A stretch of DNA of 64,000 nt from Eledone cirrhosa (lineage: Eukaryota), in assembly GCA_964016885.1 (NCBI GenBank), contig OZ024741.1, positions 202,244,001-202,308,000 on the forward strand. Direction: 5' to 3'. Made by a program: the position numbers and the translations under genes. The notes below the pieces were generated by a model. The model worked only from the letters and a program-made list of their open reading frames with translations, had not been told where the DNA came from and made no database searches. Position 1 is the first letter of the stretch. Each line of letters opens with the position of its first letter. Positions 1 to 64,000 of the stretch are shown here, one piece after another.

Positions 1-330
1 CCGAAGGGTCTTTAGAGTATTATTAGTGCGTATAGAGTGCGTAGCTCGGAAATCAGAGAGCCACATCAGATAGAGCCGTTACTTCTCCGAATTGATGGTT
101 AACAATTCCGATATTACGGACATGTGGTTAGAATGTCTCGAGAATGAATTGCTGGACAGATTTTACGGGCAAAACCAACTGGCAGGAGACCCAGGCGTAG
201 ACCCGGAGCAAGATGGTTTGATGATATCCATGAGCTTGGCTGGTCTCGCTTGCAGATCAGTTGGGGACGGTTGTTTGTGACAGGACTCGCTGGAAGGAGT
301 TTTTGAGGACTCTGCCCCCACTACCCTCTC
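1..330 (+). mobile_element. RTE-clade LINE 3' end fragment (degenerate)
   Basis: Broken frame reads RVRSSEIRE..IEPLLLRI..YYGHVVRMSRE..QILRAKPTGRRPRRRP..RWFDDIHELG, the typical RTE C-terminus, and ends in a microsatellite tail. Similar copies at about 7160-7350 and 46648-47022. Confidence 0.75.
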
Positions 331-415
331 AAGAAGAAGAAGAAGGAGAAGAAGAAGAAGAAGAAGAAGAAGAAGAAGAAGAAGAAGAAGAAGAAGAAGA
401 AGAAGAAGAAGAAGG
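331..415 (+). repeat. (GAA)n microsatellite, tail of the RTE fragment
   Basis: Directly visible AAG/GAA run. Confidence 0.95.
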
Positions 416-1125
416 AGGGTTTTTTTTTTCTTTTTAAACTGGGCGTCACTCTAATCGAGAAGATCTATAATAAACGGAACCCCAGCTGAGACTGTATTGT
501 CTTCTTTAGGGATATGTAGGACTACATTTTCTACACTGTAGTTTCTTTATTTGACGGAATTTTGCTGATAAACAAGAAAGATTCAATTAATTTATATATA
601 TACGAACCTTCACAATTTCTACTACATCTAGTATTTCTAAAACATCTATTAACAGTACATTACAGATTGTTCACAGTTCTTTCAGAAGGAAAATATCAAC
701 ACATATAATAAATACAATCAGCCGCACCTCCCACCTTATGCGTCAGTCTTCTGGCTTATGTTAAAACATAATCTGCCACTAAAAAGACTATGCTTTGTAT
801 ATCATACACAGATATGAGAAGAGTAGCTTCGATTGCAATTAATAGATGTTGTTAATTGCTGGTTACTGAGTGAGAAATTAATTGCGAACAAAGTAAGACT
901 TAAGAGAAGAAATGTTCACAGTAAAATTTAAGAATATCCATATTTCTGTGTTTTTAATTTTCAATTACATTATATTTTTAATTATTTATAGCCACATAAT
1001 TCTAAGCCAACGAAAAGTCGTTTAGAGTTATCTTACTTGAAAACATATGACATTAACATACATGATTCAATCGTCGAAATGATATTTAGTAATTCACATC
1101 ATTGTATGTATGTATATAACACACT

Positions 1126-1162
1126 TCTCACCTGAAGAAGGGCTTATGCCCGAAACGTCGTC
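1126..1162 (+). ncRNA. Minimal hammerhead-ribozyme-like motif of a Penelope-like terminal repeat (probably degenerate)
   Basis: CTGAAGA (1132-1138), stem II GGGC-TTAT-GCCC, GAAA (1152-1155), palindromic ACGT stem III and GTC triplet, followed by AATAAA at about 1197. Stem I keeps only about 2 bp. Confidence 0.55.
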
Positions 1163-1246
1163 CCCCACCTACCCCCACTCTCCTGAGCGTGAATTTAATA
1201 AACATTTATTGTACTGCCTCTCTGTTCTGTCCCTGTTCAATTTTTC

Positions 1247-1248
<2 letters not shown>

Positions 1249-1301
<53 letters not shown>
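1249..1301. repeat. (TA)n microsatellite
   Basis: Directly visible. Confidence 0.95.
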
Positions 1302-1303
<2 letters not shown>

Positions 1304-1413
1304 AAAGTTATATTTAAATTGTTGGGTTAACAACGAGTAAATATTTATAACTGATATAAAAGCACTCAACAAGTATTTGGAGTATCTATTTATTTATAAG
1401 ACTGTTTATATTG

Positions 1414-1479
1414 TATTTTGTCTGAAGATGGCATAACATATTGTTAATATGATATCCCTGAAATATATATAACGAAATA
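1414..1479 (+). ncRNA. Second type-I hammerhead-like motif (Penelope-like terminal repeat)
   Basis: Stem I TATTTTGT(1414-1421)/ACGAAATA(1472-1479), core CTGAAGA (1422-1428), stem II hairpin CATATT-GTT-AATATG with a GG/CC base, GAAA (1460-1463), palindromic ATATATAT stem III, ATA triplet. The pair closing stem II is a T/T mismatch. Confidence 0.55.
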
Positions 1480-1518
1480 AATATGGTTTTATAAATATAG
1501 TTTCCATTTATTTAATAT

Positions 1519-1519
<1 letters not shown>

Positions 1520-1551
<32 letters not shown>

Positions 1552-1553
1552 TA

Positions 1554-1626
<73 letters not shown>

Positions 1627-1698
1627 GTGTGTGTGTGTGTATTTATGTATGTATGTGTGTGTGTGTGTGTGTTTAGAGAGAGAGAAAGAGGGAGAGAG
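1520..1698. repeat. Compound microsatellite (TA)n-(TG)n-(AG)n
   Basis: Directly visible. It explains the YIYI/HTHT/VCVC spurious ORFs. Confidence 0.95.
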
Positions 1699-2125
1699 CA
1701 GAACATATAGCATTTACAGATCTTTCCTTGACACTGATTCTTTAATCTTCTAAGATACATACATACTAGGTGTGAAGTAAAAATATTCTTCCTCATGCCT
1801 GCGTTATTATTGTTACTACTATAATTATAATTGATTACATTTTACCTACCCTAGTTATGTATTTAATGAAAATGTTGTATCAAAACAACTGTAAAGATTG
1901 AATGATTTAAGAACTATCTATCATCTTAATTTGTTAAAAATACCACATTTTCTTCTACTCTTAAGATTCTCATCCCTATGTTTCTATCTGTAAGTGTATA
2001 AACAGATTGAGCTTAAATTTTCTCACTTGCTATTTCTCTTCCAGTCAATTTATGTGAATGTTTATATATATGTGTGTGTGCATAATTCTACATGCATATG
2101 TGTGTTTATGCATATTTGATGCAAC

Positions 2126-2702
2126 TATAACGGCGGCGAAGATTCGAAACCGAATCTGAGCTTTCCCGCCTCTGGGACAAGCCGTGGTTAGTTGTTTACA
2201 CTCGGCAGACCAACCCCTTGGGAGATGCTAAACACAGGTCAGATGTTGTTTACACCTGGCAGAAAATAAGTCAGATGATATATCCATCCTTCTGAGTTGT
2301 TTACACCTGGCAGACCAGCCCCTTGGGAGATTCTAACCAAAGGTCAGAGGATATATCTATCCTTCTAACTTCAACCCTTATAAATACAAGGGTTGTTTAC
2401 GCCCCGGGCAGAAAAAGTGTTACCACATACAAGAACAGACATTTCACCTACTCTATCAAATCTCCCTTCACGAAAAACGTCTGTCCACTATTTCTCACAC
2501 GCCTCACGCCTGACTGAGTGATTACTACTACTGCTAAAACAAGAAAGTATACTAATACGCACACACGCATACGCAGTAAGTTCCCACTGCTTGCATTTTT
2601 ATACGTACCCTTTCTGTCACATTGTATCTTTCAGATACAATACAAATTATCTTATAATCATATTCTGTGATACTTGTATTTACGTGGCTCGAAGAGCCAC
2701 CA
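2126..2702 (+). mobile_element. Putative solo-LTR-like element with internal repeats
   Basis: CpG-richer island starting TATAACGGCGG. It has 4 copies of GTTGTTTAC..GGCAGA, duplicated CCCCTTGGGAGAT and ATATATC-ATCCTTCT blocks, and TATAAATA at 2379-2386. Canonical TG..CA ends and a TSD are not clearly seen. Confidence 0.35.
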
Positions 2703-2984
2703 AATTATTTTACGAATATTTCATGTTATAAATTTTATCATTCAATATTCAAATTGAATATTGTTATAATAAAATAAACTTTGTAACAACACAATCCTGG
2801 TATTTTTTTTTTTTTGTAAGAAAATGATTGATTTTAAATTAGTGATATAATTTATTGAGAAAAACTCCATTAGGGTGTCCTAATATTATTGAAATTTGCT
2901 GATATTTTGTGAATAAGCATCATATCTTGTCATTTACCTATGGTTTAAATTTCATATAAATCGAAGGGAAAACTTTTTTTTTCA

Positions 2985-4090
2985 ACCTCTCTCTGAGCTG
3001 TGTGTACCTGTCACCTAGTTTCTTTCTTAGCTACCTGGTACCAGTCTCTGTTACCCCAATTTTTCCAGTCTTTCCAAGCCTGTCTCTTGGCTTTGATGGC
3101 TCTATCCATTGAGCTGTTCCACCACCAGGTCACCCTCTGTCTGGCTGGTACTCTACTCCAGCCACAAGTCTCATCATTAGTTAGCAAAAGGTTGTCCATA
3201 AGAATTTCCAGTTGTCCTCTACATCATAGGTATCTAGCTCATCACTTCTCTCATCAAATGCATTCCATAGGGCCTCTCTAAACTTATATTTAATCAGGAG
3301 ATCCTTTAATTTCCAGACCCACCATCTCCATATTTCCTTGCGGGTCTTTTCCTGTCTCATGTTTATTTTGATATCACTAATAACTAACTTGTGCTGAGCA
3401 GTGCATTCTTCCCCGAGGAACACCTTAGTATTTATGTTTGTCTTGTTGTCTAACAAGGAAATAGTCAATTTGGCTTTTGTTTTCACCTATTTGATATGAT
3501 ATTAGGTGGTTGGCTGGTTTCCTGAAATTTGTGTTGCAGATGGTAAGTTTATTTGCATCACAGTATTCCAAGAGTCTCAATCCTGCTTCATTTCTTGAGC
3601 CATAACAATAGCACTGTGAACTCCACTGAATCCTTCCTGTTACTCTCCAACATGTCCATTGAAGTCGCTTGCCAGGATGTTGAAGTCACCTTTATCAGTA
3701 CCTGAAGTTGTCTGTAAAAGTTCTTTATAGAACTTGTCCTTTTGTTCTTTACTCAGTCCCTCCTGTGGAACATAGGTAGATATGATTGTCACCTGTCTAT
3801 TTCTTACAGTTAATCAAAGCCTGATGATTCTGTAACTTACTCTAACTTCCTCTATCACTTTATCTGTTCATTTTTCAGTTTTCAGCTAGCAAGATGCCTA
3901 CACCTCCTACCTCATTGTCATTTCCTATCCAGTAAAGCTGGATGTCTATGCTATTTGCCTGTCAGTAGTCTTGCTGAGTCACCCCTCCATCTCACCTCTT
4001 GTACATAGAAAATGTCTATTTCTCTCCTCTTCAGCAGTTCTACAATTTCGCCCGATTTACTTTTCAGAGGGTGCCAACATTGAGGGTGGA
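2985..4090 (-). mobile_element. RTE-clade LINE fragment, APE endonuclease region
   Basis: Minus frames give DFNGHVG, RNEAGLRLLEYCDANKLTICNTNFRKP, KVFLGEECTAQHKLVISD and WWWNSSMDRAIKAKRQAWKDWK, with many stops and frameshifts. Confidence 0.85.
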
Positions 4091-4391
4091 AGTCCTGAGT
4101 TTTGTACCTTGCCAGTTGCTATTTCCTTGGGGAGAAGATTTATGTATCTGAAAAGGAAAAGGGTTGTGTGATTGCTTGATAATAGTCAAGGGGTTCTCAC
4201 ACATGGATACTCTAGCCACCCCACTCCATGTGCAATACTAACATGATTAGTGTTAGCCCCACATACACATTTTGTGGGAGTTATATTTGTCATACTGTTC
4301 ATATTTTGGCAGGGTTTACATATATATATATATATACTTTATTATGGCTAAGTTGTGAAGTTTCATCTGTGACACACACACATGCGTGTGC

Positions 4392-4527
4392 ACGATGGGT
4401 TTCTGCATTTTTAATCTACCAAATTCTACTTACAAGATATTGGTCAACTTGAGGTTATAGTAGTCACTTTCCCAGAGTGGGACTTAACTCAGAACCACAT
4501 AGTTACTCTTTAACCACACAGCCATGT
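4392..4527 (-). mobile_element. tRNA-derived SINE remnant
   Basis: Reverse complement starts CATGGCTGTGTGGTTAAAG (A-box-like) ...GGTTCTGAGTTAAGTCCCAC (B-box-like), followed by a SINE body and a (TG)n tail. Confidence 0.55.
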
Positions 4528-4829
4528 CTGACAACTTTTATTTGATAACACATTTAATACTCCATTTTCAAAATCTAACACACCAGTGAGTACTTCCATC
4601 TCCTCACACTAATGACCACCTCATTTAAGCACTCACACTATCATCTCTTAGCTATTCTCAGTTACTACATCCTTCCTCTAAAAATCCTGATACTTCTGCA
4701 ACTACTCCCCTTACACTATTGAAGGTCACCCCTGCCCTCCTACTCATCACAGTGTCAGTCCCACCATAATTGCCATATATTCATAACATCACAGTTATCT
4801 TTCTTCTCACCATCCACTCTTCAGAGTAA

Positions 4830-5408
4830 AGAGGGCTCTCCAGTTGGGACAATAACTGACCCAATACACCCTGTAAAGTAATTAGTGATAGGAAGGGCAC
4901 CCTACTGTAGAGACCATGCCAAAAAGTGTCAAGAGAACCCTTCAGTTGTGAGAACAGCATAACTTTTCTAGTGTCAGTGATCTAGATAATATACGCTGTA
5001 AGTTTGTTGTTGATAGGAAGGACATCCAGTCATAGAAACCTTGACAAATAAAGGGTTGGGAGGACCCTTCAGTTCTGTCAACAACACAACCTCTCTAGCG
5101 TTGGTGTTCTACACAAAACATGCTGTCAAATTGTTGGTGATAGGAAGGGCATCCAGCCATAGAAAGCTAGCCAAACAAAGGGTTGGGAGGACTCTTCAGT
5201 TGTATCAAAGACATGACATCCTCTCTAATGCTAGTGCCATGATAAAATACACTCAGTAGAGCATGAGATTGTATGCAAGTGAGATGCAAAACCTTGACCT
5301 GTCTGGGAGGTATATAGCCCTGCTTGAGTACTGACTCAGCCTATGAAAACCTGTGCAACTCTTGCTAGCAGGGAAAACAGATGTTAAATAATGGTGATAA
5401 TAATGATA
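4830..5408 (+). mobile_element. LINE/SINE 3' tail with an internally triplicated module
   Basis: Three copies of ..GGTGATAGGAAGGGCATCCAGCCATAGAAACC-like sequence, ending GCAGGGAAAACAGATGTTAAATAATGGTGATAATAATGAT. The same module recurs at 47.8-48.3, 51.5-51.8, 53.5-53.9, 56.2-56.5 and 62.0-62.2 kb. Confidence 0.65.
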
Positions 5409-5729
5409 AACCTTTGCTTGATGATGACATCAAAGAGGGTGGTATAATGAGCCTAGTAGATACTTGTATAAGTCCAATAGTGAGGTATCACAACAAAGTA
5501 TTCATCCAAGTACAGTCCTAGTCACAAGTGGTCCTTTATTTGCCTTATTCAACTTAAATTCCAAGTTCTGGGAGGCATGTTACATAGTCTTCATTATATG
5601 ACTATGGTGTTAAGTTACAAGATATAGTAAGTAAAATATACAAAATATGCAATGCCAATATTCTTCTTCCTGTGAGTCTTTCTTCAGACATTCTAACCAC
5701 ATAGTATAACAATGATATCACCTCTCCTG

Positions 5730-5901
5730 CAAACAAACTATTGTTATTAAGGAATTTCGTTTAATATCATTTGTAATCTTTATTGCAGTATCAGCTTTCA
5801 AATCACTGATTTTATTAATTTCTTTTTAATTAAAAAAGATATATATAATTATATATTTGTATATATAAGTTGTGTCGAATGTGTAAAATTTATTGCAATA
5901 C
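5730..5901 (+). repeat. About 170-bp direct repeat, copy 1
   Basis: CAAACAAACTATTGTTATTAAGGAA..ATATCATTTG-AATCTTTATT-CAGTATCAGCT-TCAAATCAC..AAAAAGATATATAT..TTTATTGCAATAC, matching 6739-6900. Confidence 0.85.
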
Positions 5902-6738
5902 AAAATATCCAGTAGTAAAATAAAATTGTACAATATACATGGGAATAAGGAAACAAAAAAGAAGAAAGAAAATGAGAAAGAAAAAAGAAAGGGAATTAAG
6001 CAATGAAAGAAAAAATTTTCATTAAATAGTTTTTGGAATATTATTTAAAGCTTAAGGAACAGATCTTGCATTTTGTTCACTAGCAATATTTATGCTACTG
6101 TGTATTTGATCTACATGAGCTAATATGCTCTATTCACCCATATGAACCACTATTGCATAACAACTACATGAGATAAATCTGGCTTGGTGTGGTTCATTTA
6201 TTCTACATTGATACCAAATTGGAGCTGCAGTTTCATAAGACATTCTTATTGGTAATTATATAATATGTGCCTGCTCGTGAAAGTCAATGAAATAAGATGT
6301 CTTCTTGGTTGAAGACCATCAAAACACAGCCCTAGCTACAAGAAGTCCTTTATTGCTAGCCACATTCAACTCAATGCGCATCTCCCTTACCATCTTCCGG
6401 GGGAAACACCTTCTCCATTCTGTCCACCAGGGCTGTGGGGCGGCCAGCATGTGGGACCCCCATTTGCTCACTATACAGAGATGGGGAGGGCGAGAGAGAT
6501 GGGGGTGATGACGGTGGGAGTTTGGATCTTTCGTGTTTGGGCATATTGCACCTGTCATGTGGATGATGTGATAATTTAAACTATTAATTACTTTACAACC
6601 AGTGAGGACAGGTTGTTGGCGTTGGATAGAGCATTTCTGACAACTATCCTTATTTTTCTCTTAGCTGTCATCCCATTTTTATCAAAAGACATGTATCTTA
6701 CACCTAATTAAACCGCCACCACACCACCACCAAACGTA

Positions 6739-6900
6739 CAAACAAACTATTGTTATTAAGGAACAGCATCAAATATCATTTGCAATCTTTATTACAGTAT
6801 CAGCTCTCAAATCACCATTTACATTAATTATTTTTTTAATTTAAAAAGATATATATGTATGAATATATAAAAAAAATTGTGTAGAATTTATTGCAATACA
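6739..6900 (+). repeat. About 160-bp direct repeat, copy 2
   Basis: Diverged copy of 5730-5901. Confidence 0.85.
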
Positions 6901-7159
6901 TGCAACACCAATAATATTAGTAACCTTAAATTATAGTATAAGAATGATATCATATTTACATCAGTTAAAAAACCTTGGTGTTGTAGTTCGAGAAATGGAG
7001 GTTGATAAAGTAATGTATTTCTTAGGCTGAATCAGTGTGATACATCTGACAGATTGGACCTTTGAATTATAATTACAAGCTATCTAATAGGATTCCATAT
7101 AGTTTCTGTCTACCCAATTTCACACATAAGCCAAACTCCCTACCTTCAATTCGTATTCG

Positions 7160-7350
7160 TGCCAACCCTTAACTATGGTCATGAATCTTGGGTAATGATA
7201 GAAAGAATACGATTGTGAATACAAACGGCTGAAAAGGGGTTCCTCCGAAGAGTCTTTGGATTAACATTACTTGATAGAGTAGCTCGGAGATCAGAGTGTC
7301 ATTCCAGGTAAAGCCGCTACTTCTCTGAATTGAGAGATCACAGCTCTGAT
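7160..7350 (+). mobile_element. RTE LINE fragment
   Basis: Reads LTMVMNLG..ERIRL*IQTAEKGFLRRVFGLTLLDR and overlaps in sequence with the copy at 1-330. Confidence 0.65.
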
Positions 7351-7384
7351 ATTATGCCAATGGGAGTATAGATGTAAATAATTG

Positions 7385-7516
7385 TTTCTACGTTAGGCAC
7401 AAGGCCAGCAATTACCCAGTGTATTACTGGTACTTTATTTTATCGACCCCGTAAGGATGAAAGGCAAAGTTAACCTCGGCGGGATTTGAACTCAAAATGG
7501 CAAGGGCCGTAACTCT
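7385..7516 (-). mobile_element. tRNA-derived SINE
   Basis: Reverse complement of GAGTTCAAATCCCGCCGAGGTTAACTTTGCCTTTCATCCTTACGGGGTCGATAAAATAAAGTACCAG. Same family at 8945-9090 and 61470-61657. Confidence 0.8.
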
Positions 7517-8449
7517 TAATAATTATACAGAAACAGCACAAACAGAGAAGCAGATTAAGAGCCATTGAGGTCCTCTGCTGAAAATTTAATCGGGCCCTTG
7601 CGACAAACTGAATATATTATTTATGGTAGCAAAATAAAATAAAATAATAATTTGGGGCTCTTTAAATATTGTAGCACCCCGGTTACAGCTCAGTCAGAAT
7701 ACACCTCCCTATCACTTAACCTGCCACGGGTACAAACGTAAGAGTAAAGTCCCATGCCCAAAGGTAAAGAATGGGTTGTGGTAAGACAAGGAGGAGAGAA
7801 TAAGAAAAGCATTCGTTTGTGCAGGTAGACTATGAAAGGTGAAGATGGTAAGCTTCTTGCGTTTCTAGTTGTGTCTTTACTAAAGGGTCCCTCTTTTTCT
7901 CTAACAAAAGTAAGTTCCTCAAAACCGTAGACTCGTGTCAACTAGTCCACCCGTCCCCTCTATTCTGGTGTGAGTGTAAGTCGAAGTGGTCTGATGGTCA
8001 CTTAAACCGTTGATCTCCTATTTAGTCTCTGCATTGTCTTATCCCTTACATTAATAATTTCACTCACATTTCGAAGTAATGTTTTGCCTGAAACCGTACT
8101 TTACAGCACCCAAACTTATGTGAATTTCATTTAATTAATTTTTTTTACGCCTCGCTTGTGTTTAGATTGATCAAGCAGACATACAATTAAAAGTTTTCCA
8201 GCTGTGATGGTCCTCTTTTCCTTTACCGAAAGGTATCCGCTACTACATTTTTCAGTATGACCTGTTCTATTTGTGACAGGACGAGCGGCAACATAACAGT
8301 TTTCTTCGTCGCCGAATGACAGCGTCTTGTTTTCAACACCGGTTAACTTGCATATTGCCTTTTTGAAATTTGATATAATATATCTGGGACATTTTAATTA
8401 GTGATTTACTTAATAATATCTCGGAATTTAATCAAATCGTGCAGACATT

Positions 8450-8647
8450 ATGTGCCTGAAAGCCTGTCTGTTGTATTCCACCGGCTGCTTTTCATTACTT
8501 CCACTGTCTTGTTTACCTCTGTTGGTGCTTTATGGTTTTGCATGCGGTGTGGATACTATTCTTCAAATGTCAATACTCTTGTCATTGGCCTGTGTCTTGG
8601 GGCATTATATTTCGATTAACTGGATTTTTCTTCAACCCTTTGGAGAG
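8450..8647 (+). CDS. Coding exon 1 (66 aa) of a multi-pass membrane protein, Ice2/SERINC-like
   Basis: ATG at 8450, hydrophobic MCLKACLLYS..LPLLVLYGFACGVDTILQMSILLSLACVLGHY..FLQPFGE, then a strong donor GAG|GTATGT at 8647/8648 in phase 0, matching the acceptor phase at 45591/45592. Confidence 0.7.
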
Positions 8648-8944
8648 GTATGTATCTATTGTAAGCTCACCCTGAAATAAACTTTTACTATCAAATTTAG
8701 TAACTCTGGCCACGTTTATTATCAAGCACTAACAATAATTGACTTCCTATCAAATCTAATACTTTAAAGCAAAATTAGAACTTAGCTGGTTCATTATTTA
8801 TTAATTCTTAATAATTAGTGTTACATATATATATGTAATGTTTAATGCTAAAAATAAAATGAACGAATGTTTATTTATGAAGGCTTAGAAGTCATGGAGT
8901 TTGATACAACTCAAAAATGTGTTAAATATTGTCGCGAGCAGTGC

Positions 8945-9090
8945 TAATAGAGTTACGGCCCTTGCTATTCTGAGTTCAAATCCCGCCAAGGTTAACTTTG
9001 CCTTTCATCCTTATGGGGTCGATAAAATAAAGTACCAGTAATGCACTAGGTATTTGCTGGCCTTGTGCCAAAAGTAGAAACAATTATTAT
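8945..9090 (+). mobile_element. tRNA-derived SINE
   Basis: GAGTTCAAATCCCGCC B-box followed by GTTAACTTTGCCTTTCATCCTT..GGGGTCGATAAAATAAAGTACCAG..GGCCTTGTGCCAAAAGTAGAAAC. Confidence 0.8.
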
Positions 9091-9659
9091 TTTTAAAATA
9101 AAATATTTAGCATTATTAATAGCAATTAAAAAGTACCGGACAAGCGTGCGGAAGCATTCAATCATGAAATTAAAATAAATGATAGCCCCACAGAATAAAC
9201 TTATAAATAGTAGTTTTATTGCAACACAACTTAGCTGCAATTTTTAAAAGAAGCGCCACAGTTCTATTCACGTTTTTTCTATAAAATAAAAAACAAAACA
9301 ATTAAGGTATTATTGACGATATTGTTATAATAGTTGTAAGCAATAAAATGATTAACAGATCCCAATTTCGAAGGATATTGGAAGTGGGGAGGTATGTAAT
9401 CGAAAAATGTATTCAAATATTCCGCCCAGTCATGGTTGTATGGTCTAAGAAGTTTTATCCCACTTCGCTACACTTTGGATAAGCTATACCATCGGGTTCA
9501 CTAATAGCTTGTATGTTGAATTCGGTGGGCGGAAACTGCGAAAGTCTATCGTAAATATGTATATAGGTAATTGTTGTGTAAAATAATCTAATTTATTCAC
9601 GCCTTTTACACAATTACAATACAATTTATATAATGTAAAAGAAGGGGTGAACAACGGAG

Positions 9660-10100
9660 CCAACATCAGAGCAAAATACAGCAACGTCGCGAGTACTGGG
9701 CAACCTCTCTAATGATTTTTGAGGCAAGCCAGCACACTCGCAGCGTTGCCTGGGGTGATGGCGAGGTTGATGCGCTGAAACAGCCAAGTACCCTCGCGAG
9801 ATTCGCCAGTCACCTCTATTAGGCGAGCCGCCAGTGAGGAAAGGAACCTCGCAGTCAGCGACCCGACTCCCCCAAACGTCTCGAAAGCCACAGGCTGAAA
9901 AATGTAGCTGGCCGACAGATCAGAGTATTTGAGGGTCTTACTCCGCTCGGCTGCGGAAACTGTGGCTCTCGTCCTAACCGCAGCATCCAGGATGTGGGAA
10001 AGAGCAAAGGAGTCACTAACAGTGACGTCCCAGACAAGGCACCTGCCTCTCGACCAGGGGCACAGGGTAAGACCGTCAGGTCTTTTGCCGTCACTTCTGG
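9660..10100 (-). mobile_element. CRE-clade non-LTR retrotransposon 3' end (restriction-like endonuclease), copy A
   Basis: Reads DGKRPDGLTLCPWSRGRCLVWDVTVSDSFA..KYSDL..FQPVAFETFGGVG..WLFQRINLAITPGNAASVLACL, the RLE signature of CRE elements. CpG-rich, so probably younger than its neighbours. Confidence 0.85.
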
Positions 10101-10339
10101 TAATTGTTTATTTTTCGGATGTAAAATTACTTTTGACTTTCGCACTTAGCTCATATTGACAACGCTGGTGTATCATTAACTCTTTAATGAAAAACGTTTT
10201 ATTCACTGTTGTATAGAAAGATATAATAATACAATGCTTACAGAACGAAAGCACAGTCAAATATAATATAAAGCAAAGGAGAAAGAGAAAAGAAAACACA
10301 CACACACACATCTGGGACCACATACAACAAAAGGCAGGC

Positions 10340-11060
10340 GAAAGGGGTAGACAACCGAGCCGCTACCAGAGTAAAAGATAACAGTATTGCGAGGATTGGG
10401 AAACCTCTCTAATGATTTTTTATAGTGAGGCTGATGCGCTGGAACAACCTAGCGCCCTCACGAGCTTCACCAGTTACCTCTGTTAGACGAGTCGCCAGTG
10501 AAGATAGGAATCTCACAGTCAATAGCCCAACTCCCCCAAACGTCTTGAATGCCACAGGCTAGAAAATGTAGTTAGCTGATATCACAGTATTTTAGGATTT
10601 TGCTCCATTCGGCTGTGGAAGCTGTGGCTCTCGCCCTAACCGCAGCATCCAGGATGTGGGAAGAAGCAAAAGGGTCACTAACTGTGACGTCCAAGACAAG
10701 GCATCTACCTCTCGACCAGGAGCACTGGGTAAGGCCTCAGGTCTTTTCCCATCATTTCTGGACAACCCAGATGGTTCCAAGATCGAAGGGATGTTTGCCC
10801 GGGGACAAAGCTCTTTTGAGAATAAGGTTTAGCTGTGTGACATGAAGCAAGAAAGACTGTGGAGTCGAGGTGTTTGTCACAGCGACACCTCAAACCTGTA
10901 CAGGCATCAGCTCCCACTCTGAGGGCAATGGCGACACGAAGTTCATCCAAACTGAGTAAGCTACCAACATTAACCCAGTTATCTGAGTATATGGCACTGG
11001 CAGATAGTAAGCGGCACCTTGAAAACTGATCCCGGCAGACTGCGTGCTTTCTGTATGCCA
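10340..11060 (-). mobile_element. CRE-clade non-LTR retrotransposon 3' end, copy B
   Basis: Reads LSLDELRVAIALRVGA..CRCDKHLD, EPSGLSRNDGKRP, WSRGRCLVLDVTVSDPFA and PVAFKTFGG. Clearly homologous to copy A. Confidence 0.85.
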
Positions 11061-11064
11061 CCAT

Positions 11065-11868
11065 ACTGGGTGGTTCCTGTCATGTCCTCAACTTGACCGC
11101 CTCACAGGGGGGACTGGGCTGTCATGTCACCAGCATGGCCACCCTGCAGGAGGTTTAGATGCTTTTGTCATGTTACCTAACAGAGAGGACTTTGTGTTCT
11201 TTTGTTATGACACCAACATGAGCACCTTGCATGGTCGACTAAGGGCTTTTGTTGTGTCACCAGCATGACCACCTTACAGGTGGACTGAGAGCTTTCAGCC
11301 ACCCAACAGAATTGTGGGAGAGCGTGTTCAGATGTCCATACTTGTATACATGGGTTGGTCAAGATTGGTGAATCGGATGTGGAAAGTAGGGGTGGGGGTT
11401 GGAGAAGTAGGTCTCGAGTGGGGCACTTAGTTGGTGAAGGGTGGAGTGATTAGGATGTAGGAGGAGTATGGTGGTGCTTATTAGAGATCACTAGATGCTG
11501 CTACATCCCTTGTACAATGGAAGGTGGGTCTTCTGCAGTGTTGTATAACACCAGAGATCACAACCCTGTGTCATTGCCTGAGAGAGGCATATTTGTGTAA
11601 GGTCAGTTTTTATCGCCTCATCCCAAGCTTTGCTAAGTCTTCCTCTTCCATAGCTACCATCAGTTTTGGGTGCACTGCACCTTTTTATACAGCTGACATC
11701 CTTCATGTGCATTACATGTCCATACCATGGCAATCTCCTACCCTGCACATTGCATCTGATCCCTCTTATTCACAGTTTCTCTCTCAGTTCATTTACACTT
11801 TGCTGTTCATGTATATTATTATTACACATCCATCAGTGCATGCAAATTTAATTTCTTTCCAAATCTTA
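11065..11868 (-). mobile_element. RTE LINE 3' end and 3' UTR
   Basis: ORF 11491-11748 reads RRLPWYGHVMHMKD..IKRC..GRGRLSKAWDEAIKTDL. Upstream it reads LERN*ICMH*WMCN. Confidence 0.8.
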
Positions 11869-11869
11869 T

Positions 11870-12153
11870 GAATATGAAATCCATTTTGCTCCATCATGTC
11901 TACATTTTGATTTACAAGGTATCCCACTTCATTTAGAGAAAAAGTATTGCATCATGTAAACATTGAATGCAATACTATATCAACATTTATGTATCTTGGT
12001 CTTCAAGTTTCATTTTGAAGTAATCCTTGTATCTTGCTTGTATGAATGTCGTGATGTTTATCTCACAGTCCTTGAATGCATATTCCCCACAGATGTAGCA
12101 AAAGTAAAGTCATGTAAATTGAAATGGAGAAATAAAAACAGTAATCCACAGTG
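11870..12153 (-). mobile_element. Chapaev3-like (CMC superfamily) DNA transposon remnant
   Basis: 11987-12106 minus translates YFCYICGEYAFKDCEINITTFIQARYKDYFKMKLEDQDT*, matching the FCYICGEY..IT..Y..YF..KL.DQD N-terminal motif of these transposases. CACTG occurs at the putative 5' end. A subterminal TAGA-TGATGGA-CAAAA motif is present here and, inverted, at about 12390-12415. Confidence 0.55.
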
Positions 12154-12789
12154 AACAGAGCAATTACCATTTTGATACAAGTCACAATAATATCTGAAAC
12201 ACGCATTTAAATGAAAATGTTCTAAATATAGACATGACCTAATATGTGTTATATTTACTTTTACAAGGCGATCACAAAAAGAACAATCAAAAGTATCCTT
12301 AAAAAACAAATATATAAACATTTGACATACTGCATGCTACATTACATTTCTGTAAATTCAATATCTAGGAGGTATCTTGTAGATCAAAGTCTAGATGTGA
12401 TGGAACAAAACTGACTTCATATTCAAAAAGAGCACATAATTAGCTAGAAATCACCCTATTAAAGAAACTTTTTTTTATTTGTCATGTTGTGTAATTAGCT
12501 ATTTTAAAAACCTTCCAACATCATTTATGTAATAACCTTTCATGAATAATACTTTAAACACCAGATTAATAATGAGAACATTTGTTATATTATTTAATCT
12601 GTTAAAAATTCTTTAATTTCAAAATTATTTGAAAATCCTAGGTAATACGTTACGAAAAAAGAGTGCCATATGAAAATTTTAATCAATAATTTAAAAGAAA
12701 CTTGTTGTTCCTCAATTTTCACAGCTGCAGGAAATCTATGTAGAGAAGGGAATTCCAGAGGGTCAATATTTGGGAAGGAAAGCTGATTA

Positions 12790-13290
12790 TAATGTTTCTA
12801 CAGGTGGTGGCTTATAGACAGTTGTTACTATGACACTGCTTGGCTCAATGGATAAGACTTTGATGTTTCTTCTATAGCTAAGCCTGTTTTTTACAAACAC
12901 AGCACTGCCGTACTGCTGATGGGGGTCGCTCAATGGCTAAGACCATTCTAGGTATGGTGGGACGGTTGTTTTCACTCCCTCTGTGCATTTCTTGCAAGCA
13001 GAGAACATCACAGTGTTGCTTGCTGCATAGGTTAGCTAAGATGTTTTGTTTTGCAGAGGAGAGCCCTTCAATATTCGCAGATATGACTGTCAATGCCAGT
13101 CTTGAGGAAGTCCCTCCTTTCTGACATTAACCTCTGTGTCTATTTCCAGGCATGGTGTTTTCTCTTGGTGTTCCGTAGGTTTGTGGCTTGTAGCTTATAA
13201 CTGTTGCTTATGGTGGTGGTGATAGGCTTAGCAGTATCTTATCAATACTCCCAGGGCTGCAGGGTGGACTCTCCTATTATGACCCCGGTG
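12790..13290 (-). mobile_element. Vingi/Ingi-clade LINE, 5' end retained and 3'-truncated (APE N-terminus)
   Basis: Reads MPGNRHRG*CQKGGTSSRLALTVISANIEGLSSAKQNILANLCSKQHCDVLCLQEMHRGSENNRPTIPRMVLAIERP, then after a frameshift VIVTTVYKPPP. This is an APE start (NxxG, LQE) of the Vingi type, with a short 5' UTR and no ORF1. Confidence 0.75.
13221..13286 (-). ncRNA. HDV-like self-cleaving ribozyme fold at the LINE 5' end
   Basis: Minus strand: GGGGTCA-TA-ATAGG-AGAG-TCCACC-CTG-CAGCCCT-GG-GAGTATT-GATAA-GATACT-GCTAAG-CCTAT. P1 GGGGU/GCCCU with a G1.U wobble, P2 AUAGG/CCUAU, L3 UCC pairing with GG (P1.1), P4 AGUAUU/GAUACU, J4/2 GCUAAG containing the catalytic C. P1 distal pairs and P3 are imperfect. 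Confidence 0.7.
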
Positions 13291-13345
13291 CATTCCTGAG
13301 AGCAGTTAAATCAAGTTTAATATTCTGGGCAAGGTTTTCATCAGA

Positions 13346-16300
13346 AATCTCATTGGCTGGTAAAGTAGGAGGTGAAGGTGGTGTTTAATAATCTGATCCA
13401 GTCCTATAACCCCATTGGATGGTAAAGTAGCAGATGATGTTTGATAGTCTGATCCAGTCCTATAACCCCATTGGATGGTAAAGTAGCAGATGATGTTTGA
13501 TAGTCTGATCCAGTCCTATAACCTCATTGGATGGTAAAGTAGCAGATGATGTTTGATAGTCTGATCCTGTCCTATAACCTCATTGGATGGTAAAGTAGCA
13601 GATGATGTTTGATAGTCTGATCCTGTCCTATAATCTCATTGGATGGTAAAGTAGCAGATGATGTTTGATAGTCTGATCCTGTCCTATAATCTCATTGGAT
13701 GGTAAAGTAGCAGATGATGTTTGATAGTTTGATCCTGTCCTATAACCCCATTGGATGGTAAAGTAGCAGATGATGTTTGATAGTCTGATCCTGTCCTATA
13801 ACCTCATTGGATGGTAAAGTAGCAGATGATGTTTGATAGTCTGATCCTGTCCTATAACCCCATTGGATGGTAAAGTAGCAGATGATGTTTGATAGTCTGA
13901 TCCTGTCCTATAACCTCATTGGATGGTAAAGTAGCAGATGATGTTTGATAGTCTGATCCTGTCCTATAACCTCATTGGATGGTAAAGTAGCAGATGATGT
14001 TTGATAGTCTGATCCTGTCCTATAATCTCATTGGATGGTAAAGTAGCAGATGATGTTTGATAGTTTGATCCTGTCCTATAATCTCATTGGATGGTAAAGT
14101 AGCAGATGATGTTTGATAGTTTGATCCTGTCCTATAATCTCATTGGATGGTAAAGTAGCAGATGATGTTTGATAGTCTGATCCTGTCCTATAACCTCATT
14201 GGATGGAAAATAGCAGATGATGTTTGATAGTCTGATCCTGTCCTATAATCTCATTGGATGGTAAAGTAGCAGATGATGTTTGATAGTCTGATCCTGTCCT
14301 ATAACCTCATTGGATGGTAAAGTAGCAGATGATGTTTGATAGTCTGATCCTGTCCTATAATCTCATTGGATGGTAAAGTAGCAGATGATGTTTGATAGTC
14401 TGATCCTGTCCTATAATCTCATTGGATGGTAAAGTAGCAGATGATGTTTGATAGTCTGATCCTGTCCTATAACCCCATTGGATGGTAAAGTAGCAGATGA
14501 TGTTTGATAGTCTGATCCTGTCCTATAACCCCATTGGATGGTAAAGTAGCAGATGATGTTTGATAGTTTGAGCCAGTCCTATAATCTCATTGGATGGTAA
14601 AGTAGCAGATGATGTTTGATAGTCTGATCCTGTCCTATAACCTCATTGGATGGTAAAGTAGCAGATGATGTTTGATAGTCTGATCCTGTCCTATAATCTC
14701 ATTGGATGGTAAAGTAGCAGATGATGTTTGATAGTTTGATCCTGTCCTATAATCTCATTGGATGGTAAAGTAGCAGATGATGTTTGATAGTTTGATCCTG
14801 TCCTATAATCTCATTGGATGGTAAAGTAGCAGATGATGTTTGATAGTCTGATCCTGTCCTATAACCCCATTGGATGGTAAAGTAGCAGATGATGTTTGAT
14901 AGTCTGATCCTGTCCTATAATCTCATTGGATGGTAAAGTAGCAGATGATGTTTGATAGTCTGATCCTGTCCTATAACCCCATTGGATGGTAAAGTAGCAG
15001 ATGATGTTTGATAGTCTGATCCTGTCCTATAATCTCATTGGATGGTAAAGTAGCAGATGATGTTTGATAGTTTGATCCTGTCCTATAATCTCATTGGATG
15101 GTAAAGTAGCAGATGATGTTTGATAGTCTGATCCTGTCCTATAACCCCATTGGATGGTAAAGTAGCAGATGATGTTTGATAGTCTGATCCTGTCCTATAA
15201 TCTCATTGGATGGTAAAGTAGCAGATGATGTTTGATAGTCTGATCCTGTCCTATAACCCCATTGGATGGTAAAGTAGCAGATGATGTTTGATAGTCTGAT
15301 CCTGTCCTATAACCCCATTGGATGGTAAAGTAGCAGATGATGTTTGATAGTCTGATCCTGTCCTATAACCCCATTGGATGGTAAAGTAGCAGATGATGTT
15401 TGATAGTCTGATCCTGTCCTATAACCCCATTGGATGGTAAAGTAGCAGATGATGTTTGATAGTCTGATCCTGTCCTATAACCCCATTGGATGGTAAAGTA
15501 GCAGATGATGTTTGATAGTCTGATCCAGTCCTATAACCCCATTGGATGGTAAAGTAGCAGATGATGTTTGATAGTCTGATCCTGTCCTATAACCCCATTG
15601 GATGGTAAAGTAGCAGATGATGTTTGATAGTCTGATCCAGTCCTATAACCCCATTGGATGGTAAAGTAGCAGATGATGTTTGATAGTCTGATCCTGTCCT
15701 ATAACCCCATTGGATGGTAAAGTAGCAGATGATGTTTGATAGTCTGATCCTGTCCTATAACCCCATTGGATGGTAAAGTAGCAGATGATGTTTGATAGTC
15801 TGATCCAGTCCTATAACCCCATTGGATGGTAAAGTAGCAGATGATGTTTGATAGTCTGATCCAGTCCTATAACCCCATTGGATGGTAAAGTAGCAGATGA
15901 TGTTTGATAGTCTGATCCAGTCCTATAACCTCATTGGATGGTAAAGTAGCAGATGATGTTTGATAGTCTGATCCTGTCCTATAACCCCATTGGATGGTAA
16001 AGTAGCAGATGATGTTTGATAGTCTGATCCTGTCCTATAACCCCATTGGATGGTAAAGTAGCAGATGATGTTTGATAGTCTGATCCAGTCCTATAACCTC
16101 ATTGGATGGTAAAGTAGCAGATGATGTTTGATAGTCTGATCCAGTCCTATAACCCCATTGGATGGTAAAGTAGCAGATGATGTTTGATAGTCTGATCCTG
16201 TCCTATAACCCCATTGGATGGTAAAGTAGCAGATGATGTTTGATAGTCTGATCCTGTCCTATAATCTCATTGGATGGTAAAGTAGCAGATGATGTTTGAT

Positions 16301-19300
16301 AGTCTGATCCTGTCCTATAACCTCATTGGATGGTAAAGTAGCAGATGATGTTTGATAGTCTGATCCTGTCCTATAACCCCATTGGATGGTAAAGTAGCAG
16401 ATGATGTTTGATAGTCTGATCCTGTCCTATAATCTCATTGGATGGTAAAGTAGCAGATGATGTTTGATAGTCTGATCCTGTCCTATAACCTCATTGGATG
16501 GTAAAGTAGCAGATGATGTTTGATAGTCTGATCCTGTCCTATAACCCCATTGGATGGTAAAGTAGCAGATGATGTTTGATAGTCTGATCCTGTCCTATAA
16601 CCCCATTGGATGGTAAAGTAGCAGATGATGTTTGATAGTCTGATCCTGTCCTATAATCTCATTGGATGGTAAAGTAGCAGATGATGTTTGATAGTCTGAT
16701 CCTGTCCTATAATCTCATTGGATGGTAAAGTAGCAGATGATGTTTGATAGTCTGATCCAGTCCTATAATCTCATTGGATGGTAAAGTAGCAGATGATGTT
16801 TGATAGTCTGATCCTGTCCTATAATCTCATTGGATGGTAAAGTAGCAGATGATGTTTGATAGTCTGATCCTGTCCTATAACCCCATTGGATGGTAAAGTA
16901 GCAGATGATGTTTGATAGTCTGATCCAGTCCTATAATCTCATTGGATGGTAAAGTAGCAGATGATGTTTGATAGTCTGATCCTGTCCTATAATCTCATTG
17001 GATGGTAAAGTAGCAGATGATGTTTGATAGTCTGATCCTGTCCTATAATCTCATTGGATGGTAAAGTAGCAGATGATGTTTGATAGTCTGATCCTGTCCT
17101 ATAATCTCATTGGATGGTAAAGTAGCAGATGATGTTTGATAGTCTGATCCTGTCCTATAATCTCATTGGATGGTAAAGTAGCAGATGATGTTTGATAGTC
17201 TGATCCTGTCCTATAATCTCATTGGATGGTAAAGTAGCAGATGATGTTTGATAGTCTGATCCTGTCCTATAACCTCATTGGATGGTAAAGTAGCAGATGA
17301 TGTTTGATAGTCTGATCCTGTCCTATAACCCCATTGGATGGTAAAGTAGCAGATGATGTTTGATAGTCTGATCCTGTCCTATAACCCCATTGGATGGTAA
17401 AGTAGCAGATGATGTTTGATAGTCTGATCCTGTCCTATAATCTCATTGGATGGTAAAGTAGCAGATGATGTTTGATAGTCTGATCCTGTCCTATAATCTC
17501 ATTGGATGGTAAAGTAGCAGATGATGTTTGATAGTCTGATCCTGTCCTATAACCTCATTGGATGGTAAAGTAGCAGATGATGTTTGATAGTCTGATCCAG
17601 TCCTATAATCTCATTGGATGGTAAAGTAGCAGATGATGTTTGATAGTCTGATCCTGTCCTATAACCTCATTGGATGGTAAAGTAGCAGATGATGTTTGAT
17701 AGTCTGATCCAGTCCTATAATCTCATTGGATGGTAAAGTAGCAGATGATGTTTGATAGTCTGATCCTGTCCTATAACCTCATTGGATGGTAAAGTAGCAG
17801 ATGATGTTTGATAGTCTGATCCTGTCCTATAATCTCATTGGATGGTAAAGTAGCAGATGATGTTTGATAGTCTGATCCTGTCCTATAACCCCATTGGATG
17901 GTAAAGTAGCAGATGATGTTTGATAGTCTGATCCTGTCCTATAACCTCATTGGATGGTAAAGTAGCAGATGATGTTTGATAGTCTGATCCTGTCCTATAA
18001 CCCCATTGGATGGTAAAGTAGCAGATGATGTTTGATAGTCTGATCCTGTCCTATAACCCCATTGGATGGTAAAGTAGCAGATGATGTTTGATAGTTTGAT
18101 CCTGTCCTATAATCTCATTGGATGGTAAAGTAGCAGATGATGTTTGATAGTCTGATCCTGTCCTATAATCTCATTGGATGGTAAAGTAGCAGATGATGTT
18201 TGATAGTCTGATCCTGTCCTATAATCTCATTGGATGGTAAAGTAGCAGATGATGTTTGATAGTCTGATCCTGTCCTATAACCCCATTGGATGGTAAAGTA
18301 GCAGATGATGTTTGATAGTCTGATCCTGTCCTATAACCCCATTGGATGGTAAAGTAGCAGATGATGTTTGATAGTTTGAGCCAGTCCTATAATCTCATTG
18401 GATGGTAAAGTAGCAGATGATGTTTGATAGTCTGATCCTGTCCTATAACCTCATTGGATGGTAAAGTAGCAGATGATGTTTGATAGTCTGATCCTGTCCT
18501 ATAATCTCATTGGATGGTAAAGTAGCAGATGATGTTTGATAGTTTGATCCTGTCCTATAATCTCATTGGATGGTAAAGTAGCAGATGATGTTTGATAGTT
18601 TGATCCTGTCCTATAATCTCATTGGATGGTAAAGTAGCAGATGATGTTTGATAGTCTGATCCTGTCCTATAACCCCATTGGATGGTAAAGTAGCAGATGA
18701 TGTTTGATAGTCTGATCCTGTCCTATAATCTCATTGGATGGTAAAGTAGCAGATGATGTTTGATAGTCTGATCCTGTCCTATAACCCCATTGGATGGTAA
18801 AGTAGCAGATGATGTTTGATAGTCTGATCCTGTCCTATAATCTCATTGGATGGTAAAGTAGCAGATGATGTTTGATAGTCTGATCCTGTCCTATAACCCC
18901 ATTGGATGGTAAAGTAGCAGATGATGTTTGATAGTCTGATCCTGTCCTATAACCCCATTGGATGGTAAAGTAGCAGATGATGTTTGATAGTCTGATCCTG
19001 TCCTATAACCCCATTGGATGGTAAAGTAGCAGATGATGTTTGATAGTCTGATCCAGTCCTATAACCCCATTGGATGGTAAAGTAGCAGATGATGTTTGAT
19101 AGTCTGATCCTGTCCTATAACCCCATTGGATGGTAAAGTAGCAGATGATGTTTGATAGTCTGATCCAGTCCTATAACCCCATTGGATGGTAAAGTAGCAG
19201 ATGATGTTTGATAGTCTGATCCTGTCCTATAACCCCATTGGATGGTAAAGTAGCAGATGATGTTTGATAGTCTGATCCTGTCCTATAACCCCATTGGATG

Positions 19301-22300
19301 GTAAAGTAGCAGATGATGTTTGATAGTCTGATCCTGTCCTATAACCCCATTGGATGGTAAAGTAGCAGATGATGTTTGATAGTCTGATCCAGTCCTATAA
19401 CCCCATTGGATGGTAAAGTAGCAGATGATGTTTGATAGTCTGATCCAGTCCTATAACCCCATTGGATGGTAAAGTAGCAGATGATGTTTGATAGTCTGAT
19501 CCAGTCCTATAACCTCATTGGATGGTAAAGTAGCAGATGATGTTTGATAGTCTGATCCAGTCCTATAACCCCATTGGATGGTAAAGTAGCAGATGATGTT
19601 TGATAGTCTGATCCTGTCCTATAACCCCATTGGATGGTAAAGTAGCAGATGATGTTTGATAGTCTGATCCTGTCCTATAATCTCATTGGATGGTAAAGTA
19701 GCAGATGATGTTTGATAGTCTGATCCTGTCCTATAACCTCATTGGATGGTAAAGTAGCAGATGATGTTTGATAGTCTGATCCTGTCCTATAACCCCATTG
19801 GATGGTAAAGTAGCAGATGATGTTTGATAGTCTGATCCTGTCCTATAACCCCATTGGATGGTAAAGTAGCAGATGATGTTTGATAGTCTGATCCTGTCCT
19901 ATAATCTCATTGGATGGTAAAGTAGCAGATGATGTTTGATAGTCTGATCCTGTCCTATAACCTCATTGGATGGTAAAGTAGCAGATGATGTTTGATAGTC
20001 TGATCCTGTCCTATAACCCCATTGGATGGTAAAGTAGCAGATGATGTTTGATAGTCTGATCCTGTCCTATAATCTCATTGGATGGTAAAGTAGCAGATGA
20101 TGTTTGATAGTCTGATCCTGTCCTATAATCTCATTGGATGGTAAAGTAGCAGATGATGTTTGATAGTCTGATCCTGTCCTATAATCTCATTGGATGGTAA
20201 AGTAGCAGATGATGTTTGATAGTCTGATCCTGTCCTATAATCTCATTGGATGGTAAAGTAGCAGATGATGTTTGATAGTCTGATCCTGTCCTATAATCTC
20301 ATTGGATGGTAAAGTAGCAGATGATGTTTGATAGTCTGATCCTGTCCTATAATCTCATTGGATGGTAAAGTAGCAGATGATGTTTGATAGTCTGATCCTG
20401 TCCTATAATCTCATTGGATGGTAAAGTAGCAGATGATGTTTGATAGTCTGATCCTGTCCTATAATCTCATTGGATGGTAAAGTAGCAGATGATGTTTGAT
20501 AGTCTGATCCTGTCCTATAACCCCATTGGATGATAAAGTAGCAGATGATGTTTGATAGTCTGATCCAGTCCTATAATCTCATTGGATGGTAAAGTAGCAG
20601 ATGATGTTTGATAGTCTGATCCTGTCCTATAATCTCATTGGATGGTAAAGTAGCAGATGATGTTTGATAGTCTGATCCTGTCCTATAACCCCATTGGATG
20701 GTAAAGTAGCAGATGATGTTTGATAGTCTGATCCAGTCCTATAATCTCATTGGATGGTAAAGTAGCAGATGATGTTTGATAGTCTGATCCTGTCCTATAA
20801 TCTCATTGGATGGTAAAGTAGCAGATGATGTTTGATAGTCTGATCCTGTCCTATAACCCCATTGGATGGTAAAGTAGCAGATGATGTTTGATAGTCTGAT
20901 CCTGTCCTATAACCTCATTGGATGGTAAAGTAGCAGATGATGTTTGATAGTCTGATCCTGTCCTATAACCCCATTGGATGGTAAAGTAGCAGATGATGTT
21001 TGATAGTCTGATCCTGTCCTATAACCCCATTGGATGGTAAAGTAGCAGATGATGTTTGATAGTTTGATCCTGTCCTATAATCTCATTGGATGGTAAAGTA
21101 GCAGATGATGTTTGATAGTCTGATCCTGTCCTATAACCCCATTGGATGGTAAAGTAGCAGATGATGTTTGATAGTCTGATCCTGTCCTATAACCCCATTG
21201 GATGGTAAAGTAGCAGATGATGTTTGATAGTTTGATCCTGTCCTATAATCTCATTGGATGGTAAAGTAGCAGATGATGTTTGATAGTCTGATCCTGTCCT
21301 ATAACCCCATTGGATGGTAAAGTAGCAGATGATGTTTGATAGTCTGATCCTGTCCTATAATCTCATTGGATGGTAAAGTAGCAGATGATGTTTGATAGTC
21401 TGATCCTGTCCTATAACCCCATTGGATGGTAAAGTAGCAGATGATGTTTGATAGTCTGATCCTGTCCTATAATCTCATTGGATGGTAAAGTAGCAGATGA
21501 TGTTTGATAGTCTGATCCAGTCCTATAATCTCATTGGATGGTAAAGTAGCAGATGATGTTTGATAGTCTGATCCTGTCCTATAATCTCATTGGATGGTAA
21601 AGTAGCAGATGATGTTTGATAGTCTGATCCTGTCCTATAATCTCATTGGATGGTAAAGTAGCAGATGATGTTTGATAGTCTGATCCTGTCCTATAACCCC
21701 ATTGGATGGTAAAGTAGCAGATGATGTTTGATAGTCTGATCCTGTCCTATAATCTCATTGGATGGTAAAGTAGCAGATGATGTTTGATAGTCTGATCCAG
21801 TCCTATAATCTCATTGGATGGTAAAGTAGCAGATGATGTTTGATAGTCTGATCCTGTCCTATAATCTCATTGGATGGTAAAGTAGCAGATGATGTTTGAT
21901 AGTCTGATCCTGTCCTATAATCTCATTGGATGGTAAAGTAGCAGATGATGTTTGATAGTCTGATCCTGTCCTATAACCCCATTGGATGGTAAAGTAGCAG
22001 ATGATGTTTGATAGTCTGATCCAGTCCTATAATCTCATTGGATGGTAAAGTAGCAGATGATGTTTGATAGTCTGATCCTGTCCTATAATCTCATTGGATG
22101 GTAAAGTAGCAGATGATGTTTGATAGTCTGATCCTGTCCTATAATCTCATTGGATGGTAAAGTAGCAGATGATGTTTGATAGTCTGATCCTGTCCTATAA
22201 TCTCATTGGATGGTAAAGTAGCAGATGATGTTTGATAGTCTGATCCTGTCCTATAATCTCATTGGATGGTAAAGTAGCAGATGATGTTTGATAGTCTGAT

Positions 22301-25300
22301 CCTGTCCTATAACCCCATTGGATGGTAAAGTAGCAGATGATGTTTGATAGTCTGATCCTGTCCTATAACCCCATTGGATGGTAAAGTAGCAGATGATGTT
22401 TGATAGTCTGATCCTGTCCTATAACCCCATTGGATGGTAAAGTAGCAGATGATGTTTGATAGTCTGATCCTGTCCTATAACCCCATTGGATGGTAAAGTA
22501 GCAGATGATGTTTGATAGTCTGATCCTGTCCTATAACCCCATTGGATGGTAAAGTAGCAGATGATGTTTGATAGTCTGATCCTGTCCTATAATCTCATTG
22601 GATGGTAAAGTAGCAGATGATGTTTGATAGTCTGATCCTGTCCTATAACCCCATTGGATGGTAAAGTAGCAGATGATGTTTGATAGTCTGATCCTGTCCT
22701 ATAACCCCATTGGATGGTAAAGTAGCAGATGATGTTTGATAGTCTGATCCTGTCCTATAACCCCATTGGATGGTAAAGTAGCAGATGATGTTTGATAGTC
22801 TGATCCTGTCCTATAATCTCATTGGATGGTAAAGTAGCAGATGATGTTTGATAGTCTGATCCTGTCCTATAACCCCATTGGATGGTAAAGTAGCAGATGA
22901 TGTTTGATAGTCTGATCCTGTCCTATAACCCCATTGGATGGTAAAGTAGCAGATGATGTTTGATAGTCTGATCCTGTCCTATAACCTCATTGGATGGTAA
23001 AGTAGCAGATGATGTTTGATAGTCTGATCCTGTCCTATAACCTCATTGGATGGTAAAGTAGCAGATGATGTTTGATAGTCTGATCCTGTCCTATAACCCC
23101 ATTGGATGGTAAAGTAGCAGATGATGTTTGATAGTCTGATCCTGTCCTATAACCTCATTGGATGGTAAAGTAGCAGATGATGTTTGATAGTCTGATCCTG
23201 TCCTATAACCCCATTGGATGGTAAAGTAGCAGATGATGTTTGATAGTCTGATCCTGTCCTATAACCTCATTGGATGGTAAAGTAGCAGATGATGTTTGAT
23301 AGTCTGATCCTGTCCTATAACCCCATTGGATGGTAAAGTAGCAGATGATGTTTGATAGTCTGATCCTGTCCTATAACCTCATTGGATGGTAAAGTAGCAG
23401 ATGATGTTTGATAGTCTGATCCTGTCCTATAACCCCATTGGATGGTAAAGTAGCAGATGATGTTTGATAGTCTGATCCTGTCCTATAATCTCATTGGATG
23501 GTAAAGTAGCAGATGATGTTTGATAGTCTGATCCTGTCCTATAACCCCATTGGATGGTAAAGTAGCAGATGATGTTTGATAGTCTGATCCTGTCCTATAA
23601 CCCCATTGGATGGTAAAGTAGCAGATGATGTTTGATAGTCTGATCCTGTCCTATAATCTCATTGGATGGTAAAGTAGCAGATGATGTTTGATAGTCTGAT
23701 CCTGTCCTATAACCCCATTGGATGGTAAAGTAGCAGATGATGTTTGATAGTCTGATCCTGTCCTATAATCTCATTGGATGGTAAAGTAGCAGATGATGTT
23801 TGATAGTCTGATCCAGTCCTATAACCTCATTGGATGGTAAAGTAGCAGATGATGTTTGATAGTCTGATCCTGTCCTATAATCTCATTGGATGGTAAAGTA
23901 GCAGATGATGTTTGATAGTCTGATCCAGTCCTATAACCTCATTGGATGGTAAAGTAGCAGATGATGTTTGATAGTCTGATCCTGTCCTATAACCCCATTG
24001 GATGGTAAAGTAGCAGATGATGTTTGATAGTTTGAGCCAGTCCTATAACCCCATTGGATGGTAAAGTAGCAGATGATGTTTGATAGTCTGATCCTGTCCT
24101 ATAATCTCATTGGATGGTAAAGTAGCAGATGATGTTTGATAGTCTGATCCTGTCCTATAACCCCATTGGATGGTAAAGTAGCAGATGATGTTTGATAGTC
24201 TGATCCTGTCCTATAATCTCATTGGATGGTAAAGTAGCAGATGATGTTTGATAGTCTGATCCTGTCCTATAACCCCATTGGATGGTAAAGTAGCAGATGA
24301 TGTTTGATAGTCTGATCCTGTCCTATAACCCCATTGGATGGTAAAGTAGCAGATGATGTTTGATAGTCTGATCCTGTCCTATAACCCCATTGGATGGTAA
24401 AGTAGCAGATGATGTTTGATAGTCTGATCCTGTCCTATAACCCCATTGGATGGTAAAGTAGCAGATGATGTTTGATAGTCTGATCCTGTCCTATAATCTC
24501 ATTGGATGGTAAAGTAGCAGATGATGTTTGATAGTCTGATCCTGTCCTATAACCTCATTGGATGGTAAAGTAGCAGATGATGTTTGATAGTCTGATCCTG
24601 TCCTATAACCCCATTGGATGGTAAAGTAGCAGATGATGTTTGATAGTCTGATCCTGTCCTATAATCTCATTGGATGGTAAAGTAGCAGATGATGTTTGAT
24701 AGTCTGATCCTGTCCTATAACCCATTGGATGGTAAAGTAGCAGATGATGTTTGATAGTCTGATCCTGTCCTATAACCTCATTGGATGGTAAAGTAGCAGA
24801 TGATGTTTGATAGTCTGATCCTGTCCTATAACCCCATTGGATGGTAAAGTAGCAGATGATGTTTGATAGTCTGATCCTGTCCTATAATCTCATTGGATGG
24901 TAAAGTAGCAGATGATGTTTGATAGTCTGATCCTGTCCTATAACCCCATTGGATGGTAAAGTAGCAGATGATGTTTGATAGTCTGATCCTGTCCTATAAC
25001 CCCATTGGATGGTAAAGTAGCAGATGATGTTTGATAGTCTGATCCTGTCCTATAATCTCATTGGATGGTAAAGTAGCAGATGATGTTTGATAGTCTGATC
25101 CTGTCCTATAACCCATTGGATGGTAAAGTAGCAGATGATGTTTGATAGTCTGATCCTGTCCTATAACCCCATTGGATGTAAAGTAGCAGATGATGTTTGA
25201 TAGTCTGATCCTGTCCTATAATCTCATTGGATGGTAAAGTAGCAGATGATGTTTGATAGTCTGATCCTGTCCTATAACCCCATTGGATGGTAAAGTAGCA

Positions 25301-28300
25301 GATGATGTTTGATAGTCTGATCCTGTCCTATAACCCCATTGGATGGTAAAGTAGCAGATGATGTTTGATAGTCTGATCCTGTCCTATAATCTCATTGGAT
25401 GGTAAAGTAGCAGATGATGTTTGATAGTCTGATCCTGTCCTATAACCCCATTGGATGGTAAAGTAGCAGATGATGTTTGATAGTCTGATCCTGTCCTATA
25501 ACCCCATTGGATGGTAAAGTAGCAGATGATGTTTGATAGTCTGATCCTGTCCTATAATCTCATTGGATGGTAAAGTAGCAGATGATGTTTGATAGTCTGA
25601 TCCTGTCCTATAACCCCATTGGATGGTAAAGTAGCAGATGATGTTTGATAGTCTGATCCTGTCCTATAACCCCATTGGATGGTAAAGTAGCAGATGATGT
25701 TTGATAGTCTGATCCTGTCCTATAATCTCATTGGATGGTAAAGTAGCAGATGATGTTTGATAGTCTGATCCTGTCCTATAACCCCATTGGATGGTAAAGT
25801 AGCAGATGATGTTTGATAGTCTGATCCTGTCCTATAATCTCATTGGATGGTAAAGTAGCAGATGATGTTTGATAGTCTGATCCTGTCCTATAACCCCATT
25901 GGATGGTAAAGTAGCAGATGATGTTTGATAGTCTGATCCTGTCCTATAACCCCATTGGATGGTAAAGTAGCAGATGATGTTTGATAGTCTGATCCTGTCC
26001 TATAATCTCATTGGATGGTAAAGTAGCAGATGATGTTTGATAGTCTGATCCTGTCCTATAACCCCATTGGATGGTAAAGTAGCAGATGATGTTTGATAGT
26101 CTGATCCTGTCCTATAACCCCATTGGATGGTAAAGTAGCAGATGATGTTTGATAGTCTGATCCTGTCCTATAACCCATTGGATGGTAAAGTAGCAGATGA
26201 TGTTTGATAGTCTGATCCTGTCCTATAATCTCATTGGATGGTAAAGTAGCAGATGATGTTTGATAGTCTGATCCTGTCCTATAACCCATTGGATGGTAAA
26301 GTAGCAGATGATGTTTGATAGTCTGATCCAGTCCTATAACCTCATTGGATGGTAAAGTAGCAGATGATGTTTGATAGTCTGATCCTGTCCTATAACCCCA
26401 TTGGATGGTAAAGTAGCAGATGATGTTTGATAGTCTGATCCAGTCCTATAACCCCATTGGATGGTAAAGTAGCAGATGATGTTTGATAGTCTGATCCTGT
26501 CCTATAATCTCATTGGATGGTAAAGTAGCAGATGATGTTTGATAGTCTGATCCTGTCCTATAACCCCATTGGATGGTAAAGTAGCAGATGATGTTTGATA
26601 GTCTGATCCAGTCCTATAACCCCATTGGATGGTAAAGTAGCAGATGATGTTTGATAGTCTGATCCTGTCCTATAATCTCATTGGATGGTAAAGTAGCAGA
26701 TGATGTTTGATAGTCTGATCCTGTCCTATAACCCCATTGGATGGTAAAGTAGCAGATGATGTTTGATAGTCTGATCCAGTCCTATAACCCCATTGGATGG
26801 TAAAGTAGCAGATGATGTTTGATAGTCTGATCCTGTCCTATAATCTCATTGGATGGTAAAGTAGCAGATGATGTTTGATAGTCTGATCCAGTCCTATAAT
26901 CTCATTGGATGGTAAAGTAGCAGATGATGTTTGATAGTCTGATCCTGTCCTATAACCCCATTGGATGGTAAAGTAGCAGATGATGTTTGATAGTCTGATC
27001 CTGACCTATAACCCCATTGGATGGTAAAGTAGCAGATGATGTTTGATAGTCTGATCCTGTCCTATAACCTCATTGGATGGTAAAGTAGCAGATGATGTTT
27101 GATAGTCTGATCCTGTCCTATAACCCATTGGATGGTAAAGTAGCAGATGATGTTTGATAGTCTGATCCTGTCCTATAATCTCATTGGATGGTAAAGTAGC
27201 AGATGATGTTTGATAGTCTGATCCTGTCCTATAATCTCATTGGATGGTAAAGTAGCAGATGATGTTTGATAGTCTGATCCTGTCCTATAACCCATTGGAT
27301 GGTAAAGTAGCAGATGATGTTTGATAGTCTGATCCTGTCCTATAACCCCATTGGATGGTAAAGTAGCAGATGATGTTTGATAGTCTGATCCAGTCCTATA
27401 ACCCCATTGGATGGTAAAGTAGCAGATGATGTTTGATAGTCTGATCCTGTCCTATAATCTCATTGGATGGTAAAGTAGCAGATGATGTTTGATAGTCTGA
27501 TCCTGTCCTATAACCTCATTGGATGGTAAAGTAGCAGATGATGTTTGATAGTCTGATCCTGTCCTATAACCCCATTGGATGGTAAAGTAGCAGATGATGT
27601 TTGATAGTCTGATCCTGTCCTATAATCTCATTGGATGGTAAAGTAGCAGATGATGTTTGATAGTCTGATCCTGTCCTATAACCCCATTGGATGGTAAAGT
27701 AGCAGATGATGTTTGATAGTTTGATCCTGTCCTATAACCCCATTGGATGGTAAAGTAGCAGATGATGTTTGATAGTCTGATCCTGTCCTATAACCCCATT
27801 GGATGGTAAAGTAGCAGATGATGTTTGATAGTCTGATCCTGTCCTATAACCCCATTGGATGGTAAAGTAGCAGATGATGTTTGATAGTCTGATCCTGTCC
27901 TATAACCCCATTGGATGGTAAAGTAGCAGATGATGTTTGATAGTCTGATCCTGTCCTATAATCTCATTGGATGGTAAAGTAGCAGATGATGTTTGATAGT
28001 CTGATCCTGTCCTATAATCTCATTGGATGGTAAAGTAGCAGATGATGTTTGATAGTCTGATCCTGTCCTATAATCTCATTGGATGGTAAAGTAGCAGATG
28101 ATGTTTGATAGTCTGATCCTGTCCTATAACCCCATTGGATGGTAAAGTAGCAGATGATGTTTGATAGTTTGAGCCAGTCCTATAATCTCATTGGATGGTA
28201 AAGTAGCAGATGATGTTTGATAGTCTGATCCTGTCCTATAACCCCATTGGATGGTAAAGTAGCAGATGATGTTTGATAGTTTGAGCCAGTCCTATAATCT

Positions 28301-31300
28301 CATTGGATGGTAAAGTAGCAGATGATGTTTGATAGTCTGATCCTGTCCTATAACCCCATTGGATGGTAAAGTAGCAGATGATGTTTGATAGTCTGATCCT
28401 GTCCTATAACCCCATTGGATGGTAAAGTAGCAGATGATGTTTGATAGTTTGAGCCAGTCCTATAATCTCATTGGATGGTAAAGTAGCAGATGATGTTTGA
28501 TAGTCTGATCCTGTCCTATAACCCCATTGGATGGTAAAGTAGCAGATGATGTTTGATAGTCTGATCCTGTCCTATAACCCATTGGATGGTAAAGTAGCAG
28601 ATGATGTTTGATAGTTTGAGCCAGTCCTATAATCTCATTGGATGGTAAAGTAGCAGATGATGTTTGATAGTCTGATCCTGTCCTATAACCCCATTGGATG
28701 GTAAAGTAGCAGATGATGTTTGATAGTCTGATCCAGTCCTATAATCTCATTGGATGGTAAAGTAGCAGATGATGTTTGATAGTCTGATCCTGTCCTATAA
28801 TCTCATTGGATGGTAAAGTAGCAGATGATGTTTGATAGTCTGATCCTGTCCTATAATCTCATTGGATGGTAAAGTAGCAGATGATGTTTGATAGTCTGAT
28901 CCTGTCCTATAACCTCATTGGATGGTAAAGTAGCAGATGATGTTTGATAGTCTGATCCTGTCCTATAACCCCATTGGATGGTAAAGTAGCAGATGATGTT
29001 TGATAGTCTGATCCTGTCCTATAATCTCATTGGATGGTAAAGTAGCAGATGATGTTTGATAGTCTGATCCTGTCCTATAACCCCATTGGATGGTAAAGTA
29101 GCAGATGATGTTTGATAGTCTGATCCTGTCCTATAATCTCATTGGATGGTAAAGTAGCAGATGATGTTTGATAGTCTGATCCTGTCCTATAACCCCATTG
29201 GATGGTAAAGTAGCAGATGATGTTTGATAGTCTGATCCAGTCCTATAACCCCATTGGATGGTAAAGTAGCAGATGATGTTTGATAGTCTGATCCTGTCCT
29301 ATAATCTCATTGGATGGTAAAGTAGCAGATGATGTTTGATAGTCTGATCCTGTCCTATAACCCCATTGGATGGTAAAGTAGCAGATGATGTTTGATAGTC
29401 TGATCCTGTCCTATAACCCCATTGGATGGTAAAGTAGCAGATGATGTTTGATAGTCTGATCCTGTCCTATAATCTCATTGGATGGTAAAGTAGCAGATGA
29501 TGTTTGATAGTCTGATCCTGTCCTATAACCTCATTGGATGGTAAAGTAGCAGATGATGTTTGATAGTCTGATCCTGTCCTATAACCCCATTGGATGGTAA
29601 AGTAGCAGATGATGTTTGATAGTCTGATCTGTCCTATAACCCCATTGGATGGTAAAGTAGCAGATGATGTTTGATAGTCTGATCCTGTCCTATAATCTCA
29701 TTGGATGGTAAAGTAGCAGATGATGTTTGATAGTCTGATCCTGTCCTATAACCCCATTGGATGGTAAAGTAGCAGATGATGTTTGATAGTCTGATCCAGT
29801 CCTATAATCTCATTGGATGGTAAAGTAGCAGATGATGTTTGATAGTCTGATCCTGTCCTATAATCTCATTGGATGGTAAAGTAGCAGATGATGTTTGATA
29901 GTCTGATCCTGTCCTATAATCTCATTGGATGGTAAAGTAGCAGATGATGTTTGATAGTCTGATCCTGTCCTATAACCTCATTGGATGGTAAAGTAGCAGA
30001 TGATGTTTGATAGTCTGATCCTGTCCTATAACCCCATTGGATGGTAAAGTAGCAGATGATGTTTGATAGTCTGATCCTGTCCTATAATCTCATTGGATGG
30101 TAAAGTAGCAGATGATGTTTGATAGTCTGATCCTGTCCTATAATCTCATTGGATGGTAAAGTAGCAGATGATGTTTGATAGTCTGATCCTGTCCTATAAC
30201 CCCATTGGATGGTAAAGTAGCAGATGTTGTTTGATAGTCTGATCCTGTCCTATAATCTCATTGGATGGTAAAGTAGCAGATGATGTTTGATAGTCTGATC
30301 CTGTCCTATAACCCCATTGGATGGTAAAGTAGCAGATGATGTTTGATAGTCTGATCCAGTCCTATAACCCCATTGGATGGTAAAGTAGCAGATGATGTTT
30401 GATAGTCTGATCCTGTCCTATAATCTCATTGGATGGTAAAGTAGCAGATGATGTTTGATAGTCTGATCCAGTCCTATAACCCATTGGATGGTAAAGTAGC
30501 AGATGATGTTTGATAGTCTGATCCTGTCCTATAACCCCATTGGATGGTAAAGTAGCAGATGATGTTTGATAGTCTGATCCTGTCCTATAACCCATTGGAT
30601 GGTAAAGTAGCAGATGATGTTTGATAGTCTGATCCTGTCCTATAACCCATTGGATGGTAAAGTAGCAGATGATGTTTGATAGTCTGATCCTGTCCTATAA
30701 CCTCATTGGATGGTAAAGTAGCAGATGATGTTTGATAGTCTGATCCTGTCCTATNNNNNNNNNNNNNNNNNNNNNNNNNNNNNNNNNNNNNNNNNNNNNN
30801 NNNNNNNNNNNNNNNNNNNNNNNNNNNNNNNNNNNNNNNNNNNNNNNNNNNNNNNNNNNNNNNNNNNNNNNNNNNNNNNNNNNNNNNNNNNNNNNNNNNN
30901 NNNNNNNNNNNNNNNNNNNNNNNNNNNNNNNNNNNNNNNNNNNNNNNNNNNNNNTTAATAATCTGATCCTGTCCTATAATCTCATTGGATGGTAAAGTAG
31001 CAGATGATGTTTGATAATCTGATCCTGTCCTATAATCTCATTGGATGGTAAAGTAGCAGATGATGTTTGATAATCTGATCCTGTCCTATAATCTCATTGG
31101 ATGGTAAAGTAGCAGATGATGTTTGATAATCTGATCCTGTCCTATAATCTCATTGGATGGTAAAGTAGCAGATGATGTTTGATAGTCTGATCCTGTCCTA
31201 TAATCTCATTGGATGGTAAAGTAGCAGATGATGTTTGATAGTCTGATCCTGTCCTATAACCCCATTGGATGGTAAAGTAGCAGATGATGTTTGATAGTCT

Positions 31301-34300
31301 GATCCTGTCCTATAACCCCATTGGATGGTAAAGTAGCAGATGATGTTTGATAGTCTGATCCTGTCCTATAACCCCATTGGATGGTAAAGTAGCAGATGAT
31401 GTTTGATAGTCTGATCCTGTCCTATAATCTCATTGGATGGTAAAGTAGCAGATGATGTTTAATAGTCTGATCCTGTCCTATAATCTCATTGGATGGTAAA
31501 GTAGCAGATGATGTTTGATAGTCTGATCCTGTCCTATAACCCCATTGGATGGTAAAGTAGCAGATGATGTTTGATAGTCTGATCCTGTCCTATAATCTCA
31601 TTGGATGGTAAAGTAGCAGATGATGTTTGATAATCTGATCCTGTCCTATAATCTCATTGGATGGTAAAGTAGCAGATGATGTTTGATAGTCTGATCCTGT
31701 CCTATAATCTCATTGGATGGTAAAGTAGCAGATGATGTTTGATAGTCTGATCCTGTCCTATAACCCCATTGGATGGTAAAGTAGCAGATGATGTTTGATA
31801 GTCTGATCCAGTCCTATAATCTCATTGGATGGTAAAGTAGCAGATGATGTTTGATAGTCTGATCCTGTCCTATAACCCCATTGGATGGTAAAGTAGCAGA
31901 TGATGTTTGATAGTCTGATCCTGTCCTATAATCTCATTGGATGGTAAAGTAGCAGATGATGTTTGATAGTCTGATCCTGTCCTATAATCTCATTGGATGG
32001 TAAAGTAGCAGATGATGTTTGATAGTCTGATCCTGTCCTATAATCTCATTGGATGGTAAAGTAGCAGATGATGTTTAATAGTCTGATCCTGTCCTATAAT
32101 CTCATTGGATGGTAAAGTAGCAGATGATGTTTGATAGTCTGATCCTGTCCTATAACCCCATTGGATGGTAAAGTAGCAGATGATGTTTGATAGTCTGATC
32201 CTGTCCTATAATCTCATTGGATGGTAAAGTAGCAGATGATGTTTGATAGTCTGATCCTGTCCTATAACCCCATTGGATGGTAAAGTAGCAGATGATGTTT
32301 AATAATCTGATCCTGTCCTATAATCTCATTGGATGGTAAAGTAGCAGATGATGTTTGATAGTCTGATCCTGTCCTATAACCCCATTGGATGGTAAAGTAG
32401 CAGATGATGTTTGATAGTCTGATCCTGTCCTATAATCTCATTGGATGGTAAAGTAGCAGATGATGTTTGATAGTCTGATCCTGTCCTATAATCTCATTGG
32501 ATGGTAAAGTAGCAGATGATGTTTAATAGTCTGATCCTGTCCTATAATCTCATTGGATGGTAAAGTAGCAGATGATGTTTGATAGTCTGATCCTGTCCTA
32601 TAACCCCATTGGATGGTAAAGTAGCAGATGATGTTTGATAGTCTGATCCTGTCCTATAACCCCATTGGATGGTAAAGTAGCAGATGATGTTTGATAGTCT
32701 GATCCTGTCCTATAACCCCCATTGGATGGTAAAGTAGCAGATGATGTTTAATAGTCTGATCCTGTCCTATAATCTCATTGGATGGTAAAGTAGCAGATGA
32801 TGTTTGATAGTCTGATCCTGTCCTATAATCTCATTGGATGGTAAAGTAGCAGATGATGTTTGATAGTCTGATCCTGTCCTATAACCCCATTGGATGGTAA
32901 AGTAGCAGATGATGTTTGATAGTCTGATCCTGTCCTATAACCCCATTGGATGGTAAAGTAGCAGATGATGTTTAATAGTCTGATCCTGTCCTATAATCTC
33001 ATTGGATGGTAAAGTAGCAGATGATGTTTGATAGTCTGATCCTGTCCTATAATCTCATTGGATGGTAAAGTAGCAGATGATGTTTGATAATCTGATCCTG
33101 TCCTATAATCTCATTGGATGGTAAAGTAGCAGATGATGTTTGATAATCTGATCCTGTCCTATAATCTCATTGGATGGTAAAGTAGCAGATGATGTTTGAT
33201 AGTCTGATCCTGTCCTATAATCTCATTGGATGGTAAAGTAGCAGATGATGTTTGATAGTCTGATCCTGTCCTATAACCCCATTGGATGGTAAAGTAGCAG
33301 ATGATGTTTGATAGTCTGATCCTGTCCTATAACCCCATTGGATGGTAAAGTAGCAGATGATGTTTAATAGTCTGATCCTGTCCTATAATCTCATTGGATG
33401 GTAAAGTAGCAGATGATGTTTGATAGTCTGATCCTGTCCTATAATCTCATTGGATGGTAAAGTAGCAGATGATGTTTGATAGTCTGATCCTGTCCTATAA
33501 TCTCATTGGATGATAAAGTAGCAGATGATGTTTAATAATCTGATCCTGTCCTATAATCTCATTGGATGGTAAAGTAGCAGATGATGTTTGATAGTCTGAT
33601 CCTGTCCTATAATCTCATTGGATGGTAAAGTAGCAGATGATGTTTGATAGTCTGATCCTGTCCTATAATCTCATTGGATGGTAAAGTAGCAGATGATGTT
33701 TGATAGTCTGATCCTGTCCTATAATCTCATTGGATGATAAAGTAGCAGATGATGTTTAATAATCTGATCCTGTCCTATAATCTCATTGGATGGTAAAGTA
33801 GCAGATGATGTTTGATAGTCTGATCCTGTCCTATAATCTCATTGGATGGTAAAGTAGCAGATGATGTTTGATAGTCTGATCCTGTCCTATAATCTCATTG
33901 GATGGTAAAGTAGCAGATGATGTTTGATAGTCTGATCCTGTCCTATAACCCCATTGGATGGTAAAGTAGCAGATGATGTTTGATAGTCTGATCCTGTCCT
34001 ATAATCTCATTGGAAGCAGATGATGTTTGATAGTCTGATCCTGTCCATATAATCTCATTGGATGGTTCTAACAAAGTAGCAGATGATTGTTTGATAGGCT
34101 GTTCCTGTCCTATAATCTCATTGCGATGGTTGTTAAAGTAGCAGTATGATGTTTGATAGTCACTGTCCTATAACCATTGGTCGGGTAAAAGTAGCTGATG
34201 ATGTTTGATAGTCTGATCCTGTCCTATAATCTCATTGGATGGTAAAGTAGCAGATGATGTTTGATAGTCTGATCCTGTCCTATAACCCCATTGGATGGTA

Positions 34301-37300
34301 AAGTAGCAGATGATGTTTGATAGTCTGATCCTGTCCTATAACTCATTGGATGGTAAAGTAGCAGATGATGTTTGATAGTCTGATCCTGTCCTATAATCCA
34401 TTGGATGGTAAAGTAGCAGATGATGTTTGATAGTCTGATCCTGTCCTATAATCTCATTGGATGGTAAAGTAGCAGATGATGTTTGATAGTCTGATCCTGT
34501 CCTATAATCTCATTGGATGGTAAAGTAGCAGATGATGTTTGATAGTCTGATCCTGTCCTATAATCTCATTGGATGGTAAAGTAGCAGATGATGTTTGATA
34601 GTCTGATCCTGTCCTATAATCTCATTGGATGGTAAAGTAGCAGATGATGTTTGATAGTCTGATCCTGTCCTATAATCTCATTGGATGGTAAAGTAGCAGA
34701 TGATGTTTGATAGTCTGATCCTGTCCTATAATCTCATTGGATGGTAAAGTAGCAGATGATGTTTGATAGTCTGATCCTGTCCTATAATCTCATTGGATGG
34801 TAAAGTAGCAGATGATGTTTGATAGTCTGATCCTGTCCTATAATCTCATTGGATGGTAAAGTAGCAGATGATGTTTGATAGTCTGATCCTGTCCTATAAT
34901 CTCAATTGGATGGTAAAGTAGCAGATGATGTTTGATAGTCTGATCCTGTCCTATAATCTCATTGGATGGTAAAGTAGCAGATGATGTTTGATAGTCTGAT
35001 CCTGTCCTATAATCTCATTGGATGGTAAAGTAGCAGATGATGTTTGATAGTCTGATCCTGTCCTATAATCTCATTGGATGGTAAAGTAGCAGATGATGTT
35101 TGATAGTCTGATCCTGTCCTATAATCTCATTGGATGATAAAGTAGCAGATGATGTTTAATAATCTGATCCTGTCCTATAATCTCATTGGATGGTAAAGTA
35201 GCAGATGATGTTTGATAGTCTGATCCTGTCCTATAATCTCATTGGATGGTAAAGTAGCAGATGATGTTTGATAGTCTGATCCTGTCCTATAATCTCATTG
35301 GATGGTAAAGTAGCAGATGATGTTTGATAGTCTGATCCTGTCCTATAATCTCATTGGATGGTAAAGTAGCAGATGATGTTTGATAGTCTGATCCTGTCCT
35401 ATAATCTCATTGGATGGTAAAGTAGCAGATGATGTTTGATAGTCTGATCCTGTCCTATAATCTCATTGGATGGATAAAGTAGCAGATGATGTTTAATAAT
35501 CTGATCCTGTCCTATAATCTCATTGGATGGTAAAGTAGCAGATGATGTTTGATAGTCTGATCCTGTCCTATAATCTCATTGGATGGTAAAGTAGCAGATG
35601 ATGTTTGATAGTCTGATCCTGTCCTATAATCTCATTGGATGGTAAAGTAGCAGATGATGTTTGATAGTCTGATCCTGTCCTATAATCTCATTGGATGGTA
35701 AAGTAGCAGATGATGTTTAATAATCTGATCCTGTCCTATAATCTCATTGGATGGTAAAGTAGCAGATGATGTTTGATAGTCTGATCCAGTCCTATAATCT
35801 CATTGGATGGTAAAGTAGCAGATGATGTTTGATAGTCTGATCCTGTCCTATAATCTCATTGGATGGTAAAGTAGCAGATGATGTTTGATAGTCTGATCCT
35901 GTCCTATAACCCCATTGGATGGTAAAGTAGCAGATGATGTTTGATAATCTGATCCTGTCCTATAATCTCATTGGATGGTAAAGTAGCAGATGATGTTTGA
36001 TAGTCTGATCCTGTCCTATAATCTCATTGGATGGTAAAGTAGCAGATGATGTTTGATAGTCTGATCCTGTCCTATAACCTCATTGGATGGTAAAGTAGCA
36101 GATGATGTTTGATAGTCTGATCCTGTCCTATAATCTCATTGGATGGTAAAGTAGCAGATGATGTTTGATAGTCTGATCCTGTCCTATAACCCCATTGGAT
36201 GGTAAAGTAGCAGATGATGTTTTAATAATCTGATCCTGTCCTATAATCTCATTGGATGGTAAAGTAGCAGATGATGTTTGATAGTCTGATCCTGTCCTAT
36301 AACCTCATTGGATGGTAAAGTAGCAGATGATGTTTGATAGTCTGATCCTGTCCTATAATCTCATTGGATGGTAAAGTAGCAGATGATGTTTGATAGTCTG
36401 ATCCTGTCCTATAACCCCATTGGATGGTAAAGTAGCAGATGATGTTTAATAATCTGATCCTGTCCTATAATCTCATTGGATGGTAAAGTAGCAGATGATG
36501 TTTGATAGTCTGATCCTGTCCTATAATCTCATTGGATGGTAAAGTAGCAGATGATGTTTGATAGTCTGATCCTGTCCTATAATCTCATTGGATGGTAAAG
36601 TAGCAGATGATGTTTGATAGTCTGATCCTGTCCTATAACCCCATTGGATGGTAAAGTAGCAGATGATGTTTGATAGTCTGATCCTGTCCTATAATCTCAT
36701 TGGATGGTAAAGTAGCAGATGATGTTTGATAGTCTGATCCTGTCCTATAATCTCATTGGATGGTAAAGTAGCAGATGATGTTTGATAGTCTGATCCTGTC
36801 CTATAACCCCATTGGATGGTAAAGTAGCAGATGATGTTTAATAGTCTGATCCTGTCCTATAATCTCATTGGATGGTAAAGTAGCAGATGATGTTTGATAG
36901 TCTGATCCTGTCCTATAATCTCATTGGATGGTAAAGTAGCAGATGATGTTTGATAGTCTGATCCTGTCCTATAATCTCATTGGATGGTAAAGTAGCAGAT
37001 GATGTTTGATAGTCTGATCCTGTCCTATAATCTCATTGGATGGTAAAGTAGCAGATGATGTTTGATAGTCTGATCCTGTCCTATAATCTCATTGGATGGT
37101 AAAGTAGCAGATGATGTTTGATAGTCTGATCCTGTCCTATAATCTCATTGGATGGTAAAGTAGCAGATGATGTTTAATAATCTGATCCTGTCCTATAATC
37201 TCATTGGATGGTAAAGTAGCAGATGATGTTTGATAGTCTGATCCCTGTCCTATAATCTCATTGGATGGTAAAGTAGCAGATGATGTTTGATAGTCTGATC

Positions 37301-40300
37301 CTGTCCTATAATCTCATTGGATGGTAAAGTAGCAGATGATGTTTAATAATCTGATCCTGTCCTATAATCTCATTGGATGGTAAAGTAGCAGATGATGTTT
37401 GATAGTCTGATCCAGTCCTATAATCTCATTGGATGGTAAAGTAGCAGATGATGTTTGATAGTCTGATCCTGTCCTATAATCTCATTGGATGGTAAAGTAG
37501 CAGATGATGTTTGATAGTCTGATCCTGTCCTATAATCTCATTGGATGGTAAAGTAGCAGATGATGTTTAATAATCTGATCCTGTCCTATAATCTCATTGG
37601 ATGGTAAAGTAGCAGATGATGTTTGATAGTCTGATCCAGTCCTATAATCTCATTGGATGGTAAAGTAGCAGATGATGTTTGATAGTCTGATCCTGTCCTA
37701 TAATCTCATTGGATGGTAAAGTAGCAGATGATGTTTGATAGTCTGATCCTGTCCTATAATCTCATTGGATGGTAAAGTAGCAGATGATGTTTAATAATCT
37801 GATCCTGTCCTATAATCTCATTGGATGGTAAAGTAGCAGATGATGTTTGATAGTCTGATCCAGTCCTATAATCTCATTGGATGGTAAAGTAGCAGATGAT
37901 GTTTGATAGTCTGATCCTGTCCTATAATCTCATTGGATGGTAAAGTAGCAGATGATGTTTGATAGTCTGATCCTGTCCTATAATCTCATTGGATGGTAAA
38001 GTAGCAGATGATGTTTAATAATCTGATCCTGTCCTATAATCTCATTGGATGGTAAAGTAGCAGATGATGTTTGATAGTCTGATCCAGTCCTATAATCTCA
38101 TTGGATGGTAAAGTAGCAGATGATGTTTGATAGTCTGATCCTGTCCTATAATCTCATTGGATGGTAAAGTAGCAGATGATGTTTGATAGTCTGATCCTGT
38201 CCTATAATCTCATTGGATGGTAAAGTAGCAGATGATGTTTGATAGTCTGATCCTGTCCTATAATCTCATTGGATGGTAAAGTAGCAGATGATGTTTGATA
38301 GTTTGATCCAGTCCTATAATCTCATTGGATGGTAAAGTAGCAGATGATGTTTGATAGTCTGATCCTGTCCTATGAACCCATTGGGATGGTAAAGTAGCAG
38401 ATGATGTTTGATAGTCTGATCCTGTCCTATAATCTCATTGGATGGTAAAGTAGCAGATGATGTTTGATAGTCTGATCCTGTCCTATAATCTCATTGGATG
38501 GTAAAGTAGCAGATGATGTTTGATAGTCTGATCCTGTCCTATAATCTCATTGGATGGTAAAGTAGCAGATGATGTTTGATAGTTTGATCCAGTCCTATAA
38601 TCTCATTGGATGGTAAAGTAGCAGATGATGTTTGATAGTTTGAGCCAGTCCTATAATCTCATTGGATGGTAAAGTAGCAGATGATGTTTGATAGTCTGAT
38701 CCTGTCCTATAATCTCATTGGATGGTAAAGTAGCAGATGATGTTTAATAATCTGATCCTGTCCTATAATCTCATTGGATGGTAAAGTAGCAGATGATGTT
38801 TGATAGTCTGATCCTGTCCTATAATCTCATTGGATGGTAAAGTAGCAGATGATGTTTGATAGTCTGATCCTGTCCTATAATCTCATTGGATGGTAAAGTA
38901 GCAGATGATGTTTAATAATCTGATCCTGTCCTATAATCTCATTGGATGGTAAAGTAGCAGATGATGTTTGATAGTCTGATCCTGTCCTATAATCTCATTG
39001 GATGGTAAAGTAGCAGATGATGTTTGATAGTCTGATCCTGTCCTATAATCTCATTGGATGGTAAAGTAGCAGATGATGTTTGATAGTCTGATCCTGTCCT
39101 ATAATCTCATTGGATGGTAAAGTAGCAGATGATGTTTGATAGTCTGATCCTGTCCTATAATCTCATTGGATGGTAAAGTAGCAGATGATGTTTGATAGTT
39201 TGATCCAGTCCTATAATCTCATTGGATGGTAAAGTAGCAGATGATGTTTGATAGTCTGATCCTGTCCTATAATCTCATTGGATGGTAAAGTAGCAGATGA
39301 TGTTTGATAGTCTGATCCTGTCCTATAATCTCATTGGATGGTAAAGTAGCAGATGATGTTTGATAGTCTGATCCTGTCCTATAATCTCATTGGATGGTAA
39401 AGTAGCAGATGATGTTTGATAGTCTGATCCTGTCCTATAATCTCATTGGATGGTAAAGTAGCAGATGATGTTTGATAGTCTGATCCTGTCCTATAATCTC
39501 ATTGGATGGTAAAGTAGCAGATGATGTTTGATAGTCTGATCCTGTCCTATAATCTCATTGGATGGTAAAGTAGCAGATGATGTTTGATAGTCTGATCCTG
39601 TCCTATAATCTCATTGGATGGTAAAGTAGCAGATGATGTTTAATAATCTGATCCTGTCCTATAATCTCATTGGATGGTAAAGTAGCAGATGATGTTTGAT
39701 AGTCTGATCCAGTCCTATAATCTCATTGGATGGTAAAGTAGCAGATGATGTTTGATAGTCTGATCCTGTCCTATAATCTCATTGGATGGTAAAGTAGCAG
39801 ATGATGTTTGATAGTCTGATCCTGTCCTATAACCCCATTGGATGGTAAAGTAGCAGATGATGTTTAATAGTCTGATCCTGTCCTATAATCTCATTGGATG
39901 GTAAAGTAGCAGATGATGTTTGATAGTCTGATCCTGTCCTATAATCTCATTGGATGGTAAAGTAGCAGATGATGTTTGATAGTCTGATCCTGTCCTATAA
40001 CCCCATTGGATGGTAAAGTAGCAGATGATGTTTGATAGTCTGATCCTGTCCTATAATCTCATTGGATGGTAAAGTAGCAGATGATGTTTGATAGTTTGAG
40101 CCAGTCCTATAACCCCATTGGATGGTAAAGTAGCAGATGATGTTTGATAGTCTGATCCTGTCCTATAATCTCATTGGATGGTAAAGTAGCAGATGATGTT
40201 TGATAGTCTGATCCTGTCCTATAATCTCATTGGATGGTAAAGTAGCAGATGATGTTTGATAGTCTGATCCTGTCCTATAACCCCATTGGATGGTAAAGTA

Positions 40301-43300
40301 GCAGATGATGTTTGATAGTCTGATCCTGTCCTATAATCTCATTGGATGGTAAAGTAGCAGATGATGTTTGATAGTTTGAGCCAGTCCTATAACCCCATTG
40401 GATGGTAAAGTAGCAGATGATGTTTGATAGTCTGATCCTGTCCTATAATCTCATTGGATGGTAAAGTAGCAGATGATGTTTGATAGTCTGATCCTGTCCT
40501 ATAATCTCATTGGATGGTAAAGTAGCAGATGATGTTTGATAGTCTGATCCTGTCCTATAACCCCATTGGATGGTAAAGTAGCAGATGATGTTTGATAGTC
40601 TGATCCTGTCCTATAATCTCATTGGATGGTAAAGTAGCAGATGATGTTTGATAGTTTGAGCCAGTCCTATAACCCCATTGGATGGTAAAGTAGCAGATGA
40701 TGTTTGATAGTCTGATCCTGTCCTATAATCTCATTGGATGGTAAAGTAGCAGATGATGTTTGATAGTTTGAGCCAGTCCTATAACCCCATTGGATGGTAA
40801 AGTAGCAGATGATGTTTAATAATCTGATCCTGTCCTATAATCTCATTGGATGGTAAAGTAGCAGATGATGTTTGATAGTCTGATCCAGTCCTATAATCTC
40901 ATTGGATGGTAAAGTAGCAGATGATGTTTGATATTCTGATCCTGTCCTATAATCTCATTGGATGGTAAAGTAGCAGATGATGTTTCATAGTCTGATCCTG
41001 TCCTATAACCCCATTGGATGGTAAAGTAGCAGATGATGTTTGATAGTCTGATCCTGTCCTATAATCTCATTGGATGGTAAAGTAGCAGATGATGTTTGAT
41101 AGTCTGATCCTGTCCTATAATCTCATTGGATGGTAAAGTAGCAGATGATGTTTAATAATCTGATCCTGTCCTATAATCTCATTGGATGGTAAAGTAGCAG
41201 ATGATGTTTGATAGTTTGAGCCAGTCCTATAATCTCATTGGATGGTAAAGTAGCAGATGATGTTTGATAGTCTGATCCTGTCCTATAATCTCATTGGATG
41301 GTAAAGTAGCAGATGATGTTTGATAGTCTGATCCTGTCCTATAACCTCATTGGATGGTAAAGTAGCAGATGATGTTTGATAGTCTGATCCTGTCCTATAA
41401 TCTCATTGGATGGTAAAGTAGCAGATGATGTTTGATAGTCTGATCCTGTCCTATAATCTCATTGGATGGTAAAGTAGCAGATGATGTTTGATAGTCTGAT
41501 CCTGTCCTATAATCTCATTGGATGGTAAAGTAGCAGATGATGTTTGATAGTCTGATCCTGTCCTATAATCTCATTGGATGGTAAAGTAGCAGATGATGTT
41601 TGATAGTCTGATCCTGTCCTATAATCTCATTGGATGGTAAAGTAGCAGATGATGTTTGATAGTCTGATCCAGTCCTATAATCTCATTGGATGGTAAAGTA
41701 GCAGATGATGTTTGATAGTTTGATCCAGTCCTATAATCTCATTGGATGGTAAAGTAGCAGATGATGTTTGATAGTCTGATCCTGTCCTATAATCTCATTG
41801 GATGGTAAAGTAGCAGATGATGTTTGATAGTCTGATCCTGTCCTATAATCTCATTGGATGGTAAAGTAGCAGATGATGTTTGATAGTCTGATCCAGTCCT
41901 ATAATCTCATTGGATGGTAAAGTAGCAGATGATGTTTAATAATCTGATCCTGTCCTATAACCTCATTGGATGGTAAAGTAGCAGATGATGTTTAATAATC
42001 TGATCCTGTCCTATAACCTCATTGGATGGTAAAGTAGCAGATGATGTTTAATAATCTGATCCTGTCCTATAACCTCATTGGATGGTAAAGTAGCAGATGA
42101 TGTTTAATAATCTGATCCTGTCCTATAACCTCATTGGATGGTAAAGTAGCAGATGATGTTTAATAATCTGATCCTGTCCTATAACCTCATTGGATGGTAA
42201 AGTAGCAGATGATGTTTGATAGTCTGATCCTGTCCTATAACCTCATTGGATGGTAAAGTAGCAGATGATGTTTGATAGTTTGAGCCAGTCCTATAACCCC
42301 ATTGGATGGTAAAGTAGCAGATGATGTTTGATAGTCTGATCCTGTCCTATAACCTCATTGGATGGTAAAGTAGCAGATGATGTTTGATAGTTTGAGCCAG
42401 TCCTATAACCCCATTGGATGGTAAAGTAGCAGATGATGTTTGATAGTCTGATCCTGTCCTATAACCTCATTGGATGGTAAAGTAGCAGATGATGTTTGAT
42501 AGTTTGAGCCAGTCCTATAACCTCATTGGATGGTAAAGTAGCAGATGATGTTTGATAGTCTGATCCAGTCCTATAACCCCATTGGATGGTAAAGTAGCAG
42601 ATGATGTTTGATAGTCTGATCCAGTCCTATAACCCCATTGGATGGTAAAGTAGCAGATGATGTTTGATAGTTTGAGCCAGTCCTATAACCTCATTGGATG
42701 GTAAAGTAGCAGATGATGTTTGATAGTTTGAGCCAGTCCTATAACCCCATTGGATGGTAAAGTAGCAGATGATGTTTGATAGTCTGATCCTGTCCTATAA
42801 CCTCATTGGATGGTAAAGTAGCAGATGATGTTTGATAGTTTGAGCCAGTCCTATAACCCCATTGGATGGTAAAATAGCAGATGATGTTTGATAGTCTGAT
42901 CCTGTCCTATAACCTCATTGGATGGTAAAGTAGCAGATGATGTTTGATAGTTTGAGCCAGTCCTATAACCTCATTGGATGGTAAAGTAGCAGATGATGTT
43001 TGATAGTCTGATCCAGTCCTATAACCCCATTGGATGGTAAAGTAGCAGATGATGTTTGATAGTCTGATCCAGTCCTATAACCCCATTGGATGGTAAAGTA
43101 GCAGATGATGTTTGATAGTTTGAGCCAGTCCTATAACCTCATTGGATGGTAAAGTAGCAGATGATGTTTGATAGTTTGAGCCAGTCCTATAACCCCATTG
43201 GATGGTAAAGTAGCAGATGATGTTTGATAGTCTGATCCTGTCCTATAACCTCATTGGATGGTAAAGTAGCAGATGATGTTTGATAGTTTGAGCCAGTCCT

Positions 43301-44324
43301 ATAACCCCATTGGATGGTAAAGTAGCAGATGATGTTTGATAGTCTGATCCTGTCCTATAACCTCATTGGATGGTAAAGTAGCAGATGATGTTTGATAGTT
43401 TGAGCCAGTCCTATAACCTCATTGGATGGTAAAGTAGCAGATGATGTTTGATAGTCTGATCCAGTCCTATAACCCCATTGGATGGTAAAGTAGCAGATGA
43501 TGTTTGATAGTCTGATCCAGTCCTATAACCCCATTGGATGGTAAAGTAGCAGATGATGTTTGATAGTTTGAGCCAGTCCTATAACCTCATTGGATGGTAA
43601 AGTAGCAGATGATGTTTGATAGTTTGAGCCAGTCCTATAACCCCATTGGATGGTAAAGTAGCAGATGATGTTTGATAGTCTGATCCTGTCCTATAACCTC
43701 ATTGGATGGTAAAGTAGCAGATGATGTTTGATAGTTTGAGCCAGTCCTATAACCCCATTGGATGGTAAAGTAGCAGATGATGTTTGATAGTCTGATCCTG
43801 TCCTATAACCTCATTGGATGGTAAAGTAGCAGATGATGTTTGATAGTTTGAGCCAGTCCTATAACCTCATTGGATGGTAAAGTAGCAGATGATGTTTGAT
43901 AGTCTGATCCAGTCCTATAACCCCATTGGATGGTAAAGTAGCAGATGATGTTTGATAGTCTGATCCAGTCCTATAACCCCATTGGATGGTAAAGTAGCAG
44001 ATGATGTTTGATAGTTTGAGCCAGTCCTATAACCTCATTGGATGGTAAAGTAGCAGATGATGTTTGATAGTTTGAGCCAGTCCTATAACCTCATTGGATG
44101 GTAAAGTAGCAGATGATGTTTGATAGTTTGAGCCAGTCCTATAACCTCATTGGATGGTAAAGTAGCAGATGATGTTTGATAGTTTGAGCCAGTCCTATAA
44201 CCTCATTGGATGGTAAAGTAGCAGATGATGTTTGATAGTTTGATCCTGTCCTATAACCTCATTGGATGGTAAAGTAGCAGATGATGTTTGATAGTTTGAG
44301 CCAGTCCTATAACCTCATTGGATG
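13346..44324 (+). repeat. 56-bp tandem satellite, about 550 sequenced monomers, intronic
   Basis: Consensus CTGATCCTGTCCTATAAYCYCATTGGATGGTAAAGTAGCAGATGATGTTTGATAGT, head-to-tail and in the same orientation on both sides of the gap (about 310 units left, 239 right). A diverged proto-unit sits at 13346-13392. Confidence 0.98.
30755..30954. other. Assembly gap (200 N) inside the satellite
   Basis: Exactly 200 N. A round size suggests a placeholder, so the true array length is unknown. Confidence 0.98.
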
Positions 44325-44806
44325 TACAGATAACTATAGGTTGTTTTAAATCTGAATTAGATAGTGCTTGCTATATTCATCAAACTGACATCCGATACTA
44401 TTTCTCCCTATCTCTTCTACATTATATTCCTGCTTTCTCTTTTACTTTATATGCCTGCTTTGTTTTGATACTAAAGCGTTAATGAAAATTTATACAAAGT
44501 GAAACTTATCTTAATAGGGTTAATATTTGGGGAGTGTATATCAGTCAATATACATTAAATAGATAATTTTCAGAAAATATATCAATAGAATATATACTAA
44601 AACACAATACATAATTTTCAGAAAATATGCCAAATTATAATAAATAGCTGTCAGTAATTATACTAACAGGATATGCACCAAAATGCAACCTCATTTGAGG
44701 CTTCCTAAACCTGTACAGCAGTGAGATGTGACAACATTACAACATACACAAAAATACTATAGATAGCTTTCAGAAAATAAACCAATAAAATATTATTTAA
44801 GCTTAA

Positions 44807-45028
44807 ACTTTTGTTACCATATTTCTAATGAAATACACTGCCTATGTGTTTCAGGGCATTTTAAAAATAATCAAGAATTTGGAGTTATTTGGTAAAATAA
44901 TTAACTTTTTCATTACTAAGATGGTGTTAGGTAGATAAATCAACAAAAGTATCTTTCATAAAATTTGGAACAGTTTAAAATAAGCAATTTTGTATCATAG
45001 AAGCAGGGGTGGGTTAATATCAAAATGA
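44807..45028. mobile_element. Degenerate TTAA-flanked MITE
   Basis: TTAA at 44803-44806 and 45029-45032, with weak inverted ends ACTTTTGTTAC / ATATCAAAATGA. Same size class as the neighbouring MITE. Confidence 0.4.
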
Positions 45029-45262
45029 TTAAGCAGAATGAACACATTTAAACTTATTCTATTTTTAAAATGCTCATTATAGTCCAAACAGTGTTCTAAA
45101 GTACTTCTCAGATAGTTATGCGAATAATTGTTACTCGATTAAAATTGAAAGTATTACAATTTTCAAAACCAGAATTAACTATACCCAAGTATTTACTTTG
45201 TAATGGTAGTAAAATGTAACTGGATACTTATTTTGGATTACTAAACTGTCTTATCATTTTAA

Positions 45263-45475
45263 CTCTTTAGCATTTAAACCGACCATATCCGGCCAGAATT
45301 CTCTCACCTCTTTCTGTTCAAACCAGCCATAACTGGCTGCTTATGCCAACGTTTAGGTATTGTTCTCAAAATAAATAATATCAAAATCTCATAGATTCGA
45401 TATTATGTGAGATAATTATGTGAGGTAAAGCCTTTACCATGAAAATACAATAGTAAACATGCAAATGCTTAAGGG
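45263..45475. mobile_element. piggyBac-type MITE (TTAA TSD)
   Basis: TTAA|CTCTTTAGCATTT ... AAATGCTTAAGGG|TTAA. Same family as 60007-60227, opposite orientation. Confidence 0.75.
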
Positions 45476-45591
45476 TTAATAAATAAAAGGTAAATATATA
45501 GTGCTGAGGTATGTTAAGCAAAATATAGTTACTGTAAGATAGTTTTTTTTCAGTTATTTATTATAATTTTTTTTTGTTATTTCTTTTTTAG

Positions 45592-46512
45592 GTTGGCTTA
45601 TTTATTCTACTGTGGGGTCTGCCTGTGAATCTTGTTCCTTATTCAGTGATACATGTCTATGGCTACCTGCTCCAGTTATTTGAACCAATCATGTTGTTCC
45701 AAGAAGTTCTGTTTATTCTTCTTCTAGGTACACAACTTTTCAATTACTTAAATGAATTGACTGAAGGTGATGATGATGATAGATCATATATATCCCAAAC
45801 TGTATTTTCTATTCTTAATTATGGTTTTTCATGTTATATTGTCTCAATGTGTTTCAACAATACATGGCTCCTTTATATTATATTATTTGTTACACTGTTC
45901 AACCACATTCTTATGTGGTCATTAGAAAGTGGGCAGTTATGGGAAACTGCTTTGACATTTATGCTTACCATTCTTATACTTTTTCTCATGGACAAAGAGA
46001 AAGACTTATATCAAAATAGTGAGTTACCTACTCTATCATATTTTGATTCTAAAAACTCTTCAATAGAATTTGTGAACAGTATTTGGCAACTCAGCTTTGA
46101 GAAATTATCTTCCTTTCAGAAGTTGATTGGAAGCTTTCTAAGTCCTATTTTTGTTGGCACACTTTTCCTCCGAGTATTTTCTGTCAATTGGTTCAATTAC
46201 AGGCAAATTATTTCAATGTTTTTTGAAAATGAAGACAATGAAGATGTTTTAATTGAAGAAAGTGGTTCATCTGATTTAAGCTTCTCAAGATTACAAACAT
46301 CTCTTGTTTGTAAATTGGCCACCATTTTTGTTGTCACACAACTTATAACGAGACAGTTTTATCTTTTTATTGGAAATGGTTTAATTACTCAGCAAAAATG
46401 GATGAAATATTGGTTGCCTGAAAATATATTACTTGGAAGACTAGCACAGATGTTTTTGGTGAATATTTTATTTCAGCATTCTATATACAGACAATGGTCA
46501 AATACTGCTTAA
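45592..46512 (+). CDS. Terminal coding exon (306 aa) of the Ice2/SERINC-like multi-pass membrane protein
   Basis: Long polypyrimidine tract and TTTTTTAG| acceptor at 45590-45591. 921-nt open frame VGLFILLWGLPVNLV..YRQWSNTA* in AT-rich DNA, with many hydrophobic helices separated by acidic loops. No TE motifs. Confidence 0.85.
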   Translation, partial: VGLFILLWGLPVNLVPYSVIHVYGYLLQLFEPIMLFQEVLFILLLGTQLFNYLNELTEGDDDDRSYISQTVFSILNYGFSCYIVSMCFNNTWLLYIILFVTLFNHILMWSLESGQLWETALTFMLTILILFLMDKEKDLYQNSELPTLSYFDSKNSSIEFVNSIWQLSFEKLSSFQKLIGSFLSPIFVGTLFLRVFSVNWFNYRQIISMFFENEDNEDVLIEESGSSDLSFSRLQTSLVCKLATIFVVTQLITRQFYLFIGNGLITQQKWMKYWLPENILLGRLAQMFLVNILFQHSIYRQWSNTA

Positions 46513-46647
46513 ACAATCATTATATTAATGACTATTTCAATTTTTATGTGATAACATACACTTTTTACATCATGACTATACTTTATAATCAAATCCAAAA
46601 TCTATATATCCAGTTATTCTTATTGTTTTCTGATGAGATCTTGCTAT

Positions 46648-47022
46648 AAGTCTTAGGAGTAACATGACTCAATAGAGTGTGTAGCTCGAAGACCAGAGAG
46701 TCACTCCAGATAGAGCTGCTACTTCTCCGAATTGAAAGATCACAGCTCCACTATGGGCATGTGGTTAGAATATCTCAGGAAAGAATCACTGGACAGATTT
46801 TACAGGCAAAACCATCTGACAGGAGACCCAGGGCTAGACTCCAAGCAAGATGGTTGGATAATATCTATGAGCTTGGCTGATCTTGCTTGGGGATCCAGCT
46901 GGATTAATTGGAGACAGTTGCTTCTGACAGGATCTGCTGGAAGGAGTGTTTGAGGACTCTGCCCCTACAACCCTCTCAGGAATAAGTGGCTGAAGAACAA
47001 GAAAGATCATCATTATCATCAT
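46648..47022 (+). mobile_element. RTE LINE 3' end
   Basis: Reads IELLLLRIERSQLHYGHVVRISQERITGQILQAKPSDRRPRARLQARWLDNI, with a (CAT)n tail. Same family as 1-330. Confidence 0.8.
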
Positions 47023-47806
47023 CTGTGCTGATGGTAATAATATTTAATTTTATAAATTTGTAGGTTGCAACTTATATTAAATTGCAGTTTTTTTGTCTTA
47101 AGGTTTGATCCATCTTTTCATATATAGGTTTTAGAGACTTAGGTAGCATGCAGTTTTACATTTCGCATCCCTCATTTAAAGGATATACATTACTAAGACC
47201 CTCAATTGCCTTAACTTGAATGTAAACAAATCTTGATCAATCCAATGCTATCCATGAACTCAAGCAATTGCAATCTATTATACTTACAGTCAACCCATTC
47301 ACCAAAACCAGACTGCACAAGAAAAAGTAAAATTAAACATGAGGATGACAGATATCATCAGATTACAGCTGTCATATTACATAGTTTCTATATTACTCTG
47401 CAGCAATTATTTAATGCTCTGGAAAAGAACTTAAATGAAGAACCTCTATATTTAGATTTCAGATAGAACATATGATCATACATAAGCAAGATGCAGATCT
47501 CTTGGCATATCGGGTAGGTCAGTAACCTTCCTTGATTACTGACCTGGTTTTTATAGATCTGTCCAAACCTTGCTAGAAAACGGACATTAAACAATGATGA
47601 TGATGATGATAGGCATTCAAGCAGAAAGGCTTATCCTATAACTTAAAACATTAACCAATATTGGTATCCAAGGAAATTTTTAAATTTAATAAAGTGCTTT
47701 GTTGCCAGTAAAATTTAGCTTGTAACCATCATGAAAGGGCTGGGCTCAAATTCTATAAAAGTCTTGGCATATTTCATAGAACTGTGTTGGATCATTTTTC
47801 TTGTTT

Positions 47807-48270
47807 CATCATCACCATTGTCGTTTTAACATCTGCTTTCCCTGTTTACAAGGGTTGGGCAGGTCTATATACACCAAGTCCGAACTGAAGCAGAGCCACT
47901 GATCTCCCAAGCAAGCCAGGGATCTGTGTCCCTCTAATGTAGTTTCATGTTCCATGAAGTGTTCAGGAGAGGTTGTCATGCCTTTGACACAATTGAGGGT
48001 CTTTCCAACCCTTTGTTTGGCAAGATTTCTACATCTGGATGCTCTTCCTATCACCAACCACTTTACAGTGAGTACTGGGTGCATTTATTGTGTAAATCGC
48101 CAACACTATGGAGGTTGTCATGCACTTGACATGAATGGAGGATCCTCCCAACTCTTTTTCTGGCAAGTTTTCTATAGCTAGATGTCCTTCCTATTACCAA
48201 CCACTTTACAGCATTTACTGGGTACATTTATCATGACATGACTGAAGGGTCCTCCCAACCCTTTGATCTG
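47807..48270 (-). mobile_element. LINE/SINE 3' tail module, inverted
   Basis: Two copies of GGATGCTCTTCCTATCACCAACCACTTTACAG-like sequence and a (CAT)n tail. Reverse complement of the 4830-5408 family. Confidence 0.65.
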
Positions 48271-49036
48271 TAAAGCATAGTACATCATATCAAACATCTC
48301 TAAACAACAAAATAAAGAAAGGCAAAACTAAATAGATAAATAAAAGCACCAAAGATCATACCATCTTCCAATTATATTTTTGCAGTGTTTATATATTATG
48401 TAAATGAATGAGAATATATTCTAACTACTCTAATTAGGTAAAGAAAATCAAACAACTATACATTTCTCCATCAGATACATGGATTACACAGCAGATTAGA
48501 TAATCTTAGAGATTTGGCAATTGTTCAATAAGAAATTTGATTGGAAAAAATAAATATTAATACTAGTGAGATTAAACAATGTATTTTCGATAGAGTATTT
48601 TGATAAAGAGATGGATGTATTATATTCTGATACTCTATATATGTTCAAACTTATCTGAAGTACTGTATTCTTATGTTATCAATCTTCATGAAGGAAGACA
48701 ATAAAATTCTATTTGAAATATTTTTGCTGTTTTTAACCATTGTAGAGTTGTTCATTGGGTTATTTCAGTGAAATTCAACAGCGGTCTGTCCCAGATGTCT
48801 TACAGAATATTTTTCACATTGTAAAAACTATAGTGTTTATATTTCTTTTAGAAGGAATATCATCATTATCATTATCATCATTGTTTTTACATTGACTTTT
48901 CTATGCATAGGATGGACTGGACCTTTTGAGGCAATGTTTTACAACCAGATGCCCTTCTTGACACCAACCCTTTCAGTTACTTCTTACGACATGCAGGGAT
49001 AGTGTGTACCTATTATAAACTGGAACATTTAATAAT

Positions 49037-50720
49037 GGGGTCATTCCAGTGATATTCAACAAGGGTCTAACCATTTATTGGTATCTATGCAAGAAGTAAT
49101 TCCTGATAATTTCAGCTCCATGGCACTTACTTACCAATCAGATTCTATGGTCATTTGAAAATTTGAACAATTTACAAAATTTTGAAAACATTGAATTTAT
49201 TTGAATTTTAGAGACCTTTTACTCTGAGTGGCTTTTATCCCATGCCTTTAGAACTTGATTTCCTTAATCTCCACTATCTCAAGTCCCTTTAAGCTGGCCA
49301 TTTAAAAAAAATTCATGTCTTGGGGGCTATATTTGAAAATCTCAAGACAGCTGTTACTGAATAGCAACAACTATTGAGCACCCTATCTTCTCTAATCATG
49401 CAGTAAGGCTTGGAAACTTGACATATCACTTGAATTCAATTACCCAAATGCCTGATTTTCAGTGTATCAAGGGGAATAAAAGTGTAAAAAGTGTAAAAAG
49501 GCACAGTTTTTATTTTTATTTTCGTACCATAATAACTGCTTCTCATGAAGTTGAAACCATAGAAAACTATGCATATTCTGAAAGTGCACCTGGAGTTGAG
49601 TCTAGAAAAATAGATATAAAATATTTTAGACAGATGTAAGAATCATCAATTTGCTTCCCCTGAAAGTGGCTTGAAATGGAAATGTTTTTAAGTAGTTCAG
49701 AGCACCAAAAATCAATGTATAACAATTTGAAAATCTTTTAAACCTAAACATTCTTTGATATTGTCCTTATGACTATAAAAAGTAATTAATGCAATTGGTA
49801 AATGAGGTTTCATACTTCTGCAATAAGTTACACATTCAGGGGAGTTGAAAAGCAGAAAAAATGTTTCAAGGGGCATATTGATGAGTAGTTGGATCAATCA
49901 AGACAGTTTTCTCAAAGTACACTTTCCTTCCAAAGCTCAAGACAGTGAAATGCACGAGAAATGAGTAAAAAAATGATAGGAAACAATAAAAAACAAAAGG
50001 TACCATAAACATCATGTTTTGTAAAACTTTGTACTTCTTTTATTTCATCACAAGAAAAACAATAGGATTGACCTGACCTTTCAGAGGAAGGTTGATCAAC
50101 TTTCTTCATGATGTTCTCAATTGGAATCCAACAGATGTCATTATTACTTGGTCAGAAAAATTGGGCTGAAGGAATTTAACATTAATGTCAGAGTTTTCTC
50201 CTGAAATATAATTTGCCATTCCAAAGTACCACTCATCATTGTACTTACAAGCATAGTAAGACCTGGGTTAGATATCTTCAATTGACATAGCACTAGCATT
50301 ATTTTGCAACAGCAAAGAAGAGCAATTCCCAGAAACAAGGCTCATGGTTATATTGTTACCACAAGGGATGAATTTGTGATTTCTACGTGTGCCTTTGAAT
50401 GTGGCTGAGTTTGAATATCGAAGCTCTAGAAACTGACTTCTGGTTGATAGACTCCAAAAAGAAAATGGTGATTCCATCAATCCCTTTCCTTCGGTTTCTC
50501 TGAGAACTATACATTTGTGGTCCAAGATGTTGCTCAAGGGTTTCATTGAAACAGTTCTTAAGCCAAAATAAATTCATTTATACTGTACTATTTTGATCCT
50601 GAGTTGAATTCAGAAAACCACAAAGCATATCAGACACCACATGACTCATGACATTGTTGTTGTGCATACCTTCTTAAAGAATTTGATTGATGAGTTACTG
50701 AAACCCAACTTTTCTGAAAT
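49037..50720 (-). mobile_element. DNA transposon remnant, Sola2-like transposase C-terminus plus one terminus
   Basis: Minus frames read LELRYSNSATFKGTRRNHKFIP..YYACKYNDEWYFGMANYISGENSDINVKFLQP..FF*PSNNDICWIPIENIMKKVDQPS..GQSY. Putative terminus GGGGTCATTCCAGTGATATTCAACAAGGGTCT at 49037, with a related partial copy at 48758. The catalytic core is absent, so the superfamily call is tentative. Confidence 0.5.
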
Positions 50721-50744
50721 AAAGAAAATACTTATTTCAGTTAT

Positions 50745-51015
50745 GGGTCCTCAGCTCAATATAAGAACCACAAAAATTATCCAGAGATGGATTGGTCACA
50801 CCCTCTGAAAGCCTGCATTTAGTACCACAAAGCAAGCTCTGACCTGGAACTCACAGTAGGAAAGGAAAAGAAGAAGACCTAGGAATACCTGGCGATGTGA
50901 TATGGAGGCACAAACAAAAAGGTTGGGATATTCGTGGGAACTGAATGACTAGTCCTGGACAGTAATAGTTGGAGAAAACCTGTTGGTGACAAATGCTCTA
51001 AGGGGAGCCCAGGTC
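50745..51015 (+). mobile_element. RTE LINE 3' fragment
   Basis: Reads RWIGHTL*KP..TTKQALTWNSQ*ERKRRRPRNTWRCDMEA. Confidence 0.75.
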
Positions 51016-51097
51016 GAAACTAATATGAACAACATTTTTGCACCTGCCTGGAACTCAGTTTCACAAATTTCAATACAGTAAAACTAACAAGTGAAAG

Positions 51098-51240
51098 CGC
51101 ACTGGTTAGAGAGTTGGATTCACAATTGTGAGGTTGTGAGTTCAATTCATGGGCAAGTGATGCATTGTGTCCTTGAGCAAGACATTTTATTTCATGTTGC
51201 TCCTTCTGATAGTTGCAACTGGTAGATAGCATCAACAATG
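51098..51240 (+). mobile_element. tRNA-derived SINE
   Basis: CTGGTTAGAG (A-box-like), GAGTTCAATTC (B-box) and the GTGTCCTTGAGCAAGACA body motif. Confidence 0.6.
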
Positions 51241-51540
51241 GAAACACTGTTCCCTTGTTCTGATCTAAAGAGTTCCACTCCACTTAGTAAGCAGATGAGG
51301 TCTGGGATCTTGTTGATTTGATATATATGAAACTAATAAACTGTCACTATCTTCAAAAGAAAATATAGCTTTGTTTTAACTATACAAATGTTATGTAAAA
51401 AACAATTATTCCACCAAACTGTCGCCGTGATTAAACTAGCAAGTTGTATGATCAAGTTGTAAGAGTCATGAGTGAATAATTTCAAAGTTGTGTGTTTATT
51501 TGCCTGTATGTGTGCAGTGTATACTATATGTGTCTGTGTT

Positions 51541-51800
51541 TCATCATCATCATCATCATCATCACTGTTTAATGTCCATTTTTCCACACTAGCATGGGTT
51601 AGATGAGTTGTCCCATTGTGAGACAAGCCATATCAGATGACTGTCTTACTCATACAAAACTGATTTGGGCTTGGTTTCTACATGTGGATGCCCTTCCTAA
51701 CTCCAACCACATTACAGTGTGTACTGGGTGCTTTTTGTCATGACACCTACACAACCATTTTATAGTATGGACTGGGTGCTTCTTTGTCACTTTACAGTGT
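51541..51800 (-). mobile_element. LINE/SINE 3' tail, inverted
   Basis: (CAT)n followed by TTTAATGTCCATTTTTCCACACTAGCATGG..GGATGCCCTTCCTAAC. Confidence 0.65.
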
Positions 51801-52804
51801 GGGGTGGGGAAGCTGCATGGAGATTGGAGAGGTAGATCTAGGAATGGAGATTTATCAAATGAGGGGTGGGGAAGGTAGGGAAAAGTGGTGCATACTGAAT
51901 GTATGCTTCTGTGTGTATATTATGTGTTTGTGTGTGTTAGTACATGTATGTATCTGTGATTTTTATAATATTTGTATGTATATATGTGTGTCTGTTAATT
52001 TTACAACCTATGTATGTGTATTTTTTTATTTTTTGATGATCGACAAGATCCCAAACCTCATTCACTTAGCGAATGGAGTGGAATTCATCAAATTGGACCA
52101 AGGAAACAATGTTTCCATTGGTCTTGTATGTATCTCAGTTTTACAACCCTCAGAGCTATAAAAGATTCAAATAATCAATACAAATTAGTAATCATGCCAA
52201 GGCTATGCAGAGTGGTTATATGATATTAAAACATTTACTTCAACAAAAATACCTTCCCTACTAATGTTATATATAAAATTTCTCAGATGACAACAAAAAT
52301 AACATAAACATTGCATCTGTTGTAAATATCATACCTTGTTTAATCTGCTAAAAGCAACCCAGTTAAACTCCCTCAAATCACACCCTGTCATCTTATATAA
52401 AGTTAGGACACATAAGATTAGTGTTTCCTAAAGTGGATTGCATGAAAAAATGTTTGCCGTTCTGTGAGATAAGATGTTTTTTAATGAAAATTTAATGAAA
52501 AAAATCCTTTGAGAGAAATCAATAATTCTTAGGATAAAGAATGTCTCAAGAACAGCTTTCACTGACTTGTAATTCCATTGAAAAACGATACTTGTCAATT
52601 TAGAATGACAACAAGAATTTCACAAACTATTAAAGGAATTTGCTATAAAAACCAAGGCATCTGGAATTTATGTGTTTCAATGAAGCAAGTATTTATTTTT
52701 TTAATTACAATTTATGCATTTTTACTTTTTAATATACTATCGCAGTGTCTGCTCCATGTAAATGCATTGCTGATTCTACTATAGAATAAGCTTTTAAATG
52801 ATTT

Positions 52805-53940
52805 TACTAAAGAAGTGAAATGAGCATACTCTGATGGATGTGTAAAGTTAGTGTATGAATAAGTGAGCTGAAAGAAAAACTTGGCATAAGAGGAATTGGA
52901 TGTAGTGTGCAAGAGAGAAGACTGGGTTGGGATGGACATATGATGCATATGGAAGGTGACAGGAGTATAAAGAAGTGCAGAGAAATCTCTCTCTGGGGGG
53001 AGAAGAGACAGAAGTAGGAAGACATGGGATAAGACAGCGAAAGCTAGCCTTGATAAGCTGAACCTCATAAGAGAAGTGACAAGGGACTAAAAGGACTGGC
53101 AACATGCTGGTTAAAACCTATCTACCAATCTAGACCCATCCACATTTGACCCCCTTCTCTTTACCATCCTCTGGCAGCTATTACATCTTGCAGACCCACC
53201 CACATATCCCCACCTCTTCCTCTGAAGTAGCTATTCTTAGCATCACAGAAACCTGCACTCTGTCTATGGTCACCTTCACCCCTCATAAATCCTAACACAC
53301 AGAGTCACCACCCACCCATCCTACCTCTATACTCTAGATATCCCTTCCCAAACCTTAATATTCCAGTCATAGCCCCCTAGTAACTGTTATCACTACAGTG
53401 CCTCCCATTCACTGCTTCTCCCCTGTCAAATCCCTCCACACTTGGCAACACCCCATTCCCCATCTAGGGTTAAGAAGGCTATTCAGTTGAGTCAATGACA
53501 ACAGCCTGTCTAGTGTCAATGCCATGATAAAAGCACTTAGTACACTCAGTAAGGTAGGTGGTGATAAGAAGGGTGTCTTGTTGTAGAGACCATGCCAAAA
53601 GGGTTGAGAAGATACTTAGTGTCATGAAAACCTCTCTAGTATTGGTGAACTACATGAGAAATGCACCCAGTCCACTCTGTAAAGTAGATAGAAGGCCACC
53701 CAACCATAGATAACCATCCTAAGAGCCAGGAAGACTCTTCAGTTATGCCAAAGACATGACAATTTCCCTAGTGTTGTTGCCACAATAAAATGAACTCAGT
53801 AGGGTACCAGACCATATGTAGGGACCCCGGCCCATTTGAGAGGTTAGTAGCTCCACATGAGTACTGTCTGATCTATAACGACATGTCCAAGCCTTGTTAA
53901 CAAGAAAAAGGACAATAAACAATGATGTGGATGATGATAT
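52805..53940 (+). mobile_element. RTE LINE 3' end with long modular 3' UTR
   Basis: Reads LKEKLGIRGIGCSVQERRLGWDGHMMHMEG..RSRKTWDK, then the repeated tail module and a GAT tail. Confidence 0.75.
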
Positions 53941-54174
53941 AATGCATTAAACATTAAGGAAGCAAATTTTTTCTACTACTCTCCTCCACACCAAATAAGT
54001 ATAGCTGTGTTTTTATTTGTTAAATAGACATAAATAAACTATAGCTAATTTTAGTTTTCTGACTTTGTTTTCTCACAACTTTCTGATAATGCAGGATTTT
54101 TAATGACATTTTACAGAGATACATTATCAAAGGTGTAGATTTTGATTATGTTGACAAAATCAATTTTTGTTTAC

Positions 54175-56500
54175 AAGTTTATCTTGCAAGAAAGGAAACG
54201 GAAAATAAAAAAAAATTAACCATGTTTTGCAATGTGAGGGATTCAGGATTGCAAGACAGTGTATCAGGGAAATTTGCAATGTTGGTGGGAAGAAGTGTGT
54301 CCCAAATGATTATGGAGAACTTGCCCTCACTGACACTGAAAAGAAGGTAGCTTGGAAGTGCCACTATGAAAGATTACTGAATGAGGAGAATGCATGGGAA
54401 GAAAATAGTTTGCCCCAAGTTGACCCAACAGAAGGATTGGCTGTACAAGTCAACAGTAGTATAGTAAGTAAGGCAATCAAGTATATGAAGACAGGCAGCA
54501 GGACCCTCAGGGATAGTTGCCGAGATCCTGAAAGCATCAAGAATGATGGGACACACCATAATTACTTGTATCGTAACCCAGGTAATACAATGACTTTTGT
54601 GAACCTGGAGAAAACTTTTGACAAAGTCCCCTGTTCTATTATCTGGTCGGTTCATAGAAAACTAGGAGTTGATGAGTGGCTTGTGAGGGCAATACAAGCC
54701 ATACATAGAGGAACAGTCAGCAAGGTCAGGATTAACAATGACTATAGCAAAGAATTTAGTCTGCAGGTTGGCGTCTATCAGAGTTCAGTTCTTAGCCCTT
54801 TCCTGTTTATTATTATCCTGCAGGCTATAATGCAGGAGCTTGAGACAGGCTCCCCATGAGACTCCTGTATGCAGATGACCTAACCCTTATAGATAAATCT
54901 ATGGCCGAATTAGAGAAGAAATTCCAAACCTGGAAGCATGGCTTAGAATCAAAAAGTCTTAAAGTAAACATAACAAAGACGGTAGAAAGGAAACACTGGG
55001 CCCAGATCTCCTCAGGGAAATAACCTTGCTCAGTGTGTAGGAAAGATGTAGGTAGAAATTTCATCCTATGTCCCAAATGCAAATTATGGGTACACAAGAG
55101 ATGTAGTGGGATCTCAGGCAGGCTAACTAAGATCTTAGGTTTAACATGTGGTCTGTGCACAGGAGCAGTAAGTAGCAAGAGCTTGCAGGATACAATCTCC
55201 TTCAAATGCCCAGAAGGCTCTGTAGAAGTAGTAGATAGTTTCTTTTACCTGGGTGATCAAATTAGCAGTGGAGGAGTTCCGAAAGCACAGTAGCCAGAAT
55301 GTGAACAGGCTGAAGAAAATCCAGGGAGTTACTACTGCTGTTAGCTACAAAAGATTTCCCTCAAAATAAAAGACAGACTGTATGATGTATGTATATGAAG
55401 AACAATGTTGCACAGTAGCGAGACTGGGGCAGTGTGTGCAGAGGACCTGCAAAGATTGGAAAGAAATGAAGTTTAAACATGTCTTGGAGGGAACACCCAA
55501 CAAATAAGGATCTCTATGGCAATATACCACCTATCAGCAGGTCAATACGTGGACAGAGACTCAGATTTGCTGGTCACTGTTGGCACAGCAAGGAAGAAAT
55601 AGCAGGTGATGTGTTGTTATGGAGTCCATCTCATGGAGCAAGAAACGCTGGTGTCCCAAGAAGACATACGTCAAGCAACTTGAGGACGATACTGGATGCA
55701 CTGTGGAAGAACTGGCAAATGCTATGAGAGACAGAGATGGATGGAGGAAACGTGTCGTAGAAAGCCGAGCAAGCTCGACCTGATGATGATGATTTGATGG
55801 ATGTGCAATAGTAAATACATGAATGGCAAAGCATAAATGAACTGCGAGAGAAATTAGGCACAAGAGGGATCAGATACAGTGTGCAGGAGAGGAGATTGCA
55901 TTGGTATGGACAAATATTGCGTCTGAAGGATGACTGCTGTATAAAAAGGTGCAGAGTGCTCAACGTTGATGGAAGCTATGAGTGGGCAGGCCTAGGAAGA
56001 CTTGGGATGAGGTTATAAAAGCTGACCTTGCATAATTGCACATCTCAAAGGCAATGAAACAACATTGTGATCTCTGGCACTATGCAGTAATACAAAACAC
56101 CCATCTTCCCATATGCAGGAGCTGAGGCATACATCTAGTATGCACTACCTTCCTCCCCATCACTCCTCCCAATTCCCCAATCCACACCATACAGTAGTCA
56201 TCCTGGAGCCATGCCCAGTCCACACAGTAAAGTGTAGGTGCCACAACAAAAAGCACCCAGCCCACATTGTAAAGTGGTCACGTAAGAGTCATGATAAAAA
56301 GTGCCTAGTCCACACTGTAATGTGGTCATGTAGGTATTATGACAAAAAGCACCCAGTACACGCTGTAAATGTGGTTGGCAAGGGCATCCAGCCGTAGAAA
56401 CCAAGCAAAAATTAGTTCTATGTAAGCATAACACAGTCCTCCAGCCAGGCTGTCTCACAATGCTAGCATGGAAAATAGACGTTAAATAATGATGATAATG
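54175..56500 (+). mobile_element. RTE LINE (RT domain to 3' end, internally deleted), interrupted by a nested LINE
   Basis: Reads AWKCHYERLLNEEN, FVNLEKTFDKVP, VGVYQSSVLSPFLF, LLYADDL, a Cys-rich C-x-x-C..WVHKRCSG insert, VVDSFFYLGD, LQRLERNE | WMCN..ERRLHWYG. Confidence 0.88.
55472..55793 (+). mobile_element. Nested 5'-truncated LINE 3' end (different RTE-like family) with (TGA)n tail
   Basis: Reads LNMSWREHPTNKDLYGNIPPISRSIRGQRLRFAGHCWHSKEE..MRDRDGWRKRVVESRASST* followed by TGATGATGATGAT. It splits the host between ERNE and WMCN. Confidence 0.8.
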
Positions 56501-58336
56501 AATTTCTAGTTGTTGAAATGATATTATTGTAGTGGTGGTTAAAAAAGATTGATTGTTGTGACCAGATGTAGTTAGTATTTATTAGTAATTTCGTTGGTCA
56601 GTTCATTGTTGTGTGGCAGAATTTGTAGCAGTAACTGTTGACTTGATGGGTATTCTATGAGTTGCTTTCTCCTATATAAAGTGACTTATGGTAAATAAAT
56701 TATGTGTATGGTTACTATAGCTAGTAGTTGAAACTGCCATTAGCAATATTCAATGAATAATAACAAATATCACTACTTTATGATTCTTTTGTTAAGCCTC
56801 ATAGGAGAGTCAACATATTCAAAATATCTTAATCAACTGTTGAAAATCATTTATAGAAATTTGCTTCTGTTGCAGTTGAATGTAAAACAGTGGGTTAAAA
56901 ATTGAGTTGGCATGTTCATGAGCAGCTGCTTATTTTTTTAAATTCTACTGATAAAGACAAAAAATCAAGTCAATCTTTATACAGTAGCCAGTTATTGAGT
57001 TATATTATAGTTTGAATAAATTGTAGTTGATGCTTAAATTCTATTAAATATTGTACTCTAAATATACATTTGCTAAATTTAGTTAAAAAATGAGCATAAG
57101 TCTCGACTGATATATATGCATGTGTGTATCAACTTTTATATTTACTTTTGATTCTGGCATGGATTGGATGGGTTGCTAGGGATTGAGTCATTTCATATTC
57201 AAAGTTGTTGGGCTGGTGGTTCACATCTTGCTTGTATGTAAATTCCATTTTTGGAATTATTTTAATGGCTGGGCGCTCTTTACTCAATTTTATTTTTTTG
57301 TAAAAAAATAAAACAATCAAAACGAAGAGGAGCCACAGAAGAGCAAGAATAGTCATTGAAAAGGTCACAAAATGTGTGACAATTTGACAATTAAATAACC
57401 ATCCTGTGACTAAATTAATCAAGGAATGGAGCAGTTACCTAAGTAAGAGAGAAAGTCAACTGGTGGATGTATTTTTATTGGTATACGACCCTCTCAAAGT
57501 TTAACAATATTGGTTTCAACACATGATTTCACCTCAAATATCTTGCAAAACTAATACAAAGACAAAGTATGTGTGTGTATTGTGGGAATTGAAAGGTTGA
57601 ATGCTTTATGGTGACCAATGGTTTTTATCCCAGGCAGGAATCTTTGAACTAGTGAAGATATGAGAAATGATTAAGTTCCAGATCACCTTCAATCAAGCAG
57701 ATCTATAATCAAAGGCATTCCGGTCTTGATTATTCCATCTTTTCTTATGTACAGGAAACCCAGGATTACACCATCCAATATGCCCTATTTAATAAGGTAT
57801 GGTGTGATTTCAAGGAGTTGTGGATGCTATTTCTAACAGCTTGATGTAACCACTTTGAGGATCTTTCCTTAGCTCCAAATTGATGTATTTATAGGTGGTT
57901 GATTTACTTCCAAGTGTATGGATTGTGTGAGATATGGTGTGGGTCAGCTTTCTTTTATTTTTTAAGAGAGGGAAGAGTATAGGAGTGATCTGGAGAGTTG
58001 GATAGGTAGTGATGATAATAAGGGGATTGATGAAAATAGTGGCTGATGGTCAAAAGATGGGATACAAACAGATTAAATGACTTCCCTTGTTAGTCAGTGA
58101 ATAGTAGAGAGGGTGATAGATGAAAGTGTAGTGAAAAGGGCAGCAGATGGAAACTTATCTGGCATATTCACTGCCCTCATATATATATATATATATGTAC
58201 GTCAATACTCATTTTTTTCCATCTATGAGGGTTCTAAACCCCATTATCAGGCTAAAATTTCTTTAGTTAAAAATACAGTGAAAGCTGTTCTATTTTCTAA
58301 TTTCAAACCTGCTCACTGTTTCAAAACATACTTACT

Positions 58337-58370
<34 letters not shown>

Positions 58371-59274
58371 GGCGAAGGGTCTATGTATGTACTGCATGCC
58401 TTGCTTTTTTGCAGGATAAATAATAATTTTTGTGTCATATACAATTAATTATTGATAATTTTCACTATCCTCATTGTACTCGTGATATTCTTTTTTTTTT
58501 TTGTATTTCTTGTTCCTTCAAATCTTAGGATAATTTGTAAACAAGTGATATTATTTAAAAAGTGTAAGCAGTTGGACAGATTTAGAGCCATTGCTGATTC
58601 TGGATTATTTTGTACAGATATTCATTATTGTAGAGTATATGCAGAATGTTTAGTGACCTTAATGTCACATCAAAACTTCTTTTTTACTGTTTTAAGACTC
58701 AAATTCAGTCATGTGACCACTACCCAGAATTTTCTTCTTGACCAGTTTACACTTGGAGTGAAAAGGAATAGCTGGCCATATATATTTCAAATATTTTTTT
58801 TTTTTAATTACGTAAAAAAGTAAACTCGCATCTTTTTTCTTTTTGTTAGAATAAAGTTTTGAATCATTAAAAAAAATTATATCCCTGTAACTTTTTTCAC
58901 ATTTTAATTCACCCACATAATGTCAACAGAGTCAAATACCTCAGTTTCCTCTCTACTTTGCTGATCTTTTGCAACAAGAAGCTTTGAAAAGAAGAAGAAG
59001 ATTACCATTCTCAGAGAGAGAAACTGAAAACCTAAACCAAAGTAGCCAGCAAGGAATGTTATTGTTATTTTGATTCAAAGTATTACGAACAGTATGAGTG
59101 AATGACAGGGTGTCCCATTCTGAACAAATTATCTTTTGTTGCCCTTTTGAGAATCCTGTTGATGGCCAAAGCAAAGAGAATCGGGGAAAGTGGGCATCAT
59201 TGACGGAGTCCAGTGATGACCTCAAACCACCCACTAGCCATCCACCCTCAAGCCATCCACAGTTCTTACGCAGC

Positions 59275-60660
59275 ATTTTGAACCAATATATAAATCCTTG
59301 ATGGCTTAGACAACCTTGGATGGTATGCCATAAACTTGTATGATGTTACAAAAAGATGGCCTGTGTAGGGTATCAAATGCTTTAGTAAAGTCAATTAATG
59401 TGATGGCAATTGGTACTTAGAATTCATTGCATTTCTCAATGATGTCATATAGTAAATATTTCATTGGCACAGGAGCGTTTGGCTTGAAATCTTGCTTGTT
59501 GATCATGTCTCTTTCATTCGAATCAGGATAACCTGGCAGAACACCTTTCCTGGTATGGATAGAAGTGTTACTCATCTCCAGTTGTCACATTTTGTAGGGA
59601 TGCAGGCAACTGCTCTGGTCTTCCAATCCTCCAGTACCTCATCCATATTCCAGATCTGGTTGTACAACAGAGAGTCAGGCTCAGTTCAGTTTAGTACTTC
59701 CTTGAAGTGCTTCACCCATCTCGCAAGTTTATCTTTGCCTTTGGACAGCAGGGTTCCATCCTTAGTTTTGATCAGGTCTGACTTGCTTTTTGAGGTACCA
59801 GTAATCTTCTTGGCAATCTGATATACAATATGCATGTTATTTTGTTTAGCACTGACCTTTACTTCTTTAGCTTGGCTCTCCAACCACAGTTGTTTGTCTT
59901 TTTGAGCACTGCATTTTACTTCCTTGTCTTTTTCAGCATTTCTGTAATACATTGTGGCCCTTATCATTGTTCTGCTTTCTTTGATGTAGAGCTTTTCTTT
60001 CCTTAACCCTTTAGCATTTACATTACTCTATATATACTATTGTATTTTTGTGGTAAAGGCATTATCTTACATAATTATCTCACATAATATCGAATTTATG
60101 AGATTTTGATGTTATTTATTTTGAGAAAAATACCTTAACATCAGTATGAGTGGCCAGTTACAGCCAGTTTGAACAGAAAGAGGTGAGAGAGTTTTGGTTG
60201 GATATGGCCAGTTTAAATGCTAAAGGGTTAAATAGTTACCAGTTGTGGTCGCTAATCCATGTTTTCCTGATGGGCTTCTTGTACCTCAGTATTTCTTCAC
60301 CAACTGTTGTCATTGCTTCCTTTAGGCTTTCCCACCATTCTGATGTTCCTGGTGGAGTGCCTTCTAAGGCAGATAACCTTTTTTCTTTAGTTATCCTAGA
60401 GTCTTTTAGTTTGGTCAAACCTCCTGGGTAATGATGTCTTGTTCTTTTGTCTCCTCGCGTTGATCTTAATTTTGACGATGACTAGGTAGTGGTTGCTGCT
60501 GATATCAGTGACTCAATATACTCTAACATCTTGCAAATAGAGTACTTTCCATTCAGGTCCAATCGCTAAGTGGTCCATCTGAGTCCTTGTCTTATGGTCG
60601 TTGGAAGTCCATGTGATCTTATGAATGGACATATGTTCAAAGTGGGATGATCTGAATTTC
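59275..60660 (-). mobile_element. RTE LINE fragment (APE end to RT start)
   Basis: Reads HKITWTSNDHKTRTQMDHLAI..LQDVRVY, ADISSNHYLVIVK, KDGTLLSKGKDKLARWVKHFKEVLN, LLSIPGKV and IDFTKAFDTL. Confidence 0.85.
60007..60227. mobile_element. piggyBac-type MITE nested in the RTE
   Basis: TTAA|CCCTTTAGCATTTA ... TAAATGCTAAAGGG|TTAA, a perfect 14-bp TIR with TTAA TSD, 221 bp. Confidence 0.88.
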
Positions 60661-60663
60661 ATG

Positions 60664-60694
<31 letters not shown>

Positions 60695-60700
<6 letters not shown>

Positions 60701-61191
60701 TTGGTGCTATGAAATAGCGATGTATATATGAATGTGACAGTCTCACTTACTTTAAATTTTCAGCTGAAAATTTACAGTAAGTGAGACTGTCACTACTCTA
60801 AAACAATAGCGTAAGGTCGTCGAAATGCTTTTAATTAAGCATACAGTGTATTTCAAAATACATTATATATACATTCATATATATCGCTATTTCAGAGCAC
60901 GAATTCTAATTTTCAATTTCTGCTTGACCGGCAACCGCTCTGTATAATCAGTTCCTGATTATTACTAGAATTCTATAAGAATCAAACATTCATGATTTTC
61001 AGCAAACAGGTGGAGTACTTAGCTTTGATAAGTACCAAAAAGTACGAAACAGAGCTCTGTCAGCTTTATCTTCCCTGTTTGCTGAAAATTTAAAGTAAGT
61101 GAGACTGCCACTACTCTAAAACAATAGCGTAAGGTCTTCGAAATGCTTTTAATCAAGCATACAGTGTATTGCAAAATACACTATATATACA

Positions 61192-61200
<9 letters not shown>
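60695..61200. repeat. Foldback / inverted-plus-direct triplication
   Basis: 60-bp palindrome at 60734-60793 (29/30 pairs), outer inverted arms at about 60695-60735 and 60871-60910, and a direct copy of 60764-60880 at 61082-61200. Confidence 0.85.

Positions 61201-61269
<69 letters not shown>
61196..61269. repeat. (TA)n microsatellite
   Basis: Directly visible. Confidence 0.95.
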
Positions 61270-61270
<1 letters not shown>

Positions 61271-61469
61271 TTCTGGAGGGTCATGCTGCCAACAAAAACA
61301 CAGTACAGGTTAATGTATATATATATGTAGTGGATAGGCTTTCTGTTTTGGGGCAGGAGTATTTTTGTTTTTATCTTTTAATGCAGGTGGTGTTTACATG
61401 TGGGTGGGTGTATGTTTGTTTGGACAACTGAGATTTTTGTTGTTTCTATTCTTTTTTATTATTTAGGGC

Positions 61470-61657
61470 GGTGGATTGGCAGTGTCGGTGGAGGGTCGGA
61501 CGCCATGCTTTCCAGCATAGTTACGTCCCTTTATGGACTGAGTTCAAATCCCACCAACGTTAACTTTGCCTTTCATCCTTACGGGGTCGATAAAATAAAG
61601 TACCAGTATTACCCTGGGATAATTGCTGGCCTTGTGCCAAAAGTAGAAACAATTATT
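61470..61657 (+). mobile_element. tRNA-derived SINE, near full length
   Basis: GGCGGTGGATTGGCAG head, GAGTTCAAATCC B-box, and the family body seen at 7385 and 8945. Confidence 0.8.
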
Positions 61658-62016
61658 TATAAAAAAGATAGGTCCACATAATTTCAGTTTATCAGCCAGA
61701 TTTTATGGTGGGTACTCAAGAAAAGGGATAAGGGGAGATAAAGGGAAATATCTCGGGTAGAAAAAAGTGTTGCTTGTAAACGTACACACATACACACATG
61801 GACACAGGTGATGAATAATTGAATTTAATAATTGATAGCTATGCATCTACATGCATTCGCACATGTATAACATTGGACACGACTGTATGAGTAGCCATAC
61901 TTGCCAACATGCATATATAGGCACAACTCATGCATACACTCACACATACACGCGTATATATGCATACACACACACACATATATACACACATACTCACACA
62001 CACATATATATATATA

Positions 62017-62195
62017 TCATCGTCATCATCATCATCATCATCATCGATTAACGTCTATCTTCCACACTAGCATGGGTTAGACGGGTTTGTCCCATTTAGA
62101 GGCAAGTTGGGTCGGGTGACCGTGTCTCACGCATATAGGACTGTTTCTGGCTGGTTTTCTACAGCTGGATGCCTTTCCTAACACCAACCACATTT
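62017..62195 (-). mobile_element. LINE/SINE 3' tail, inverted
   Basis: (CAT)n followed by TTAACGTCTATCTTCCACACTAGCATGG..GGATGCCTTTCCTAACACCAACCAC. Confidence 0.65.
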
Positions 62196-62330
62196 TTTGC
62201 CAATCTGTGTATGTAGGCAGTGCACTTGTTGGGGGGTACTAGAGGTAAGTGGTGTCATGGAGGGGTTCAGTAGGTCTGATGAGATGGTGTCGTGCAGCAT
62301 GGGCTTTCAATTAGATAAAAATTGGGTCTT

Positions 62331-62845
62331 TCAATGTAAGCATGCCCTGAACATTTCTGTCTTTGAGTTAAGGTACACATTTGGTGAGTATAAACCCTGT
62401 AAGATTCTGAATTTCTGACTTAGGTAGAGTGAACATTTTTTGCTTCCATTTTTATATGATATTGAGTTATCAAGTGCTTTCCATGTCATGTCATAAAGTA
62501 TTCTCTTTTCTTTTAGCTGACAGGCTCTTTTTGCCAGTGATATGGTGGTTTTCATGCTAGGGTGTCTAAATGAGGAAAGGTGCAGGTAGATACTAAACCT
62601 GGACCATACCTACATATTTTTCGCAAGTATTTAGCTTGTTGACTTTTGTGTGCTTGATCTCTGCTTCGTAAATTATGGATTTAACATTACAGTTTTGCTG
62701 TAATGGACAGTTATCTTTTTTCCTGCAAAAATATCCTGGATGTTCCTTTAGTTTGCTCTTTGCAGTTATTTTCGTTTTCATCGATGGGGCACAAGAATAG
62801 GAAATTGTCACTGAACGTTGATTGAAGATCTTGCTATATCCTACA
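62331..62845 (-). mobile_element. Penelope-like element, GIY-YIG endonuclease fragment
   Basis: Reads ISYSCAPSM..CRKKDNCPLQQNCNVKSIIYEA..KYVG..HLSSFRH..SLAK..MTWK..YKNGSKKCSL..LNSKTEMFRACLH. Confidence 0.85.
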
Positions 62846-62944
62846 TACGTTTAAGCAGAAATTCCTGCTTGGTGCCGCAGTCGGGATTCTACATATCTCT
62901 ATACCCACTCTACATCTCCCCATGTATCGAGTACTCACATAATT

Positions 62945-64000
62945 AGTGGCTCACAAGAGGACAGAAATATGAACCTAACCCATAATTTCTTTGTAGATGA
63001 TCTGAAGTTCTATGCCAAGAACATAAATGGGATGAAGAAATATTTCGACCTGGTTACAACGTCCTCAAAGGATATAGAAATGGAGTTTGGCCAGAATAAA
63101 TGTTCGTATGTGATTGTAAAATGGAGAAAAACTACAAGCCAATCTAACAACATTTTTATTAATGGCCTAACTGTTTCACCAACATCTGATGAGGACTGAT
63201 ACAGATACCTAGGGATAGATGAGAATATGTCCTATGATGGTATCTGTAACAAGGAACGTGTAACCAGAGAAATTTATACCAGATTAAGACAAATATGGTC
63301 ATCGGAACTCTCTGCACACAATAAAACAGTGGCTCACAATGCTGTGCCTGTCCTAACACCAACATTTGGAATACTTGATTGGATGATAGAAGAAATCCGA
63401 GCAATTGCTGTTAAAACTTGAAAAATCCAAAACAGCACTGGAAGCTTCCACATCATCAGTGACATAGACCGCATCTACTTGAAATATAAGCAGGGAGGCA
63501 GAGGCCTAACATCGGTCCAGATAGCATTTGAGTGTTGCATCATATCCCTCCGACAACATTTACAAAACTCCAAGCATAGGAGCCCATTTATTGAGCAAAT
63601 CTGTCTGCATGAGGTAGATAAGATCATGAGAGTTGGGAAGGAACTCCTTGAAGGATATTCCCTGCATGATAATCAACAACCCACACCCAGGGAAATTGCC
63701 CAGCAGTACTGCAGTGAATCCATGGATGAAACACTGCATGCTTATCAGCAAAAAATTATGCATGCATGTGTTGCCAGGAGGCTCCAGAGTAAGAGTAATA
63801 TAGATAAGCAAAGTAGTCTATCTTGGATACTTCACCCTGACTATATCTTCAGATTTATACCTGTGATTATTGGGACACTGGGATATGTTAGTAACTGCCT
63901 CAGTACAAATATTGAGAAGCTAGGCTTCACAGGAACAGAAAGAACACAACTAGTTAGGAAATTACAAGTACAATCTAATAATGGAACAGTAAAAATATGT
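62945..64000 (+). mobile_element. R4/Dong-clade non-LTR retrotransposon fragment (RT C-terminal part plus RLE end, internally deleted)
   Basis: Reads LTHNFFVDDLKFYA, DIEMEFGQNKC, YRYLGIDE, SDIDRIYLK..GGRGL and FIPVIIGTLG..LQVQSNNGTVKIC. It runs off the window end. Confidence 0.8.

What the first reader, a model, noticed from the sequence alone, without database searches (positions are those of the whole stretch)
8450..46512. Intact two-exon gene whose single 37-kb intron is about 84% one 56-bp satellite
Seen: a phase-0 donor (GAG|GTATGT, 8647) and a phase-0 acceptor (TTTTAG|GTT, 45592) join into a seamless 372-aa frame (..FLQPFGE|VGLFILLW..). About 31 kb of the 36,944-bp intron is pure satellite, and it may be longer because of the gap. 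Known: satellite-filled giant introns occur in Drosophila Y fertility genes, where they slow transcription and need dedicated RNA-binding proteins. Inference: each transcript here would carry at least 550 identical RNA modules, so array length could tune expression timing or level.
Basis: partly seen in the sequence, partly recalled or inferred. Interest (0 to 1): 0.75.

Follow-up and report, generated by a model that had tools for sequence, protein, structure and literature searches.

The report
Private minisatellite swells an octopus intron
An intact two-exon octopus gene, predicted to encode a SERINC-like membrane protein, has an intron that is mostly a 56-base repeat found nowhere else in the genome, but blocks this large are common in this animal, so the repeat likely grew in place and is likely just spliced out rather than acting as a timing device.

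Summary
Observation confirmed. The 372-aa join (8647 to 45592) matches Octopus and Argonauta orthologues residue for residue at the junction. One contig from a transcript-like run reads from exon 1 into exon 2. The protein, unnamed in databases, is predicted to have a SERINC fold (Z 15.8) and likely belongs to the invertebrate Ice2-like family. The 56-bp unit is private to this intron (507 of 507 exact matches genome-wide), homogeneous (2.3% from the commonest unit) and likely grew in place. The Y-loop reading is weak. The array is tens of kb, not Mb. Five of 79 pre-chosen 10-kb stretches of this genome are wholly one tandem array, and 1 of 14 myosin gene spans holds a 37.7-kb array. The true length is unknown: the 200-N gap is a placeholder, and contig depth hints at about 40% of the assembled copy number, so 'at least 550 modules per transcript' is not established. 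Best reading: a tolerated, locally born intronic VNTR, like chicken 'sequence stuttering' or human TRACT. The scan noted the same arrangement before in at least seven other genes of this genome (unchecked notes). An effect on expression is untested.

The parts
8339..8449 (+). Likely 5' untranslated part of exon 1 (at least from 8339; no upstream ATG)
   Evidence: X4 contig covers 8339-8499; the only ATG in 8339-8452 is 8450
8450..8647 (+). Coding exon 1, 66 aa, ends at phase-0 donor GAG|GTATGT
   Evidence: 55-57/66 identical to octopod orthologues; single copy in genome; X4 contig leaves the genome here for exon 2
8648..45591 (+). Single coding-region intron, 36,944 bp as assembled (true length unknown)
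   Evidence: same position and phase as the 13,372-bp intron of the paralogue on C2 at 103.37-103.39 Mb
13343..13416 (+). Degenerate edge unit of the array (62-bp variant), grading into unique intron DNA
13382..30754 (+). Left arm of the 56-bp tandem array, 308 units between anchors
   Evidence: lacks unit variants 27A and 31A (0/294 each)
30755..30954 (.). 200-N scaffold gap, placeholder of unknown true size
   Evidence: the same 200-N length at two unrelated gaps (L092; C11:46,660,010)
30955..44324 (+). Right arm of the array, 232 units, same orientation
   Evidence: private variants 27A 29/223, 31A 28/223; no suffix-prefix overlap with the left arm (best 30% of units)
45592..46512 (+). Coding exon 2, 306 aa + stop, phase-0 acceptor TTTTAG|GTT
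   Evidence: X4 contig begins at 45591, the G shared by both joins

Best explanation
This is an intact, spliced two-exon gene, predicted to encode a SERINC-fold (likely Ice2-like) membrane protein, whose old intron holds a 56-bp tandem array private to this locus that likely grew in place and is likely transcribed and spliced out as tolerated filler. Shown: exon order, frame, conserved junction, one junction contig, unit confined to this intron, high homogeneity with local runs of variants. Inferred: a unique 56-bp piece of intron was duplicated once and then amplified by slippage and unequal exchange or gene conversion; it persists because the unit carries no polyA signal and no strong splice site and because this genome tolerates such arrays widely. 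The cost would be some tens of minutes of extra elongation (at a recalled 1-3 kb/min), handled by ordinary splicing with no dedicated programme. The array likely differs in length between alleles.
For: Junction conserved in 4 named octopod species; junction contig in X4. Unit private: 507 exact 30-mer matches in 3.0 Gb, all 507 in the window, all forward; with 2 mismatches 541 of 542. Young and homogenised: 39 unit types among 540, mean 2.3% from the commonest, variants in local runs and short higher-order repeats. The intron is older than the array: the paralogue has the same phase-0 intron, 13,372 bp, with only TA-type microsatellites. Base rate: 5 of 79 evenly spaced 10-kb stretches are wholly one array (6.3%, 95% CI 2-14%), each a different unit (57, 49, 23, 84, 16 bp); 9.6% of sampled bases lie in complex arrays of 1 kb or more; one of these units has 1,798 exact matches, all forward. 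1 of 14 tiled myosin gene spans has a gap-free 37,678-bp array of a 45-bp unit between colinear exons. Array + strand: 0 AATAAA/ATTAAA in 30,943 bases against 20 in 6,001 other intron bases; no strong donor or acceptor pattern. Fold: human SERINC3 Z 15.8, rmsd 5.3, 278 aligned, next row 7.4; the two SERINC structures rank first in Foldseek; Atlas feature hits ICE2.
Against: No test of expression against array length was possible, and human TRACT shows that an intronic VNTR of this size can matter (PMC13131567, 10.1101/2025.09.15.676436, abstracts). Orthologous intron sizes could not be read, so 'recent growth' rests on homogeneity and on the paralogue. The junction evidence in this species is one low-depth contig under the tool's bridging bar. 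The lack of polyA signals is weak, since one 56-bp unit lacks them by chance about 9 times in 10 (my estimate). 13 of 14 tiled myosin spans have no array of 10 kb or more, so such introns are common but not the rule. The fold was modelled on the O. vulgaris orthologue; Foldseek E-values were 0.017 and 0.11, TM 0.35-0.45; 0 of 23 family members hit Pfam ICE2 and 1 hit Serinc at E 0.026.
Confidence: 0.75

Rival explanations
1. The assembled array length is wrong: the two arms are read-length stubs, possibly from the two homologous chromosomes, stacked across the placeholder gap, or one homologue has a much shorter array. The gene is real but the intron is perhaps 20-25 kb on an average allele. 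(Compatible with the best explanation; it bears on the '37 kb / 550 copies' claim.)
For: Contig depth of satellite words divided by single-copy depth is 0.24-0.56 of the count of the same words in the assembly (16 of 16 ratios under 0.6; runs X1-X3, one sample); equal 31-kb arrays on both homologues would give 1.0 or more. Arms are 17.4 and 13.4 kb, about one long read each (recalled); they carry private variants and do not overlap; one-off 55/57-bp units cluster in the right arm near the gap.
Against: The tool states that contig depth is no copy number; library type is not on record, and each unit holds a GATC, so a Hi-C or other biased library would under-sample it. Variant B is frequent on both sides of the gap, as in one array with a missing middle. 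Private variants are also expected in separate parts of one long array.
Confidence: 0.4
2. The array acts in cis on this gene, as human TRACT does on CACNA1C: its length or variants change level, timing or isoform choice, through elongation delay, chromatin or binding sites repeated hundreds of times.
For: Precedent: TRACT, a 30-bp intronic VNTR of 3-30+ kb, has long alleles associated with lower expression, and adding or removing it changes neuronal responses (abstracts). The array lies in the first intron. O. bimaculoides has an alternative first exon spliced to the same acceptor (P0004).
Against: No conservation or selection signal seen; the paralogue lacks it; many unrelated private arrays elsewhere in the genome make a chance landing the default. 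The alternative first exon was not found in this window.
Confidence: 0.12
3. It works like a Drosophila Y-loop gene: a satellite-filled giant intron that slows transcription and needs dedicated RNA-binding proteins in a germ-cell programme.
For: Satellite fills 84% of the intron and must be read through if the gene is expressed.
Against: Y-loop introns are megabases of simple satellite, over 99% of the locus, transcribed over about 90 h (PMC6508621 abstract); here 31 kb, 81% of the coding span, a complex private unit, in the middle of a 416-Mb chromosome.
Confidence: 0.03
4. Mis-join: the two exons belong to different loci that were scaffolded together through a shared satellite.
For: The gap lies inside the array and no read spans it here.
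Against: Each exon is single-copy; the unit exists nowhere else in the assembly; orthologues and the X4 contig join exactly these two exons.
Confidence: 0.02

Closest known systems
'Sequence stuttering' in chicken dot-chromosome introns (Hron et al. 2026, PMC12954441; abstract and part 1 of sections 7 and 8 read)
   Same: Locally born repeat of tens of bases, confined to one intron, coding exons intact, absent from the paralogue's intron
   Different: Here a regular, 96%-matching array of about 31 kb (their worked example is an intron of 1.6-2.9 kb), on a 416-Mb chromosome, not copied from an exon; allele length variation only hinted
Human TRACT VNTR in CACNA1C (PMC13131567; 10.1101/2025.09.15.676436; abstracts only)
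   Same: Single-locus intronic minisatellite of similar total size (3-30+ kb) with internal variants
   Different: 56-bp against 30-bp unit; no functional or population data here; here one of many such arrays in the genome
Drosophila Y-loop genes kl-3, kl-5, intron gigantism (PMC6508621; abstract and outline)
   Same: Tandem repeat makes up most of an intron that has to be transcribed
   Different: Tens of kb against megabases; complex private unit against simple satellites; no sign of a sex-chromosome or germ-line programme (not testable here)
Invertebrate 'intermediate ICE2-like' family of the SERINC superfamily (bioRxiv 10.1101/2021.01.08.425964; passages and section 16 read)
   Same: About 380-aa multi-helix membrane protein without a Pfam hit, relatives in molluscs, an echinoderm and Branchiostoma, SERINC fold, ICE2 feature hits
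   Different: The paper's member list is in a supplement that I could not see; no function is known; two paralogues in this genome

Membership tests
Drosophila Y-loop type intron gigantism | Megabase-sized introns | tested here: not met
   36,944 bp as assembled; gap size unknown, but depth points to fewer copies, not to megabases
Drosophila Y-loop type intron gigantism | Simple satellite making up over 99% of the locus | tested here: not met
   Complex 56-bp unit, 84% of intron, 81% of coding span
Drosophila Y-loop type intron gigantism | Satellite intron is transcribed and spliced out | tested here: inconclusive
   One junction contig in X4 implies read-through; nascent RNA not seen
Drosophila Y-loop type intron gigantism | Spermatocyte-specific programme with dedicated RNA-binding proteins | not testable with these tools
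   No tissue-labelled RNA run or protein data
Sequence stuttering (local intronic repeat expansion) | Repeat of local origin, confined to one intron | tested here: met
   507 of 507 exact and 541 of 542 two-mismatch matches in the window
Sequence stuttering (local intronic repeat expansion) | Coding exons intact; paralogue's intron lacks the repeat | tested here: met
Sequence stuttering (local intronic repeat expansion) | Length differs between alleles and individuals | tested here: inconclusive
   Depth ratio 0.24-0.56 in one sample is only a hint
Sequence stuttering (local intronic repeat expansion) | Imperfect, loosely organised tandems on dot microchromosomes | tested here: not met
   96% matches, 0% indels; chromosome of 416 Mb
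Sequence stuttering (exon type) | Unit copied from the edge of a neighbouring exon | tested here: not met
   Local alignment of the unit to both exons no better than shuffled units
SERINC superfamily | SERINC multi-helix membrane fold | tested here: met
   Model of orthologue P0001 (pLDDT 78, pTM 0.74): 7rug Z 15.8, rmsd 5.3, 278 aligned, residues 7-374, the only Z of 8 or more among 48,161 chains; 7ru6 and 6sp2 rank 1-2
Pfam ICE2 (PF08426) or Serinc (PF03348) | Profile hit over the curated cut-off | tested here: not met
   Neither exon hits; 0 of 23 members hit ICE2, 1 of 23 hits Serinc at E 0.026
Intermediate ICE2-like family (bioRxiv 2021.01.08.425964) | No annotated domain, invertebrate range including Branchiostoma, nearest to Ice2 | tested here: met
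   31 hits; named ones include scallops, snails, a sea cucumber and Branchiostoma; Atlas top three feature hits carry ICE2 at 30%, 85%, 95% of members (the first may be the protein's own cluster)
Intermediate ICE2-like family (bioRxiv 2021.01.08.425964) | Mutual recovery with the paper's 42 listed members | not testable with these tools
   Member list is in a supplement that I could not see

The most novel reading that the evidence does not exclude
This octopod undergoes genome-wide, large-scale 'sequence stuttering': thousands of private minisatellites of 10-300 kb, many inside introns and differing in length between homologues, and at loci like this Ice2/SERINC-type gene the allele length sets transcription delay or output, giving a fast-evolving, heritable dial on expression.
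Probability: 0.1. Interest if true: 0.75.

Novelty: new member of a known kind. Interest (0 to 1): 0.3.

Why it matters
For this locus alone, little: an intronic VNTR of a size known from human CACNA1C, in a genome where such arrays are frequent. Two things have some value. First, the genome-wide pattern (about 6% of sampled DNA in arrays of 10 kb or more, each with its own unit, some inside conserved genes) was not found described for cephalopods in three searches of the held library; it extends local intronic repeat expansion from bird microchromosomes to octopod macrochromosomes at ten times the scale, and a simple two-exon gene with a possibly heterozygous array is a clean place to test whether intron repeat length changes expression. 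Second, the host gene, 'uncharacterized' in databases, can now be placed in the SERINC/Ice2 superfamily, a candidate animal counterpart of the fungal ER lipid regulator Ice2.

Tried and rejected
No RNA holder listed: the run search for exon 2 gave 4 runs of unrecorded kind from one study. X4 showed no depth over 44200-44310 of the array; a part without cover is no evidence. Joints all lie in dispersed repeats and were ignored. Pfam on the two exons gave nothing over cut-off; a profile search of PDB sequences gave 0 hits; a second protein search with alignment A3 gave only 4 already known proteins. The Atlas structure search found only the protein's probable own cluster above TM 0.5; an Atlas look-up of exon 2 itself was not available. 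Origin of the unit: no match to either exon or to other window DNA above shuffled controls; a DNA search with the left edge found dispersed copies only for 13150-13290, outside the array (39 of 123 candidates scored), so a transposon source was not found but is not excluded. The alternative first exon of O. bimaculoides isoform X2 was not found in 164 kb around the gene. The unit has stops in all three + frames and its dimer folds modestly: no coding or structured-RNA reading pursued. No other gene was evident among frames of 90 aa or more in the rest of the window (not scanned against families). Orthologous intron sizes could not be fetched. The journal version of the Ice2/SERINC paper is not held. 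A search of earlier notes by this protein gave nothing.
Full report
1. Observation. The coordinates hold. Exon 1 (8450-8647) ends GAG|GTATGT, exon 2 (45592-46512) starts after TTTTAG, and the join gives 372 aa. The intron is 36,944 bp; a 56-bp array of 552.7 copies, 96% matches, spans 13382-44324, 83.8% of it, with a 200-N gap at 30755-30954. The window lies at 202.2 Mb of a 416-Mb chromosome in a 3.0-Gb genome; protein identity places the animal among octopods.

2. The gene is real and the exons belong together. Exon 2 finds O. vulgaris (70%) and Argonauta (65%) proteins; the cluster also holds O. bimaculoides and O. sinensis. All full-length ones read LQPFGEVGLFILLW across the proposed junction, and exon 1 is 55-57 of 66 identical. 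Each exon is single-copy apart from one paralogue. Four runs of unrecorded kind hold exon 2. X1 runs straight through the donor; the small run X4 covers 8339-8649 only, and one contig (depth 2.1) then carries 14 letters equal to 45594-45607. Another X4 contig begins at 45591, the G shared by the spliced and unspliced forms, and a third covers the unspliced acceptor. This is a junction seen once, below the tool's 31-letter bar; with the orthologues it makes a mis-join very unlikely.

3. What the gene encodes. Pfam gives nothing over cut-off. A profile search of 1.84 billion representatives gave 31 hits around 380 aa; 10 were looked up, and the 7 named ones are an octopus paralogue, a scallop, three snails, Branchiostoma and a sea cucumber. 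The Atlas returns ICE2-bearing clusters at 0.95, 0.88 and 0.86. An AlphaFold2 model of the O. vulgaris orthologue (23 sequences, pLDDT 78) matches human SERINC3 at Z 15.8 over 278 residues, next row 7.4; Foldseek ranks the two SERINC structures first but with weak E-values, 0.017 and 0.11. A preprint describes an unnamed family between Ice2 and SERINC, mostly in invertebrates including Branchiostoma (10.1101/2021.01.08.425964, passages and section 16). The gene likely belongs there; the member list is in a supplement that I could not see. An ER lipid role is inference from Ice2.

4. The array. A 30-mer of the unit has 507 exact matches in the genome, all forward, and 507 in the window; a 23-mer with two mismatches has 542, of which 541 are in the window. 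So it is a single-locus giant minisatellite, not a dispersed or centromeric family. There are 39 unit types among 540 units, 2.3% from the commonest on average, arranged in local runs and short higher-order repeats, with a degenerate unit at the left edge. This is the pattern expected of recent growth by slippage and unequal exchange (inference). The unit is not copied from an exon or from nearby DNA, and no dispersed source was found (partial scoring). The paralogue has the same phase-0 intron, 13,372 bp, with only TA-type repeats, so the intron predates the array. The + strand of the array has no AATAAA/ATTAAA (0 in 30,943 bases, against 20 in 6,001 other intron bases) and no strong splice pattern; this explains tolerance but is not evidence of selection, since a single unit usually lacks them by chance.

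5. True length is open. The two arms have private variants (27A 0/294 left, 29/223 right; 31A 0/294, 28/223) and do not overlap. The 200-N length recurs at two other gaps, so it is a placeholder. Satellite contigs in X1-X3 have depths of 454-980 against 5-10 for single-copy DNA; the same words occur 161-321 times on average in the assembly; the 16 ratios run from 0.24 to 0.56. If depth were unbiased, the two homologues together would hold about as many units as the assembly shows on one, meaning stacked haplotype arms or one short allele. The tool warns that depth is no copy number, the three runs are one sample of unrecorded library type, and every unit has a GATC. It is a hint, but it removes 'at least 550' as a floor.

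6. How unusual is it? I took 79 10-kb stretches at positions fixed in advance (80 asked, 1 out of range; 40 on C1, 20 on C2, 19 on other chromosomes). Five are wholly one array, each with a different unit, a sixth is 80%, and 9.6% of bases lie in complex arrays of 1 kb or more. One of these units has 1,798 exact matches, all forward, the first 100 in one block. As a within-gene test I tiled 14 myosin-head gene spans (499 kb), leaving out four spans under 10 kb and lone exon hits. One holds a gap-free 37,678-bp array of a 45-bp unit (838 copies) between exons matching profile positions up to 218 and from 318 (exons for the positions between were not found); 13 hold none of 10 kb or more. A further 314-kb span between two myosin exon hits on C3 had 6 of 7 sampled stretches at least 78% array, but I did not show that it is one gene. 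Earlier unchecked notes of this scan report the same arrangement in VPS15, SRA1, LHPP, unc79, APLF, a polycystin and an SLC22 gene; I did not check them, and my base rate was measured before I saw them.

7. Mechanism and rivals. Most likely (0.75) a locally born, tolerated intronic VNTR that polymerase reads through and the spliceosome removes; at a recalled 1-3 kb/min it would add about 10-30 minutes. The assembled length may be wrong (0.4, compatible with the first). A cis effect as for TRACT is possible (0.12); a Y-loop programme (0.03) or a mis-join (0.02) is unlikely.

8. Comparison. Y-loop introns are megabases of simple satellite, over 99% of the locus, transcribed over about 90 h with dedicated proteins (PMC6508621, abstract): size and make-up tests fail. 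Chicken sequence stuttering fits local origin, intact exons and a clean paralogue, but not regularity, scale or chromosome type (PMC12954441). TRACT fits scale and single-locus nature (abstracts). Searches for cephalopod intronic satellites (listings only) showed no paper on it; most subscription papers are not in the library.

9. Verdict. A correct observation of a new member of a known kind. Interest 0.3: ordinary within this genome, with value as a simple test locus for a genome-wide pattern and for placing an unnamed gene in the SERINC/Ice2 superfamily.

Noticed in passing
L139-L145 (G000:C6:99,966,272-100,003,949): Gap-free 37.7-kb array of a 45-bp unit inside a myosin gene; unlike the 56-bp unit, this one also occurs as scattered single copies on both strands (29 among the first 100 listed), so it likely grew from a dispersed repeat.
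   Followed up: partly
L172-L178 (G000:C3:0.89-1.20 Mb): Between two myosin-head exon hits 314 kb apart near a chromosome end, 6 of 7 sampled 10-kb stretches are mostly tandem arrays of several different units (24-48 bp); may be one gene with several satellite-filled introns.
   Followed up: partly
L002, L093-L094 (G000:C2:103,372,2xx-103,386,8xx, minus strand): Paralogue of the host gene, 29% identical, same two-exon layout and intron phase; orthologue of LOC106874476 / LOC115217313.
   Followed up: yes
L015 (G000:C1, from 14.945 Mb): 57-bp array with 1,798 exact forward matches, likely one block of well over 100 kb.
   Followed up: partly
window 9709-10107 and 10705-11079 (minus), 11491-11769 (minus): Broken reading frames in the 5' part of the intron that look like non-LTR retrotransposon pieces (labels recalled, not tested); 9650-10100 and 10380-10750 are related copies.
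   Followed up: no
window 54209-55244, 59456-60027, 62855-63199, 3181-3486: Further retrotransposon-like broken frames outside the gene (recalled likeness, not tested).
   Followed up: no
P0004 (O. bimaculoides isoform X2): An alternative 24-residue first exon joins the same acceptor in that species; no counterpart found here.
   Followed up: partly
L014, L052, L054, L090: Several mid-sized arrays have 48- or 72-bp units that resemble dispersed repeats also present in the window (for example 45400-45460), suggesting that dispersed repeats seed many arrays.
   Followed up: no
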